A model generated the notes under the pieces. That model was given only the letters and a program-made list of their open reading frames with translations, had not been told where the DNA came from and did no database searches. A program made the translations under genes and the position numbers. A stretch of 63,981 nucleotides of DNA, the filler included, from Sanchytrium tribonematis (taxonomy: Eukaryota), in assembly GCA_018985235.1 (NCBI GenBank). It is 6 parts of 6 records of this genome, joined end to end, with 100 filler letters (N's around TTAATTAATTAA, not from the genome) between each part and the next. Parts side by side here need not be neighbours in the genome. Positions count along the whole stretch, not along the records: positions 11,143 to 22,182 come from JADGIG010000271.1; positions 22,283 to 33,272 come from JADGIG010000272.1; positions 33,373 to 44,360 come from JADGIG010000273.1; positions 44,461 to 55,430 come from JADGIG010000274.1; positions 55,531 to 63,981 come from JADGIG010000377.1; 1 more part is not named here. The stretch is one strand, 5' to 3'. Of this stretch, positions 1 to 63,981 are shown in pieces; positions within the stretch are counted from its first letter, which is position 1; the number at the start of each line of letters is the position of its first letter.

Positions 1-398
1 TTAGGTAAAGCTACTAAGGGTGCCTCTGAGGTGACTTCCTTCTGTGGAGTTTGTCGTAACCCAATCATTTGTTTTTCCATTTCAGCCATACGTTTTCTCA
101 TTTTAAATAAGTCCTCTTGGCAATCTTGGATAGAAACTGGTTCACTTGTAACAATTTTCCAAGGCTTAGACTCATCATTTGATTTTTTTGTTTCTTTTTC
201 GATTTTCTCATTTTTTCTTTCTTTTTGATTTTCGTTTGATTGTTCAACTGTCTGTTGTTCATCAACCTTTTGCATAGCCGGAGGTGTAGGTGTGCTGTGT
301 GGTTGATCTTTTAAATCACTCGCTACCATGTTAACATCATCACCCAGAGGGGATGAGTTATTTGTGTTTGAGGGAGATATAATAAATTGTTTATTCAT
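1..398 (-). CDS. Partial ORF (3' end outside window), hydrophilic/coiled-coil; possibly a retroelement gag/ORF1
   Basis: ATG at 398, read by hand as MNKQFIISPSNTNNSSPLGDD...KMRKRMAEMEKQMIGL; open to the window edge; lies in a TE-rich contig. Confidence 0.35.
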   Translation of the reverse strand, partial: MNKQFIISPSNTNNSSPLGDDVNMVASDLKDQPHSTPTPPAMQKVDEQQTVEQSNENQKERKNEKIEKETKKSNDESKPWKIVTSEPVSIQDCQEDLFKMRKRMAEMEKQMIGLRQTPQKEVTSEAPLVALP

Positions 399-588
399 CT
401 GTCTTCGTTTCCTTCTGGGGATCTGCTTCTATTTATGTAATCTCAAGTATTACAAAGGATCTGAGACCCAATAATAAATCGACTCTAAAACAAGGGGAAC
501 CAATCAAGAATCAACATCAACTATGGGTCAAATCACTTCCCATATTGTTGTTGACAACAATCAACTCCGTTTAGATTCTAATTTTGCA

Positions 589-2233
589 AAATATGTTTGT
601 GTGGTATTCCCATGGGGCACATATCAGTACTTGCGAATGTCGTAAGGCCTTAAAACGTCCGTAGAAGCGTTTCAGGGGGTGATGGTATGCTTATTTGGTC
701 ATTTGCCTTTTGTACTGATTTACTTGGATGATATTTTAGTATTTAGTGCCAATTAAGAGGAACACCTAAGTCATTTGCAGATAGTATTTGAAATTTTGCT
801 TGAAAATCACATTAGCATTAACATTAAAAAGTCAAATTTTTGTCATTGGAGTTTGACTATTTAGGATTTATTTTCACACAATCAGGTATTCAGCCCAATC
901 CCAAAAAGGTATCCACAATCGTTGCATTACCCCAACCCAAAACAGTAAAGGATTTAAGGAGTCAATTGAGGATGATCAACTTTTTTAGGCGATTCATTCC
1001 ACAGTGTGCAGCAATTTTAGCCCCTTTATCACAGTTGACAAAGAAGAAATCAGGATTTGATTGAAATTATGAGCTTCAATCTCGTCTAGATTATTGCAAA
1101 AAGTTATTGGCTAGTGTATGCATTTTTCAATACGACAATGATAATATTCCAAACCCAATTTATTTTTACAGCCGCAAATTTAATGGTGCCCATATGCGTT
1201 ATACTGTTGTTCATAAGTAGGCACTAGCAGTCATTTCAATTCTTAAGCATTTACGTAAATTGCTATACGGTTGTGATTTGATTATCTACACAGACAATCT
1301 CAATCTGTTGCAAACATCCAACAGTCTCAAGCTACAATGTTATTACATGGAAATAATTGATTCTCATCTCCAGATAGAACATGTCAGTTGAAAATCAAAT
1401 GTCGTTGCTGACTTCCTATCACGCATGAATTTCCATGAAAATGAATTTGAAGTATTGTCTGCCGAAGAATTTCCATTGTCAATCTCATATATTCGTGCAT
1501 GTCAATTGAAGGATGTCAGTTTAAAGATTCGTGGGCAAAATCTACAATCCAAAAGAATTGCCACAAATATGAAACAATTTTGCATTACTTTGAAATGTCA
1601 ATGTGTTGTGTAGGAAGGACACTTTTCAATGATTATTCCAAAAACAATCCAAAAAGACGTTCTATCTATGAAATCTTTGGCCACCCTGGACAAAACAGAA
1701 TGTACAACACATTGAAATCATATGTTCACTGGACTGGAATGCAAGACAGTGTAAATAGATCTGTCAAAAGATGTCACGCATGTCAAATGGAAAAACAAAA
1801 CAAGAAACAAAATGCCAAGTTATTGCCAACATCTATTGATGAGGACATTAATCCATTCCAAATCATTGCAATAGATTTAGTTGGACCAATGAATAGTATT
1901 ACAGAAGAAAATGGAGTTGAATTTAGTCATATTCTCACAATCATTGACTTAAAGACCAGATTTATTGAAATGGTTCCACTTTCTGACATTACTGGTAAAA
2001 CAATTGCCACCACTATTGATAACAATCGGTTAAACAGATATCCAAGACCACAGTGTTGTCTTAGTGATCAAGGAAAAAATTTAGTTGGAAATAAAGTAGA
2101 AGAATTATTAACCAGTTACAACATCAAACATCTTTACACCACTGTGTATAATCCACAAACCAATTCAATTTTAGAAAGAGCACAGGGGACATTAAAAGAA
2201 CATCTTCGAACATCAGGAGGATTAAGTGAATGA
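589..2233 (+). mobile_element. Degenerate Ty3/Gypsy LTR-retrotransposon pol (RT-RNaseH-integrase) with stops and frameshifts
   Basis: RT: FPWGTYQYLRM..GLK, IYLDDILVFS, DYLGFI; RNaseH: PIYFYSRKF, IIYTDN; integrase: HPGQNRM..CHACQ, IAIDLVGP, SDQG, ER; Gypsy domain order. Confidence 0.9.
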
Positions 2234-2365
2234 CCTTGTAGTTAGGTTCATAACAGCAATGAGCAATTATTTAGTCATTAAAAGAGAAACAGGAATTCTA
2301 GAAAAGATGAATTACAGACAAATCATTCCATATTATCAAGATGACAGTTCCATTGTGGGGCAGAA

Positions 2366-2553
2366 TGTCGTAGTTGACGGCATTTGTGACGAGCAAGACG
2401 AACAAGCTGTCACTGTTACGTCAGAACCAATCACGAGTACAACGAAACCAATCGACGAAACAAGTGATGCAGAAGACGTTGTAGTTTCTAGTCTATTTAA
2501 AGACTAGGTGTATTTAATAAACTAAGTGTATATCTACTTTTTTAAGTTGGACA
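2366..2553 (+). repeat. Candidate 3' LTR of the Gypsy element
   Basis: Purine-rich GGGGCAGAA directly before TGTC at 2366; ends GACA at 2553 (TGTC/GACA inverted termini); contains AATAAA; no second copy in the window. Confidence 0.35.
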
Positions 2554-4899
2554 GTAAACTCAAAGCAAAGATATCTATTTATTACCCTCGAGAAGCCAGA
2601 AACCAAAATCACCCAATTCAATGCCGCCAGACAGACACTAGTCACTCAATGATCTCAAATGAAGGTTATCCAGCTGAAAACCAGCGAAATTGATAGAGTA
2701 TTAAATTTAGAATTCCCATTTTTATTTACACGCAACTCCATTGTTCATTCACTACACGAGCAACTTATCAAATCCAATACAATTGACCAGCCAATCACGT
2801 CACAAATGACCATTTATCAACAACATGATTATTTGAAATCTTTATCCCAAATCATTTGTCAATCCAAGTATAACAAGCAATTTGAGAAGACCTCAAACAT
2901 ACCTGATCCACTTGCCAATCCAAATTCCCCAAGCAATGCATATGATGAAATGCGGAATAAATTACCAATTATACCAGTAATTCGTGAATCTGTTCCTGAA
3001 AGAGAATTGACAGCAATCTGCATGTATTACAACCCAGATCAATGTTGATCAAAAATTACAACCCAGATATATATGAGTGCCATTGTGAACCAGTTCTCTT
3101 ATTTTTTATTGACAACCAATCAACAATTTCATACTAGACAAATATGGATTTAATAATCCTCATAGACCCCTATTACTCAAGCTGAAGTCTCTTTCTAAGC
3201 ACTTGCATCAGCTATTCATAAAACTTGATACTGGCTCTATCGTTGTTTTACAGATTCAAATGCCATGCCACATCAATGTAATGATTTCCATGCTTCCAAA
3301 TGGCTATATTTAACATGATATATCCAAATACATGTTTCTCACACCCTGTAAAGCACTGCATCCAAATTCAATTCTTGACACGAATATCAAGCAAATAGAA
3401 ATTTAATTAAAGGACTTGGTGGATCACCCAATATTTGTATGGAAACTGACACTCTACAGCCAGATAATCCAAATATTGCTCCAATTGATCCATTTGCACT
3501 AAATGGAAATTTGATGGAAACCCCTTTGACATCAGATTGCTCAGCTGCTGACCAAATTGGACATCTTGATCATAAATATGCTTCCATTTAGGTACAGCAG
3601 GTACTTTCAGAGTGAGCCCATCACTGAATGTAAATTCATTAATATTTTCACTTCCTCTCACCAATCCATATAAAATCAAAGATGGGGCACGCACTGAAAC
3701 AATTTGATTAATCAATTTGTTAAGAGTAAATAATCTTTTAGCAACGGGCAAACCCACAAAAGGAGAGTGATTATTCGTGTCCGGTCCAAATTTATTAATG
3801 TCTCTAGAAGTAGTTCAAAATTCACTTCTGAAATTTTCGAGCATCTGTTGAGTTCATTGGAAGTATGTTGCTCAGAAAAAGAATATGGAGATGTACATCC
3901 AACGTGAGTAATTCCACTTGCCAACTGACTAATTAAAATCTCATAAGACTGGTGTTATCTTCATTTGGGCAAATATATTGAAATCCTTCTTCTTTCAACT
4001 TTAAATTTTTTTGTTGATCTTTTCCTTTTACTGTCTGACCAGTCTTTCCAACCCATCCTCTGTATCTTTATTGGCACTATCTGGCTTGCTTTCATTAGCT
4101 CTGGAGATCAATTCGGAGTTAATATCCGACCCAAAGGACTCATTCATTACCATAATCTGCTCAATTTTATTACTTTTAGGCTTTCTTAATCTTTGTTTGA
4201 TAGGTTTATCGTTACTGGAGATAGTATCGCGCATTTGCTTCTTCAGAATTTCCATGAAGCATCTCGTTGGGTGTTTCATTGTCTCCGCGCATCTGCTTTT
4301 AGTCTAGTTTTATCACAGGATTGCCTGTGGCTAAGGTAATCTACCAAATGATTTAGTGATAGGGGATTTTTGTTGTCGTGGCTTTGTACTTTACAGCAAT
4401 ATGTTTGTGAATTGACAAATTAAATCTGGGGAATAAATTTTAAATCAATTATAGTTTGAACTTTCAAAATATCTATTGATGACTGGGAATCTGTGCAGAT
4501 TTCAATATCATACGCATCTCAATCCATATGAAGTAGTGTTGAGCCTATTGCACCCATTTCGGCTCTTGTAGAAGTGTCGGCATATATTTTGTTTAAATTA
4601 AATAATTTTAATTAATATTTGTCATGAAAAATGTAAATTACACCCGCTGTTGCTAATTTGCAGAATGCATGCTTGCATCTGTATAAATACAACATTGGTG
4701 GATTTCTAAATTTGCTTGGATATCTTCAATTGTTTTTTTGAAACTCTCCAATAATCTTTGATGCTTCTCTAAAATTTACTAATTTGGTTCATGTGGGATA
4801 GATGGTATTTGTACATCCAATTGACATGTTTGTGGGTTTTATTGCATTTAATGCATGTTGCATTGATTGGGGCATCGTAATTACGCCTAATAATCGATT

Positions 4900-5706
4900 T
4901 CATATATTCCGATTATTATAGAGGGTAATGAGTTGTTTATTAGTAGTAAAAGATATCTTGATTTTTTAGATTGTAAATAGTTTATCAGCTTGTAAGATCA
5001 ATTTATTATAACATTGATCAATCGATTCCAACCAACGATGATCAAATTTAATATATTGAAATAGGTCATAAAGGTCTTCATTATAATAATATGATGGAAT
5101 AGAGCAGAGATTACGAAGTGATCTGTTAATAAACGCGCTGATATGTTTTGCAATTTCTGAGTCATATTGAAATAAACACAAGCCATACTCTAGGCAGAGG
5201 CGCACAAAGGATCCAATAGAGCGTGCTAGATGCTCTATTTTAATGGAATTTCTGAAGGCACCTCCGCACCGTAGATCATTTAATTTCAATCTTGCCACTC
5301 GTCAATTTTTCGCAAGCAGTTCGTGGATAAATAAACCGTATTGATTAATACGAAATCCAAGCCACGTCACGAATTGGTTCTTGGCTATGACTGTTTTCTA
5401 CTGATTAAATCCCAATCCAATGTTTTTAATTTATCATGAATTACATTCAAGACAGTATCTATTAAATGATTTGGGCTTATAACTAGTAAATCGTCGGCGG
5501 ACCAGATAAGGCAGCAATAGATTAAGTTGAATAGATTGTTGTGTTATCAGATTGTTCAATAAACATTTCAAAATAGTTGACAAATTAGTCTGATTAATAT
5601 ATTTTTCATTTTTCCGATGGGAGAGCGAGTCAAAAGCGGCTTCCACGTGCGCCTGAATGGTGTCGTATTCAGTGATATAAGGCCCAAGAGATTCCACAAT
5701 TGTCAT
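4900..5706 (-). mobile_element. Decayed non-LTR (LINE-like) reverse transcriptase fragments
   Basis: EAAFDSLSH (cf. D..AFDSV.H); NIGLGFNQ*KT..VTWLGFRI (cf. GL..N..KT..YLG); FVRLCLEYG (cf. IRP.LEYG); interrupted by stops; boundaries approximate. Confidence 0.7.
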
Positions 5707-5958
5707 ATAAGATTTTCATTTTGCTGGTTTGTTTGGAAAATGTGGGCTCCTAACTCGACCCGTGTGATATTCGCTGGTTTGTTAGCTGACGCGGGAAGAG
5801 CCCAGAGGACATTGAGGGAAATACCAATGTACCCCTAAAAATCTGAATTGTAGATCAGTAGGAAGGCGGAAAAGAGAGTATTTATTTTCCATGATGTCTT
5901 TTTGCCCCAAATGGCGCGCCCTTGGATATACCCGAAAGGGGTGCTGCGTGAACTTCAT

Positions 5959-7147
5959 TTAAACCTAGGACATGTATGTCCATATCCCAAAACATCGGAG
6001 TAGTTTGATGTTGCTTCTGACATGTATGTCAAAACCAGTATTTATTGATTGTTTGTGGCATTTCGACGATAATCCACATCAGTGTACTTCCTGTAATGAT
6101 TACCAGTGTGATAAGCGTATGTACACTTACCATGCAGAAACACATCGCAAAATAGTCATTTATACTTAAACCAAATGTATTTCCTGTCAATCAAACAGTA
6201 TGCAAACCTTCCTTTCTCATTCACATGTACAATGTCATGAGAATACCCAGATCTCATTTTCCAATAGCAATTACCTTTAATCAATTTCTCTGCCACTTGC
6301 AATCGAAAGTCTTTAAATGAAAACTGATTTCTTCAACCAACATATTGAGAGTACAAAACATGGGCATTTGATATATCACGCATTGTAAATAATCTGATTC
6401 CTCTTGGGTTTGGTTTAATGCCATGATGCTCAGTAATTTCTATAATTGACTCATCAACACTAACGACACTACCCATAACAACATATTTAAAATAAATCTT
6501 ACTTTTTCAAATCTGTCTTCTGATGGGTTCGATAAATCATTATTAAAGAGATGTAAACCAACATTTTTTAGACCAGGTTTTCTTAAGTGGAAAGATAGAA
6601 TTCACTTTACAAATTAAAGAAACCCCAATAAATGCTTTTAACATTTCAACCGTAATATCAGGCATATGGTTCACTTGCTGTTGGAAGTCTTATCCAAAGC
6701 ATAATCACAAGTTTCTCTTTTGATTAACTCCCAAAAGTGCAAATTAAGAATAAATAAACCAAATCAACATATTGGCTTCCATTGTGAATACCAGACTCAT
6801 TTAAGCATCCAAATCATATTCCGTCACGCCATCTAAGTGTTGTGTGTCTTGCGATTCCGCTGCATTTAAGTCTGACTCAACAAACTGATCATTGAGCATA
6901 TAATCAAATGCTTCTAGCTCCTCATCAAGTAAATCCCCAAATTCAAATGACATTTCCGATTCTGAGCCATCTTCGTAATCACTGTCACAAAAAGAGTCAT
7001 TTTTAGGATCCAACATTGTTTTTTAAGGGGTAATGAAGTGGCCAATTAAAATTCATTGATTTGCAACTATTTTTTTGGTATGGACATACATGACAAAAAA
7101 TATTTTTTTGGTCCCTGTTTCAAATGTCATGTATGCCCATACAGGTT
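5959..7147 (-). mobile_element. Internally deleted piggyBac-family DNA transposon
   Basis: Acidic N-terminus (ORF 6801-7016); DITVEMLKAFIG; VSVDESIIE..KPNPRGIRLF; FRLQVAEKL; Cys-containing tail; TTAA at 5959; 14-bp inverted repeat 5971-5984 / 7079-7092. Confidence 0.75.
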
Positions 7148-8199
7148 CCATTGAGACCTCCAGGGCAACCCCGGGCTTGCAGATGCCTTGGTTGGTGAAC
7201 CAAGGAAAAAATTGTAGGTGTGGTAGAACTGTGTTTTTCTGTTGTTTTTCTGTTGATTCTACTTACATCTTCAATACCTCTCTGGATGTATATGGCCTGT
7301 ATTTCTACTTCTGTTGGTACATGGCATATATTTAATTTATAACCAGGCACGTAAACGTCTTTGCCAGCTCGATATTAGAACACATGTGGTTCATGTGGTT
7401 GTTCAATGACAATTGAACGTTTTCACTCAACCTCTAACTGGCCTAATCTTGATCCAAGACCATTATAAGACGAAATTTGCAAACCAATGCCATCGGGTGA
7501 TTCTCCTGCATTTTGTAGTTGAATAACAATTTGTCGACTTTCTAAATCTATTGGATTGTCCTTGGAAATGCACTTATCCATAAATTTACATTTATCAAAT
7601 TCAAAGTCAAAATTTCTATTCTTTAAAATATTGATAAGGTCACTCCAATGGAGATATCTGGTAGTGTAAAGGGGAACAATCTGTCCATTCGGGAGATTGA
7701 CGAAAAAATGTCTATCTTTTTTTAGTGTTTTTCGGAATAGGCAGTTGCCAAGAAATTTAAGGAAAACCGAGACCCTGCCAACTTAAAGAATTCAAATTTA
7801 GTGGCGTTATGGCTCCGAGAATTGGGTTGGCCCCGGGGGCTCGCCAGTAATTGGTAAAGTGAACTGAGACTGAACATGGGATCGCTGTGAAAAAACATGT
7901 CAGTAAATCTCAATTCTCTTTATTGTAATAAAATAATTATCATTTGGTTAATAATTTTGTATTAATTCATTCGTTATTGCCTCTTGTCAATGGTATTCCT
8001 TATAGTGGAGAATTTATTGTTCAAACTCTCAAGTTGCGTGGATGTGGCGACTTTTCAAAATCTAGAGGCGTCAGTATATACTCGTCTGACAGAAGAGTTT
8101 ATTTAATTGTCAGCAAATGTAGAGGGGTCCAACATAAACATTTGTTTAATTTCAATTTCTGCTCTTCAAATGGTCGAGTGGATTGTATGCTCTTTTAAA

Positions 8200-8547
8200 C
8201 TAGCCAATATTGTTTAAAGATGGGAAATGTAAGAGAAGATTTTTAGAACAATTTACTGATCTGAAATAACCAAAATTCTTCTCTATGTTAAAATTGAAGT
8301 ACATTTCCATATTTGTTCCCAATCTCACTGTCATCTCTATAATCTGGCAATTGCTAATTCTGCACATGATCGTATTCAATCTAATCTGCTTTTTACTGTC
8401 ATCTAATTTCAATGTGTAAATACTCTCAGATTCTGGACTATTTGTGTTTTTCTTTAATATAGTGTAGTTGTTATCAATTTTAACTCGCACTAACTTATAT
8501 TCGTAGCTCTCCATGTTGCAGTAGATTAGGTTAATGTTGAATGGCAT
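8200..8547 (-). CDS. Hypothetical protein or TE-derived fragment
   Basis: 115-aa ATG-initiated ORF, no motif recognised. Confidence 0.25.
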   Translation of the reverse strand: MPFNINLIYCNMESYEYKLVRVKIDNNYTILKKNTNSPESESIYTLKLDDSKKQIRLNTIMCRISNCQIIEMTVRLGTNMEMYFNFNIEKNFGYFRSVNCSKNLLLHFPSLNNIG

Positions 8548-8582
8548 TCTTTTGATGGCAATTCTGGTTTTAGGTGTAGAAA

Positions 8583-8669
8583 ATTATCACTTATTTACAT
8601 CCTGGTTACATGGGAACAATAGTGACAGAGAATTTAAATTGCTTAATGAATGCGTCGATTTAGCAGAAT
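8583..8669 (+). repeat. 87-bp direct repeat, copy 1
   Basis: Identical to 10956-11042 (ATTATCACTTATTTACATCC...TTAGCAGAAT). Confidence 0.95.
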
Positions 8670-8999
8670 ATGTGTAAATTAGAAACTTACTGCCAATTAT
8701 GTTGTAGTACGCAAATCAATAGACACTACATTCAACAGAGATAATCAACACACAAATATTGATTCATCGTAATATAATTCATCAAGATCAAAGAGATTGA
8801 GATTTGGATGACTGTTATTATAATGTAAGATAAGATAATTTATTGGGAAATCTCTCTTTGAATAGGTAGTCGAATATCTGTATCTACCGATAATATAATC
8901 TTCTCTTGAGGAACCAAAAGGTGTAACTTCTCGATTCCAATTTCAGAAATCAAATTAGTTTGCGTGGATTCACTTATTCGAATGCTCTGTCTTTCAACT

Positions 9000-9880
9000 A
9001 AATCGGTGGCAACAGCTTGGTTAAATGAGTGCAATTTAAGAACTGTCAATTTGTGCATGTGATTGGTGCATTTTGTACGCAACAGTCATTAGCATATTTA
9101 ATGCGGTGTGATACGACTGAACTTTCCAATTAGCATTTCTACCCAGTCTGTCGTGGAAGAAACTAGCTGGTCCAAGACATCCACGCCAATCATATGCATA
9201 TTATACATATGATTGGCAAATGGATAAATCTTGGGACCACGGTACTGTTTATCACTTACCAATGGATTTTCTTTGATCAGCATCAAAAAATGCATTGTTA
9301 TTTCTATACATTCCTATATTAGTGTGTTGTACCTATAGCTACCAAATATTCTCGATTTGTGGCGAAACAAAATACCCCATTATCAACTATGAATATGTAA
9401 TAAATTCCATCCTTTTCACAGTAACTCGATGGATATATGACATCCTTATTTAAATATATTCATACTTTGTTCTGTTTAATAAATTTCTTCATTAATTCTC
9501 GAAAAAGTAGTGGAATTCGGTTTGATTCGAATGTCCCTACAACACTAATATCATCTTCTTTTAATTCAGTCATTAATGTAGGGGTTGTGAAATAGCTATT
9601 TAAGAACATCACTTGATCTGAAGATGCATTTCCGTAATCCTGGGTGTCATTTACATCTTTTATCATTTTAAATACTGAATTATTAATTTTTATTCATACG
9701 GAAGTGGCTTCAAGTTGATCATCATGAAAAACATATTTCAATGGTACTCTAGTAATGCTACAACAAAGAACAAACCATTTCAACCCCTTCCTTGCTGGCT
9801 TGATTCGGAGTGCTATCAATAAAATCTAAATCATTCAGATCTTCAATTGTCATTCCTGATGACAAACTAACGTCGCTCAT
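9000..9880 (-). mobile_element. Second piggyBac-family transposase remnant
   Basis: FLNSYFTTPTLMTELK..VVGTFESNRIP (cf. DNYFTS..L...GT.R.NR); YNMHMIGVDVLDQL (cf. YN..MGGVD..DQ); GLKWFVLC; boundaries approximate. Confidence 0.8.
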
Positions 9881-10955
9881 GTTTTACCCTGTTCTGCTTT
9901 AACAATTTATTTTCTTGCTTAATAAATAATTTCAAAATTTATTAATAAATAAGTGGAATAAAAGGTCCATCAATGGTTGAAATCCACCCCGATGAATTTG
10001 TGACAAGGTGTGGATTGGGTCAAAAAAACCTTTTGACACAACCGGTTAAGCATACAAGAACAATTGTTTGATATTTTACAGGCAAAATGAATTTATAATC
10101 TAAAATTTGATGGGTTTGTAATGGATTTCTGCTGGGATTTGAGGTAAGAGTTAAATCAAATAAATTTGAACATTTAATTTGGTCAGCCGATGCTTCAGAT
10201 CGATGCTAATCAACTACTGCAGGAATTTCTATAGTTTTAAAATCCAATACTTCATCTAAATACTTGCTAAGATCCATCATTCTCTTATTGACATGCTGAT
10301 TTGAGTATAGATCATTTTTATCAGTCTATTTTCAATTAGCAAAAATGAATGCCAAGGCATTAAAATACAAGTCAACAGTTCTCAATGTTGTGTATGACCT
10401 GTCGGATATGGATCAAAATGGTAGTAATACAAGTGATAAAAGGGATGTTATGTTCAAAGATAAGAGGAAAATAGAGATTGTCATGGAACATATGGTGGGT
10501 GACAGAAATCTCTCGGGAATGGATATTGTAGCAATATTGGATAATTTTTTCGTATTGATAACAAATAAGTTGATGATAAGAGCACAAGTTTGATTTGCTG
10601 TCATTTATTAGGGTTGATCTTGTGCTCAGATTCCATGTACCAGTACGATAGTGTGGTAAGAAAAAAACCAATTGCGCGCTTTAAGTTCATTTAATATCAT
10701 TTGAGCTGAATCTTGAGACTATTTCTCAAGCACTGGAAAAACATTTTAATTTTACATTATAAAACTCAGTTCTATTTTTTATCTCAGCATCATTTATACC
10801 TCCTTCATCTATTTTAAAAAGTAAATCAACTATTTTAGCTTCTCTATCACGAAATTCTGTATCTAATTGACTCTTCAACGCTTCAGATTATCGTGTTCAC
10901 TATTCAATAACCATAGACAAACCTACGATTTATAAATGGAAGTCCATTTTGCCTC

Positions 10956-11042
10956 ATTATCACTTATTTACATCCTGGTTACATGGGAACAATAGTGACA
11001 GAGAATTTAAATTGCTTAATGAATGCGTCGATTTAGCAGAAT
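10956..11042 (+). repeat. 87-bp direct repeat, copy 2 (at contig end)
   Basis: Identical to 8583-8669. Confidence 0.95.
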
Positions 11043-11142
11043 NNNNNNNNNNNNNNNNNNNNNNNNNNNNNNNNNNNNNNNNNNNNTTAATTAATTAANN
11101 NNNNNNNNNNNNNNNNNNNNNNNNNNNNNNNNNNNNNNNNNN
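11043..11142. other. Artificial contig spacer
   Basis: 44 N + TTAATTAATTAA (stops in all frames) + 44 N. Confidence 0.99.
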
Positions 11143-11989
11143 TCAAAGACAAAAACGAGTTAATTTCATCTGTGGTAAGTAACATCTTTCGACCATTTAA
11201 ATCAGGTGTTACTGATTTATGAGATTCATATTGAATTTCAACAGATTCGATGTTAAATTCTGTGGATGACCAAAATTTACAGGCGTAACAGAGAACATTA
11301 AGAGTAGTGTGCGCTCTATGTAAATCAGTTGCTGTGCATTCTATGAATAAATCTTTCGTGATCTTAGGTTTTATCTTGCTTAAATCTCCATTCACCACTG
11401 GTGGTAAACTCAAAATTTTCGTGTCATCATAAATTAAAGGAAACTGCTCGTGCTTTGTTAGGAGTGGTACATATTTGCCAAAATGCTTATCATCTTTGTA
11501 ATAATTTTCGACATCACTTCCATTTAAATTCTTAGTCTGATTTAATGGAATAAAATTTATATCTTGCGGGTCCTTACAACTATAATACACTTTTTTACCA
11601 ACAGTTGACAAATCATGTACACCGATAGCTACAAGAGTCCTATGTCTGCATACATTAAAATGCAATTTTTCTTGCAAATCTAACATGGCTTGGTAATTTT
11701 CCTCGGTCAAATTGATTCCTTTGATGACAGCACAAACAACAAATGGGCGTATATTATTTTTATCGACTTTCATAACAATTCCGGATGGTTTGGATACTTT
11801 AATATATTCAACTGGTTTGGGGTACCGATATTGTTGCAGACCATGAAATAATGATTTTTCGGTCAATAGATCATATCGATTAGCAGGGATATCAATTTTG
11901 TCACCTTCGTATTCTACACCATATTCAAAGCAGAGATTGTCAAGGTCCGGTAGCTTGTTAAAAACATCACTAATTGGAAGACTCGGCAT
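11143..11989 (-). CDS. FRS1: Cytosolic phenylalanyl-tRNA synthetase beta subunit, 3'-truncated by contig end
   Basis: LCFEYGVE, IDIPANRYDLL, IRPFVVCAV, LQEKLHFNVCRHRTLVAIGVHDL, LSLPPVVNG, LFIECTATD; ATG at 11989. Confidence 0.95.
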
Positions 11990-12022
11990 CACGACAAGGA
12001 GAAAACACACAACAAATCAAGA

Positions 12023-13111
12023 ATGAATCAGATCAACGATGATATGGAAGTTGACGATGTCATTGTAGATATGAATCAACAAGGTGAGGAATTACCTGAA
12101 TTTGAAGAAGGTAATGAGGAGTTTGCAGAAAATTTTTCCATTGGATCGATGCATCATGGAAAGGCTGTTTTTGCAGTTCATTATCATCAAGGTATCTTTT
12201 ATTCAGGGGGAGAAGATGACAAAGTTGTTGCTTGGAAGGACGAGCAGATATGGGAAAGAACCTTTAATGACTCTGTTGTCGCAATTCAATCTTCTGGTAC
12301 GGAAATGGACAGTCGAGTAGGTGTCGCCTCTATGGATGGTGATATTGCGATAATAGAGAATAAAAATGGAATAATAAGGGAAATGTTTGCTTTGAGCGGT
12401 CCTTCAGAGATCGTCTGTCTATATATGAAGAAAAAAATTGTTGTCGCTGGTAGTCAAGATGGATTGATTTGGATTTGGAAGAATCAAGACGTTTTGAATG
12501 TTCTGAGTGGGCACTCTGCTTCTGTAACAGATGTTAAAGCAATTAATAATACTCTGGTCAGTATAAGCGAAGATGGTAATATAATTACTTGGGATCCTAT
12601 CCAAAATCAAATATTGTTTAAAATAGAATCTGCAGGTTACGCTCACGAAGTTCCCATTGTCAGTCTCTGCCTTTATAATGGCACTATAACTGGAGATGTG
12701 AGTGGAAAAATTTTGCTAAGCAATAATGGAAAGGTTTTGGAAACTATTGGTCTTCATGACCAAAGTGTAGAGAGTATTTCAATTTCAAACAATATCGTTG
12801 TTTCTTCCGACGTTAGTGGCAAGGTTGTATTTTGGGATTATAACACAAAAAGAGCTAGAAATCTAGCTCAGATTGAAAGCGTTGTGACTTGCACACAAGT
12901 TGAAGGTAATTTTGCCTATGTTGGCTGCCAAGATGGGAAAATATTGAAGTTTGATATACTTACTGGTGAAAATGTGTTTGTATATGAAGGCAATACTGAA
13001 CAAATATTATGTTTATTAGTAATAGCGGATTATGTCATATCTGGAAGCGATGGGGATGGATCGTGTCTCGTTTTCTTTAAAGATCACAAAAAATACAATG
13101 AATTAGATTAG
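12023..13111 (+). CDS. WD40-repeat protein, SQT1/AAMP-like ribosome assembly factor
   Basis: Acidic N-terminus, SGGEDD, VASMDG, AGSQDG..WIW, LSGH; multiple WD repeats. Confidence 0.75.
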   Translation: MNQINDDMEVDDVIVDMNQQGEELPEFEEGNEEFAENFSIGSMHHGKAVFAVHYHQGIFYSGGEDDKVVAWKDEQIWERTFNDSVVAIQSSGTEMDSRVGVASMDGDIAIIENKNGIIREMFALSGPSEIVCLYMKKKIVVAGSQDGLIWIWKNQDVLNVLSGHSASVTDVKAINNTLVSISEDGNIITWDPIQNQILFKIESAGYAHEVPIVSLCLYNGTITGDVSGKILLSNNGKVLETIGLHDQSVESISISNNIVVSSDVSGKVVFWDYNTKRARNLAQIESVVTCTQVEGNFAYVGCQDGKILKFDILTGENVFVYEGNTEQILCLLVIADYVISGSDGDGSCLVFFKDHKKYNELD

Positions 13112-16025
13112 CCCAAATCCCTGTGCATTTTCAATGGCTGTTAAAAGCCTTTCTTTCAATTTTTCTGGTGAATCGTATTCTGGTAACAATAACCTGCCAA
13201 AACATGTCAATGCTGTTGGCAATCGATCCGAGTTTCTTCCGTTTTGTTGCACCACAAATGTTAGCGCGCTGAAGCCCTTAAGTGGGATTCTGTCACTTGC
13301 TGTAACAAAAATCATTAACTTCTTTTTCTCTACATCACTAAAGTCGTGCAATATTTTCCAAAACTCACTAAATTAATGTGGAATACTTGATGTAAGAAGA
13401 TTCGGAGGAGTAACCTTCATATTTGGTCCACTTTTCGAGTTGATCGAAATCTAATGCGACAGCTCCACTTAAAATCTTTTCCAACTCAACTCCACGAAAA
13501 TCCTTTAGAATTTGACCGCAAGTGGACCAAAATCCAAAACTGAAGTAGTCGAACTGCTTTTTTATATTAACGTTGAGCTTGTGGTTTATCAACAATTCAA
13601 CATACTCCTCCTTATTTTCATTGTTTACGGATATTGTAGATCCATCATCGGTCAATTCATAAATGTCTTTTTCCCCATACGAATCATAGGTAATGTCAAA
13701 ATTTAGGCAAAATGTATTCTCAACATTACCTTCAAATTGCTTCAATTCAAATAGACCTCTACCTATTTCTGGAAAAGTGGCACAGAAATCTGCGAAATTC
13801 AAATTTTCTCCTGCCAACTTTTTGAAAAGCGTAGTTGGAAAATGCAAGTCAAGTATTATGCCATTATATGAAGCGAGTCCAATGATCATCCCAAAAACCT
13901 CAAATAGTTCAAAGTCTTGGGAGTCATGTCTAATCCAAGCCATTCTTTCTCTTTCTTCATAATAAAATAGACCACGGTCAACGTCCATAATCTCAGAAAC
14001 AAATGTTAAAAAGAATTCTTTTTGAACTCCGCCTTGGTCAAGTCCTTCTTCACCGTCAGTAAATCTAACTCTCAATGGCTTTTTGCAATTTTTCTCGATG
14101 TACGATTTGTAGTTAACTACATCTTCCAGAATATACTCTCTTCTTATTTCAAGTAGACAATAAGGATTGCTGACTTTGGCAAGTAATTTGTCCAGTTCAT
14201 GCGTAGTGATGGACTCTTGCAGAATTTTTGACGTATGAACCACCATGGCATGATTGACACACGCATCTTCATATTCTTTAGACATAATTGAAAGAGATTG
14301 AATTTGCAAAATGCTTGTTTTTGCTATACAGTTGAAAAGATACAAATGCTTCATAATTGCAGATTTGCCTCTCTTATATAACTTGAATTCTCTCTTGAAA
14401 TCGACTATATTGCTTAAAGAATCGTTATAAAATATTTCCAAATCCATTCCTTCTTTGTACTTACATAAAACATATAAATCATGAACAAAAGTAAGTGCTT
14501 TTTGTTCAGCTGATTTTCCTATAGATTCATTAGAACTATTAGAATATTTGTCATCATCACTGATGTCACCCTTATTTTCTAAAGAAATGGAGTAGTTCTT
14601 GAAGATAAAATAATGACATGCATCAATAACTTTTATAAGATGGGATGGATGCTTCATAATATTTTTCATCAAGAGCTGTTTTTGATCAAATCCTAAGTTG
14701 CTATACGCCTTAAAAAGCTTGTAAGTAAGATTTGTTTCTATTCGAATTTCAGGGTATATTGAAGCAATGTAGCAAATCATCCAGGAAAGCGGATGACGGA
14801 CATAACTTCGAGTTTTCAGCTGAGACAGCAAAAATGAGATACTATCAGCTAAAGTCTGTTGTATCATTGGCTGCCCTACCATATCAGTCAAAATATGATA
14901 GCACCGTAGTAATTCTTCATAATTGAACGCATCGGAATTGGGAGATTTACGGAATGAGTGTAGCATAATTAGAGGATCCCCGAACATGTAGTGTACCGTT
15001 TTTGATAATAAAGTCCGCTCTTGAAGTCCCTCCGGATCTATTTTAGATTTGCTAAATTTTCTAGAGGGAAGCTTTTCCTCTTGTTGCGGAACATCATCGT
15101 AGCTGCTAGATCTTTTTGCCGACTGTTTCCGTGCATATAGTCTTTTAAAAACATTTGGTTCATTATTTACAACCATTGTTTTGCTTAGCGTGTCAACCAT
15201 TTTTTGTAAAATAATTGAGTCAAACTTGACGGGCTTATCTGTGGTAAACTTTCTAATGAATTCTTCAACAGATTCTAAGTTTCTGAATGACATAACTTGC
15301 GCATTTGTACCAGAACTCAATGATCTTCTCCTTGGGTAAGGGTCACTGTTGGTATGTACTTGGCTGGATAAATTTTCTAAGGAATGCCCGTTGGTACTTA
15401 ATTGTGGATGAGAATGATAGGATGCGGATGAACCTGTAGAAAGGGAATAATCACTAGATGATAGATCCTGAGTCAACGACCTATCGCTTTTGTATGAGTA
15501 ATAGGAGTTTTGAGAAGAATACTCACTAGAAAATTGTACAGAATCATTATTATCTGAGTCTGGAGAGGGTATGCGAATTGATGTCGGATTTACGTCAGCC
15601 TGATTTTTTGCTTGGTTTATCTTTTCTAAGAGTCCTTCTGAAAAGTGCGACTTGAGCAAATGATCACTAGGGTTTTTCTTGATCTTGCCAAGTACAGACG
15701 GCATTCTCATTGGAGGTGCTTGCGTGTTCAAGCCCAATTCAAATAATGAAGTGTTTAAGCACGATGATAAAATTTGATCGAGTTTAACTGCTGTTGTATC
15801 TGGTAAAAGTAGAGTTGTAGATAATTCTGGAATGTCCGGTATCTTTTGGGGAAGCCTAGGACATACATATTGTTTACCGACGCGTCCTGCTATAGAATGA
15901 GCTAATACTAAGGCTACGTCTTTTGGAACTTCTGGGAAAGATGCATTGGATCTACAAAATTTAATATCACAATTCGTATGACAACCCTCTACAATCTGGT
16001 AGAAATATTTTTTAATCAAATCCAT
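13103..16025 (-). CDS. HECT E3 ubiquitin ligase, UBE3A/E6AP-like with N-terminal AZUL-like Zn motif; 2 exons, 967 aa
   Basis: KYFYQIVEGC..C...C; GEEGLDQGGVQKEFF; DRLPTALTCF..LLLPEY..GFGLI; frame restored by intron 13368-13386. Confidence 0.93.
13368..13386 (-). other. 19-nt spliceosomal intron
   Basis: gtattccacattaatttag; splicing gives YI-N-EFWKILHDF. Confidence 0.92.
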
Positions 16026-16357
16026 TCAATAAATGGCTTGACTTTTCATTTAAACGTAGCAAAAAATATTTATTTTTCCGAGTCACATTATTAATGCAAA
16101 TTGTCTAACAAGTGCTTGCTTGCATTACCGGAGCTGAAGTAGCATAATAAAACGTGTTTTCAAGTGACCGGTTGTAATTATTCATTGCTTGACTTAAGGA
16201 TTGTCCGAAATTTTTTAGAAATTACCAGTAAATTTGGTATTATTATCTATTAATTATAAGAAGCGAATTTCTGAAAGTCATGTTTGCAATAGTAAAGTGT
16301 TTGTCCAAAACTCCAATTTTCTGAGAAATAGTGGCTTGGTCAGAATTTCTGAGTCTC

Positions 16358-17477
16358 ATGTTATTCAATTTTGTTGCTAGAGCATGTACCAACACGTATT
16401 TTCAGAGTGATTTGACAATTGCAAATGTCACCAATTGGTTTTCTAACAGTAGCACGGAATATTCGATTGATAGCATCACTCCAGCAATTTCCATAGAATC
16501 AACAAGTGATAGACCACATGGTTCACTGCTATATAACTTTAAAAATGCTATTACTATCAATAGTGCTGATGTTTGGATTACATTTGAAGCCAGAATCAAC
16601 GACAATGGAAATAATACCATTCCAAATTTTGATATTGAGTTTCAATTGAAAAACAATGGCAATCCGGTTTCTGTCGCAGCTTCTACTGTAAATTCTTTAG
16701 GATATAGTAATATAACTTATGGAGAATGGAAGAAATTCTATATCAGCTCTGAGGATCTTGGCAGATGGACCTCAATCAGTGGAATCAAATTTAAGAATAT
16801 CGATGTTTCCATCTTATTGATCAAAAATATTATGATTCAATCTGCTGATTGTGAAAGCGGTGATAAAATATTGGTGCTCAGCGACTTCAGACAATCCAAC
16901 TACATTGCTGCTAAGAAGACGTATATTAACACAGACATCATTCCCGGAACATCATACACAATGGGCCCATCAGGAATCTCTTTTAAAAAAGTGACTGCAG
17001 ATGCAACTGATGCTACCGTCAACTTCAGAATTAATCCGCAGTGCAATTTGAAGTATACTGGAATCAGTTTTATTGGTAAATCTAACTTACATAGCATACA
17101 GCGATGAGTCAACTTCCTCATTCAAAGTTGGGTTTGGTTATGCTCAAAGCATCAACCAATGCTTTTTTGGTAGCACGCTAACTTACTCGTTTCCAGATGA
17201 AGATACAATTACAATCACAAGTATTCCGGACACTTACACCATCAATTTTCCAGAAGATATGGCTGGACAAATTCGAAGCAATATTATGGAATTAGTTTTT
17301 AGACAAAGCACGACAAGCAGTATTCATATCTCTCATGTGGTTTTACACACAAGTCAACTTGCAGTTAAAAATTCACCTGCTAAAAATGTCGTCCCAGTCG
17401 GTTCTTTACCAGGTGCAGCAGGAGAACTTTCCAACATTTGTTTCTTATTAGCTGCTTTGTGTATGATTGTACAATAA
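16358..17477 (+). CDS. Secreted, probably GPI-anchored beta-rich protein of unknown function; 2 exons, 366 aa
   Basis: Short hydrophobic N-terminus MLFNFVARA; hydrophobic C-terminus ICFLLAALCMIVQ; ORFs joined by intron 17076-17094. Confidence 0.7.
17076..17094 (+). other. 19-nt spliceosomal intron
   Basis: gtaaatctaacttacatag; splicing gives SFI-A-YSDES. Confidence 0.85.
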
Positions 17478-17498
17478 ATAAAAGAATATTATTAGCAT

Positions 17499-19473
17499 TT
17501 ATTCGGATTTTTCCTTACTTGGTGAGGTGCGATTGTCAATCTGTTCTTTAGCTTTTTCAACTACCATTTTGAAGACATTTTCGGCCATTTGTTGGACAAC
17601 TCCTACCATTCCCATTTGGATTATAACTAGTGCTACTAATCCAGTAAGACTAGCTAAAATTAAGTAAATTGGATTTCCTAAAATAATCCATAACTCGTTC
17701 CATCCTAAAAGAAGCAAAACGCCATAAACCCACTTGGGAACACGCTCATTTGATAAAATTATTCTGCGCTGTTGCTCGACGTAAAATACTTCCAAATCGG
17801 ACTTCAACGTGGACAAATGTGGCTTTGACAGATTCGGCAATTCAACTTTATAATGACTTGGCAATTTTGTGCTGTTGATCTTTTCTATAGTTTCAGTAAT
17901 ACTTTGCCATGTATTATTGAACTGCATACCGAGCTCTGCTTCGTTTGCATATAATCTTGGAATTCCATTTAAAAGATTCATTTTGTCTTTCATGGTTGAT
18001 TTAAGATATTGAAGAACTCGTGTTTCTGTAAAGTACTCTTTGTTCATCGAAAATGTTTTTGACTTGAGGAACTCTACAATTTCTGATTCGTTCAACTTGT
18101 ATTCAAATGGCTCATCCGATTCTATGTTAATATTAGTTACCCAATGTAGTTTTAAATGATGCTAAAGCCTTTTCATATTTTTCTTCAAATGATTTCAAAA
18201 TATCATCACTATTCAAAATGGTTCTCCAATCCATGTCATAAGAGTGCACCAACAAATCATATTGAATTTCATGGCAACATTGTTTAACTGAAAGGTCAAT
18301 ATTGTCTTTCACAGCTTTACATGGAATTGACTTCATCTTGATCCAAGCTGATTCCCATGATTTCAAAATCGAATTAATACTGCTACACATAGCTTTGTAA
18401 TCAGAAGAATCGCAATTCTTAATGATTGAAACAATCCATTTTTTGGCAGAAACAAAATCTAATATACTTTGATGAATTTCATGATGGGTCTTTTCAAATA
18501 TAGGTGCTGTGATTTTACTTGAGATCCTTTCCGTATGTTTGACCATGACATTGACATATTCAGAAATTTTGCCATCCATTTCACTTATCATAGCAAAAGA
18601 ATCCTCTATTTTTCCAGATTTGACCTCGAATGAATGCTCAGACATCCATTTCTTGATACTCTCTAGACATTGGTCTGCGTGCTTTTCTACCCGGTATTTT
18701 GTGATTAGTTCCATTTGTGTTGGAACATTCAATTCTTGGTTCGAAATAATTAATTTCCAAATTCTGGACATGTACTCGTTCAGTGCGTCTGGATGAACGT
18801 GATTGTTATTCTGAATGGACATTATATTGTTTTTCAATGTTGCAACAGATGCACTAAACGCATCTTTTTGTAGCTTAAAATGTGGGCAAGCATGAATGGT
18901 TAATTCGAAATACTTGGAAAGATCTTCAGCGGTCAAAGTTGACCAAATTTTTATAATGTCTTGTGTCAAAATCTCAAGTAGTTCAGAAACTGGAGTGGTG
19001 TCTGAATAGTCACGAACCACAAATAATAAAGTTTTTTTATGAACTTCCTCTGATTTGCTAATAAAAATCTCATGGTAAATTTCTAGGACCATTCTCATTA
19101 ATCCCATATTTGCCCCATGATAGAGACCTACTGCGTTTTCAAATACATTAAAAAGCAAAACATCAGATACGGATAACGCAAACAGCATTAAACATCTTTC
19201 ATGATGTTGCTGGTCACCGTGTTCTCGTCCATCGCTACCTTCAACGTCACAAACAATTACTTGTCTACTGTCAGAATGATACGAAGATGCAACAATTCCT
19301 CTCGTAGTCTGTTGTCGAGAACTTTGCATAACAGAAAAGTTAAGATTAAATAATTCGTTTAGTAAGGTAGACTTACCGCTACTTTGACTTCCGACAATTG
19401 ACAGAAGTGTATATGGCTTGTTCTTGATCTCAGCATTTTTAAAAACTTGATTCTCGTCAATAAGCTGGGACAT
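17499..19473 (-). CDS. SEY1: SEY1/RHD3 ER-fusion dynamin-like GTPase; 2 exons, 651 aa
   Basis: QLIDENQVF, GSQSSGKSTLLN.LF, RQQTTRGI, DVEGSDGREHG, VPKWVYGVLLLLGWNE, two TM segments; intron 18122-18140. Confidence 0.95.
18122..18140 (-). other. 19-nt spliceosomal intron
   Basis: gtaactaatattaacatag; splicing gives TTL-E-SDEPF. Confidence 0.9.
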
Positions 19474-19543
19474 AGACAATAAACTCCGTAGTTTCACAAA
19501 AATATGGCAAATTTTAGTTTATTAGTTTGTGTAACAAATAAAA

Positions 19544-22182
19544 TTAGGTAGACTTGACTTTATATTTAAGCCAGATGTATGATAGCAAAAAGAAGACTCC
19601 AGCAGTAGCCCAAAGTGTTGATATATCTAAAACGTAAGAATTTGGCCTAAATCCAAATCTATCTAATATAAAGTCCGCCGGTACTTTTAGCTTGATATCC
19701 GGATCTTGAATCAGAAGTTGATGCATTTCATTGACCGACATTGCCTCTACTGCATTTCTAAAGAAACTTAGATAGCTGACATATTTGAAAACCGAATCAC
19801 CTAGATAAAAAAAGTCTACGTGTATTAAGAAGCAAGCCACTAAAAAGCATTGATACAAGCATAAGTAGTGAAGTTACCAAAGTGGAAACTGCTAACTCAG
19901 CTATTGCAATTCCTAAAAAGAAACATATGCTTGAACTTGCAATATTGAAAGATATTAGTCCCAAAATAAATTTGAGGTAAATCCAAAGGTCTTTCCTGAG
20001 ACCTACCAGTGGGTACAACACCAAACTGAGCAAAATTGGCGGAACTACTCTTAGCGGTATTACGTCAAACAAGACTTTTGAAATATAGTACATGCTTGGA
20101 TCATAGAACCGATTGCTTCTTTCTTTGATAAATAAAAGTCTTTCAACATTAAGAACGCTCAACGTTGTCAAGCAAGAAAAACCAAAAATGGCGCACAAGA
20201 AAAAGAAACAGCCAAGCCTATTTTGAACTCCTGAAATGTCATTTTCCACTTTAAAATAAACGCATCCCAACAGAATTCCAGCGATTAGGCTGATGAGGTA
20301 ATGTGAAAATAATAAAAGTGGATTTCGATAAAGGTTTTTAAAAGATCTATCACAGAGAATTTTAAGCTGGGTGAGCAAGCTTGGTTTTGCAGAAGTAGTA
20401 AAATGTTGAAAATGAGATGATATGGTTGAGTCGACATCATTCTCGAATTTAAAACCTGTTGTAGCTACAATTTCGGCGGTGATTTCTTTAGACATTATAG
20501 AGTTGTCAAATTGAGCTAATATATCATTAAATTTCTTACTTTTCGGGTTTTCGTCACTTATTATTTCTAAATCTGTGGTCGTTATTAAATCAACCAAATA
20601 GTCTGCAATGTTGTAACCTTTGGGGCAAGTATAGCCTAGATTTTCAAAAAATTGGGCTGCTTTTGAGCGTGGTCCCGAAAAGACGCAAAATCCATCACTC
20701 AGCAATAGAACTTTGTCCAGTTTTCGGAAAATATCGCTTCTTGGCTGATGAATTGTTAAAACAATTGTTCTTTTAAAATCCTTGGCCAACTTTGATAGGC
20801 AAGATATAACATTCATGGCATTATAACTATCCAGACCACTTGTGGGCTCATCTAAAAATAAGATAGAAGGATTTGTAACCAACTCGCACGCAATAGAAAC
20901 TCTCCTTCGTTCTCCTCCAGATATTCCCCTTATACCAGCACCTCCGATTCTGCTATCTGCTATATGCTCAATTCCCAGCTCGTACATTACCTCTTTGACT
21001 CGTCTCAATTTAGTTTCTTTCAGCATATCTCTGGGTAGCCTCAACATCGCACTATAAGTAATAGTTTCCTCCACAGTGAGATAATCCATTAAAAAATCAT
21101 CTTGCTCTACATAGCCAACGATTTCAGCATACGATTCTAAATTCACAGGCTTCCCATCTGCGAATATATAACCATTAACCTCTCCCAGTTTGAATCTATT
21201 TGCTAATATCTCAAGAGTGGTAGTCTTGCCAGCCCCAGAAGGGCCCATTATTGCGCATAATTCTCCTTTTTTGACAGAACCTTTAATTCCTTTTAAAATC
21301 TGCTTCTCTTTGTAAATGTATTCCAAATTACTAAATGCTAAATCGACTCCTTCTGGTATTAAATCCTCGGAACTCAAAGATTCATACCCGCGAAGTCTCT
21401 TTGCTTTGTTTAAACAATACATGAATATTCCCACCATCAAAAATGCCAGAACAACCAAAGGCACTAAGGTAAACCATTTGTTATTCAAATTGGGATCAGC
21501 CCGAACCTCCCATTTGTCGACACATTCCCCAATGGTGCAGTCTAAATCAAATCCAATATCTCCAAACATAGGCCCCATCATCTCCTTTTCTATATGTGGT
21601 TCTGTAAACATGCATTTTTGATCTGTGCATTCTAATGTACCTGGGCCCTTGACATGAGTTTGAAGAAAATCTGTCAAATCTATTAGACCGCCTTTTCCAC
21701 ATAAATCGCGATCTGGTATACACTGACAATTCACGTTTTCGCAAATTATTTTAGAATTTCCCTCTTGATGGCAATTTGAAAGACCGCACCAGAAGCTTTC
21801 CTGTTTACCGTAAAAAAATTCAAAGTGGCAGGCTGTAGACTTGCAAGACCAAACTGCTGTTAAAGGCTCAGGTGCGATTGCAACTAGTCCAGGATTTGTG
21901 ACTTTACAATGCGCAAAGTTCTCACGGACTGGATTTAGGGTCTTATAACATGTTGGCTGTATATATGGGTAAGCACTACATGTATTGTCGTTACTACATA
22001 CCCGACAAGTCAATCCTTCCCACCCCTTATCACAATCCCCTTCCCTTGGTTTTAACGGACTCCCTCCAATTGGATTTGCGCACGTAGGCCCTCCAAATCC
22101 CACTTCACAATCACACTCTCCACTATCTAATAGCGTGGAATTACTGTAGCACACAGTCTCTAAGTCACGCATTATGAGAAAT
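19544..22182 (-). CDS. ADP1: ADP1-like ABCG half-transporter with Cys-rich EGF-like lumenal N-terminus; 2 exons; probably 5'-truncated
   Basis: CDCEVGFGG, CDKGWEG; GPSGAGKTT; ISGGERRRVSIACELV; LDEPTSGLD; TM domain; intron 19801-19819. Confidence 0.9.
19801..19819 (-). other. 19-nt spliceosomal intron
   Basis: gtagactttttttatctag; splicing gives SGLLLNT-R-DSVFKY. Confidence 0.9.
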
Positions 22183-22282
22183 NNNNNNNNNNNNNNNNNN
22201 NNNNNNNNNNNNNNNNNNNNNNNNNNTTAATTAATTAANNNNNNNNNNNNNNNNNNNNNNNNNNNNNNNNNNNNNNNNNNNN
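22183..22282. other. Artificial contig spacer
   Basis: N44-TTAATTAATTAA-N44. Confidence 0.99.
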
Positions 22283-23074
22283 AGTGAAGAAATTACCATC
22301 CAATGCACCAGTCCTGCAAAACATCTCTACCACGCTACTTGCATGGCAAATTGGTTTGTGAAGCAGTTTAAGAATCAAATAGATTCAGGATCAAATTTAA
22401 AGATACATACAACACCAAAATGTTATTGCACAAAACCCTATGAGAATCTACAAAATATATTTCAAGAAAAGGATTTAGAATTGCAATCTTTTGTTAAAAA
22501 TCGTGATCAAATCATTGCTAATCATTTAGCACACTTTATTGACGAATTAATCACATTAAAACACGTCATCATACCATATTTTAAAGACATTTATCCCCAT
22601 AAATTATTTAATCGTCATAATTTGATTGAGAAAGCATGGATTCAAGTACTTGGTAGTGCTTCTTTATTGGATTTAAAGGGCGCTATTATCAAAAGAAGTT
22701 GTCAGCCATATCGTGAACCATTATTTGTGCAATTTGGATACATCATTATGCCAAATAAAACCTACAATTTCGAATTTCCTCAAATTTCATTAGAATCAGA
22801 TTCTGATTTAATTCAATTATCAAATCAATTGATTGAAGCAGATTTGAGAGCACTCACTCAACGTGATTTGAAAGTGATTTATGTCAAATATTTCATGTTG
22901 ACCTTAAAATTGCAAGATTTGCAAATAGATTCCTCCATTGCCTCGATGAATGAGATTCAACAACAATTAATGGATAAATTATTTATTAAAAATGATGATC
23001 ATAATGAAAATGCCCTGGAATATCTCAAAATAGGTCGCAAATTTAATATTTTCATTAAATATATTTTATCTTAA
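22283..23074 (+). CDS. 5'-truncated protein with the C-terminal half of a RING-like finger
   Basis: Frame open from the contig edge: QCTSPAKHLYHATCMANWF...PKCYC. Confidence 0.6.
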   Translation, partial: SEEITIQCTSPAKHLYHATCMANWFVKQFKNQIDSGSNLKIHTTPKCYCTKPYENLQNIFQEKDLELQSFVKNRDQIIANHLAHFIDELITLKHVIIPYFKDIYPHKLFNRHNLIEKAWIQVLGSASLLDLKGAIIKRSCQPYREPLFVQFGYIIMPNKTYNFEFPQISLESDSDLIQLSNQLIEADLRALTQRDLKVIYVKYFMLTLKLQDLQIDSSIASMNEIQQQLMDKLFIKNDDHNENALEYLKIGRKFNIFIKYILS

Positions 23075-23511
23075 GAAACTGGCTGTATCTCACCCAATTT
23101 GAACTCTGAAATATGTCCAATTTCAACTATTTTCTTTAATTCCTCTTCTATTCTCTCCCTTGGTCCATTAATATGCAAATAACCATTAATTCCCAATGAT
23201 TCCAATTGCTTTACGATAAATTTATTTTCCAAATACGCTCTTACACTCTTGAAATTTGTACCTTGAAGATCATAAAAATGCATTGGTCCACTTATAATTT
23301 CTCTTTTTGGTGGAGAAATCACTATTTTCCCATGTTGATGTTTCCATAATCCATATAATCCAGCAGATATAGCCAATATACTACCCCATATAGGATAATA
23401 ATGATTATGATAGACATGTAATTCACGTGGATCATATGGATATGGCATAGAATGATGAGGAATAGCAAATAATTGCAAAATCAACATGTTTTGAGGAGTG
23501 TCGTACATCAT
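23071..23511 (-). CDS. Hypothetical small membrane protein
   Basis: 146-aa ORF with one TM segment (IWGSILAISAGLYGLW); start uncertain. Confidence 0.55.
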   Translation of the reverse strand: MMYDTPQNMLILQLFAIPHHSMPYPYDPRELHVYHNHYYPIWGSILAISAGLYGLWKHQHGKIVISPPKREIISGPMHFYDLQGTNFKSVRAYLENKFIVKQLESLGINGYLHINGPRERIEEELKKIVEIGHISEFKLGEIQPVS

Positions 23512-24983
23512 TTATTACTCATTTTAATTGCATGCCCATTATTATTAAATAGATATGCTTCTAATGGATACCCATCATCAAATGTCAAATATATCATTTT
23601 CATCATTTTAAAGAATTGACTATCCATGCTATGAAACACATATGCATTTAAATCCCAAGTAAATATCCCTAAATAGTTGTTGAGTGTATAATATCCTATT
23701 TTCAACCAATTCATCCACTTACTTTCATCTGGTTGCAAATATTCACCCGTGTTAACATCAATGGGTGAATATCCATAAGATGTCTTGCATTTCTCATCTA
23801 CAATGCGTGCAATCTCGTAATTACGTTGCTGATATGTTTGATTCTTTGTGAGTCGATATAAATAGAAATGAGATTCAACCAAATATGACTCAAATCTGAA
23901 ATATGATTTATCTTGTAATCCGATGAATGCAGTGCTTTCAGATGGTCCTAATTTGGTGTGTGAGGATTGGTATAGATGCCAACACCCATCAGCCAATTCA
24001 ATGGCATATTGTAAATCTTGATGAAGTGCAAAAATGGATGCAAATTGACATGAAGTATGTTCTAAAATACCTCTTTCTAGTTTATTATTGACTTGTACAT
24101 CACTTGCAATATACGTATAACCATCATAATACCGAGTTAATTGAGATTTAATGGCATTTAATGAGATATTGGCATAATTCAAGAGAGATTTGTCATTTGT
24201 GTAAATACCTGTTTTTAATAAATATTGGTAAAATGAGTCTAATCCACTGCCTGCTGCATAGGCATCATGATAATATAACTCGCCTTGATTGCTAATTGTG
24301 GATGGAAATAGACCTGGATGCTCTAAATCAGATTTTAAAATATAGCCATAAATGGATAATGCCTTGTTTAAATACGTTGCATTTTGAGTTAAATGGGATA
24401 AATGGGCCATTTCTAATTGACGAGTACCTACAAATGACAATGACATGTAAAATAATTGAGAATGTGATTTGGTGTTGAAATCAAATGTGCGGAATGGCAT
24501 TTTATCATGATTTGATAAATGATTTGCAATATAAATGGCTTTATTTAAATAAATTTGATTCTGAGTAGCATCGTACATGGATAAACAACTTGCTAATACC
24601 TTGTTGATGAATTCAAATGTGTTGATATTTGCATGAAAATCATGATTTAATATTGCTTCATTTGCCATTTTATAATAGGGACTATTGAGTATGTACAGTG
24701 TATCAATGGCATCATATAAAGTTAATAGTGTTGATGGACTACCATATGACCAATTAATCCCATTACCATGTTGTGGATCCAAGAAATCAGATGGAAATGC
24801 AAATTGGAAATAATTGGAAATGGCATGATTTGTCATATTTTGGATAAAATATTTGATATTTACAGTATCTGATAGTGGTAAATGATAGAAATGAGTGAAA
24901 TCAGGGATATCGGGAGGAGTTTGAGGGTAATTGTAAATGGCAATTGAAATGGCAATGATTGCGAGTGAAATGGCATAAAACAT
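23508..24983 (-). CDS. GH47 alpha-1,2-mannosidase-like type II membrane protein, divergent
   Basis: N-terminal anchor; TLYDAIDTLY, INTFE, GTRQLEM.HLS.LT, DSFYQYLLK, VESHFYLYRLT. Confidence 0.85.
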   Translation of the reverse strand: MFYAISLAIIAISIAIYNYPQTPPDIPDFTHFYHLPLSDTVNIKYFIQNMTNHAISNYFQFAFPSDFLDPQHGNGINWSYGSPSTLLTLYDAIDTLYILNSPYYKMANEAILNHDFHANINTFEFINKVLASCLSMYDATQNQIYLNKAIYIANHLSNHDKMPFRTFDFNTKSHSQLFYMSLSFVGTRQLEMAHLSHLTQNATYLNKALSIYGYILKSDLEHPGLFPSTISNQGELYYHDAYAAGSGLDSFYQYLLKTGIYTNDKSLLNYANISLNAIKSQLTRYYDGYTYIASDVQVNNKLERGILEHTSCQFASIFALHQDLQYAIELADGCWHLYQSSHTKLGPSESTAFIGLQDKSYFRFESYLVESHFYLYRLTKNQTYQQRNYEIARIVDEKCKTSYGYSPIDVNTGEYLQPDESKWMNWLKIGYYTLNNYLGIFTWDLNAYVFHSMDSQFFKMMKMIYLTFDDGYPLEAYLFNNNGHAIKMSNK

Positions 24984-25123
24984 GGAGAATTATCTCAAAA
25001 CCAGAATTCACTTCAAATGATATATCGATCGGTGGAAATTCGAAATACACTGCAGGTTATATAGAATAATAAGTAATGATCAATGTAATGTGAAGAGTAT
25101 AATTTGTAAAAATGTGTATAAAT

Positions 25124-25363
25124 TTATTTAAAGTCTTCTTTTGTCAACATTTGACCATGTTCCTTCAGCTTCCTATGCGTATTTAAATGGCTTATTTTAC
25201 CGTATGATCGATCACAATGATCGTAATTACATTTATACTTTCTATAAACATCTTTAGCCAAACATCTATGTCTTTTAAAAGATTGTGTTTTCAAATTCCT
25301 ATTTGGAATACAAAATGAATCTGGATTAAAGCAGCCAACACAGTGAGAATAATAGCACATCAT
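25124..25363 (-). CDS. Small C2H2 zinc-finger protein
   Basis: YKCNYDHCDRSYGKISHLNTHRKLKEH. Confidence 0.7.
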   Translation of the reverse strand: MMCYYSHCVGCFNPDSFCIPNRNLKTQSFKRHRCLAKDVYRKYKCNYDHCDRSYGKISHLNTHRKLKEHGQMLTKEDFK

Positions 25364-26765
25364 AAGTAGAAGGCATGGATTTGATTAAATATGATTTCAG
25401 TCGCCTCTAAATTCGCCACATGTTCCGTAATTTACTAGGAGGTGTGAGTAATCATGTCATTTTCCTACTGGATTTCCGATTTGTACTCGTAAATCGACGC
25501 ACAGATCATGAAAAATCACAACGATTGCCAGATCTAAAATATATTTTGTGTGACCAAAGAAACATGTTGGAATTGGTACAAAATACGTTGATTTTTAGTC
25601 GTAATACGTCGCATCTCTTGAAAATCGTCACTTTGAGTCACAAAACATTACCTGTTCTATCGTAGGATGACATGCAGATTATATCACGCCATTCGATCCG
25701 AAATCACGATGAGTCACGATTTATTTGGGAATTTTAGTCAGTAAATCACGCCATACATCACATTTCGACAATTTAAACACATGCAGATAAAAATTGGAAT
25801 TTGTAGATCGATAAAAGTGAATAGAATTGGGTGAGTGGCTATAAGCGAGAAAAAAAAGTCAGGAATGTTGTTATTTTTGGAAATGGACCATTAAACGCAT
25901 TAATGGTGGGCCATTTTGAGTATATTCAATAAATTATTACCTGTAGTTTATGTGATAGCAATTTTTAAAAATTGTTATCATTTCTGAAGAATTTTAGGTG
26001 TTTGAGCTACTAAAAAGTTGTTAAGATTGGGAAGCCTTTACATTGATAAACAATAACACCCTCATTTCATAGTAATAAATCCAGCAGGCTTTGGAGAAAT
26101 GTAATCTGGAAAAGTTGCTCTAATTTGTTTTTTGTGAAATTTGTCCATTAGTAAAATGGGAGCTAATTATCGCCATTAGTAATAGTCTTACTAGATGTAT
26201 AGATCTAAATCATTTGACTCATTTCACTGCTCAGTATCTCGATTAACGCGGAAAGAGGGTGCGACTGCGTGTGAAAGTTGAAACGATCAATTATTTTTTG
26301 AAACTCTCTCATTTCCACTCACCAGTGAAAAGGATCAACGTGGCTGATCGTATCAACATGCTCCTTCATTTGTAACACTCAATTAGTAATCAAGTTATCA
26401 TATCCGGCAATTGCTCAGTATTTACAAAATGATTTGTCGATCTAAAGTGCGCCGTATCCACGACGTTAGACGCCCTTGAACTAATTCTTAAACAACTAGT
26501 TGCGATGGCAATCGAATTGTATCAAAGTAGGATGTTGATGAAATGATCACATCTCGACTGAAATCGGTGCCAGTAACACAGCGTCACACAACAAAGAATT
26601 TAATAATTAAATTCGACAATTATCAATAAAGCATCTTACAGCCCAACTTTCTATAATGTCGTGTCTCAATTCCCATTCTAGATCATTTGATTCTAAAAGG
26701 AGTATCTAGAAACCCCCAAGGAGTCCCCGACTTCTTTAAAAATCATTGCTTCCCCAACCCCTCGA

Positions 26766-29214
26766 ATGTTTTTCCAATTGATCTTTGCTGTATGTCAACC
26801 GACTACAGAATGTAATACAATCCAGGACTATTGTAAAATGGATGAAATGCACTCTAATAGAGCATTAGATACTGTTAATCAAGAAACCATTCGTATTTGC
26901 AATCAGGAATGTGCGCAACAGTATTACGATGCATACAATTGCATGCAGCAGAATGAAATGGCAAATACATGTAAAGATGAATGGAATATGCGATGTTCCA
27001 TTGACCCAAAGCCATTAACAGATACAGCATCCCCATGTATGAATGAATTTGTCAAGAATTTACAAATGAATGTGGCTTTAAAATTCAAGAATGAGCAAGA
27101 ATTGGATACGAATTTAATCAACCCACTCCCTGTTAATCCTAAATTGATGTTTTTATGTACAGATTGCTCCAAACAGTTGATTCTGTATACGCAGCAATAT
27201 GAAACCCACAATCAATCTGCCACCAAATGGTCTTCCTTTATGAAAAACAATGCTTTGACGAGTTGTGGTACTCAATTCCTTGACAACTTCCAGATCTCTA
27301 GTGATTTCACCAATTTTCTCAAGCCACAAACTCAAACATCTCAAAATTTGATTTTGATCATTGGTATCTCCATTTCTGCACTTGTATTGCTATTAATCAT
27401 CTTCTTTGCTTATAGAAGATACATGGGTAAACCCCCATTAGGCGTCGTCGAGCAAGAATTGCATTTTCTCACTTCTATTGATTTTAGATTTGTTTGGACC
27501 ATTTTAGATCCACGCCCCTTTTTTATCCCACTCACTCGTCGCAAAGTTGTCTTATATCTATTATATATTGCTATTGGTATCGTATTATCAGGTGTATTCG
27601 GATATCTCCCAGATGGATTCTATTATTTTAAACAAGTTGCCAATTTCTCAGTTATTGCTGCAATTGTCCAAATCATCATTGATCCACTATTAATCATTGT
27701 CACCATATTCACATGCAAATATGACTCAGTCCACCCTATAGAATCCATTGATCCACGCAGCAGAGACAGTCAAGAAATGCGTGAATTGAACTCAGTCAAT
27801 CAATCTGCTCAATCCAGCAATGCGTCCCTAAATGGCAGTGCCCCATTCATCTCTAGAGGTGATATGCACTCTCAAATCGCAGTAGTCATTTGTACACACA
27901 ATTCTGCAGCTGTTATTGAAGAAACCATCCACGCTGCTTTAAATCACTTTAATCCAGATAATATCTATATTGCAGACAATGGGTTCTCAGAATTACCCAT
28001 GGACCACACCAAACAACTCATCCATGCCATTCATCCTGATATTGTCTATAGATATTACAATATTGGCAATAAAACACTCGCTCAATATTTGACAGTCAGA
28101 TACATCCACAAGACACGTCGATCCACTAGCACCGATAATAGTGGGATGAGAGCCTCTCAAACCTCTTTAGATAGCAGTAGAATGTCACAAAATACAACCA
28201 ATGCCACCCAATCCCCAATTAATTATGTTTTAGTGATTGACGATGATGTGTCACTCCCTTTAAACATCCATTTCCCACTCCATCAATTAAGTGGCAATGT
28301 CAAGGCACTCGCATATCCCATCAGAGGCGTAGATTATGAATTACAACAAGCTAGATTATTCACAAAATGGCAAGATATGGAATACAAATTATGTGATTTT
28401 ATCAGATTATTTCAAGATAAATATTGTAGTATTTTACATCCACATGGTGCTATTTCATTATGGCACAAGGATGTCCTACTTAGAATGTTGCATGACTCAG
28501 ATTCCATCTTTTATGCAGATGATGTGAAAATGGGCAAATGGTTGTTGCAACACGGGTTTAAATTGGGATATGTCAATGATTGCATCGTAGATACGTAGTT
28601 TATATTCATTTAGTTGGTGTCCAGAGACCATTATTGGTGAATTTCCTAATTTTTATTCACAGCGTGTCAGATCATGGGATTTCTCAGAACATATGCTCAC
28701 ATGGACATTTATCAAGTTGGTATTCACGAGTTACTCTAATACAAGTATGAGAGAGACCATTTTATTGAAGATATTCCATTTATATTCACTCTATCCCGTC
28801 GTCATTGATTGGGTGAAATTACCTGCTTTAATCTACATGATTATCGTAAATCCATCCTTTTTTGGAGTTGCATTAAGTGGTGTCGTGAGTTTAAATGCCA
28901 TTGCCATCTTCGTATGGAATTATTGGGCGTGTCGTTACAGACCAGATATTCAAGTCACATTTGTGAGTATTATTACATTTCCACTCTATAAAATATTGAG
29001 TAGTATGATCCGAGTCATTGCCATGTTGAGATGCGCATTGGTGTATTGGCCACGACACTCTACTAAAGATTTTAGACCCAAATTGTTGACAGAAGGAAGA
29101 ATTGGAGATATTGAGAAATATGAACATTTGGGATTAAAAAGAAGAATAACGAATATGAAGAGAGCATTTAGTAAGCGTAAAACAAGCAGACCTGAAGAAG
29201 GTGTATTAAAATAA
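26766..29214 (+). CDS. Processive GT2 glycosyltransferase with Cys-rich N-terminal ectodomain; 2 exons, 809 aa
   Basis: IADNG, VIDDD, HGAISLW, ADD, QRVRSWD (QxxRW variant, in frame only after splicing 28595-28613); several TM segments. Confidence 0.85.
28595..28613 (+). other. 19-nt spliceosomal intron
   Basis: gtagtttatattcatttag; splicing gives IVD-T-WCPET..QRVRSWD. Confidence 0.92.
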
Positions 29215-29240
29215 TAAAATAATGAATGAACTTTATTCAC

Positions 29241-29714
29241 TCACATGTAGCATTGATCACGCACATTCTCTGCACTGCAAAATATATCACAATCAAATCT
29301 GCTTGTAAATAAATCGTTGCATGTTCCAAAAGATTCACCATGTGAAGAAGGATTTTGATGATCTTCATCCTTGAAAATGCAATATTGACTATCTGGACAG
29401 ACTGTTAATACGTTGCCAGATTCACCAATGACTCTCCCACATGTCCCATCTGCACTGATATGACAAGTGCCCTCTGATAAACGTGGATCGCATTGAATGG
29501 AATTAACTGGTGCTGGCAATTGAGATTTAATTTTGCATAAATGAGTTGCACTATAAGCGGGTTGACACTTGTTTTGATGCCATGGTTGATTGCCACAAAC
29601 ACCTTTTTGACTGCAATACGAATTCATGCATTTACCATGTTTTAGTCCACAATATCCACCTATTTGGACTGTTCCTTTTTGTACTTTTGCTGCTACCATC
29701 ATAATGGAAAACAT
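29241..29714 (-). CDS. Secreted chitin-binding (CBM18/hevein-like) protein
   Basis: YCG....C...YCSQKGVCG..CQPAYS, plus a second degenerate module ISADGTCG..CP..QYC. Confidence 0.75.
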   Translation of the reverse strand: MFSIMMVAAKVQKGTVQIGGYCGLKHGKCMNSYCSQKGVCGNQPWHQNKCQPAYSATHLCKIKSQLPAPVNSIQCDPRLSEGTCHISADGTCGRVIGESGNVLTVCPDSQYCIFKDEDHQNPSSHGESFGTCNDLFTSRFDCDIFCSAENVRDQCYM

Positions 29715-29967
29715 ATTGAATAAATGAGACTCTTTCTCTTAAAAAGGCCCATGATTTCAATTTAGAATTTGATTGGTGCATTAGACGGTGCGCATGTTCT
29801 GTGAATGGACACGGTATATGCATCTTATATTCGCAGGTTCTTGCTGCAAAATAGAATGAATACAACAAAAGTACAAATTGATTTGTCATTTACAATTGGA
29901 TCTTGTGTGACCTCTAAACAACGTGATTCGGGGTTTGACAGTGTGACAATAGGGAGACAGTCGCTTC

Positions 29968-30864
29968 ATGATGATTCTCTTCATCAACATGTTTGCATTT
30001 CTACCGATACCAGAAGATATAAAATCACAAATTAGGTCGTTTTTATTCCCTCCACCTAGAATCAATATTTACTGCAGAAAAAACACACTTCCATTTCAAT
30101 CTAGAGAAGGTAATATGGATCTTATGAAATGGACTAAGTTGGTACTCGATGGGAATGGCGAGAGTGTCGAACTGGATGGATATAAGCTACAATATTTTGG
30201 TTTAAATGAAGCTGAAAAGAAAACTTTAGAAGAAGAAGAAAATCGAAAAACATTAGAGTATTTAGAAAGCATTGGATTAACAGAAGCTCATCTTCCACAT
30301 TTAAAAAAAAAGAAAGATTATGTTTACCATAAATTGTTAATCACAAAAAATGGCATCACTAAAATTGTTTGGATAGTACCATATGTAGAACACGATAGTA
30401 AAAGAGTAGATGAACGATATCCATGGGCTGCATTAAGTGGATACCAGACTTTTGAAGATGCAAGTCACTTTTTAAACAGTTGTGGACGTGCCAATATCGC
30501 ATTTCCAATTGGTAACGATAGAGAAGAATATGAATGTTTTTCAAGAATCATTTTTAAATATTCCATCCAATGTAGTCGCGATTGCAATTTGTTTAATAGA
30601 TGTTTTAAATCTCAACAATTAAAAATGCAAATATCGATGAACACGATTGCGAAAAGAAGTGGCATAAATGATTTATTTAGAATGTATGGTACTTATATTA
30701 GTGATGATCAATTCAAAGTCAAATTATCACAATCCATGGAGTCTCCTAATTATTCTCAAATCATTAAAGTTCATTTAAATGGCACAATGGAAATGGAACC
30801 ATTTGAAATAATTTATTCAACTGATGATAGAAAACAAGTTGCAATGACGTGCAGTCTTGGTTGA
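29968..30864 (+). CDS. Hypothetical protein with F-box-like N-terminal motif
   Basis: FLPIPEDIKSQIRSFL; 298-aa ORF. Confidence 0.6.
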   Translation: MMILFINMFAFLPIPEDIKSQIRSFLFPPPRINIYCRKNTLPFQSREGNMDLMKWTKLVLDGNGESVELDGYKLQYFGLNEAEKKTLEEEENRKTLEYLESIGLTEAHLPHLKKKKDYVYHKLLITKNGITKIVWIVPYVEHDSKRVDERYPWAALSGYQTFEDASHFLNSCGRANIAFPIGNDREEYECFSRIIFKYSIQCSRDCNLFNRCFKSQQLKMQISMNTIAKRSGINDLFRMYGTYISDDQFKVKLSQSMESPNYSQIIKVHLNGTMEMEPFEIIYSTDDRKQVAMTCSLG

Positions 30865-30897
30865 CAATTCAATAGTTTAATAAATGATTTATTTTAT

Positions 30898-31527
30898 TTA
30901 ATATCCCATTCCGGGTGCACCCATTTGATGGGGTTGTTGGGCTTGATTTGGCATTTGTTGATTAAATTGACCATTTCCCAATCCAGGTCGATTCAGATCA
31001 GTGGATTGACCAGTCATTTGACCAGACATATTGGATGCATGACCAGGTTGAGCCATTTGTGGGACTTGTTGAGGGACTTGATGATTTTCATAACCAGGTT
31101 TCATGGATTGTTGATGTAATAAAGGATTTGGATCCACACGACTACCTGGTTGAGGACCCTGTTGATGCATAGCTGGTTGCATATTGGATTGCATATTTGG
31201 CTGCATTTGAGATGGTTGGACACCTTGTTGAGGCAAATGACCTTTGTGATGCAATTTTTGTTGTTTAATCTCAATTTCTCTTAATTTCTGTTCATCTTTT
31301 TGTTTTTGAAGCAGTACTTCATGTTCTCTCTTTTTTAATTCTTGCAACATTTCTTGATCTTTTTGAAGTTTATTGGCAATTTTATCCATTTCTGCCTTTT
31401 CTTTTTCTTGTCTTTCTCTGACTACAGCTTCACTCTCAATATTCTGCATTTTATCAGCTTTTAATCGAAGTTTTTCAGCCATTTTATCTTTAATAGTTGG
31501 TTTATGTTCTTTTTCATGATGAGTCAT
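30898..31527 (-). CDS. Coiled-coil plus Q/P/M/G-rich low-complexity protein
   Basis: 209-aa ORF; K/E/Q-rich helix followed by a QP-rich tail. Confidence 0.75.
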   Translation of the reverse strand: MTHHEKEHKPTIKDKMAEKLRLKADKMQNIESEAVVRERQEKEKAEMDKIANKLQKDQEMLQELKKREHEVLLQKQKDEQKLREIEIKQQKLHHKGHLPQQGVQPSQMQPNMQSNMQPAMHQQGPQPGSRVDPNPLLHQQSMKPGYENHQVPQQVPQMAQPGHASNMSGQMTGQSTDLNRPGLGNGQFNQQMPNQAQQPHQMGAPGMGY

Positions 31528-31696
31528 TTTTGATAATGATGTGGGATGGGATTGTTTAAATAGAGTGGACTATAAAATTAGAGACGTGTGGTCGATGCAA
31601 CTATAACAGATTTTATGTTTCATGATGATCACATGTTAAAATAGATCACAATATGGGTTTAAACAGAGGGATGATTGGGTGAAACTGAGATTAAAA

Positions 31697-32200
31697 ATGA
31701 CATTCATGACATTTGGCAGATCATTTTGTTTAGAATGTGGTACAAATCTCATATGGTTTTATTTGCCATCATTTATTTATGCTGGTATTTTTGTATTAAT
31801 TTGTATGTATGTGAATATGGATACAGTAGCAAGGATATTTGTGATAATTACTGGCGTGTGTTTGTTTTGGCCATTTGGTATTCTACTTGGATATTTCCGA
31901 CTATTTATTGAAAGACGATTTAAAATTACTAATGAAAATGTATGTTCGACTGAATCTGGCATGATGATACAGCCAGAGGAACCCACACCTGTTAAACCAA
32001 AGATATTAATGGTTAAAGAGACTAAAAAGAACTTGGAAATGCAAGAATGTAGTATATGTTTGGAAATGACACATGGGAATGATTCGGCGAGAACGAATTG
32101 TAATCATTGCTTCCATTTTAATTGTTTAAACGAATGGTTGCTAAAAACTAGAGCGTGTCCCATATGTAGAAAAGAGATATTTGCATTGATTGTTGAATAA
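31697..32200 (+). CDS. Membrane-anchored RING-H2 E3 ligase
   Basis: Two TM segments, then CSICLE..CNHCFHFNCLNEWL..CPICR. Confidence 0.85.
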   Translation: MTFMTFGRSFCLECGTNLIWFYLPSFIYAGIFVLICMYVNMDTVARIFVIITGVCLFWPFGILLGYFRLFIERRFKITNENVCSTESGMMIQPEEPTPVKPKILMVKETKKNLEMQECSICLEMTHGNDSARTNCNHCFHFNCLNEWLLKTRACPICRKEIFALIVE

Positions 32201-32240
32201 ATGGTCTAGATTGAATAGGCCGTTCAAAGTTTGAAAGAAA

Positions 32241-33272
32241 ATGATGACCATCTTACGGCTTTATTTAACTTTATTGACGTCCACATATGGAATATCTCCA
32301 GACTGTCCAAATATCATGAGCTTTTTACAAGGTTTAAATCTCCATATCACCAATCCATCATTTTATCAAAGTATTCCAGTAGACTGCTGCACGAGTTCTA
32401 TTAGCAATTCAGAAGGTATCTTTACATTAGTATGTACTGGATCTGGATCAAATCAACATCCAATCGCATTTCAGCTATCGGATGTCAAAATTAATGGTAC
32501 GATCAAACCGCAATTGATTCCATCGACTATCACTAATCTTGAAATATCAGGAACTTCTTTAAATACGACTATCCCTAATAATTTACCAGGGACGATCAAG
32601 TATTTATATTTAGATACGAACTATTTGACAGGATCCATTCCAAATACGCTTCCAACTTCATTATTGAGTCTAATCCTCAATGCGAATCAATTAAGTGGAT
32701 TACCTTTATCATTTCCAAGTAGTCTTACCCGTTTATCTCTGAATGATAATTTATTTACCAAAATGCCGCCGATACCACCAAATTTGAATGAATTTTACGC
32801 ATCAAATAATTTGATTTTTGAACTTTTTACTTTCCCTAAATCAGTTTTAGTGTTATGCTTCCTACATAGCAACCTGCTTTTCGGCACCATTCCTGGTAAT
32901 TTACCGAGTACCTTGCAATATCTGGAGATCAATAACAATAATTTGCAAGGATCCATCCCAAATTCCCTTCCTTTAGGATTAATTGAAATTTCAGCAGAAA
33001 ATAATCAATTGACAACATTTCCTACGGCATTTCCATCTTCTGTATCTTCATTGTATTTAAAAAACAACTTATTCACTCAAATGCCAATATTTCCATCACA
33101 ACTGGGATATTTGGACATTTCAAATAATATCATTAATGATAAATTACCAATTTCACTTCCTAGCACATTAGTTAGCTTAGTCGCTACCAATAATTCAATT
33201 TATGGCTCTATACCAACATTACCTGCTACTTTAAAGAGACTTACATTGAGTCACAACATGCTATCTGGTAAT
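32241..33272 (+). CDS. Secreted leucine-rich-repeat protein, 3'-truncated
   Basis: Signal peptide, Cys cap (PDC..DCC), repeated LPxxLxxLxLxxNxLxGxIP. Confidence 0.9.
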
Positions 33273-33372
33273 NNNNNNNNNNNNNNNNNNNNNNNNNNNN
33301 NNNNNNNNNNNNNNNNTTAATTAATTAANNNNNNNNNNNNNNNNNNNNNNNNNNNNNNNNNNNNNNNNNNNN
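33273..33372. other. Artificial contig spacer
   Basis: N44-TTAATTAATTAA-N44. Confidence 0.99.
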
Positions 33373-34982
33373 ATATCTTCATAACCTATATGAACCACAT
33401 CCGATATTTTCTCACCCAAAAGCCATGTATTTTTTGCCAACATAAAACTTTTTTTAGTTACAAGTTGTGACGTAATGAAATAAAACTTACCCAACTTGTA
33501 TCCTGGATAATGAAATTTGATATTTTGCCAATTCCAAGCAGCCTTGACTAAAACAAGCTTCATATTTCCTGCTTTTTTACCCTTTATTGCTAGAATGTCA
33601 TTATCCCCAATCTTGTTCTCTTTAGGAATATTTCCATGTAACCCATCTGTCCATTTGTGGTTCTTATCTCCACATTTTACCTGAATAATATCAATTATAT
33701 TTTGATTCACGATAAAACCATGCAAACAATTGTTATTGGCACTCATGATTTGATAAACACCATCCATTAGTGGTTGGGTTTTAACCACTTCGCGAAAAAC
33801 ACCTAAACTTAATACTTCAGAGTGCTTTCTCAAAATGACAGATTCCATGTAGTGCCCCATTAACGTAAATTTCTCTTCTGTCAACAAAGTAAACACTAAT
33901 TGCTCCATGCAGGCAGCATGTAAGTTAAAATATTCAACAATATATGCGATTGTATAAGGTAACAATAACTGTATTTCCTTTTTATCAGGAATTGAATGGA
34001 AAAAGTACGACTCTGAGTATTTCTCGATACAGGTCGAAAATTTTCCTGGAAGACATTGATTGGTAAATAACTCTGTCCATTTTAGAGTTATTATATCAAA
34101 CGGGTTTCCACTGTCGTATTGTAGATAAAACATGGTTAAAATGGAAGCCAATAAAGGACACTTATCAATGTATTCCCAAAATTCTGTTTTCGAAATAGGT
34201 AGCTCACTGGGTGAATTCATGTACCTTGGAACACCACCTGTATACCAAAGAATATTAGAAGCTTGATCTGTATCAACTGAGCAATACTTTGCTATATTAT
34301 CTGCATCTCGTAAAGGGTAAATGTATTTTTTTGTGTATACAGTGTTATTCAAGTTTGAATAACCTGGAAGTATATTCTTGAATGCATATTCAGTGAGTTC
34401 GTAAGAGCTACTAGATATAAATCCCAATGAGCAAGTGGATTTGCCAATGATCTGGAGCTGGTAAATAATCTCCATACTTTTGAGTTTATGGATTGCATCA
34501 CACTTGTAAACATGATGTATCCCATCTGCAAAGAAAAACAGCCTGAATCCCTTATTTTTAACAGCTTTAAACCAGTCAAGTGCTTGATCAAACTCTTCAT
34601 GTTTTAAATCACAACCACGTCCTGTAAGCCAAACCTGTATTCTCTCAAATGGAGTCTGTAGTGCTTGTATTGGCTGAGACATGTCACTGTAGAAACATTG
34701 AGCATTTTTCTGGTTTACCCCAAAATACTTGTTCAGTAATATTATCATATTTTCCATTAACCAGGACTTACCTGTTCCTCTAGCACCTATAAAAGCATAA
34801 TTTGGTTTCTGAACTATCTGATTTACATCTAACATTCTTTCAACTGCCACAGAAATATCTTTAAGTATATTTCTAACATTTTCTGTAGTGAATAGCGACT
34901 TTGTGTCTAGACTACTCCATTCAGAAAGTACATATTCATGAACAGAAGAGGAAATATTACAAGATGATGATTTATTCTCCAT
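33373..34982 (-). CDS. P-loop NTPase with C-terminal restriction-endonuclease-like segment (Crinkler-type architecture); 3'-truncated
   Basis: Walker A GARGTGKS; Walker-B-like FFFADG; WYTGGVPR; IDIIQVKCG. Confidence 0.65.
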
Positions 34983-35697
34983 CTTACAAGAAGTCAATTG
35001 GTAAAGACACGTTTGGTAAATTAATTTTGAGAAAAGGAAAATTCAAAGTGCCAAAAGTACCAACACCAACACTTTTTGCGACTGCAGTATTAAAAAGCAT
35101 AATTGAAGTGAACAGACATACAGTCAAGCAACCCTATTCTAGCTTTAAGTGTATATTGCCAAACAATCCTCGTCTAATTATTTTACTCTTTTAATTGAAT
35201 TTGACCAGACTAGCAGAAATAGTTGGTTCGATTAGCACAATCACTTATATTGCAAACAATTTTTTGAACACTTTTTGACAGCTTTGATCTTGGCATTCAG
35301 AAAGGTGTCTAGAATGTCTTCTACAATCTGGAACTGGTTCGCCATAATTTTGAGGATCCTCATGTGTTACTGTCAATTTTGGAAATTCTTTTTTCTTGGA
35401 AGTCATAAGGACACAAACAATTGAATGCTCAAATTTTTTCAATTCATAATAACTATGGTGGCTACCATCAGATACTTGATCACCTGAAGAATGATTGTAA
35501 AAGTTTAATCATTGTAAAACACAGGGGTAAAGACAGACTTTCTACCTGTAAGAATCGAACTGCATTTCTCTATTCCCATAGATTGCCCAGATTTCATTAC
35601 AGAAACTAACCTAAGTAAAATTAAGCACAAGAAAATTGTTGATTTTGAATCGAAAATCGATGAAGGAAATGTATTCTATACAGACCAAGTTATACAC

Positions 35698-36396
35698 ATG
35701 GCTCCATTTGAGAATATACCTAATGGTTGGGAAAATAAATTCGAGACTTTTTTTGTTGAGGCATATTTAGACCAAGAAAAATGTAGAGAGAATACTTGGT
35801 TGAAAGCTGTACAAAGAATTACAAATGGGAAACAAACAACTGAATATGTAACCAAAAAAGCCGGATCTGACAAATCAAAGTTATTTGTTCATTTACAAAA
35901 GGAAACAATTGAAATTTTGGCAGAATCAGAATTCTTGAATAGTTATTTTCACTGTTTAGTTGATCGAATTATATTTGAGAATGAAAAATATCCAAACGTG
36001 AAGTTGCAGTGGGATCTTGCTACTTATCCAAAAGGTGACACCCATACTGTATTCTCGCTTAAATCACCTGTTGGAAATTCGGCCGAATTTTTGAAAGCTA
36101 AAGGGGACTTTGACATCAAACTAACTAGATCTAAAGCGGTGGAATACATCTTTAGACACAAGAAGGAGTTATATGATGAATTGATGTTGAAGAACATCTT
36201 GCCAACTATCGATTATACGACTGGATCTCTTTGTACTGGAAGTGTTCATCCAAGATTAATTGAATTTAGTAAAAACTTTTGCAGAGCTACAATGATGATA
36301 ATGGAAGTTGATGAATACAAAGACTGGACTGTTGATGAGATGAATCATTTGTTTGAACAATATGATGACTTGAAAGCCCAAAATATTGCTGATTAA
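35698..36396 (+). CDS. Hypothetical protein
   Basis: 232-aa ORF followed by AATAAA; no motif recognised. Confidence 0.65.
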   Translation: MAPFENIPNGWENKFETFFVEAYLDQEKCRENTWLKAVQRITNGKQTTEYVTKKAGSDKSKLFVHLQKETIEILAESEFLNSYFHCLVDRIIFENEKYPNVKLQWDLATYPKGDTHTVFSLKSPVGNSAEFLKAKGDFDIKLTRSKAVEYIFRHKKELYDELMLKNILPTIDYTTGSLCTGSVHPRLIEFSKNFCRATMMIMEVDEYKDWTVDEMNHLFEQYDDLKAQNIAD

Positions 36397-36816
36397 TAAA
36401 TTTTTTCTAATGCTAGTTATAAATTGCATAAATGCTAGACTAAAAATATTAAGAAATAGTAAAACGATTTTAATTGATCAATTAACTAGGTCAAATTTCA
36501 GCATTTCAGAAATTTTGAAATCAGATTTCTTTTTAAATTAATATTGTCTAGAAATCTTATTGGATGTCTCATGTTTTGTATATGTTAACAAATGATAAGT
36601 TGAGTATGGATAGGTTTATGAAATAGTGACAAATTTATGTAATTCTTTTAGTTTCTAATTCATATTTTATTGCATTCATCTGCAATGTTGCTGTTTCATG
36701 TCGAATTATCGGAATCATGATTGAATTCCATAGCCAGTTTTCCATTTCGTTTATCTACTAGCTCATTTACAAATTACAAAGGGGCGTCATAATGAACTCA
36801 AATACGAAAAATTTAT

Positions 36817-39754
36817 TTAGTCTTTCTTTTGTTTTTGACGAATTGGCATTACAATGGTTCTACTGACAAATTTTAATACTTCATCAATGAGAATAACTGG
36901 AAAAGAAATGTACACCACACCTTTCCATTCATTCCAACTTAATGGTAATATATTAAATATTTGATTAAAGAATGGGACTTCAAGTATCATAAAATGTAAA
37001 GCCATACTCAAAGTAATTGCCAGAATTAAAAATGTGTTTTTCCACAGTGGCATTTGCAACAAGGATTCATTCTCACTCAGTGAATTCATAGCATTAAACA
37101 TTTCGATAACCACTAAAACACTTAATGAAATAGTCGATGCTTTCTTTTGATGGTGATTTGAAAAAATACTACAGTCCATTTGTGTGGCATCGCATTTTGC
37201 AAATGATTGCTAAATAAATATAAAATACCAATTGTTTAAATGTAATTTCTGGTCCTTCGCTGAAATAGCAGTAGTACCAAGCATATCCAAATACAGTTGC
37301 AACTCCAACATACGTTCCAATAATCATATATCTGATAAATAACCACCTTCCGACAATTGGCTCACTTGATTTTCTAGGTGGGCGCACCATAATTTCGTGA
37401 TCAGCAGGATTAAATCCCAATGCAGTGGCTGGTAAACCATCAGTGACCAAATTGACCCATAGCAATTGAACAGGAATCAAAGCTTCTGGCATTCCCATCA
37501 AGACCGTTAAAAAGATACTCACAACTTCACCAATATTACTACTGATCAAATAACGAATAAATTGCTTGGTATTGCTGTAAATGTTTCTTCCTTCTTCTAC
37601 TGCCGCTACAATTGTGGCAAAATTGTCATCTTGAAGCACCATATCTGCAGCGTGTTTTGCGACATCAGTACCACTACCCATAGCCACACCGATATCCGCT
37701 TTCTTAAGTGCAGGTGCATCATTCACACCATCTCCAGTCATCGCAACCACATGCTCCTGTTGCTGTAAATAATGAACCAATTGAGATTTGTGCTGTGGTT
37801 CAGTTCTACTAAATAGTCTGGCAGTTTTAATACATTCTTGCTTTCGTTGTTCTGACATTTGATCCCATTCTCTTCCAGTAAAACTGACTTCACTCATTTT
37901 AACGTTTAGTTCTTCGAAAAGACCAATTTTTTCACAAATGCTTTCTGCTGTTTTTTGATTGTCACCCGTGATAACTACAATTCTGATTCCTGCATCATAA
38001 CATGTTTGAATAGATTCATATACTTCTGGACGAGGTGGATCACGCATACCAACAATTCCCACAAATATTAAATCTTCTTCAATACTTGCATATGATTCAG
38101 GGGGAATATTGACCAATGCAGATGTATCTGATACATCCTTGTAAGCCATCAATAAACAACGCAAGGCTTGATTGGTGTATGTATTCAAATGCGTCAAAAT
38201 CAAATCCTTTAATTTTTTGGATAAAGGAACAGTTTTGCCATTTATAAGTGCAGTAGAACATCTCAACAAGAGTTGCTCTGGTGCACCTTTGACATATAAA
38301 GTGCTTTTTGTATTTCTAGTTCTTCGCTTCTGTTCTACCAACACACTCATGCTTTTTCTATCTCTACTAAATTCATAAGTTTGGACTTTGTTAAATTGTT
38401 GCAATAATTCATTGTTATATGTCATACCATTAGAATGTTCTTGAATTGGATTACATTTCTCAACCAAACAACGCAAAGCGGCTTCAGTTGGTTCTCCAAC
38501 ACATTTGTAATGCGTATCGTAATCAATAAAACTATCATTACAGAAACTACAACACTGAACAAGTGCCTGAGGCAATGGCGTATTTGGACTGATGGTGCCA
38601 ACTGGATCGTAGCCATTTCCTGTTACACTAAAATGTTGGACATACGGGGTATCTGGATTGTCCAATATAAACACTTGTTCAACGCACATTTGATTTGTGG
38701 TTAATGTGCCTGTTTTGTCACTACAAATCACATCACAACATCCTAGAGTTTCTACAGATGGCAAATGTCTGACAATTGCATTCTTTTTCGCCATTTTCTT
38801 AGTTCCTAAAGCCAAACATGTTGTGATGACCACTGCCAAACCTTCTGGAATAGCGGCTACAGCCAAAGAGACTGCAATTTTAAAATAATAAATTGCACCT
38901 TTAAGCCAATATTGATGTTGTTTATCATTAAAATGATTAATGTTCATGAGCCATACCAGAATGCAAATGACAGCAATCCATTTAGCTAATGCATCTCCAA
39001 ATTCATCCAATTTTTTCTTTAGTGGCGATTTTTGATCATCGTCGCTGCTGATTTCTGTGTGGATTTTGCCAAGTTCAGTCAATAGACCAGTTTTTATAAC
39101 CAAAGCTCTACATGTGCCACTCACTACTAAGGTACCACTAAAGACAATATTAGTCATATCTTGTAAGACGACATCTTGAGCAACAACATCAGTAGTTTTA
39201 TAAACACTTACTGATTCTCCAGTCAAAATAGATTGATCGATTCTCAAATTACCACTGACAGTCAATAGCCTGCAGTCTGCTGGAACTACATTACCAGTTC
39301 TTAATTCAATTACATCTCCCGGAACAAGAAATTTCGCCAATTTAACAACTAATTGGTCATTGATATAAGCATGGCACTGAGTTGGAGTGTATTCTTTCAA
39401 GGCATTGATAGCTTGCAAAGCATTATTTTCTTGTAGAATACCTACAACGGCGTTTGCAATTAAAATTAACAATATAACTGTTGGTTCGGCAAATGCCATT
39501 GCGATATGGACATCGCTACCTTCATAATATTCTTCAACAGCTAAACCAAAACTGACCAGTGCTGCACCAAGTAAAATACGAACAAGTGTATCCTCAAATT
39601 GTTCCTTGATCATTTCAAGCCAAGATGCTTCTTCGGAATCTGGAATCTCATTAAGACCCACTTGCTTTAATTTCATTTCATGCTGTTGTTCAGACAATCC
39701 TGTCATCGTTGAGTTCAAAACTCGCAAGCATTCATCAACTGATTTCGAATGCAT
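36817..39754 (-). CDS. SERCA-type (P2A) Ca2+-ATPase; 2 exons, 972 aa
   Basis: [63 protein letters not shown]; intron 37210-37228. Confidence 0.97.
37210..37228 (-). other. 19-nt spliceosomal intron
   Basis: gtattttatatttatttag; splicing gives ITFKQL-QSFAKC. Confidence 0.92.
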
Positions 39755-40049
39755 TATTTCAAGGAGTTGCAAGAAAAAAGATAAGTTTTAAATATTAAAA
39801 GATGACTGATGTATAGGTCTCGTTTGAGATACATTCAGGAATTTCCTTTATCAAATCTGAGAGGTCGGCAGTTAAACGTGGGGTGGTTTGCTGCAAATTA
39901 ATAAAAGGAAAAGAAGAAATTGCAAAGTAGGATTCACTTGGCGATGATTAAATTTAGGCCATTAATGACTCATACTAGTTACTACTTGATACGGCTATGT
40001 CTCCGCGTCACTTCTACATTTGTATCAATGTCATTTACTTCAAAATTGA

Positions 40050-40449
40050 CTAGTAGTTAACACTGATCAAGTAATCTGCCAATTTTTCAACAACAGATGT
40101 GGCTTCACCAGGCTGTACATTTTCATCATATGTACCGATCAATACAGCTTGTTTGGTTTTAACACAAACGACTCCACCGCTTCCCTGAGTAAATAATTTA
40201 TACCAATTTTCCGTAAACTGAACGGTCATCACATCTCAAAGCAATGTATTTCTTTCCGCTAATATATAATCCACCAGCACGGATTCCAGATGCATCTTTA
40301 AAGGCACCATATAATTTTTCCAATTCTTGTGGACTTACGTTAAATCCACCTGATGCAGCCCATGTTGATTTATCATGCCCAAAGATACCTGCGGCATTGA
40401 TTTTCTTTGTTCCAACCAAGTTTTGATCAACGTAAGATTGCCAGCTCAT
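40050..40449 (-). CDS. PFY1: Profilin; 2 exons, 126 aa
   Basis: [43 protein letters not shown]. Confidence 0.97.
40185..40203 (-). other. 19-nt spliceosomal intron
   Basis: gtataaattatttactcag; restores a normal-length profilin. Confidence 0.95.
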
Positions 40450-40955
40450 TCAAGTAAAACGGGCGCGTCTCATCTTTTATACCCCTCAATCGGTACTTGA
40501 TTGGTTAGATTCTAAAACGTCATTAAAACGTTGCGGTTCAAAGCTCTCATTAATAACTAGGGACTCCGTTGCTAAATTTTGGTTTGTCACTTAGAATATG
40601 CCAAGGTTCAATCTTCCCAATCTTTAAATTTGACGGTACCCACTTTATGACCTTTTTAGAACGATGACGCTTTGACTTGACACGTTACAAAATGATTTCG
40701 CTTGTGCCGTTAGGAATCTAAAAATAATAATACCCTTCTATTACTGGATCATTATTCGCAAAATTGAAAATAAAAAAAAGAATTAGTAAAATTTTATTAT
40801 TGAAATAGTTGAAATATTTGATAACGATTTTGTGCAAACTCTTCACCGCTGACACAACACCCTTTTACTGAGTTTATGATAAAACAGCCCTAACTACAAA
40901 ATTTAAGACGTTTGCCCTTAAATTGGGAAAACACAAGAAAATATGTCTCTAAGAT

Positions 40956-41810
40956 TTACTTGTTATAAACTCCTAATACTTTCGCAATCCTCCATAAATC
41001 GTTAATCAAAGCAGTCTGTTCCTTGTCTAATAAAGAAGAATAATCGCCAAATATGTGACATGCTTTAATGATATCATTCGCGTCAGTTTCGTTGCCAGTA
41101 AATTTAACATGTAAATCCATATCTCTCTCTTTATTTATCTTTAATCCTTCCAACATGCTTTTTTCCAATGGTATGCTTTTGGAATTACAAAATGATTCAA
41201 AAACTTGAAGTAAAACCAAAGACTTATGTCCTAAATTGCTATCATCTACGTCATAATTACTGCCAAACGCACCAATGACGGCATTCAAGACCTGTTCCGT
41301 GTAAATTGAATCCCATTCAGCCTGATTACCTTGCAAATTAGAATCTTTTTTAATTTTTTCCGGTATATTGTTAATAAAATAGTCTTGAAGATGTCCAGGA
41401 AGTTTTGACAGGATATCTGAAATGCAAACGCTCGTTATTAACTTAAACAGACTTATACCTCGTTTTTCTGCAATTCGTCTCCAAGCTTCTTTTTCTTGCT
41501 CTTTTGCATCTAGCTCCTCCATCAATTTGACATTTCTTTGGTGCATTAAACTAAAATTAAATGTCAGATTACGTAATAAATCGTATATTAATTCTGATGA
41601 TTTGACTCCTTGTGTCTCGTTTTGAATTGTTTGCATTCGCTGTTGGACTTCTTCTGGTGATGCCGCAGCTGTTTTTAATCCTTTAATCAGTTCTAACATT
41701 GAGTAGTTAAAATCCTCGGACACTTTACTTTTCTTTAATTCAACTATAACGTTATTAATGTGTGATTCTGGGCATCCTAACTCAATCAAATCTTTTTTCA
41801 AATTTTCCAT
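40956..41810 (-). CDS. Hypothetical coiled-coil protein
   Basis: 284-aa ORF. Confidence 0.65.
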   Translation of the reverse strand: MENLKKDLIELGCPESHINNVIVELKKSKVSEDFNYSMLELIKGLKTAAASPEEVQQRMQTIQNETQGVKSSELIYDLLRNLTFNFSLMHQRNVKLMEELDAKEQEKEAWRRIAEKRGISLFKLITSVCISDILSKLPGHLQDYFINNIPEKIKKDSNLQGNQAEWDSIYTEQVLNAVIGAFGSNYDVDDSNLGHKSLVLLQVFESFCNSKSIPLEKSMLEGLKINKERDMDLHVKFTGNETDANDIIKACHIFGDYSSLLDKEQTALINDLWRIAKVLGVYNK

Positions 41811-42036
41811 GTTTTTGAGTTCTTAGGAGAAATCTGATTTTGTTAATTTTTAATCCAATCAATAAACTTGTCTTGTATCAAATATATGGCGAAATTTATT
41901 CAAATACTAAATAATAATGGAAATCCCGAAATAATTGAATTTGAATCTTAAGCTACGCAATTAAAAAGACTAATCAACGTAATCGAACTGCAAATAAAAA
42001 TTTAGTATTCAAGCTGAAAATCTCCCTTGTTATAAA

Positions 42037-43144
42037 ATGTTTACATCTTCCATTCGAAGGGCAATGCTTTCAGCGCAATTTGACCTCCCAGCAACATCTG
42101 CTAGAGCTACAAAGTATGGTGGCACCTACACATGTACCCTTATTCAAGGCGATGGTAAATTATTTTCACGAAGGTGTTGGTCCTGAGATAGCAAATTCTG
42201 TAAAGCAAATATTTCAAGCTGCGCAAGTCCCTGTTGAATTTGAAGAATACAAAATTAGTGGAAAAGCTAATTCAAAAGAATATAACACAGCATTAGATGC
42301 TTTACGACGGAATAAGGTTGGTCTTAAAGGTATACTTTTTACTCCAGTCAATAAGTATGGAAGCAGATCTTTTAATGTCACCATGAGACAGGATTTGGAC
42401 TTGTATGGTGCCGTGTCACTTGTCCGATCACTTCCTAATATTCCAAGCATTTATGATAAAGTAGATATTGCAATTATCAGAGAAAATACTGAAGGTGAAT
42501 ATTCTGGTATGGAGCATTGTCCAACTAACGATGTCGTTGAGGCCTTGAAAATTGTATCACACAGAAAAGTTGAGCGAATCGCTAGATTTGCATTCGATTT
42601 TGCTTTGAAAAACCACCGTAAGAAAGTCACTTGTGTTCACAAAGCAAATATAATGAAGTTGGGCGATGGGTTGTTTTTGAAAGTATGCAGGGAAGTGGCT
42701 AAGTTGTATGAATCGCACGGAATTGAATTTAATGATATGATTGTTGATAACGCAGCCATGCAGTTGGTTTCTAAGCCTCATCAGTTTGATGTCATCGTTA
42801 CTGGGAATTTGTACGGAAACATTTGCTCTAATGTTGGCGGAGCTCTTGTCGGTGGGCCAGGTATGATTCCGGGAGCTTGTATTGGCAGCGAATACGCTAT
42901 ATTCGAACCTGGTTGTAGACATGTCGGTCAGGATATCCAAGGACAAGATTTGGCCAATCCTAGTGCGTTAATAATGAGTGCTGCTATGATGTTGAGACAC
43001 TTAAATTTGGACCATCAAGCTTATCGAATTGAGCATGCATTAAGGCTTACATTAGAAAATGGCAACTCTAGAACTAAAGACTTGGGCGGAGTTATGGGCA
43101 CTAGAGAATTCACAAAGGCAGTCATTAGTAACTTGGACAAATAA
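42037..43144 (+). CDS. IDH1: Mitochondrial NAD-dependent isocitrate dehydrogenase, regulatory subunit; 2 exons, 362 aa
   Basis: Presequence MFTSSIRRAM; KYGGTYTCTLIQGD-GVGPEI after splicing; RENTEGEYSG; NLYGNICSN (Asn where the catalytic subunit has Asp). Confidence 0.93.
42155..42173 (+). other. 19-nt spliceosomal intron with AAG acceptor
   Basis: gtaaattattttcacgaag; restores the conserved GDGVGPE. Confidence 0.95.
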
Positions 43145-43166
43145 ATTGCAAAAAACTATTTTATTT

Positions 43167-44360
43167 CTAATATTGCGCTGGAATGTGTTTGTAACCATAT
43201 CCTGTTATAGGTTGTTTAGGAGGTTCTACAGCAGGTTCCTCTTGAGATGGCTCATTTTCGGGAACAGTGGAAGGTTCTTCCTCTGGCTGAGGTTCAGGTT
43301 CATTTTCATACTCAGGAGCAGGCTCATTTTCATGCTCAGGCTCACTCTCAGGCTCGTTTTCATGCTCAGGCTCTGGTTCATTTTCATATTCAGGAGCAGT
43401 CTCAGGAGCGGTGTATTGATAACCAGTGAGTGGTGTATTAGCGTACTCGTTTTGAGCAGGCGCACGCTGAGGATATCCTGGTGATGAGTAAACAGGCTGT
43501 TCAGGCTGGCTTTCTGGGTAACCCTGAGTCTGTGGGACAACAGATGGCCCAGATGGTTCACCTTCAGGCGTACTATAAGTTGGTTGATTATTGTATACTG
43601 GTTCTGGTGTTGCGTGATACTGCGGTTCTGGAGAAGACGGAATTTCTTGCTCAGGATATGGCTCTTCTTCAGGCATAACAGTTTCCTGAGGATATTCAGG
43701 CTCTGATTCAGAAACAGGCTCCGGAGTGGCTTGCTTCCTCTTGCACTTACGACGAACTACCTTTCTACATTTTCTTGGTGTCTCTTGTTCTGGAATTGGT
43801 TCACTTACATGCTCTGGAGTAGCTGGAATTTCTTGTTCTGGTGAAGGTTCAAATTCAGCTTCTGGTGAACTTGGTACTTCTTGTTCAGGAGTAGGAGGAA
43901 GTGGCTCGTGCTCTGGGGCAGCTGAAGGATATTCAGGAGTGGGTTGATAATGAGGATAGCCGGGGCTTGAAGAAGGATACTCAGGTGCACTTGGTGGATA
44001 CTCTTGTCCTGGAGAGGAAGGTTGATACTCAGGTGCACTTGGTGGATACTCTTGTCCTGGAGAGGATGGTTGATATTCTGGAACACTTGGTGGATACTCC
44101 TGTCCTGGAGATGATGGTGAATACTCAGGTACATTTTGGTACTCTGGCTCAGGTGAAGGCGGATATTCTCTAGTAGGTGCACGATAAGAGTACCCAGGTC
44201 GGGTTTCCGGCTGAGTCTCTGGCAATGGTTCTGATTCCGGTTGAGTTTCTGGCTCAGGCGCAGGACTTTCCTCACAAGGACTTTCCTCAGGTTTTGGAGC
44301 AGGGCTTTCTTCGCATGGGCTTTCCTCCGGCTTAGGCTCTGGTTCTTGTTTGGTGGGTTC
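43167..44360 (-). CDS. Pro/Glu/Tyr-rich repetitive protein, probably cell-wall/surface; 5'-truncated
   Basis: Frame open from the contig edge; repeats SSPGQEYPPSAPEYQP and (H/Y)ENEPxxE; basic island RKCRKVVRRKCKRK. Confidence 0.8.
   Translation of the reverse strand, partial: EPTKQEPEPKPEESPCEESPAPKPEESPCEESPAPEPETQPESEPLPETQPETRPGYSYRAPTREYPPSPEPEYQNVPEYSPSSPGQEYPPSVPEYQPSSPGQEYPPSAPEYQPSSPGQEYPPSAPEYPSSSPGYPHYQPTPEYPSAAPEHEPLPPTPEQEVPSSPEAEFEPSPEQEIPATPEHVSEPIPEQETPRKCRKVVRRKCKRKQATPEPVSESEPEYPQETVMPEEEPYPEQEIPSSPEPQYHATPEPVYNNQPTYSTPEGEPSGPSVVPQTQGYPESQPEQPVYSSPGYPQRAPAQNEYANTPLTGYQYTAPETAPEYENEPEPEHENEPESEPEHENEPAPEYENEPEPQPEEEPSTVPENEPSQEEPAVEPPKQPITGYGYKHIPAQY
43975..44125 (-). repeat. 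About 3 copies of a 48-bp coding tandem repeat
   Basis: 16-aa period SSPGQEYPPS(A/V)PEYxP; boundaries approximate. Confidence 0.85.
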
Positions 44361-44460
44361 NNNNNNNNNNNNNNNNNNNNNNNNNNNNNNNNNNNNNNNN
44401 NNNNTTAATTAATTAANNNNNNNNNNNNNNNNNNNNNNNNNNNNNNNNNNNNNNNNNNNN
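44361..44460. other. Artificial contig spacer
   Basis: N44-TTAATTAATTAA-N44. Confidence 0.99.
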
Positions 44461-46288
44461 GAAAGCATACAATCCTTAAGAAAAACTATTGATAGTATAA
44501 CATTGATGGATTATGACGACAAGAGAAAGTTGATGTTCATAATATGTGATGGAATGGTCGTGGGTGCCGGAAATGACAAGGCTACTCCTCGGCTCGTTCT
44601 CGATGTGCTTGGCGTTGATAAAGATTTTGATACAGAGCCACTTTCTTTTGAATCACTTGGAGATGGTACTAAGCAGCACAATATGGGGAAAATTTATAGT
44701 GGTTTATACGAGAAAGAAGGCCACTTGACTCCATATGTCGTGGTTGTTAAAGTAGGAACTCCTCAGGAAAGAGTGAAACCCGGTAATCGAGGAAAAAGAG
44801 ACAGTCAAATGATCTTGATGAGATTCTTAAACAAAGTGATTTACGACAAACCAATGTCTCCAATGGAACTGGAACTTTACCATCACATGCAAAATGTAAT
44901 TGGTGTTCCCCCTAAAAATTATGACCTTGTTCTGATGGTGGATGCGGACACAGAGGTTCTAGAAGACTCTCTTAGCCATTTAGTCAGTAGCATGGTTCAC
45001 GATTCTAAAGTAATAGGAATCTGTGGTGAGACCAAACTTGCCAATGAAAATGAAAGTCTGGCTACAATGATTCAGGTGTACGAATATTTTATATCGCATC
45101 ATTTGGCTAAAGCCTTCGAAAGCATGTTTGGATCCGTGACCTGTTTACCTGGATGTTTTTGCATGTATCGAATTTGGAATAGTGAATCCGAGGTTGCATT
45201 TTTGGCAAGTAACAACATCATTTCCGATTATGGTGTGAATGAAATTGACACGCTTCACAAGAAAAATCTTTTAAGTTTAGGAGAGGACAGATATCTTACA
45301 GTAATTCGTATTTATTTAGACTCTAATGCTAAAACATTTTCCATATCAAAAATTAGGCTTCAATCCTAGAGCCAAATGTTTAACAATTGCTCCAGATCGA
45401 TATGAAGTCTTGCTTTCGCAAAGACGTAGATGGATTAATTCTACTGTTCACAACTTGGCTGAATTATTGTTTGTAGACCAAATGTGTGGTTTTTGTTGTT
45501 TCAGTATGAGATTTGTAGTTTTTATTGATTTGTTCAGTACAATTGTTCAGCCAGCGGGAATTATATATCTTATTTATTTACTTGGTAAAATCGCATATGA
45601 TTATATTACTCTTGCACCAGACAGACAGGTTCCAGTTATTGCGCTTTATTTACTAGCTGCAGTTTATGGAATGCAGGCATTTATTTTCATCGTTAAAAGA
45701 GAATTTCAACATATTGGTTGGATGATAATATACATATTAGCTATGCCCGTTTTTGGATTCATTTTGCCAGTTTATGCTTTTTGGCATTTTGACGACTTTA
45801 GTTGGGGAAATACAAGGACTATATTTGGAGACGACGGCAAAAAGAAAGTCATGATTAAAAATGTTGAGAAATTTGATTTAAATGAAATACCACATAAAAA
45901 ATGGTCAGACTATGAAAAAGAAGTGATGGATATGCAAAATTCTATGACCAAGGTTCCTGTTGGTCAAGCAAGAAGTCTAACCCTATTTAGTGAAAATGAC
46001 AAAGGAAGTACTAAATCTTCAACTGTTTACAGTGTGCGATCTCCACAGTCAGAATCACGTAAAAGAATGGTATTTGATCATTCTGATGAGTTTGTGCAAG
46101 ATTCTGGCCCCACTGACTACGAATTGTATTCTGAGGTTAAAAGAATCTTGAGCGTTGCGGATCTAAATGTCATTACTAAGAAGCAGGTTCGGTATGAATT
46201 GAGCACATTTTTTGGAACTGAGTTAAGTCATAGGAAAGAGTATATAAACCAGTGTATTGATCAAGTTTTATTAGAACTTCAAAAGTAA
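44461..46288 (+). CDS. Chitin synthase, division 2 (class V/VII-like, C-terminal DEK_C-like domain); 5'-truncated
   Basis: [68 protein letters not shown]. Confidence 0.97.
45301..45319 (+). other. 19-nt spliceosomal intron
   Basis: gtaattcgtatttatttag; restores EDRYLTTLMLKHF. Confidence 0.95.
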
Positions 46289-46349
46289 ATTAAATTTCTA
46301 ATTAAATTATGTTAGTGTTGTTAATATTTGCAAGAGTATCACAATGATA

Positions 46350-47433
46350 TCAAAGCAATCCATTTCCTTTCAGGAAATTCTGAACCAAAGTGTCCTTGAT
46401 TGCTTTAAATACAACTTTGATTTGATTTGTATCTGTGGCGCATGTCAAATGTGGATAAATTTTTAATTTTTGGCGATTCACCTCAACAAACTGGTTCAAG
46501 ATGTATTTCGCTGCTTTATTGGGGTCTGGATCTCCGTTATAGTCAGGAAGATAGGACTGAAGTGGTATGGATTTTAACTTTTCTTTAAATAAGTCTGTTT
46601 TGTTCATGAAAAATATGATTGAGGACCGAATGAACCATCTTGAATTCACCACAGAATCAAAAAGTTTAATAGACTCTATTAATCGATTAACATTTTCATC
46701 TTCTAGAAGCCTTTGACTATATTCAGTTAAGCCCATTACAAATATCAGACTTGTAACGCCTTCAAAGCAATGAATCCATTTTTTCCTCTCACTTCTTTGT
46801 CCACCGACATCGAACATGCTAATTATTAAGGGTTCCATTGTGAATCTTGTTTCTACTATTCCTGAAGTTTTTGCGCGGCTTCTAAGAATATCCTGATCAG
46901 ATGGAATGTAATCAGATCCCAAGACTCTTTCAATTTCATCGAAAAAACTATATTAATAAAAAATACTATGGAGTGGAATCTAGCATGTAAAATTCATTGG
47001 ATCTCCCCATTAATTCTGCAATTACTGAGTCATTCCAAATATGATTTAATAGTGGTGCCATGGAGCTGTTTAATGGCTCTAATCCCTGTGCTTTTCGCTC
47101 ATCCATTTCCTTGATAACAATATCCATTTCCAATTTATTTTGTTTGTCGCTAAATATTAATAATGTATTATGCATCGCGTCATTTAATAATCTGATAGAA
47201 AGTTCAACATTCTGATAAATAATTTTTTTATAATTTGATTTATCTTCTTTGGTGTAACCACCTAAATTGATGATTTTCATTTGCTTTGCTATTGTGCTCT
47301 TCCCACTCTCACCTGCTCCAAGTAACAATATCTTGACGGTTTTTGAATCTTTTTGTGACTTGGCTTCTTTTAATATTTCTGCATCAAGTTTTAAAGAGTA
47401 TCGTTTACCTTCATTTGATTGACAATTTCCCAT
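46350..47433 (-). CDS. Heterotrimeric G-protein alpha subunit (fungal group III-like); 2 exons, 354 aa
   Basis: [40 protein letters not shown]; intron 46948-46966. Confidence 0.96.
46948..46966 (-). other. 19-nt spliceosomal intron
   Basis: gtattttttattaatatag; splicing gives [13 protein letters not shown]. Confidence 0.95.
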
Positions 47434-47547
47434 TTTAAAAAAGTGGCTGATTTTGTTTCTTTTTTCAATATTGTTACACGATAATTGAAGCGTCTTCGCC
47501 TATGCTAGAGCATTTTTGTTAAATTTACATCTTTTATTTGCACTGTT

Positions 47548-48033
47548 TCAAACACCACTGAATTGCACGCTGTTCGTCGCTTTGTGAAGAATCAGCGATT
47601 TTTCTAAGAGTTCTCGGCTTGCTTGGGGAAATAATATATGAAGCCTGTCTAGCTTTTTATTGGCCACTTTTTCCACTCTTCTAGTAGGTAAAGGTTCACT
47701 AGTTTTAATAAATCTTCTCGTCATTTTTTTTATCAAAGGCAAATTGCAGAATCGGTTTTTTAAAATAGAGACTTTTGAGCATGGTTGACTCGTATTATAA
47801 AATCCGGGTGTAGGCCTGGAATGACAAAATTGGGAAATGTCTGTTTTACTATCAAAATAAACACTTCTATATTCAGACTGGTGGGTATAAGCAGATGCTA
47901 ATGATCGTGAATCTACTGGAACTTTTCTGAATCCACCAGTGTTCATTGAGTACTTAGAATCTAATTTAGAGAAATTCGAATTTGACATTTGAAACGTTGG
48001 CCTTGAAATATAATCATATCTATTTCCCCACAT
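47548..48033 (-). CDS. Hypothetical protein with a CUE-like C-terminus (possible 1-nt frameshift)
   Basis: LDRLHILFPQASRELLEKSL; the shifted frame continues DEQRAIQWCLKQCK* to 47534. Confidence 0.55.
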   Translation of the reverse strand: MWGNRYDYISRPTFQMSNSNFSKLDSKYSMNTGGFRKVPVDSRSLASAYTHQSEYRSVYFDSKTDISQFCHSRPTPGFYNTSQPCSKVSILKNRFCNLPLIKKMTRRFIKTSEPLPTRRVEKVANKKLDRLHILFPQASRELLEKSLILHKATNSVQFSGV

Positions 48034-48112
48034 TCAATGAAAAACGATAATAAACTCCAATCCTAAGGCCTTCTAAATGCATTGATTGTAAATTAAAATA
48101 AAAAGCCACTCG

Positions 48113-49193
48113 ATGGGTTCTTGTCAAAGTTCTGTTGGACATGAGGGTTATATTTTATCGAATAAAATTGACAAGGAACTCCGAATGGAGGAGAAAAGTA
48201 TCAAAGATAGAAACCCGGTGAAACTGTTATTATTGGGTGCAGGTGAAAGTGGAAAATCGACAATTGTGAAGCAAATGAAAATTATTCATATGGGTGGATT
48301 TTCCAAGAGTGAAAGAGATGGCTACAAATCTCTGATTCATTCAAATATTGTACAAATTGTGAAAAGTGTGAAAAACGCATCAGAATCATTGCACCAAGAA
48401 TTATCGCCTACAAACAAAATATTTGTAGATCGTTTTTTGAAAGAATACATGTCCAATCTTGAGGACAATATTATGATAGAACAAAGTTACTACGAACACT
48501 TAAATGATTTCTGGGACGATAAAGTTGTCAAAGAATTAATTAAGACTGAAAACTATTTTCCTGATAGTTCACAATAGTATTTTGAATTAACACAGTTATA
48601 TGTCTAATCTTAGGAGAATATTTCAACCTGATTACCTTCCAGATGATACTGACATTATCAAGTGTCGCATTAAGTCTATAGGTGTCACTGAGACTAAATT
48701 TGATCTTCCTCCATTACACATTCAATTGTTTGATGCTGGAGGACAGAGAAGTGAAAGAAGAAAATGGATACATTGTTTTGAAACTGTCAATTGTGTCTTA
48801 TTTGTTGCAGCATTGAGTGAATACAATCAAGTTTTATTAGAGGATCCAGAAGTCAGCAGACTTCAAGAAAGTTTAAATTTATTTGACAGCATCATAAATT
48901 CGAGATGGTTTTCAAGAAGTAGTATTATTTTTTTCATGAATAAGTCAGATATCTTCAAAGAAAAACTCAAGGTATTTCTTCTAAAAAAACAATTTCCGGA
49001 TTTTGAATATGGCACTGACTCAGCAAAGGCTGGGAAATATCTTCTTTCCAAATTTGTAGCATTGAATAGGCAAAAGCTTCGAATATATCCTCACTTCACA
49101 AATGCAACAGACACATCACAAATTAAAGTAGTCTTTCTTGCTGTTAAAGACACTCTTTTACAGTCGACTTTAAAGGGAAACGGTATTTTTTAA
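48113..49193 (+). CDS. Second G-protein alpha subunit (paralog); 2 exons, 353 aa
   Basis: [40 protein letters not shown]; intron 48577-48595. Confidence 0.96.
48577..48595 (+). other. 19-nt spliceosomal intron
   Basis: gtattttgaattaacacag; splicing gives DSSQ-Y-YMSNLRRI. Confidence 0.95.
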
Positions 49194-49227
49194 AATCCAA
49201 ATAATAAATATTTATATAGCATAAGCA

Positions 49228-51082
49228 TTAAGGTTCAAAAATAAGATTGACATTCTCTACAATACACTCCACCACTCGACAAATATGCATTAGATCTTCC
49301 TTTTCTACTCGGACGAGACTGGGGCCCACTCTCAAAGCCAAACAAAAGGCACTTAATTTCTTTTTCTCAGTAATTCTACGTTATTATGACATACTTGTAT
49401 AAATTTTGCATTAAAAGCTTGAGAGCACAATAATTTGCATCAGGAAGCTTATTTACACAGTCGTGGATCCCAATAACTCTTCTTCGATTGTCGTCACATT
49501 TGACAGAACCAATAAATTCATGGACCATATAATTAGGTATTAAACCGTCAGGAAGTTCTCTAAAAAATAGCAATATCAGTTCGCAGATGATAGGCATTGT
49601 AATCGCATTGACATCTACAGATGGAGCATGTTTGTTTAATTGGTTTCTGAGAGGTATAATTTTGTCAAGAGACTCATTTGAATTGTAAATGTCTACTCTT
49701 TCAGAATATCTATTTAAGCTATTGATAAGACTTTCTAAAACCCTGGGTGTATTTGAGTCGTCCTTTTCACAAAGAGATTGAAGATCCACGCCAAAATTTC
49801 CAAAAATAAGATCTGATGCATTCTCTGTCATCAAACGACTATCAGACTTAAATGGTTTTGTAGCAACATTCATTTCTTGGACGTGCTCGAGATAAACCTT
49901 TTCATTATTATTGTAAGAGAATCGAATGAAGTCCGCTAGATCTTTTTCGAGATTAAATCTCTGAACCACTTCCAAAAAAGTAGTAGTAAGAAAACCATCT
50001 TCGTCAATCTCCGCTTCGTGAGGAGTAAGACTGTAGCTGTTTTCTCTATGTAATACCATCCTCTCGAAATTTTCATCCAGATCGTGTAAGTCGGAGGGTT
50101 CATTTTCGTAAGAGCCAAGCAGCAGACGTCGTTGGTCATTTTCAGCTTTCATCGACTTCCAATATACACCAAAGGCCCACTTATATCGGTCACTTAATTC
50201 CTTACTAAGTTCAATCATAGAATGTAGCAACTTTGGAAGATGAATTCTATAGTGGTTTTGATGGAATGATATCAATACGGCAATCTGCTTTTGATATTTA
50301 ATTGACTTGTCCCCTGTCTTCACAGAGTACTTAGATTCAAGACCTTGTAGACTTTCCAAAGACGTCTTGCTTCCCAGAATGTTGAAAGCAGATTTTCTTT
50401 TGTTGACGACGGGCTTTGAAAGATCTAAAATAAATTGAACTCTATTTTCAATGCTCTCCTCCCATTTCTGTGTGTAAACATGCAAGTCTTTCTTGAAACC
50501 CTCAAGAATTTTCTCTTGTTCTTTCTTTGACTTTTGCAAATCTTCTAAAGAACTTTTCATTCTCTTTCGACTATTTTCATGTCCATCTACAATTCCCTTA
50601 ATGTCTTGCGACAAAGATTCTAAAGATTGTCCTAAAAGTACTTGGAGATTGCCACTTTCCAGTTGAATCCTCTCCAATACGCTTAGCTTCGAGGTAGTTT
50701 CTAGAATTGCGTCATTGGGTACAACCCTTGCGTCAACGCTCCTCTTGAATTGCGAAAACGCGTTCGAATTGCTCTTTCCTGAGCTTTTCAAAAGCTGTCC
50801 CTTTTTCTTCAGGTAGTCACTAAGTTCTAGAAGTTGAAAAACTTGATACTTGATATATTCAATCATATAATCTGGTCCTTCTTTTAAATCACAGAGCAAA
50901 TTGACTAAATTGTGTTCATCAGAGCTATGAGTTTGGTAAGTTGGTTGAGACTGCCACTTCTCTGAAATTTTATCAGAGGCCCTACTTCCTTCGGGACTAC
51001 TAACCTTAGATATCTCACTTTTAATGTCAGGCTGTCTTAATAATGTAGCATAGCCAAGTTTTGGAATCGATTCTAGATTCAT
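49228..51082 (-). CDS. F-BAR-like coiled coil plus RhoGAP protein (Rgd1-like); 2 exons, 611 aa
   Basis: FGVDLQ, LFFRELPDGLIP, LPDANYCALKLLM; short last exon (..VGPSLVR..NVNLIFEP*) after intron 49376-49394. Confidence 0.85.
49376..49394 (-). other. 19-nt spliceosomal intron
   Basis: gtatgtcataataacgtag; splicing completes the RhoGAP domain. Confidence 0.88.
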
Positions 51083-51252
51083 ATCACTTAAAACAATGGC
51101 CTACAAAATTGATCCGCCAAGTAAAACTAGAAAGATATAGTAAAATCTGAAATAGAAGCTAAATAGTAACAAATTTTTAGAAGATAAACACTTACGAAAT
51201 TGTAGATATTAGAAAAATACGTGAACGATGTTGGCGTCAAAATTTGAAACAC

Positions 51253-52038
51253 ATGTTGAATCTTTTTCGAACGGTAGTATTGGTTAGTTTAGCTAGCTTT
51301 TTATATTACTACTATGGTACAAAAGAATCAGATCTAGAACGTAGAGCTGCAAACAATTTCATTTCACAATGTAGCTTGCCAAATTTAGTAGCTTTGACAG
51401 TATTTAAAGCTGGACCGCACCTTGATGCTTGGTTAGCTGCATTGGCAATTCAAAATGTTAAGATCACGTTCATGTTAGACAGGGCCACTTTATCAAATGT
51501 TGCATTGGTCCAGCGTATTGTTAACGAAGGACATAATGTCGGAATTGATGCTTTCAATGAGCCTTTGACCACTAGTAACATTGTTGCAACTTTGAAAGAA
51601 TTGGGTAATATCGTGGGTCCTACCATTAAAAAAATCCCCCGATTTTACACTTTGAATCAGCCAAATGCAGAGGAACTTGCGGGAGTTGCATTGCAGTCTG
51701 CATTCTATGCGGTTAATGTAAATACAGAGTTTTTGAAGACCGGTAACTTAATTACTCAAGTTGCTGGAATTCAATTGTCTGGAACTCAAACAATTTTAGG
51801 AATGGTGGATAGTGCTGAATCACAGATTGATACAACAGCATTTGCAACCTTTTTGCAAACATTGGTAAACTCCAAAAACAACCTCGTCTCTTTGGCTGAT
51901 TGTACTCAGAAATCTTCTGCATATGACTTATGGTGGAGCACTGGTCAAAGTTCTTCAGCTTCTACTAGCACTGATGGAAATAATGCTAAAGTCAATCAAA
52001 AAAGTAGCAGTGGTATGCTGAAATGGTTTTTATGGTGA
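51253..52038 (+). CDS. Degenerate polysaccharide-deacetylase (CE4/NodB)-like surface protein 1
   Basis: N-terminal anchor; ISQCSLPNLVALT, NVKITFM, VQRIVNEGHNVG, LVSLADC. Confidence 0.7.
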   Translation: MLNLFRTVVLVSLASFLYYYYGTKESDLERRAANNFISQCSLPNLVALTVFKAGPHLDAWLAALAIQNVKITFMLDRATLSNVALVQRIVNEGHNVGIDAFNEPLTTSNIVATLKELGNIVGPTIKKIPRFYTLNQPNAEELAGVALQSAFYAVNVNTEFLKTGNLITQVAGIQLSGTQTILGMVDSAESQIDTTAFATFLQTLVNSKNNLVSLADCTQKSSAYDLWWSTGQSSSASTSTDGNNAKVNQKSSSGMLKWFLW

Positions 52039-52057
52039 GTAAATTTTTTATTTAATT

Positions 52058-52958
52058 TTACAATAAATTAGCCACAATTAAGTACAATAAAAAAGCAGAT
52101 GAGACTTCACCACTACTACCAGAGGGTCCCTGGTTCTGCGGCGCATTGATTGAATTGGTATAAGGAACATCGCCGAGACACTCGCTTAAGGAAACAACAG
52201 AATATTTGTAAGGATCAGATTTTAAAAATTGAATATAAGCCAATATATCAAGCCTTGTAATTAACGTTTGGTCCATATGAGTATGTGCCCAAATGTATTT
52301 TAGTCTATTTCCACCTTGTACGAAAGGATCGATCGTAGTTTTATATGTGCCATATATTTCAGCTGCGGACTGAGTCAAATCTTGCAAGTAAACTTGAGCT
52401 TTAATAGGAACAAAGCCCATGTCCATAGCCCATTTTGCTGTATTTGTTTCGACAGTCCAGTCCGATCCGTATCTAAATAAGTAAAAGCTACTTGAAAAAC
52501 ACGAATTTGGGATATTTGCCTCCCAGGTACACCTTGACAGACTCCGCAAATCCGATCAATTGAGCCTTGAATGTAGACTCGTCCATGTATTTCATATCTG
52601 CTGGATATAGTGGAACTGCTAATCCCACTTCCATACCATCTAAAAGCAACCCATCGATTTGGCCCTTCAAGTCAGGCCGGCTATCTACCGTGACAGGATT
52701 GACGAAGAAGGCACATTTAATTCCTTGAGCAAGACAAGCTTTTCTAAACTCATATGTCTTATTAAATCCCGGTCCATCTGTAAAGACTACACTCATTTTT
52801 GAAATGGTGTTACACTCTCTTCTATAATAATAATTTGTTCCGGCTTGTTTTCTTTGAGGGGATTTTCTAACTAACTCATTTTCTCCACCAAATCCAAACC
52901 CATAGTATAAAACTATTGCTACTATAACAAGGACTGTAGTTCTAAAGATATTCAACAT
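52058..52958 (-). CDS. Degenerate CE4/NodB-like GPI-type protein 2; 2 exons, 293 aa
   Basis: VVFTDGPG, IKCAFFVN, GKYPKFV, VVSLSECLGD, hydrophobic C-terminus; intron 52473-52491. Confidence 0.75.
52473..52491 (-). other. 19-nt spliceosomal intron
   Basis: gtagcttttacttatttag; splicing gives KFVFF-K-YGSDW. Confidence 0.88.
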
Positions 52959-53028
52959 TTACAGTGGCTTGAAATGACCTCTTTTAAAAGTTTTAGAATT
53001 TCATAAGCTTTTATTCCTAAAGAGTCCA

Positions 53029-53981
53029 TTATTGCAGAATGGCCAGCAATAATACCAAGATAAGATTTGCAACCCCAATTTGAACTTGGGAAGCAATGGA
53101 ACCATAATTTGTATTTTTGCTGCTATAGTCTTGGTTCGTACCGTCAATGCTATCACATGTGGTTGGCATGTTAAAAAATCCAGGTGATTTTGATAAGCCC
53201 AAAGGAATTATGTTGGCTAAATTATTATATAATTACTGGATTTTAGGGAGCTTTCTCCTGCTAAACCAACACAATTATTTATCTGAGTCACAGAATATCC
53301 TTTGGCTTCTGCTGATGCAATCGCTTGGGAAACAACCCCGACATCGACTGCATTTGTTTCTGAATCTTCAATGCTAAAAATGTATCCGTTACCATCTTCT
53401 AAAGACTGAGCCATAACATCCACATCTGACAATTTTTGAATGTCACCATTTCCTTTGGTGTTTTGAATAACCACGAAACCCATGTCATTTGCAATTTTTA
53501 CCATTGGAGATATATCAATGAGGCAGTTGCTTTTACTGATATTTGGGATTCTGATATATTTAGGCCATTGCCCAGCAAAGTTCATCGCCACTGAAATTTT
53601 GTCAGCATATTGACCCAGATACGTCGCAAAGTCATTCGCACTCATCGCTGCCAAGTCCTCTGGCCACAGTGGAACTTCAATACCAACAATTTGATTTTGT
53701 GAAAAAGCGTTGGAGATAATTGCTTTGTTTAGCTCATTTAAATTGTTAGGATTCACCATCAGAGTTGCTTTTTTGTTTTTAAGTTGAAAAACCGTCAACA
53801 AATCAGTAGTTTTGATGGAGGGTGACCAAGTCATCATGAATCCAATTTGTTTTTTAGCAATGCATTTGTTAAAGATTTTCAAGGCTTGTTTCTTGATTTT
53901 TGGTGTTTCCACTGAGTTGGGAATGCTAGAAAGATATACCATTATCAATATCAAAGTTAAAGATTTAAAACTATCAAACAT
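53029..53981 (-). CDS. Degenerate CE4/NodB-like GPI-type protein 3; 2 exons, 310 aa
   Basis: KATLMVN, WPKYIRIP, KGYSVTQINNCVG; spliced last exon ends ANLILVLLLAILQ*. Confidence 0.7.
53217..53236 (-). other. 20-nt spliceosomal intron (only non-19-nt case found)
   Basis: gtaattatataataatttag; splicing adds an open last exon with a GPI-like hydrophobic end. Confidence 0.75.
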
Positions 53982-54043
53982 TTTGGCAATGATGGGTAAC
54001 TTTTAAAACACGTAAAATTTATTCGAAAGATTTTTAATAAATT

Positions 54044-54988
54044 TTATAAAAGGTTAGGTGAGATTGGGTGAACAGAAAATGCTTGGTTACTACTGCATAC
54101 AGATTCATGTGAAGTCTTTCCAATATTTGTTTTCTTTTTGCGATAAACTGGCATATCATCCATATCAGACATCTTAGAAGAGGTGATACTGACTATGCTA
54201 TCACCTGATATTCTTTTCATATAATTTGTCTCTTCTATACTTTCTGTAAATGCACTTGGAACATAGCTAGTAGTTGTATAGGCCGTGGAAGCAATACTGA
54301 TAGGATTCTTTTTAGTGTCCGCTGCAGATTTTGGCGTGATCAACACCGTGTCTGCTGGGGATAATGTGCTATCGGACAAGAAATCCGAAGGATCTTCTGA
54401 TAATCTATGTTTAGTTGGAGTGACTGAAAACATAGTATTTGGTTCTGGCGTAGATGGAATTTTCTTTTCTTGATCCAACTCGTAACTTTCAACATTTTTA
54501 ATCTGAAAATGAAGCGGTGAACTTTTAGTTGGACTATTGACAATATCCGGAGACATGATTCTTTCTTCCATGTGTGCATTTGGTGATTTCATCGATGATT
54601 GAAAACTGGTGGATTTGCTGCTGATTGTCATAGCTTCTAAATCATTCTTGGACTTCTTCTTTTTTCTGTAAACATAATAGGCTGATGACACAAGGACAAC
54701 AGCACCACAAGATACACCTATGGTCCAAGTTACGGGACCGGAACCAGATTGCTCTTCGCCACTAGAATTGGAATCTGTAGAGCCAGATGAAGAATTTGTT
54801 TGCGCTGTAGTGTTGGTAACAGTAGCAGTGCTCGGTGTTGTAACAGTAGAGCCTTGGGTTGAAGGGGGAGTAACGGTAGTTGTAGGATTGGTAGATTGAG
54901 CCTGTCCAGTTAACGCTTTGTGAGGATCAAAGTTCATTAAGGCGTCGGATGCAGACTGAGCAAACGCTAGTGCGACCAAAAATGACAT
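54044..54988 (-). CDS. Single-pass Ser/Thr-rich membrane protein (Mid2/Wsc-like topology)
   Basis: Signal peptide, S/T stalk, TM segment, RKKKK stop-transfer, Ser-rich cytosolic tail. Confidence 0.8.
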   Translation of the reverse strand: MSFLVALAFAQSASDALMNFDPHKALTGQAQSTNPTTTVTPPSTQGSTVTTPSTATVTNTTAQTNSSSGSTDSNSSGEEQSGSGPVTWTIGVSCGAVVLVSSAYYVYRKKKKSKNDLEAMTISSKSTSFQSSMKSPNAHMEERIMSPDIVNSPTKSSPLHFQIKNVESYELDQEKKIPSTPEPNTMFSVTPTKHRLSEDPSDFLSDSTLSPADTVLITPKSAADTKKNPISIASTAYTTTSYVPSAFTESIEETNYMKRISGDSIVSITSSKMSDMDDMPVYRKKKTNIGKTSHESVCSSNQAFSVHPISPNLL

Positions 54989-55430
54989 TTCGTTTACGAG
55001 CTGCTCTGTTTCTTTTTAATTAATTGCATCACTTGCCTTGAGGTATTTGTGCCAATCAAAATGATGCAAACATATTTGCAAGATAAACATTATGGTTTGA
55101 AATATAGCGGTTAAAGACTTGTAATATTTCTAATTTTTTTACCAAGTTTTGCAAGTCATTTTTTGCCTGTTTTGGTTTTCGCGAAACTTCAAACTTGTTC
55201 TGCCTCTGATATTTAAACATGCTCAATAATAATCGTTTTAAAGATGAACCGTTGTTACAACATACGAAGCATTGTTTTACTAAGACCATTGTATTTGCAA
55301 GCGGGTCATGTAATTTACAATTTTCAGTTACTGATTAAATTATTAGAGATTCGATTTCTGCAGCGTTTGGACTAAAGATATGACACTCTTAACGTTTGTC
55401 ACACGTTGACAATTTTGCCATTCAACAATG

Positions 55431-55530
55431 NNNNNNNNNNNNNNNNNNNNNNNNNNNNNNNNNNNNNNNNNNNNTTAATTAATTAANNNNNNNNNNNNNN
55501 NNNNNNNNNNNNNNNNNNNNNNNNNNNNNN
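55431..55530. other. Artificial contig spacer
   Basis: N44-TTAATTAATTAA-N44. Confidence 0.99.
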
Positions 55531-56148
55531 TTTTTGAATAAAATCTCTCATTCTATTTCTTAATTTGACTATGTTTCTATTTTCTACTTTAATAATTTGA
55601 TTTTTGACAAGATGATTAACATAGTAACAAAAAGTTTCGGGGTCGTACTTTTTCAGCAAATTGTCTATAGAAATATTAATTGAGAACTTTCTTATCAAAG
55701 AAAAGTTCAAATTGGCAGTTATTTGGTCATAAAACGCATCATTTTCAAAAATATTGATTTCCCTTTGAACGAGTTGCTTTGTGTCATTCAAAAATTGGTC
55801 CAAAATTATAGAATCTGGTAGATTTAAATGAAAATTTACAAATTTATCAAGTTTTGCTTCAAAATAAAATAGCCAAATCTTGAATTGAGTATCAATGGTT
55901 AAATTTTGGCACAAGATTACGAAAATGTTGTGATGCATCTTTCGTATACTGCTGGAGTATTCTTCGTATGATTGGATTTCAATTTCAAGAAATTTGTATT
56001 TAGGTTGGCGTATATTGTAATCGTCAACAAATAAAATAACGGCTATATCTGGAGGTATAAAGTATGTTTCTAACCAATAGCATGCTGAGGCGTTGTATTT
56101 TGTCATGATCAATCTTTTACATCCACTAGGGAGTAAAAGCTTATTCAT
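55531..56148 (-). CDS. Hypothetical protein, 3'-truncated
   Basis: ORF of over 200 codons open to the contig edge. Confidence 0.6.
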
Positions 56149-56175
56149 TCTCAGTGAAACAAAGGAACCTATTCC

Positions 56176-56352
56176 ATGGATAAACTGAGAGAAAATGCTA
56201 TTAATGGAACTTTAACGTTTAACAAAATGATAAATAAATACCGGAAAGAAAGAGGTACCTATATGGATAGAAATACAGGCACCTGGCAAGGTACTGTGGA
56301 AGAATTAGCAGCTAGAAATTTGGATGGTGATATTCAAACTTACTCAAAGTAA
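56176..56352 (+). CDS. 58-aa small protein missed by the ORF track
   Basis: MDKLRENAINGTLTFNKMINKYRKERGTYMDRNTGTWQGTVEELAARNLDGDIQTYSK*; fills most of the gap between two genes. Confidence 0.55.
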   Translation: MDKLRENAINGTLTFNKMINKYRKERGTYMDRNTGTWQGTVEELAARNLDGDIQTYSK

Positions 56353-56393
56353 AGAAATTTATTACTGCGTAAAACTAATAACAGAATTTACAT

Positions 56394-57509
56394 TTAATCA
56401 GAAGTCTTGTTAGGATTCAAGCAAGCATCCAAAATTTTGATTCCTAATCCCTTATTTCCAAAAATATTTTCCCCTGTTCTAGAACTACACAAGAATGAAT
56501 CTGCATCTACATTTTTCATAAATGTTACTACCCTAGACGAAGAATGGTCACTTTCTGATAAAAGATCCATCTTGTTCAGTACCACAATTTTTGGAAGGCT
56601 TGCCAATTTTGGATTAAATTTGAAAAGCTCATTAAGCAATTGATTATATGTATCGAGTAATCTGGAATTCTCAAAGCGCAGGTTGGTGGAAAGCTCTGGA
56701 TGAGAATCTAACACTATTAAAAGTAATTTACATTTTTCAATATGCTTGAGAAACTTATGACCAAGGCCCTTGTCTTCAGAAGCGCCGTCAATTATACCAG
56801 GGATATCTGCAATTTTGAGTAAATTTTGATCTGGTATCTTTTCAGAGTACTTTTTTAAAAAGTAGTCACGACTCAAGCAAATACCAATGCTGGGGGACTT
56901 TGTAGTAAATGCATAATCTCCTACCTTCGAGTTGCAATTGCTTAACTTTCGTACTAAACTAGATTTGCCGCTATTCGGCAACCCAACTAATCCTATGTCA
57001 GCCATACATTTCAGTTCTAGATAAGCTTTAATTAATTGACCTGGTTCGCCCTTACCACTGATTCTTGGAGACGAATTTTTAGAGCTATAGTGCGGATTTC
57101 CAAGACCTTTCGCTCCACCTTTTGCAATTAATTTCAAATCACTCAGCGTGTCTATCTCAAGTGTTTTCAAATAAATTTCGTTGTGGGTATTTTCTTGTGA
57201 AAAAGGGCTTTGTTGGCTTCGATGATATAATTTAATCGAAGTTCCAACTGGAACATCCACAAAAAGATCGATTGCATTTTTACCATGTCTGTACATGTTT
57301 CTACCTATACCACCATTATTTGCTGTATATGTCGATTTCAAAGCTCCCAAATGAGGTAAACTTGGGTTTGCCTTAAAATATATGTTTCCACCATTTCCGC
57401 CGTTTCCGCCATTGGGTTTACCTTTGGGAATAAATGCGCCTCTATTAAAGGAGATGGCACCCTTGCCACCGTTACCTGCCTTACACAAAATTGTTCGGCA
57501 GTCTATCAT
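56394..57509 (-). CDS. MTG2: Obg-family GTPase (organellar MTG2-like)
   Basis: AGNGGKG, GGNGGNGGN, ADIGLVGLPNSGKSS, YAFTT, ADIPGII, NKMD. Confidence 0.92.
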   Translation of the reverse strand: MIDCRTILCKAGNGGKGAISFNRGAFIPKGKPNGGNGGNGGNIYFKANPSLPHLGALKSTYTANNGGIGRNMYRHGKNAIDLFVDVPVGTSIKLYHRSQQSPFSQENTHNEIYLKTLEIDTLSDLKLIAKGGAKGLGNPHYSSKNSSPRISGKGEPGQLIKAYLELKCMADIGLVGLPNSGKSSLVRKLSNCNSKVGDYAFTTKSPSIGICLSRDYFLKKYSEKIPDQNLLKIADIPGIIDGASEDKGLGHKFLKHIEKCKLLLIVLDSHPELSTNLRFENSRLLDTYNQLLNELFKFNPKLASLPKIVVLNKMDLLSESDHSSSRVVTFMKNVDADSFLCSSRTGENIFGNKGLGIKILDACLNPNKTSD

Positions 57510-57651
57510 AAAAAACTTTATTGCAAACGGAGTTTTGTCACCCTAAATCTGTTTCAAGTCCAAATGACCAAACGATGATCCGCTGACTTAAGACGTACTA
57601 AATACGCACGCACGTAACTTTATATAACAGTGCCTAGTAATTGAGGGTTAA

Positions 57652-58059
57652 ATGGAGTGTGTCTTGTTGCATTTGACTGAGCTTGTTCCACATGATATTG
57701 TAGAACTTTTGCAAACTCATAAACCAGTAGAATTCGTGAGATCTGCATCGATCGACAATGATTCCAAGCCGGACTGGGAAGCACTGAAACAGCAATATGA
57801 ACTTCAGAATCCTGGCAAGAAACAATTTTTCTGCCAAGACTGCCAAAGAGGATTTTCAAGAATATATGAATTAGACCGGCACATAAAAACTGTTCACGTG
57901 GAAAAAGTAACATGTGTTTATTGCCATCGAGCTCTGAAGGTAGCCAATAGAAAAGACATGCAAAGAAAGCATCTACAATTTAAGTGTGCCCCATTTCTAA
58001 GATTAGACGAAAGTGTTGATAATGTCGATCTTTCCAAGTGTTTTATACCATTTAAATAA
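57652..58059 (+). CDS. C2H2 zinc-finger protein
   Basis: FCQDCQRGFSRIYELDRHIKTVH; second finger CVYC..H....C. Confidence 0.85.
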   Translation: MECVLLHLTELVPHDIVELLQTHKPVEFVRSASIDNDSKPDWEALKQQYELQNPGKKQFFCQDCQRGFSRIYELDRHIKTVHVEKVTCVYCHRALKVANRKDMQRKHLQFKCAPFLRLDESVDNVDLSKCFIPFK

Positions 58060-58208
58060 TTTTGAATAAATTTTGATTATTTTGTATTATCTAGAAAAAA
58101 CAATTGATCTTGGCATTCACAATAGGTTTCAAAATTTTTTGAAATCAAGAAGTAACAGAAATATAATATTGATGAGTCCAAAGTATATCAAAAAAAGAAA
58201 AAATGTAA

Positions 58209-58280
58209 CTCCGAAACGGGGAATCGAACCCCGGTTTCCTGCGTGACAGGCAGGTGTACTGGCCACTATACTATTTCGGA
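58209..58280 (-). tRNA. tRNA-Asp(GTC), intronless
   Basis: Acceptor stem TCCGAAA/TTTCGGA + G73; anticodon arm CCTGC-CTGTCAC-GCAGG; T-loop GGTTCGATTCC; downstream oligo-T Pol III terminator. Confidence 0.97.
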
Positions 58281-58424
58281 TTGAGTTACAACTTAATTTA
58301 GTGTTTATAAAAGATTTTAAAATATTATATAGTTCATTATTAGAATAGATGTATGTTGTTCTTGGTGTTGATTTTTTTAAATTTATTTTGCAAGATTGAA
58401 TTTCACCTCCTCAAAACAACTACA

Positions 58425-59633
58425 ATGACCGTCCATTTGAATAAGGAAATATTTAAGAAAACTGTGTCTGTAAAAGCACTTAAAGTCCGATCTCAATATA
58501 TTGGGCAATTAAAATTAGAGTTGAAAAATCTTATAATCAAAATTCCTGGCATTAAACCAATTCAAAATTCAGACTCAAATGATGAAAAATTATTGCTATT
58601 AATGGGAGAGTGTCCGCAGCAACTCTTGGATAGATATGGCTGTACTCAGAACGATTTAGACATTCATTTGGATTACAACAATTTCACAATGCATCAAGTT
58701 CTTACTGGACTTTTACCGAAGTCGATGGATATTCCATCCTCTTATGAATCCGTAGGTCACATAGCGCATCTGAACCTAAGAGATGAGCAGCTTCCATATA
58801 AATTTGCTATTGGGAGCATATTTCTAGACAAGTTACCAAACATTAAAACGGTGGTCAACAAAACTGAGGAACTTCAGGAATCAAACCCATTTCGAATTTT
58901 GCCCTTCGAATTGCTGGCAGGTGAAAACAATTTTATTGCAAAGGTACGAGAAACATCCTGTCATTTTGAATTTGACTTTTCAAAAGTATATTGGAATTCC
59001 AGACTTCAAATGGAGCATTTAAGACTTACCACGATGTTCAAACCTTCAGAGTATGTTGCTGATGTTTTTGCAGGAGTTGGCCCTTTTGCCATACCTACTG
59101 CAAAAAATTGTGTTGTTTTTGCAAACGATTTGAACCCTGACTCTTATTTATATCTTAATCATAATTCTAAAGCAAACAAAGTTGTGAACAGGCTATACAG
59201 CTATAATCTTGATGGCAACGAATTTATAAAAAATTCGTTGGATTTCCTTAACCAGAGGAGGGATGAAATAGAACAAAATTTGAACAAGAAAAACTCAAAG
59301 GCTAAAAAGGCTAGAATTAATATTCCAACATTACTCTTTTTTGATCACTATATTTTAAATTTACCGGCAACTGCGATAAATTTTTGTGGTTCTTTTCGCA
59401 ATATATGGCCTAGAGAAGCTCCTTTGCCACTAATTCATTTGTATAGCTTTTTTAAGGGAAATCAAAATGAAGCAGAGGTCAAATTAAAATGTGAAATCAA
59501 TAATAAATTTGGACGAGATGCAAATGCAGAATTTAAAGAATGGACATTTGTTGATGTCAGGAATGTTGGACCAAACAAAAATATGTATTGTATGACATTT
59601 AAACTTCCTGAAGATATTGCATTTGTAAAATAA
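58425..59633 (+). CDS. TRM5: tRNA (guanine-37-N1)-methyltransferase
   Basis: GHIAHLNLR, FDFSKVYWNSRL..EH, DVFAGVGPFAIP, ANDLNP, ILNLP, VRNVGPNK; likely start MTVHLNK. Confidence 0.95.
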   Translation: MTVHLNKEIFKKTVSVKALKVRSQYIGQLKLELKNLIIKIPGIKPIQNSDSNDEKLLLLMGECPQQLLDRYGCTQNDLDIHLDYNNFTMHQVLTGLLPKSMDIPSSYESVGHIAHLNLRDEQLPYKFAIGSIFLDKLPNIKTVVNKTEELQESNPFRILPFELLAGENNFIAKVRETSCHFEFDFSKVYWNSRLQMEHLRLTTMFKPSEYVADVFAGVGPFAIPTAKNCVVFANDLNPDSYLYLNHNSKANKVVNRLYSYNLDGNEFIKNSLDFLNQRRDEIEQNLNKKNSKAKKARINIPTLLFFDHYILNLPATAINFCGSFRNIWPREAPLPLIHLYSFFKGNQNEAEVKLKCEINNKFGRDANAEFKEWTFVDVRNVGPNKNMYCMTFKLPEDIAFVK

Positions 59634-59639
59634 AATGTT

Positions 59640-62538
59640 TTACTTTGTTTTAGGTTCTAGAATTATAGAACGTTTATACATTTGCTCAATGTCACCGGAG
59701 TATTTTAAATTGTCTAATGAAAAAAATATAAGTTCAGTAATTTCAGGTTGAGGCTTAAAATCGTATCGGTGTTGAAAACGTTGCAATTCTTGAATTATAG
59801 AAGAGATCCTAAAATATTTTGTATAGTTTATAATAGTTTTCTCTTTATCTTTGAAATCTGGATTCCCATCTTTTGAAAATGTAAGGTCAGTCAAAAATAA
59901 TCCCAGGAAGGGAAGAAATGGCGGAATTGCATTTTTCATTTCTTTTCTATATTCTCCAAAATTCTTTTTATGATCTGTGACCTCTTCTAGTACTTCAAAT
60001 GATTGCAGGTGCTTATTTTGAATAATATTCCAAGTCTTTCTAAGTCTATGGATTGTCGAGGAATTGAGAGCTGATAAAATAGACATTAGGCCGTTATAAT
60101 TTTTAAACTCTTGCAATTTTGCCGCGCACTTTATCCAAAACTTTAAAATTGTTGCTCTCTTTTTGACATCTTCTTCTTCAAGTATAGTTTCGGCAACTAG
60201 AGAGGCAAGCTATATTAATATACATTACGTTTGTACTAAATTTTGTCATCGCAGATACTTTCTCATTTTTGTCTTTGGAAAATACATAAGAAATCAAATC
60301 CTCTGGTTTCAATCTCGAAAACATATCAATTTCAATCAATGTGATTTGCTTAGCAACATCGGTGTAGTCTGTTTGTGCAATATTCCCGTACTTGGAAATT
60401 TTGCTTGACTTGTGGCTCTTTGTTGTGGAAGAAGAAGGAACGGATAATTTAATTTGTAAATCGCGTTCTTTTTGCTTCTTTATTACATCAATAATGCGAA
60501 TTGCCATACTAGGCATAGCTGGACGAATAATAAGATTTGAAAAGCTTTCAATTTGGGAGAAATATAACTCGTCTTCTACATAAAAGTATCCTTCCATCCA
60601 GGTTTTTAAAATATTGAAGACTCTGAGTCTAACAGGAATAAGTTTTTTATCAGTCCAAAGTTTGATTTCATCCACTTGTAAATCCGTCGGTTCGCTTAAA
60701 TTGAACCTTTGCTCTAATAACTTTAAAAATATGGTTTGACTTGTAAATAGTCTAAAAGTTTGTAAAAAGGATGTTATATATAACGGGTCAATGGTCATGT
60801 CATGTAGAGTCAATCTTTCGATCAAAGCTTCCAAAGTTCCACCGCTAACTTGTCCATCTAAATTTAAGATTAAATCTTTTGATGAATAATCATAAGTCAG
60901 ATATGCTAGATTTCTGCGAATACTATTTCTGCTTCTTGAAATATTTTTGTTTAATAACCGGGCTGAGTTTTCTGAGGCCCTCAAAGCTAGATTCTCGTGA
61001 TCTTTGTTATATTCGACTCTCGAAGCACTTGAGCGAGTTTTTAAAGATTGATCCGCATTATCGGCTATGTCATTTAAATCTTGAGAAACAGACTTAACTA
61101 AAGGATTTGGAGACTCGGATTCATCTGTTTTAGCAATCACGGGCACATATGTCAAGCTCATAGCTCGTCTCTGCAATACAAGCAAGTCGGAATCTCTTTT
61201 AGGATCGGATATAATTTGGATTTCTTGCTCAAGAATTTGCTGTTCGTAATCTTCTTTCTTATCGATCAAAATCTTGGTAGATGTGACCAAATTTTCACTT
61301 GCTCTCATTAAATTAGAGCTGCATTTTTGCAATAATTGTTGGGAATTTGCCGGGGCGAAAGAGTCTAAAAGGGTACTAGTATTACTGACAAGGTCGTTAA
61401 CTTTTTCGTATAGCACCTCTCGTTTTTCCTTAAAATCATCTACCAGTGCGGTCATTTCCTTATTTCTTATATTGCCAAGTTTTAACTCGTCAATCAAGCT
61501 AAATATCTGTCCCACTTCAAAAACAATATCTTTTGAGATAGAAATGATTTTTTCTTTGTTAGTCTGATCTTGAAACAAAATTGAAATCATTTCAGTCGCT
61601 GTAGTCAAAACATTATTAGAAAAAGAATCCAGCCTTTTTACAAAATCAAAATCACTCATTGGAATCTTATTACTTTCATCGTCTTCAGGCTCCTCTTCTG
61701 CAAAACCTTCCAAGGTGAGTTTATTTTCTTGTGCAGCAGAAACAAAATGTCTCACCGACAGCAAAACCTGTCCGGCTTGATATCTCATCTTTGTAGTAGA
61801 CTTCGGCTGTGGGTATATCCCAGAAGCTACTTTTGCAGCCAAAACTAGTTTAGCTGTTGCACTAAGTAGCTGTGAATGTGTAGTTCTAAGACTTGAGTGC
61901 TGTTTTAACATCAATGAATTTTTTGATAAACAATTAGAGGCGATCAGCATTTCTCTGATTCCCTTGATCACATCTGTTGTGGAGACTAAGAATTTAGATT
62001 TTTCTTCCGTTTTTGCTGCAGAATTCAAGTCTGATATACCTTTGAATATTCTATTAATCAATATATCCCAGGTTGGTTGGATTTTTCCTATTTTTAGGTT
62101 TTCATCGATTTTCTCATCTACGGTGTTTAGGTTTCGTAATTCCTCAAAATCGGTAGAAGAAGCTTTCAGAAGTAACATAGACTGGCGTGGATTCTTTGGA
62201 ATTTCTTCTTTTGAATTAACAGTTTGGTATGTGGATAAATTAAAATAATAACTATTACCATCCTTGGCTATTTTTTGTTTCCACCCAGCGGGTATGTCAT
62301 GAGAAGCTGGCGAGGTTGGCGGTGTATGCTCAATTGCTTTCGTAAAATTGCTAGGAAACCACCCTCTTTTACCTTTGTTAGGGCCGCTGCTTATAACTCC
62401 ATCGTGCCAACCACTCTCATCCTTATTAATTACGTAAATGATATCACCAGCTTCCAAAGATATACAAGTCTCATCCTCGGCTTCATAATCGTAAAGGGCT
62501 TTTACAATATCTACCTCATGATCTTTTTCATTTGACAT
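59640..62538 (-). CDS. CDC25-like Ras GEF with SH3, WW, REM and RasGEF domains; 2 exons, 959 aa
   Basis: ALYDY..GWFPSNF; PAGW..YYFN; GGTLEALIERLT; RLRKTW, PFLGLFLTDL; intron 60210-60228. Confidence 0.93.
60210..60228 (-). other. 19-nt spliceosomal intron
   Basis: gtaatgtatattaatatag; splicing gives KFSTN-LASLVAETIL. Confidence 0.92.
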
Positions 62539-62598
62539 TTCGGGCCAAAAATTTGTTTCAATTTTAGGATAACTAACTCCTAAGGTAAAGAATTGAAT

Positions 62599-63000
62599 TT
62601 ATTGTAATAACAGCAGCAAAGTTGTTACTGCTGTTGCTCCAAGTACAGCATAACCAGTCTTGTAGACTCCATCAAGATTTAAAAACATGATTCCATCCCA
62701 TAGCATATGACGAATTCCATTAAACGTATGATATGAAAAACTACCAGCCAAACCCAATTTAATAGGGTAGTAAATCAGTGCAGGAGTAGCAACTGCTAGT
62801 TCTTGAAAATATTGACTTACAGGAATACCTTTAACATTTGCATATGATCCAAGTAAAATACCTCCATACAATGCTACTGTAGCTCCTATTCCGGTGATTC
62901 TATGAGTTATAGACATTGCAGAGGTCAACTGAACCTGGTACATATTAATTGGAGAAATTGGTCTTTGCTTAGCAAAATGAGTAATGGAACGGAAAATCAT
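62599..63000 (-). CDS. SDH3: Succinate dehydrogenase cytochrome b560 subunit
   Basis: RPISP..YQVQLT..MSITHRITG; YHTFNGIRHMLWD; ATG at 63000. Confidence 0.93.
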   Translation of the reverse strand: MIFRSITHFAKQRPISPINMYQVQLTSAMSITHRITGIGATVALYGGILLGSYANVKGIPVSQYFQELAVATPALIYYPIKLGLAGSFSYHTFNGIRHMLWDGIMFLNLDGVYKTGYAVLGATAVTTLLLLLQ

Positions 63001-63058
63001 TGTTTTGAAAAAATTGGAAAAATTTATTGAGATCCAACATTCAGATACACATTTGGCG

Positions 63059-63289
63059 TTAGTAATTGTCATCACCATTCTTTTCCTCCCTATCCTCAAA
63101 CTTATGTTTGCCCATCTCATTACTTTTTAAATGTTCTTGAAATTTCTTCAGTGCTGCTAAAGTTGCATTTTCATCTTTTATTCTACCTTTTTTATATTTC
63201 CCAACAAATCCATCATTATTTTTTTTGCGCTCAGTAGGATTGTCCAATTCTTTAAGTTTTCTTTTCAGCCTATTTACCTCTTCATTCAT
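63059..63289 (-). CDS. 76-aa protein resembling the C-terminal region of spliceosomal CWC27 (no cyclophilin domain)
   Basis: EEVNRLKRKL..KYKKG..ENATLAALKKF..L..KHKFED vs recalled human EARQLKREL..KY..KKG..EDQTLALLNQFKSKL..HVLQFED. Confidence 0.55.
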   Translation of the reverse strand: MNEEVNRLKRKLKELDNPTERKKNNDGFVGKYKKGRIKDENATLAALKKFQEHLKSNEMGKHKFEDREEKNGDDNY

Positions 63290-63313
63290 TTTTAAAAAAT
63301 TTCAAGTGATACA

Positions 63314-63981
63314 ATGGAGAATTGCTTGATTTCCTTTCTACAATCAAAAGAATTGAAATCGTTCCAGTTGGACGTATTCATTAAAAGGTATCCGCCTCAA
63401 GCAAGAGATCTGATTCGAGAATTAAAAATATATCGAAAAGTAAATCAGAAGCAATATCAAATATCTGACGAAACCTTGGACAAATGGTTGAAAAGATATC
63501 AAGAAATGGTTGTTCTTTTGATATTTTATGTGAAGCAATATGTTATCTACAATGAAAAAATTTTGAGAGATTATTTTCGCACCAATATGGAGAGTCAATT
63601 TGTTAGCGCTTCCAAAAAAGATATTATTTGTAATTATATTATCTATCACAACGAAGATGAATCTATATTGAACTCGAAGTACTTAGAATTGAAAGATATA
63701 AAAGGCCTTCTACTTCACGGGAAAAATCCGAGTCAAAGTTATTCATGGACAAGCCTTGATTTTAATCTCTCCAGTGATAATCTGGTCCAAAATCTTTCAT
63801 TCATTAAGCTGAATCATACCAAAATTGATAAAACAGTTTTGTCTAAGTTTCTAGTGGACTCTTTACTGTCAAGTTCAAGCACTGATTTATTTTTGCTAAA
63901 AAAACTACTTCCTCAAATTTTGAATCAGCCATTATGGCACGAGCTTGTCACATATTTGAAAAAACATTCGATCTCAAACGT
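63314..63981 (+). CDS. Hypothetical protein, 3' end outside the window
   Basis: ATG at 63314 (MENCLISFLQSKEL...), over 220 codons open to the window end. Confidence 0.7.
   Translation, partial: MENCLISFLQSKELKSFQLDVFIKRYPPQARDLIRELKIYRKVNQKQYQISDETLDKWLKRYQEMVVLLIFYVKQYVIYNEKILRDYFRTNMESQFVSASKKDIICNYIIYHNEDESILNSKYLELKDIKGLLLHGKNPSQSYSWTSLDFNLSSDNLVQNLSFIKLNHTKIDKTVLSKFLVDSLLSSSSTDLFLLKKLLPQILNQPLWHELVTYLKKHSISN

Follow-up and report, generated by a model that had tools for sequence, protein, structure and literature searches.

Fifteen short segments in the genome of Sanchytrium tribonematis are likely to be spliceosomal introns, and probably the shortest yet seen in fungi. The window, i.e., the whole stretch of DNA analyzed here (63,981 nucleotides), consists of six pieces with N spacers between them, five of about 11 kb and the last cut at 8.5 kb, and the introns are spread over five of the six (4, 1, 3, 6, and 1). 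All 15 segments have GT..AG ends on the coding strand; their length is 19 nt in 14 cases and 20 nt in the one at 53217-53236 (Table 1). Excision of each fuses an open frame of 52 to 879 codons to one of 44 to 323 codons and gives the protein back, as is typical of U2-type introns. An in-frame stop lies inside nine of the 15, and the remaining six would run into a stop within 7 to 22 codons if retained. The positions and lengths, the restored frames, and the nine internal stops are thus as an earlier note on this DNA had described them. Altogether, 15 of 38 gene models (45,042 nt of CDS in 53 kb of gene-dense DNA) are split by one intron each. Judging from the DNA sequence, we consider it about 85% probable that the segments, each of which starts with a GTA donor, ends in AG, and contains a degenerate TACTAAC-type motif whose A is always the sixth base from the end, are major-spliceosome introns of a sanchytrid fungus that have shrunk to approximately the smallest size the spliceosome accepts.

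Table 1. Putative introns of the S. tribonematis window, their host genes, and the basis on which each junction was assigned
Position	Strand	Length (nt)	Phase	Gene	CDS	Basis
13368..13386	-	19	2	HECT E3 ligase (AZUL + HECT)	13106-16025	Gapless junction in 127/132 spanning homologs
17076..17094	+	19	1	Gene without Pfam family	16358-17474	Frame restoration and motif only
18122..18140	-	19	1	Sey1/RHD3 GTPase	17502-19473	Frame and motif
19801..19819	-	19	1	ABC-2 type (ABCG-like) transporter	19547-22172	Frame and motif
28595..28613	+	19	2	Family 2 glycosyltransferase	26766-29211	Frame and motif
37210..37228	-	19	0	SERCA-type Ca2+ ATPase	36820-39754	Gapless junction in 111/111 spanning homologs
40185..40203	-	19	0	Profilin	40053-40449	Match to PDB chain 1f2k_A
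42155..42173	+	19	1	NAD-dependent IDH1	42037-43141	Gapless junction in 114/114 spanning homologs
45301..45319	+	19	0	Chitin synthase (Chitin_synth_2 + DEK_C)		Gapless junction in 120/120 spanning homologs
46948..46966	-	19	2	G-alpha	46353-47433	Exons align colinearly to G(i)/G(o) alpha chains of solved structure
48577..48595	+	19	2	Second G-alpha	48113-49190	Frame restoration, Pfam
49376..49394	-	19	2	RhoGAP	49231-51082	Frame and motif
52473..52491	-	19	2	Gene without Pfam family	52061-52958	Frame restoration and motif only
53217..53236	-	20	1	Gene without Pfam family	53032-53981	Frame and motif
60210..60228	-	19	0	SH3-RasGEF (Cdc25-like)	59643-62538	Pfam RasGEF runs across break

The junctions are colinear with homologs, residue by residue, in all six genes examined (SERCA, HECT, IDH1, chitin synthase, one G-alpha, and profilin); seven of the 15 junctions were assigned from frame and motif alone. 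In profilin, residue 81 of exon 1 corresponds to residue 80 of 1f2k_A and exon 2 begins at 1f2k_A residue 82, leaving exactly one residue for the last codon of exon 1. The two G-alpha paralogs have their introns at the same site, and the chitin synthase gene lacks its 5' part, which is cut by the edge of the piece. With a matrix trained on the other 14 introns, each of the 15 ranked top among the 4 to 51 frame-restoring GT..AG pairs at its own break. The lowest motif score was that of the IDH1 intron (2.3 bits; it ends in AAG), and that of the ABC transporter intron was also low (2.8 bits, leave-one-out). The glycosyltransferase intron scored 11.2 bits, versus 5.5 for a nested 16-nt GTT..AG alternative, and the RasGEF intron scored 7.4 bits, versus 7.0 for a 49-nt alternative with the same AG; local alignments of the latter gene to PDB 7nzz_A leave a 3-residue offset and are not exact.

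Assembly errors, amplification chimeras, or pseudogenes could in principle imitate such breaks, and the data may derive from one amplified sample. In the two stretches compared, run X1 provides DNA contigs that span 8 of 10 introns and cover the other two, with zero indels listed; X1 is not independent and is possibly the source of the window itself, so these deep contigs argue against assembly error only. However, the motif is common to all introns, the genes hit are essential and conserved, and the same breaks recur in Amoeboradix and other relatives, which together make an artefact or gene decay barely credible. Programmed +1 ribosomal frameshifting occurs in Euplotes, and unspliced messages decoded by frameshifting or read-through would agree with the fact that a 19-nt skip equals a +1 frame change, as well as with the stops inside 9 of the 15 segments. 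This explanation is nevertheless highly improbable: homologs lack the extra six residues at the junction, the 20-nt case would require another shift, GTA, branch motif, and AG play no part in frameshifting, and one of the sites is an intron site in distant fungi.

The introns share strong internal signals. The donor is GTA in 15/15, and every intron likewise has T at position -8 and A at -6, the latter followed by a pyrimidine at -5; none of 20,000 interior shuffles of the 14 introns of 19 nt equaled these three invariant interior columns, and only 12 gave even one. The branch motif, TA[T]TNAY, fits TACTAAC at 5 to 7 of 7 positions in all 15 introns when a C-to-T wobble is allowed, and could pair with GUAGUA of U2; no U2 or U6 snRNA was found within the window. 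The 19-nt layout comprises an 8-nt donor region, the 7-nt branch motif at -11 to -5, two further nucleotides, and AG, and the interiors are 86% A+T. The earlier note was right about the GT..AG ends but overlooked the branch-point motif, and the introns are not signal-poor. Two other classes of intron were considered. U12-type introns have an extended RTATCCTT donor and a TCCTTAAC branch; here, donor positions +4 to +9 are variable and A/T-rich and the branch motif differs, which excludes the minor class. The Ire1-type HAC1/XBP1 intron is about 19 to 29 nt long, has non-GT-AG ends inside paired stem-loops, and is found in one target gene; it is at odds with the GT..AG ends, the A+T content of the interior, and the occurrence in 15 different genes.

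The branch-to-AG spacing is strictly fixed, whereas donor-to-branch spacing is 13 to 14 nt in the window; the 20-nt intron holds its branch motif in the 3' register and carries the extra base 5' of the motif. These spacings bear on the possibility of a strict ruler, i.e., a spliceosome that measures off about 19 bases starting at the donor and for which the branch motif has secondary importance. Such a ruler would suit the 14 of 15 introns at one length (lower 95% bound for the share at 19 nt, 68%), the lack of 18- or 21-nt introns, and the 19 nt likewise inferred in Amoeboradix. It is unlikely, however, because the 20-nt intron of the window, like the introns of 20 and 22 nt deduced for relatives, keeps the motif in its 3' register and varies 5' of it, so that the branch-to-AG distance is the fixed one. 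Since the donor-to-branch spacing is 13 to 14 nt in the window and apparently 16 nt in one relative, shrinkage down to a floor accounts for the length no less well than a true ruler would. The claim of ruler-like splicing therefore holds for the near-fixed length (all 15 introns measure 19 to 20 nt) but strictly only for the branch-to-AG distance, and truncated database proteins of Amoeboradix and other relatives imply introns of 19, 20, and 22 nt that share the motif, which makes the length narrow rather than absolute. Near-fixed length was also claimed genome-wide, which comes down to 15 introns in 53 kb.

A motif scan of both strands from 11143 to 63981 gave 17 matches at 19 nt, 2 at 18, 4 at 20, 2 at 21, and 0 to 8 at each other length from 12 to 60; the spike is circular for the 19-nt count but informative for other lengths, and introns located in untranslated regions, or long ones marked by another signal, could have been overlooked. 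The earlier note had cautioned that 18- and 21-nt introns might be hidden, and leave-one-out scoring of the 45 kb of CDS found none: 0 of 138 GT..AG candidates of 18 nt and 0 of 123 of 21 nt inside CDS attained the lowest score of the 15 introns. Compared with homologs, insertions of at least 3 residues were absent from SERCA, IDH1, chitin synthase, and the covered 539 of 967 HECT residues. Five in-frame candidates whose lengths are multiples of three exceeded the threshold (15 nt at 12192, 24 nt at 21331, 27 nt at 22503, 36 nt at 56731, and 45 nt at 55628); they are attributed to chance, since about this number is expected from 10 frame-breaking false matches at other lengths. The candidate at 21331 directly precedes the ABC domain, and the stretch containing it resembles a conserved ABCG motif. 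Additional 19-nt matches were rejected at 40053 and 51815 (antisense to genes) and at 54082 on the minus strand (in the 3' end of a gene, below threshold), and the frames that adjoin at 23510 represent two genes rather than one gene with an intron, as the GH47 domain ends in the first frame. The frame at 35518 may lack a first exon.

It is also conceivable that the 19- to 20-nt class is real but partial, the genome having many longer introns that are absent from the window. The sample is small, intergenic pieces reach 1.7 kb, and the 49-nt alternative at 60210 scores close, but the 38 gene models require no further intron, five separate pieces agree, and relatives point to 19 to 22 nt at five further sites or genomes, so we regard a large class of longer introns as quite improbable.

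The host was placed by a SERCA tree and best matches. In the tree (quick search, single gene), the host and Amoeboradix gromovi cluster together on a long branch with an SH-aLRT of 100, and Amoeboradix is the best named match for IDH1 (87%), SERCA (68%), and HECT (48%). Ciliate or nucleomorph contamination was rejected on the basis of the standard code, the fungal chitin synthase, and this tree position. A metagenome scan with IDH1 exon 2 yielded 80 loci with identities of at most 46%, none a sanchytrid. The Amoeboradix HECT ortholog, P0362, breaks at the same site with an identical 6-residue tail, and the SERCA break recurs in P0123 (Amoeboradix), P0122, P0126, and also four proteins from distant fungi or rozellids; the IDH1 intron is missing from Amoeboradix P0002 and ENA P0003. 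Read-through tails imply 19 nt in Amoeboradix SERCA and HECT and in ENA P0126 and 22 nt in ENA P0122. Simulated long-intron tails attained the three relatives' SERCA scores in 0, 0, and 0 to 1 of 250 cases. Without a branch matrix, support for 19 or 22 nt in the three relatives is weak, at 0.03 to 0.19 with a profile lacking the window and 0.32 to 0.85 with a profile including it; the same method gives only 0.12 for the window's own HECT intron. In the chitin synthase ENA P0241, an intron of 20 nt has a posterior of 1.0 without any branch matrix, and the tail residues by themselves dictate A at both -10 and -6 together with a pyrimidine at -5. SERCA proteins of the Paramicrosporidium clade and ascomycete-like ones break at the same residue, with an intron of 58 nt in P0212; a site shared with distant fungi and 58 nt long in one of them indicates that the SERCA intron shrank. 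The core spliceosome proteins listed for the sister genus Amoeboradix in the part of a published supplement drawn on here include Prp8, Brr2, Prp4, U5-40K, the U2AF small subunit, and Snu13 (PMC8371127).

We propose that U2 snRNA would pair with the branch motif via G-U wobbles and that the A at -6 would attack the donor, producing a 14-nt lariat loop and a 5-nt tail. There would be no room for a polypyrimidine tract, and the acceptor would be picked by its fixed spacing from the branch point. The intron length may then represent a floor set by the 13-nt donor-to-branch distance; deletion pressure in the compact genome of a parasite presumably drove the introns down to it. Somewhat longer introns (20 and 22 nt) would be tolerated, whereas one of 18 nt would probably fall short of the floor. 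Lengths divisible by three are probably disfavored because a retained frame-shifting intron would be caught by nonsense-mediated decay.

Each intron-containing gene in the window has one intron, and the 15 positions are biased to the 3' end, as opposed to the 5' bias reported for Stentor, yeast, and Encephalitozoon cuniculi. Tentatively, sanchytrids might combine the smallest-intron spliceosome among fungi and animals with exactly one 19- to 22-nt intron per longer gene near the 3' end, kept because the mRNA would need one splicing event as a license for export, 3' processing, or surveillance; species could then differ in the ancestral intron that they retain. Chitin synthase would be an example, as P0241 is without the window's intron but has its 20-nt intron further 3'. 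P0257, labeled S. tribonematis and 94% identical to Amoeboradix P0511, begins at P0511 residue 1029 and ends early; the gene may be broken twice, or a contig may end there, and the pattern counts against a strict one-per-gene rule.

Equally tiny introns are already known in Stentor, Mikrocytos, and nucleomorphs. The earlier note named heterotrich ciliates and nucleomorphs as precedents but omitted Mikrocytos (16 to 17 nt), myxozoans (median 22), and microsporidia (about 25); we found no report of tiny introns in sanchytrids in the literature searched, in which supplements were covered in part. The comparisons below draw on portions of the cited sources. Introns of Stentor coeruleus, like those of the window, are AU-rich, start with GUA, are of nearly a single length, mostly occur one per gene, and have the branch A at a fixed place with a 5-nt tail; however, they are 15 to 16 nt long with a 10- to 11-nt lariat loop (versus 19 to 20 nt and 14 to 15), their branch consensus is weak in comparison with the 7-nt TACTAAC-like motif, and their modal length is a multiple of three, with a 5' rather than a 3' positional bias (PMC9505925). 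Mikrocytos mackini is likewise a reduced parasite with introns of uniform length that is not a multiple of three and conserved sequence, but it is rhizarian, with 224 introns of 16 to 17 nt in a 49.7-Mb genome and zero in genes for metabolism or transporters; in the window, by contrast, 15 of 38 gene models have one, IDH1 and transporters included (PMC10245619). The nucleomorph introns of Bigelowiella natans overlap in size (18 to 21 nt) and occupy ancestral positions; unlike the window, this is the remnant nucleus of an endosymbiont, with no discernible branch point, a per-gene intron number of 3.1, and both 18 and 21 nt present (PMC6009652).

Among holomycotan parasites, microsporidia and rozellids also have short GT-AG introns, and the Encephalitozoon branch motif is clear, but E. 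cuniculi introns are about 25 nt and two Rozella introns about 30 nt; microsporidian introns are few, 5' biased, and poorly spliced, and the lineage is separate from sanchytrids (PMC6349667, PMC2483917). Yarrowia lipolytica shows the same 3' spacing (branch motif, two bases, AG), although its introns are long (median, 204 nt) with a strict ACTAAC (PMC2483917). Myxozoans and dicyemids are opisthokont parasites with the donor likewise reduced to GTa; their introns have medians of 22 to 27 nt, and their putative branch A recedes from the AG as length grows, whereas that of the window stays at -6 (PMC13644364). By the figures in these portions, the window introns are shorter than those of microsporidia (about 25 nt) and myxozoans (median, 22 nt).

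The proposal of tiny U2-type fungal introns of near-fixed length, independent of those of ciliates and nucleomorphs, is thus supported by the DNA sequence, from which splicing is predicted. As the earlier note had predicted, such introns are missed: the EukProt entries P0001, P0121, and P0361 of the host read straight through. Public sanchytrid proteins were called without splicing, as judged from the three entries checked, and gene-loss counts for the phylum may be inflated; short genes, e.g., profilin (82 + 44 codons), are predicted to drop out of unspliced annotation. An independent origin of near-minimal introns would be added within the true Fungi. Because the branch motif is readable, unlike in nucleomorph introns, the geometry can be stated explicitly (donor and branch A 13 nt apart, and a 5-nt tail as in Stentor), and how small a lariat a fungal-type spliceosome can form would become a directly testable question.

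The earlier note had described 15 GT..AG segments, and all 15 were recovered on the coding strand, 14 of them 19 nt and one 20 nt long, with two long frames joined each time. Its count of in-frame stops was also borne out: 9 of 15 segments hold one, and the other six, if retained, run into a stop within 7 to 22 codons. Pfam domains run through the break in HECT, SERCA, profilin, chitin synthase, both G-alpha proteins, and RasGEF, and the junctions spliced in silico are gapless in 111/111 spanning homologs for SERCA (119 hits), 114/114 for IDH1 (119 hits), 120/120 for chitin synthase (121 hits), and 127/132 for HECT (149 hits). In profilin, a solved chain places the exon boundary between residues 81/82. 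Of the two G-alpha proteins, one lines up colinearly with G(i)/G(o) across its junction, and the second has its intron at the same site as its paralog. The RasGEF break is consistent by Pfam, with local alignments to Cdc25 off by 3 residues, and seven introns are supported by frame and motif alone. Judged from sequence, the segments are almost certainly real introns. The two G-alpha paralogs are divergent and flank one small gene, and the unspliced junction forms a TAG stop in both.

All 15 introns start with GTA. Relative to the 3′ end, three positions never vary (15/15): –8 is T, –6 is A, and –5 is a pyrimidine; in addition, –10 is A in 13 and –11 is T in 12. The earlier note's description does not include this motif. 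When the interiors of the 14 introns of 19 nt were shuffled 20,000 times, three invariant columns arose 0 times. Positions –11 to –5 fit TACTAAC at 5 to 7 of 7 places if C-to-T (G-U wobble) is permitted. The 20-nt intron keeps the register of the 3′ motif, and therefore its extra base lies between donor and branch motif. As in Yarrowia, two bases separate the branch motif from AG (PMC2483917), and the tail length equals the 5-nt tail of Stentor (PMC9505925).

A motif scan of both strands of 11143–63981 gave 17 hits at 19 nt versus 2 at 18, 4 at 20, 2 at 21, and 0 to 8 at the other lengths from 12 to 60 nt. The caution that 18- and 21-nt introns would escape detection by frame breaks lost its force in the window coding sequence: across 38 gene models (45,042 nt; 0.33 introns per kb), 0/138 GT..AG candidates of 18 nt and 0/123 of 21 nt score as high as the weakest real intron does under a matrix trained on the other 14. 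Five in-frame candidates of other lengths exceed the threshold, roughly the chance number, and every real intron tops the 4 to 51 frame-restoring alternatives at its own break. No insertions of at least 3 residues relative to homologs were found in the four aligned proteins (SERCA, HECT, IDH1, and chitin synthase). With so small a sample, the lower 95% bound stands at 68% for the 19-nt length alone and at 82% (one-sided) for 19 to 20 nt together, and we put the probability that the near-fixed 19- to 20-nt length holds genome-wide at about 0.8. One further frame is open for 60 codons before its first ATG, and no upstream exon joined through a motif-matching intron was found for it.

The best named match is Amoeboradix gromovi (IDH1, 87%; SERCA, 68%; HECT, 48%), and in a quick SERCA tree, built from that one gene with 21 selected rows, the window clusters with Amoeboradix and two ENA proteins (SH-aLRT, 100), the group sitting on a long branch. 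The organism's own EukProt entries for IDH1, SERCA, and HECT (P0001, P0121, and P0361) differ from the Amoeboradix proteins and translate through their own introns. Sanchytrid proteins were predicted with TransDecoder, in a paper whose main text, as far as accessible, mentions introns only in one reference title (PMC8371127). The window has 35.0% GC, and the published value for Sanchytrium tribonematis, a species also represented in EukProt, is 34.64% (PMC8371127); this species is the likely source. Five of the six pieces, which are joined by N spacers, are gene-dense, in contrast to the first, which consists of decayed remnants of LTR retroelements and other repeats; gene compaction is extreme, with start and stop codons that abut or overlap and intergenic spacers of 22 to 25 nt.

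Features of the window other than the intron set
Feature	Position	Strand	Remark
Decayed LTR retroelement and other repeat remnants	1–11042		entire piece
Integrase core and zinc-binding domains	1451–2230		retroelement remnant in piece 1–11042
Repeat in retroelement piece	8582–8669		repeated near 10955–11042
Compaction sites	23071–23514; 62598–62602; 17478–17501; 19522–19546; 52039–52060		
Two alleles in X1	16069–16359		20 differences in 291 nt
Two alleles in X1	52400–52701		
Depth-6 contig	19791–19836		47 nt, one gap
Frame open before first ATG	35518–36393		
G-alpha paralogs and small gene	46353–49190		
Convergent pair	51253–52035; 52061–52958		
tRNA-Asp(GTC)	58209–58280	minus	single tRNA gene

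Contigs of X1, a DNA sequencing run that is possibly the source of the window itself and so not independent evidence, span 8 of 10 introns in the two stretches compared, with no indels at introns. X1 shows two alleles of similar depth at two sites, as would be expected if the sample were heterozygous or mixed. The depth-6 contig overlaps intron 19801, which holds a 7-base homopolymer; its gap is probably an error and possibly a rare 20-nt allele.

Where the proteins of relatives were predicted without splicing, their last residues are a translation of the intron, and a likelihood model over lengths was applied to these tails. Posteriors without and with the branch matrix were 0.85 and 0.998 for 19 nt in Amoeboradix SERCA, 0.07 and 0.91 for 19 nt in Amoeboradix HECT, and, in the ENA SERCA relatives, 0.39 and 0.93 for 19 nt in P0126 and 0.32 and 0.97 for 22 nt in P0122. 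The SERCA posteriors drop to 0.03 to 0.19 when both the window (from the profile) and the branch matrix are excluded; among simulated long-intron tails (n = 250), 0, 0, and 0 to 1 score as high as the three SERCA tails. Short tails are treated conservatively by this method, which gives 0.12 to the HECT intron of the window itself. As a control at the SERCA site, the ascomycete-like P0212 gave 58 nt, and a tiny intron there was unsupported in P0173 and P0236 under the same model. Proteins of the Paramicrosporidium clade and ascomycete-like ones are broken at this residue too, and the SERCA intron is therefore ancestral and has shrunk. The ENA chitin synthase P0241 (79% identical) is without the window's intron and has its own further 3′, of 20 nt (posterior 1.0, with no matrix and non-sanchytrid homologs only); its tail residues require a pyrimidine at –5 and A at both –6 and –10. 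A second ENA chitin synthase, P0328, ends five residues past the motif at the window's intron site, one codon further on, and may mark a tiny intron that has slid or is a separate one. Neither P0003 nor Amoeboradix, whose IDH1 has no intron, shares the IDH1 intron of the window, and therefore loss or gain continues.

No second intron occurs in any of the 38 gene models in 11143–63981 (P = 0.015 for 15 introns distributed according to gene length), and 8/8 models of at least 1.8 kb carry exactly one (P ~0.0003, with the threshold picked after seeing the data). The mean relative position in 14 complete genes is 0.68 (P ~0.01), 11/14 introns fall past the midpoint toward the 3′ end (sign test, 0.057), and intron-to-stop distances are 132 to 968 nt in all 15; the G-alpha pair does not provide two independent cases. 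Stentor and yeast introns (PMC9505925) and those of E. cuniculi (PMC6349667) are instead biased 5′. Protein P0257 may have two breaks. The convergent pair, of no Pfam family, has similar N-termini and is probably paralogous, with an intron in only one member. We treat the one-per-gene, 3′-leaning placement as a lead, not a result.

Tiny introns are known from Stentor (15 to 16 nt; PMC9505925), Mikrocytos (16 to 17 nt; PMC10245619), the Bigelowiella nucleomorph (18 to 21 nt, with no visible branch point; PMC6009652), myxozoans (median, 22 to 27 nt; PMC13644364), E. cuniculi (~25 nt), and Rozella (~30 nt; PMC6349667); fungal mean lengths are quoted as 63 to 469 nt (PMC8476143). In the literature covered, with most subscription papers outside the search, no report of tiny introns or splicing in Sanchytriomycota, Sanchytrium, or Amoeboradix was found, and the accessible text of PMC10459994 mentions introns in a reference only.

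The signals, their spacing, and the restoration of frame are directly observed. For Amoeboradix, a published list includes core proteins of the spliceosome (PMC8371127 supplement), no snRNA genes were found in the window, and selection against multiples of three, linked to nonsense-mediated decay, is reported for most ciliates (PMC13685798). In the mechanism we propose, the major spliceosome would remove these introns through a 14-nt lariat loop, the acceptor would be set by its distance from the branch A, the donor-to-branch span would impose a floor on length, and lengths in multiples of three would be selected against; in this combined wording, we consider it highly likely.

Follow-up and report, generated by a model that had tools for sequence, protein, structure and literature searches.

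Introduction

In the fungus Yarrowia lipolytica, the branch box and the 3' splice site form one compact unit, ACTAAC-N-YAG, with the branch adenosine at -6, counted back from the last intron base (PMC2483917, PMC13309789). The introns that we describe here, found in a 64-kb stretch of the compact genome of the zoosporic fungus Sanchytrium tribonematis (63,981 nucleotides, filler included; hereafter the window), share with Yarrowia a fungal host, a box anchored at the acceptor, A at -6, C at -5 (C or T here), one free base, YAG and the lack of a pyrimidine tract (PMC2483917, PMC13309789). They differ from it in length, as Yarrowia introns are long (median about 200 nt in the table of PMC2483917) and ours measure 19-20 nt. 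The donors differ as well: Yarrowia has a strong GTGAGT, and a strong extended 5' splice-site consensus is typical of the intron-poor genomes of the Yarrowia, Trichomonas and Giardia type, whereas our introns carry GTA only. The ACTAACACACAG 3' motif of Trichomonas vaginalis and Giardia lamblia likewise joins the box to the acceptor with constant spacing and no pyrimidine tract, but it places two more bases between box and AG, with the branch A at -8, and the introns that carry it are few and longer (PMC2483917).

Introns of similar size are known from more distant eukaryotes. Those of Stentor coeruleus and other heterotrichs resemble ours in their near-fixed length, their A+T-richness and the 3' anchoring of a putative branch A at -6, which is the tenth base of the 15-nt and the eleventh of the 16-nt introns of Stentor (PMC9505925). 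An earlier sequence-only reading of the window had given this position correctly; Yarrowia, the closer fungal analogue, was absent from it. Stentor is nevertheless a ciliate, its introns are 4 nt shorter (15-16 nt), and PMC9505925 reports no strong branch-region consensus, in contrast to the UACUAAC-like heptamer found here. The 18-21 nt introns of the chlorarachniophyte nucleomorph (Bigelowiella natans) match ours in length class, narrow spread, GT-AG ends and A+T-richness (PMC6009652, PMC10245619, PMC2483917), but they belong to a relict endosymbiont nucleus with about 3 introns per gene and are reported to have no discernible branch A or other motif (PMC6009652). The mikrocytids Mikrocytos mackini and Paramikrocytos canceri are reduced parasites that combine very narrow intron lengths with conserved intron sequence, as here, but they are rhizarians, with introns shorter by 2-3 nt (16-17 nt; PMC10245619).

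Against this background, a branch A at -6 has precedents, described in Yarrowia lipolytica and inferred in Stentor; the novelty lies in a total length of 19-20 nt in a non-microsporidian fungus, of which our literature searches found no earlier description. Microsporidian introns measure at least about 23 nt, are few and for the most part sit close to the 5' end of a ribosomal protein gene, whereas the 19-20 nt introns here occur in many kinds of genes and mostly in the 3' half of the gene. Microsporidia such as Encephalitozoon cuniculi are also Holomycota, and their introns too are short and have a strong branch consensus (CTAAYTT) close to the 3' end (PMC2483917 table, PMC13644364).

Fifteen introns in the window

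We searched the window with an ORF-joining scan, in which GT..AG segments of 15-30 nt were collected when flanked by at least 40 open codons on each side; the motif was not used. Among lengths that are not a multiple of three, 19 nt was in excess, with 37 candidates vs 6-26 at the other such lengths. Of the 37, 14 are introns of the set described here, two are rival solutions at junctions of that set, and the remaining 21 are candidates only. Together with one intron of 20 nt, the set comprises 15 introns from one 64-kb window, in which, as elsewhere in the genome, longer or motif-less introns may also exist. These are the same 15 elements, over an identical range (13368 to 60228), that the sequence-only reading had listed as introns whose branch-like motif keeps a constant distance from the 3' end. 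That view is well supported: precise removal restores the reading frame in all 15 cases, joining long ORFs each time, and at nine of the 15 junctions a conserved protein is restored too, as judged by profile or homolog continuity. Left unspliced, the frame meets a stop 0-22 codons on.

The nine homology-backed junctions, all at 19-nt introns, fall in a broad range of genes. In the AZUL+HECT E3 ligase gene, a phase 2 intron (13368..13386, minus strand) divides the Pfam HECT profile into positions 3-218 upstream and 219-305 downstream. Phase 0 introns split the Profilin profile of the profilin gene (40185..40203, minus strand; 1-82 and 84-127), the Chitin_synth_2 profile of a chitin synthase gene with a DEK_C tail (45301..45319, plus strand; 36-332 and 333-527), the RasGEF profile of a Cdc25-like SH3+RasGEF gene (60210..60228, minus strand; 1-55 and 50-180) and the Cation_ATPase_C profile of a SERCA-type P-type ATPase gene (37210..37228, minus strand; 1-91 and 78-175), whose spliced protein aligns with fungal SERCAs. 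Two neighbouring G-protein alpha subunit paralogs each hold a phase 2 intron at the same profile position (46948..46966, minus strand, profile 5-141 and 144-332; 48577..48595, plus strand, 4-135 and 144-332). The spliced product of the ABC-2 type transporter gene (19801..19819, minus strand, phase 1) aligns with full-length homologs over the junction, where there is a 2-residue gap. Finally, the phase 1 intron in the gene for NAD-isocitrate dehydrogenase (IDH) subunit 1 (42155..42173, plus strand) ends in AAG, and a gapless homolog alignment from ...TLIQGD into GVGPE... places this acceptor exactly where the sequence-only reading had put it.

For one of the other six junctions, the support comes from domain architecture only: a 19-nt phase 1 intron in a Sey1/RHD3 GTPase gene (18122..18140, minus strand), with RHD3_GTPase upstream and Sey1_3HB (338-416 of 419) downstream. 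Five were identified by ORF joining alone. Three of these are the sole 18-21 nt solution at their sites, namely a 19-nt phase 1 intron joining 250 + 126 codons in a gene without family assignment (17076..17094, plus strand), a 19-nt phase 2 intron joining 568 + 48 codons in a RhoGAP gene (49376..49394, minus strand) and the 20-nt phase 1 intron (53217..53236, minus strand), which joins 255 + 61 codons in another gene without family assignment. The remaining two, both 19 nt and phase 2, each have a rival 19-nt GT-AG solution without the motif: the intron of a family-2 glycosyltransferase gene (28595..28613, plus strand; 632 + 199 codons; rival 28572-28590) and that of a gene without family assignment (52473..52491, minus strand; 155 + 137 codons; rival 52520-52538). 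Because neither has homology support, our choice of the motif-bearing solution at these two junctions is partly circular. Profile and homolog comparison gave no exon-2 homology for the introns at 28595..28613 and 49376..49394, and no homology support at the 17076..17094 and 52473..52491 junctions. A further full-pattern match (54082..54100, minus strand) falls close to the 3' end of the ORF at 54047-55015, on its sense strand; it is kept as a candidate, as neither the spliced form (305+15 codons) nor the unspliced one (323) is favoured.

Contigs from the X1 DNA run span 44461-55430 without a joint at any intron, and the elements are therefore present in the DNA. The window assembly and these contigs show some single-base differences and one 1-nt indel.

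A conserved box at a fixed distance from the acceptor

All 15 introns begin with GTA and end with AG. When they are aligned from the 3' end, T at -8, A at -6 and C/T at -5 are each present in 15/15, accompanied by T at -11 (12/15), A at -10 (13/15) and C/T at -9 (13/15); the base at -3 is a pyrimidine in 14, the IDH intron being the exception. Together these positions make up a heptamer, TAYTNAY, which spans -11 to -5 and resembles the UACUAAC box of yeast; A-6 is the one internal A common to all introns, two of which have T at -10. In every case the box is followed by two bases and the AG, without a pyrimidine tract. The overall layout is GTA, a T-rich spacer of 5-6 nt, TAYTNAY, one free base and YAG (AAG once), at an A+T content of 79%. 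Donor conservation stops at GTA: at position 4, 7 introns have T, 5 have A and 3 have G, and positions 5-8 show only T-richness. The sequence-only reading had seen no strong conservation beyond +3, which is accurate near the 5' end, but the conserved block is longer than that reading described. It had also placed the extra base of the 20-nt intron 5' of the motif, in agreement with our finding that this intron is in register only if counted from the 3' end; the distance from heptamer to 3' end is fixed, and length differences are taken up in the 5' spacer.

The core of the box, TNAY, fits the yUnAy branch consensus as had been proposed. It occupies -8 to -5 in 15/15 introns, compared with 4/112 other GTA-N14-AG 19-mers taken as decoys (Fisher p 3.3e-16). 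The full pattern GTA-N8-TNAY-NN-AG has 18 matches in the window vs 3.51 +/- 1.96 in 100 shuffles, and 0/100 shuffles reach 18.

Introns at the same sites in relatives

Among named organisms, the closest relative is the sanchytrid Amoeboradix gromovi, represented by the ORF-only proteins P0123 and P0244. Six such ORF-only proteins (P0122, P0123, P0242, P0243, P0244 and P0337) break off at intron sites shared with the window's HECT, SERCA and ABC genes: those of three relatives end at the HECT site, P0122 and P0123 end at the SERCA site, and P0337 (67% identity) ends 7 residues beyond the ABC site. We decoded the relatives' introns indirectly, from the protein read-through tails of these predictions, and four of the six tails give introns of 19-22 nt that have A at -6 and a pyrimidine at -5, and the other two are ambiguous. 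The P0244 tail yields a 19-nt intron with T-8, A-6 and C-5. The tail of P0243 also gives 19 nt, with T-8, A-6, T-5 and an AAG end, and 13/20 residues of its implied exon 2 are compatible with that of the window, compared with 1/20 under a 21-nt alternative. For P0242 we obtained 20 nt with A-6 and Y-5 (13/18 residues compatible; a 22-nt alternative forces a stop codon), and for P0122 a length of 22 nt with A-6 and Y-5 is favoured, with 26 nt also allowed. The P0123 tail can be read as 19 nt with the motif kept or as 22 nt without A at -6, and that of P0337 allows 19 or 23 nt. The lengths in the window (14 × 19 nt and 1 × 20 nt) and in relatives (19, 19, 20 and probably 22) place these introns in the ultrashort, near-fixed class, under some 25 nt and varying by 1-3 nt, and the relatives' introns decoded as 20 and 22 nt behave as the window's 20-nt intron does, with the additional bases 5' of the motif.

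An intron at the IDH site is absent in two relatives, whose ORFs P0002 and P0003 are continuous there. Intron content therefore differs between close species.

Discussion

We consider it probable that these elements are ordinary GT-AG (U2-type) spliceosomal introns that have shrunk to 19-20 nt, and that the invariant A-6 is their likely branch point. The U12-type motifs are an RTATCCTT donor and a TCCTTAAC branch box, and both occur in 0/15 introns. The sequence-only reading had proposed altered U1/U2/U6 pairing and reduced U2AF dependence; for U2, because TAYTNAY resembles UACUAAC, the introns themselves suggest instead that the pairing is canonical. U2 snRNA carries a conserved GUAGUA box, which would pair with TAYTNAY and leave A-6 bulged. 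Attack of A-6 on G1 would then form a 14-nt lariat ring, and the AG four bases past A-6 would be the first within reach, which may explain why the base at -3 can even be A. The donor is only GTA and a pyrimidine tract would not fit, which would leave the branch box and the near-fixed length as the basis of recognition. No snRNA was found within the 64-kb window.

The identity of the branching nucleotide is where an alternative deserves most attention. Splicing could be spliceosomal with the branch elsewhere, at A-10 or any available A, and T-8/A-6/Y-5 could belong to an extended 3' splice-site element that a protein, or U2, recognises without a branch forming at that place. A-10 is present in 13/15 and could also branch in most introns, other A are common in introns so rich in A+T, and the nucleomorph introns of the same length are reported to lack a discernible branch A (PMC6009652). 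We nonetheless regard this as doubtful: A-6 alone occurs throughout the set, two introns carry T rather than A at -10, A-6 occupies the exact place of the bulged A in UACUAAC, and the introns decoded in relatives hold A-6 and Y-5 when other positions vary. The same relatives bear on the idea that the motif reflects recent common origin, for instance copies of one source sequence, and not a geometric constraint. The absence of the IDH intron from two relatives would fit such an origin, as would the G-alpha paralogs, whose introns match at 15/19 bases compared with 23/60 and 36/60 in the flanking exons. Yet the relatives' HECT, SERCA and ABC introns have diverged in spacer and length (19, 20 and 22 nt) and kept A-6 and Y-5, which is a signature of constraint, and we find such a common origin improbable.

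Slightly more improbable still, in our judgement, is removal by a non-spliceosomal route, be it an endonuclease-ligase as for HAC1/XBP1 mRNA or translational bypass. For nucleomorph introns of this size, lariats have been questioned on steric grounds (PMC6009652), but organisms with 15-17 nt introns retain spliceosomes (PMC9505925, PMC10245619), and GT-AG ends together with a UACUAAC-like box in all 15 elements are spliceosomal hallmarks. The discrepancies between the window assembly and the X1 contigs could be taken to mean that the segments are assembly or sequencing artefacts, or that the genes are frameshift-disabled pseudogenes. This reading, the last in our ranking, is very unlikely: the 15 interruptions share one design, removal of nine of them restores a conserved protein profile, the segments recur in the X1 contigs, and in independent assemblies from relatives the interruptions fall at the same codons. 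U2-type splicing remains our preferred reading, with A-6 the likely branching nucleotide on the strength of the sequence pattern.

We lean, with some reserve, towards a broader interpretation, in which sanchytrids and their uncultured relatives would share a lineage-wide intron cassette of 19-22 nt that holds all signals (GUA, a spacer of 5-8 nt, UAYUNAY, one free base and YAG), with the branch A locked at -6 and ongoing gain or loss between species. If so, sanchytrid-type introns would be the shortest in the fungal kingdom, and the tiny-intron state would have arisen independently in this lineage. Genes with introns would then all be truncated or false-tailed in the published proteomes, as these consist of plain ORF calls. 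The public protein predictions for the intron genes of the window are ORF-only and read straight through the introns.

Detection of 19- to 20-nt introns and their shared motif

We scanned both strands of the window for GT..AG segments of 15-30 nt flanked on either side by 40 or more open codons, without imposing any internal motif. Among lengths that are not a multiple of three, the count peaked at 19 nt, with 37 candidates against 6-26 at the others. Fourteen segments of 19 nt and one of 20 nt (53217-53236) join long ORFs, and the unspliced frame stops within 0-22 codons. These are the same 15 introns, located between 13368 and 60228, that a sequence-only reading had picked out, and its observation is thus confirmed. 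The signals it described are likewise present in every one: a GTA start, an AG end and, counted from the intron 3′ end, T at -8, A at -6 and C/T at -5. Fourteen also carry a pyrimidine at position -3; the intron of the isocitrate dehydrogenase (IDH) gene (42155-42173, plus strand) ends in AAG instead. Intron phases 0, 1 and 2 occur four, five and six times, respectively, and no length is a multiple of three. A wider junction survey (GT/GC..AG, 10-120 nt) returned 65 clusters, mostly borders between adjacent genes.

Across the window, 18 matches to the combined pattern GTA-N8-TNAY-NN-AG were counted; shuffled sequence gave 3.51 ± 1.96, and none of 100 shuffles reached 18. The 19-nt introns account for 14 of these matches; the remaining four, close to the chance level, lie at 9314-9332 (transposon region), 40053 and 51815 (both antisense), and 54082 (sense). 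TNAY is found in 15/15 introns versus 4 of 112 other GTA-N14-AG 19-mers (p = 3e-16). The sense match at 54082-54100 (minus strand) carries the full motif 18 codons ahead of the stop in ORF 54047-55015. This match may represent a further, sixteenth intron, with an altered C-terminus as the result, or be a decoy that the gene tolerates.

Eleven of the 15 introns fall in the 3′ half of the coding sequence, at relative positions of 0.53-0.92, the chitin synthase value being unreliable because the upstream part of that gene is masked. This placement is the opposite of the 5′ intron bias usual in intron-poor fungi.

Protein homology across the junctions

Homology spans the join at 9 of the 15 junctions, as judged by Pfam profile coordinates or homolog alignment. 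On the Pfam side, the profile coordinates run on from one exon into the next for the HECT domain (3-218 then 219-305), profilin (1-82 then 84-127), chitin synthase (36-332 then 333-527), the G-alpha domains of two genes (5-141 then 144-332; 4-135 then 144-332), RasGEF (1-55 then 50-180) and the ATPase C-terminal domain (1-91 then 78-175). The spliced IDH protein aligns with its homologs without a gap across TLIQGD|GVGPE, which validates the AAG acceptor and bears out the earlier call of that unusual intron. The alignment of the spliced ABC transporter with full-length homologs continues through the join, where it has a gap of 2 residues.

Support for the Sey1 junction is at the level of domain architecture, and five junctions (17076, 28595, 49376, 52473 and 53217) are identified by ORF joining alone. 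At 28595 and 52473, a rival 19-nt GT-AG solution that lacks the motif also restores the frame, and the motif-based choice at these two sites is therefore partly circular. No Pfam family was matched at E up to 10 by exon 2 of the ABC, RhoGAP and GT2 genes or of three unknown genes, and a PDB search with exon 2 of ABC and of GT2 gave chance-level matches.

The intron segments in 44461-55430 are also contained in DNA contigs from sequencing run X1, which cover this region fully with no joints across introns. Among the differences listed, no X1 variant falls in the six introns of this region. The contigs are probably not independent of the assembly. They lack one base at 51213, inside ORF 51181-52035 (plus strand), and at least about nine single-base differences from the window, among those listed, occur over 44461-52099; these could reflect strain or allele differences, or assembly error.

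Intron traces in the ORF proteins of relatives

Sanchytrid proteins were predicted as TransDecoder ORFs on contigs, according to the available portion of the genome paper (PMC8371127), where introns and splicing go unmentioned and the word intron occurs only in a reference title. A protein predicted in this way runs a short distance into the intron before it stops, and its tail is therefore translated intron. The HECT and SERCA orthologs (Amoeboradix gromovi and ENA entries), like an ABC ortholog with 67% identity, terminate exactly at the window's intron sites. We decoded their tails by enumerating the codons compatible with each one while imposing GT at the intron start and AG at its end.

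The A. gromovi HECT ortholog (P0244) admits a 19-nt intron only, with T at -8, A at -6 and C at -5. A second HECT ortholog (P0243) decodes to 19 nt with T at -8, A at -6, T at -5 and an AAG end; its implied exon 2 is compatible with the window's at 13/20 residues, versus 1/20 if the intron were 21 nt. For a third (P0242), a 20-nt intron with A at -6 and a pyrimidine at -5 leaves 13/18 residues compatible, and the 22-nt alternative forces a stop. In the SERCA ortholog P0122, 22 nt is favoured and 26 nt is possible, with A at -6 and a pyrimidine at -5. The A. gromovi SERCA protein (P0123) is ambiguous between 19 nt, which keeps the motif, and 22 nt, which has no A at -6. The ABC ortholog P0337 allows either 19 nt (T at -11, A at -10 and T at -5, with -6 not fixed by the decoding) or 23 nt. 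The unambiguous decodings thus keep A at -6 and a pyrimidine at -5 from the 3′ end, while spacer sequence and even length vary, a pattern that functional constraint would predict. The earlier proposal that the motif of the 20-nt intron is anchored to its 3′ end thereby gains support beyond that single case.

The IDH intron is absent from the A. gromovi protein (P0002) and from that of another relative (P0003), both of whose ORFs run continuously through the site. Close species thus vary in their introns, owing to a recent gain in the window's species or to a loss in the relatives.

A probable yeast-type branch box in a 19-nt layout

Conservation extends upstream of TNAY: of the 15 introns, 12 have T at -11, 13 have A at -10 and 13 have C/T at -9. 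The conserved block is thus TAYTNAY. By its sequence, this heptamer is the yeast UACUAAC box with two relaxed positions, and A-6, the sole internal A common to all 15 introns, sits where the bulged branch A lies in the yeast box. Given the extent of the heptamer, GTA in a 19-nt intron is followed by a T-rich spacer of five bases, then the heptamer, a single free base and YAG; nearly every base is signal. The sequence-only reading had seen no strong conservation beyond +3. This stands for the 5′ side past GTA and fails further in, since the block reaches -11. It was right that a pyrimidine tract has no space, as the box leaves no room between -5 and -2. No consensus emerged among the flanking exon bases across the introns.

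The observed part of the mechanism comprises this design, frame restoration, the fixed 3′ register and conservation in relatives. As U2 snRNA is generally conserved, its GUAGUA box would be expected to pair with TAYTNAY and bulge A-6. Branching there would yield a ring of 14 nt, and of 15 nt for the 20-nt intron. The first AG within reach would be the one four bases past A-6, which may account for the tolerated AAG. The box looks canonical, which speaks against the altered U2 pairing that had been suggested. Taken as a whole, the interpretation given by the sequence-only reading is supported in part. Rfam matched no snRNA across the window; its sole match is a tRNA gene (58209-58280, minus strand).

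Comparison with known tiny introns

The 3′ geometry is already known and is not new. Yarrowia lipolytica introns carry ACTAAC, one base and then CAG/TAG (PMC2483917; available portion of PMC13309789), so their branch A lies at -6 and C at -5. The comparison with Stentor made earlier also agrees with the accessible text of PMC9505925, which places the putative branch A at nucleotide 10 in 15-nt introns and at nucleotide 11 in 16-nt introns, at -6 in both. Altered N-termini of Cwc25, Yju2 and Isy1 are reported for Stentor (PMC9505925). Trichomonas and Giardia, in contrast, have two more bases between box and AG (PMC2483917).

In the excerpts available, introns measure 15-16 nt in heterotrich ciliates (PMC9505925), 16-17 nt in mikrocytids (PMC10245619) and 18-21 nt in chlorarachniophyte nucleomorphs (PMC6009652), and tiny fixed-length introns are also described from Paramecium, myxobolids and dicyemids. 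The nucleomorph introns have no discernible branch A, whereas those of the window have a legible, yeast-like box. Our literature search, which covered texts outside supplements, found no description of 19-20 nt introns in a non-microsporidian fungus. Among the matches listed, the tiny-intron literature named no fungus except microsporidians, and that on 19-nt or ultra-short introns gave nucleomorph, ciliate, human and myxozoan cases. For sanchytrids the search led to the genome paper (PMC8371127) discussed above, and the accessible part of a fungal intron-structure survey (PMC8476143) gives no such lengths. The part that appears new is the combination, in a fungus outside the microsporidia, of a 19-20 nt total length and a legible branch box of yeast type.

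Tiny introns of fixed length occur in ciliates, mikrocytids, nucleomorphs and a few animals, and 19-nt introns in a free-standing fungal nucleus would be an added independent case. At stake is a long-standing question: how the spliceosome can accommodate in its active site a 5′ splice site lying just 13 bases from the branch point, and what defines an intron whose donor is GTA only. With a legible branch box and relatives that are experimentally tractable fungi, the minimal-intron problem becomes easier to test.

Consequences for public proteins and gene setting

The window's public proteins are unspliced ORF calls that read through introns. The IDH entry (P0001) lacks the conserved N-terminus and carries a false one made of intron read-through; the SERCA entry (P0121) lacks its last 130 residues and the HECT entry (P0241) the last 87 of its domain, both ending in translated intron. 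In A. gromovi, ORF proteins of this kind stop at these sites too. Conclusions on gene content or phylogeny drawn from such ORF-only proteomes may need checking.

These three translations are in EukProt. Of the named relatives, the sanchytrid A. gromovi is closest, with identities of 87% for IDH (P0002), 67% for SERCA (P0123) and 51% for HECT (P0244). ENA proteins reach 61-85% identity to window proteins, and the next named matches are early-diverging fungi at 62-66%. Judged by these identities, the window very probably belongs to a sanchytrid-like zoosporic fungus. A metagenome scan with IDH exon 2 returned 80 loci, all at ≤46% identity, and thus no DNA of a close relative among them.

The window (35% G+C) is gene-dense, with eukaryotic genes of fungal type by profile annotation: AZUL+HECT ligase, Sey1/RHD3 GTPase, ABC-2 transporter, SERCA-type ATPase, profilin, NAD-IDH, chitin synthase with a DEK_C tail, two G-alpha genes, RhoGAP, Cdc25-like SH3-RasGEF, TRM5, OBG and an Sdh cytochrome subunit. 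Ten 44-nt N blocks, paired about every 11.1 kb (11043-11142, 22183-22282, 33273-33372, 44361-44460 and 55431-55530), have the look of masking, not of biology, and the upstream portion of the chitin synthase gene is hidden under one pair. The G-alpha paralogs (46353-47499, minus strand; 48092-49190, plus strand) are divergent, lie ~600 bp apart and have an intron at the same profile position. Their introns match at 15/19 bases and the flanking exons at 23/60 and 36/60. Positions 1-11000 are gene-poor and hold remains of decayed transposon ORFs, among them a retroelement integrase ORF (1451-2230) and a piggyBac-like DDE fragment (9463-9693). Motif matches at 8283-8302 and 9314-9332 both lie in this stretch, and the latter was left out of the intron count as it sits among the decayed ORFs.
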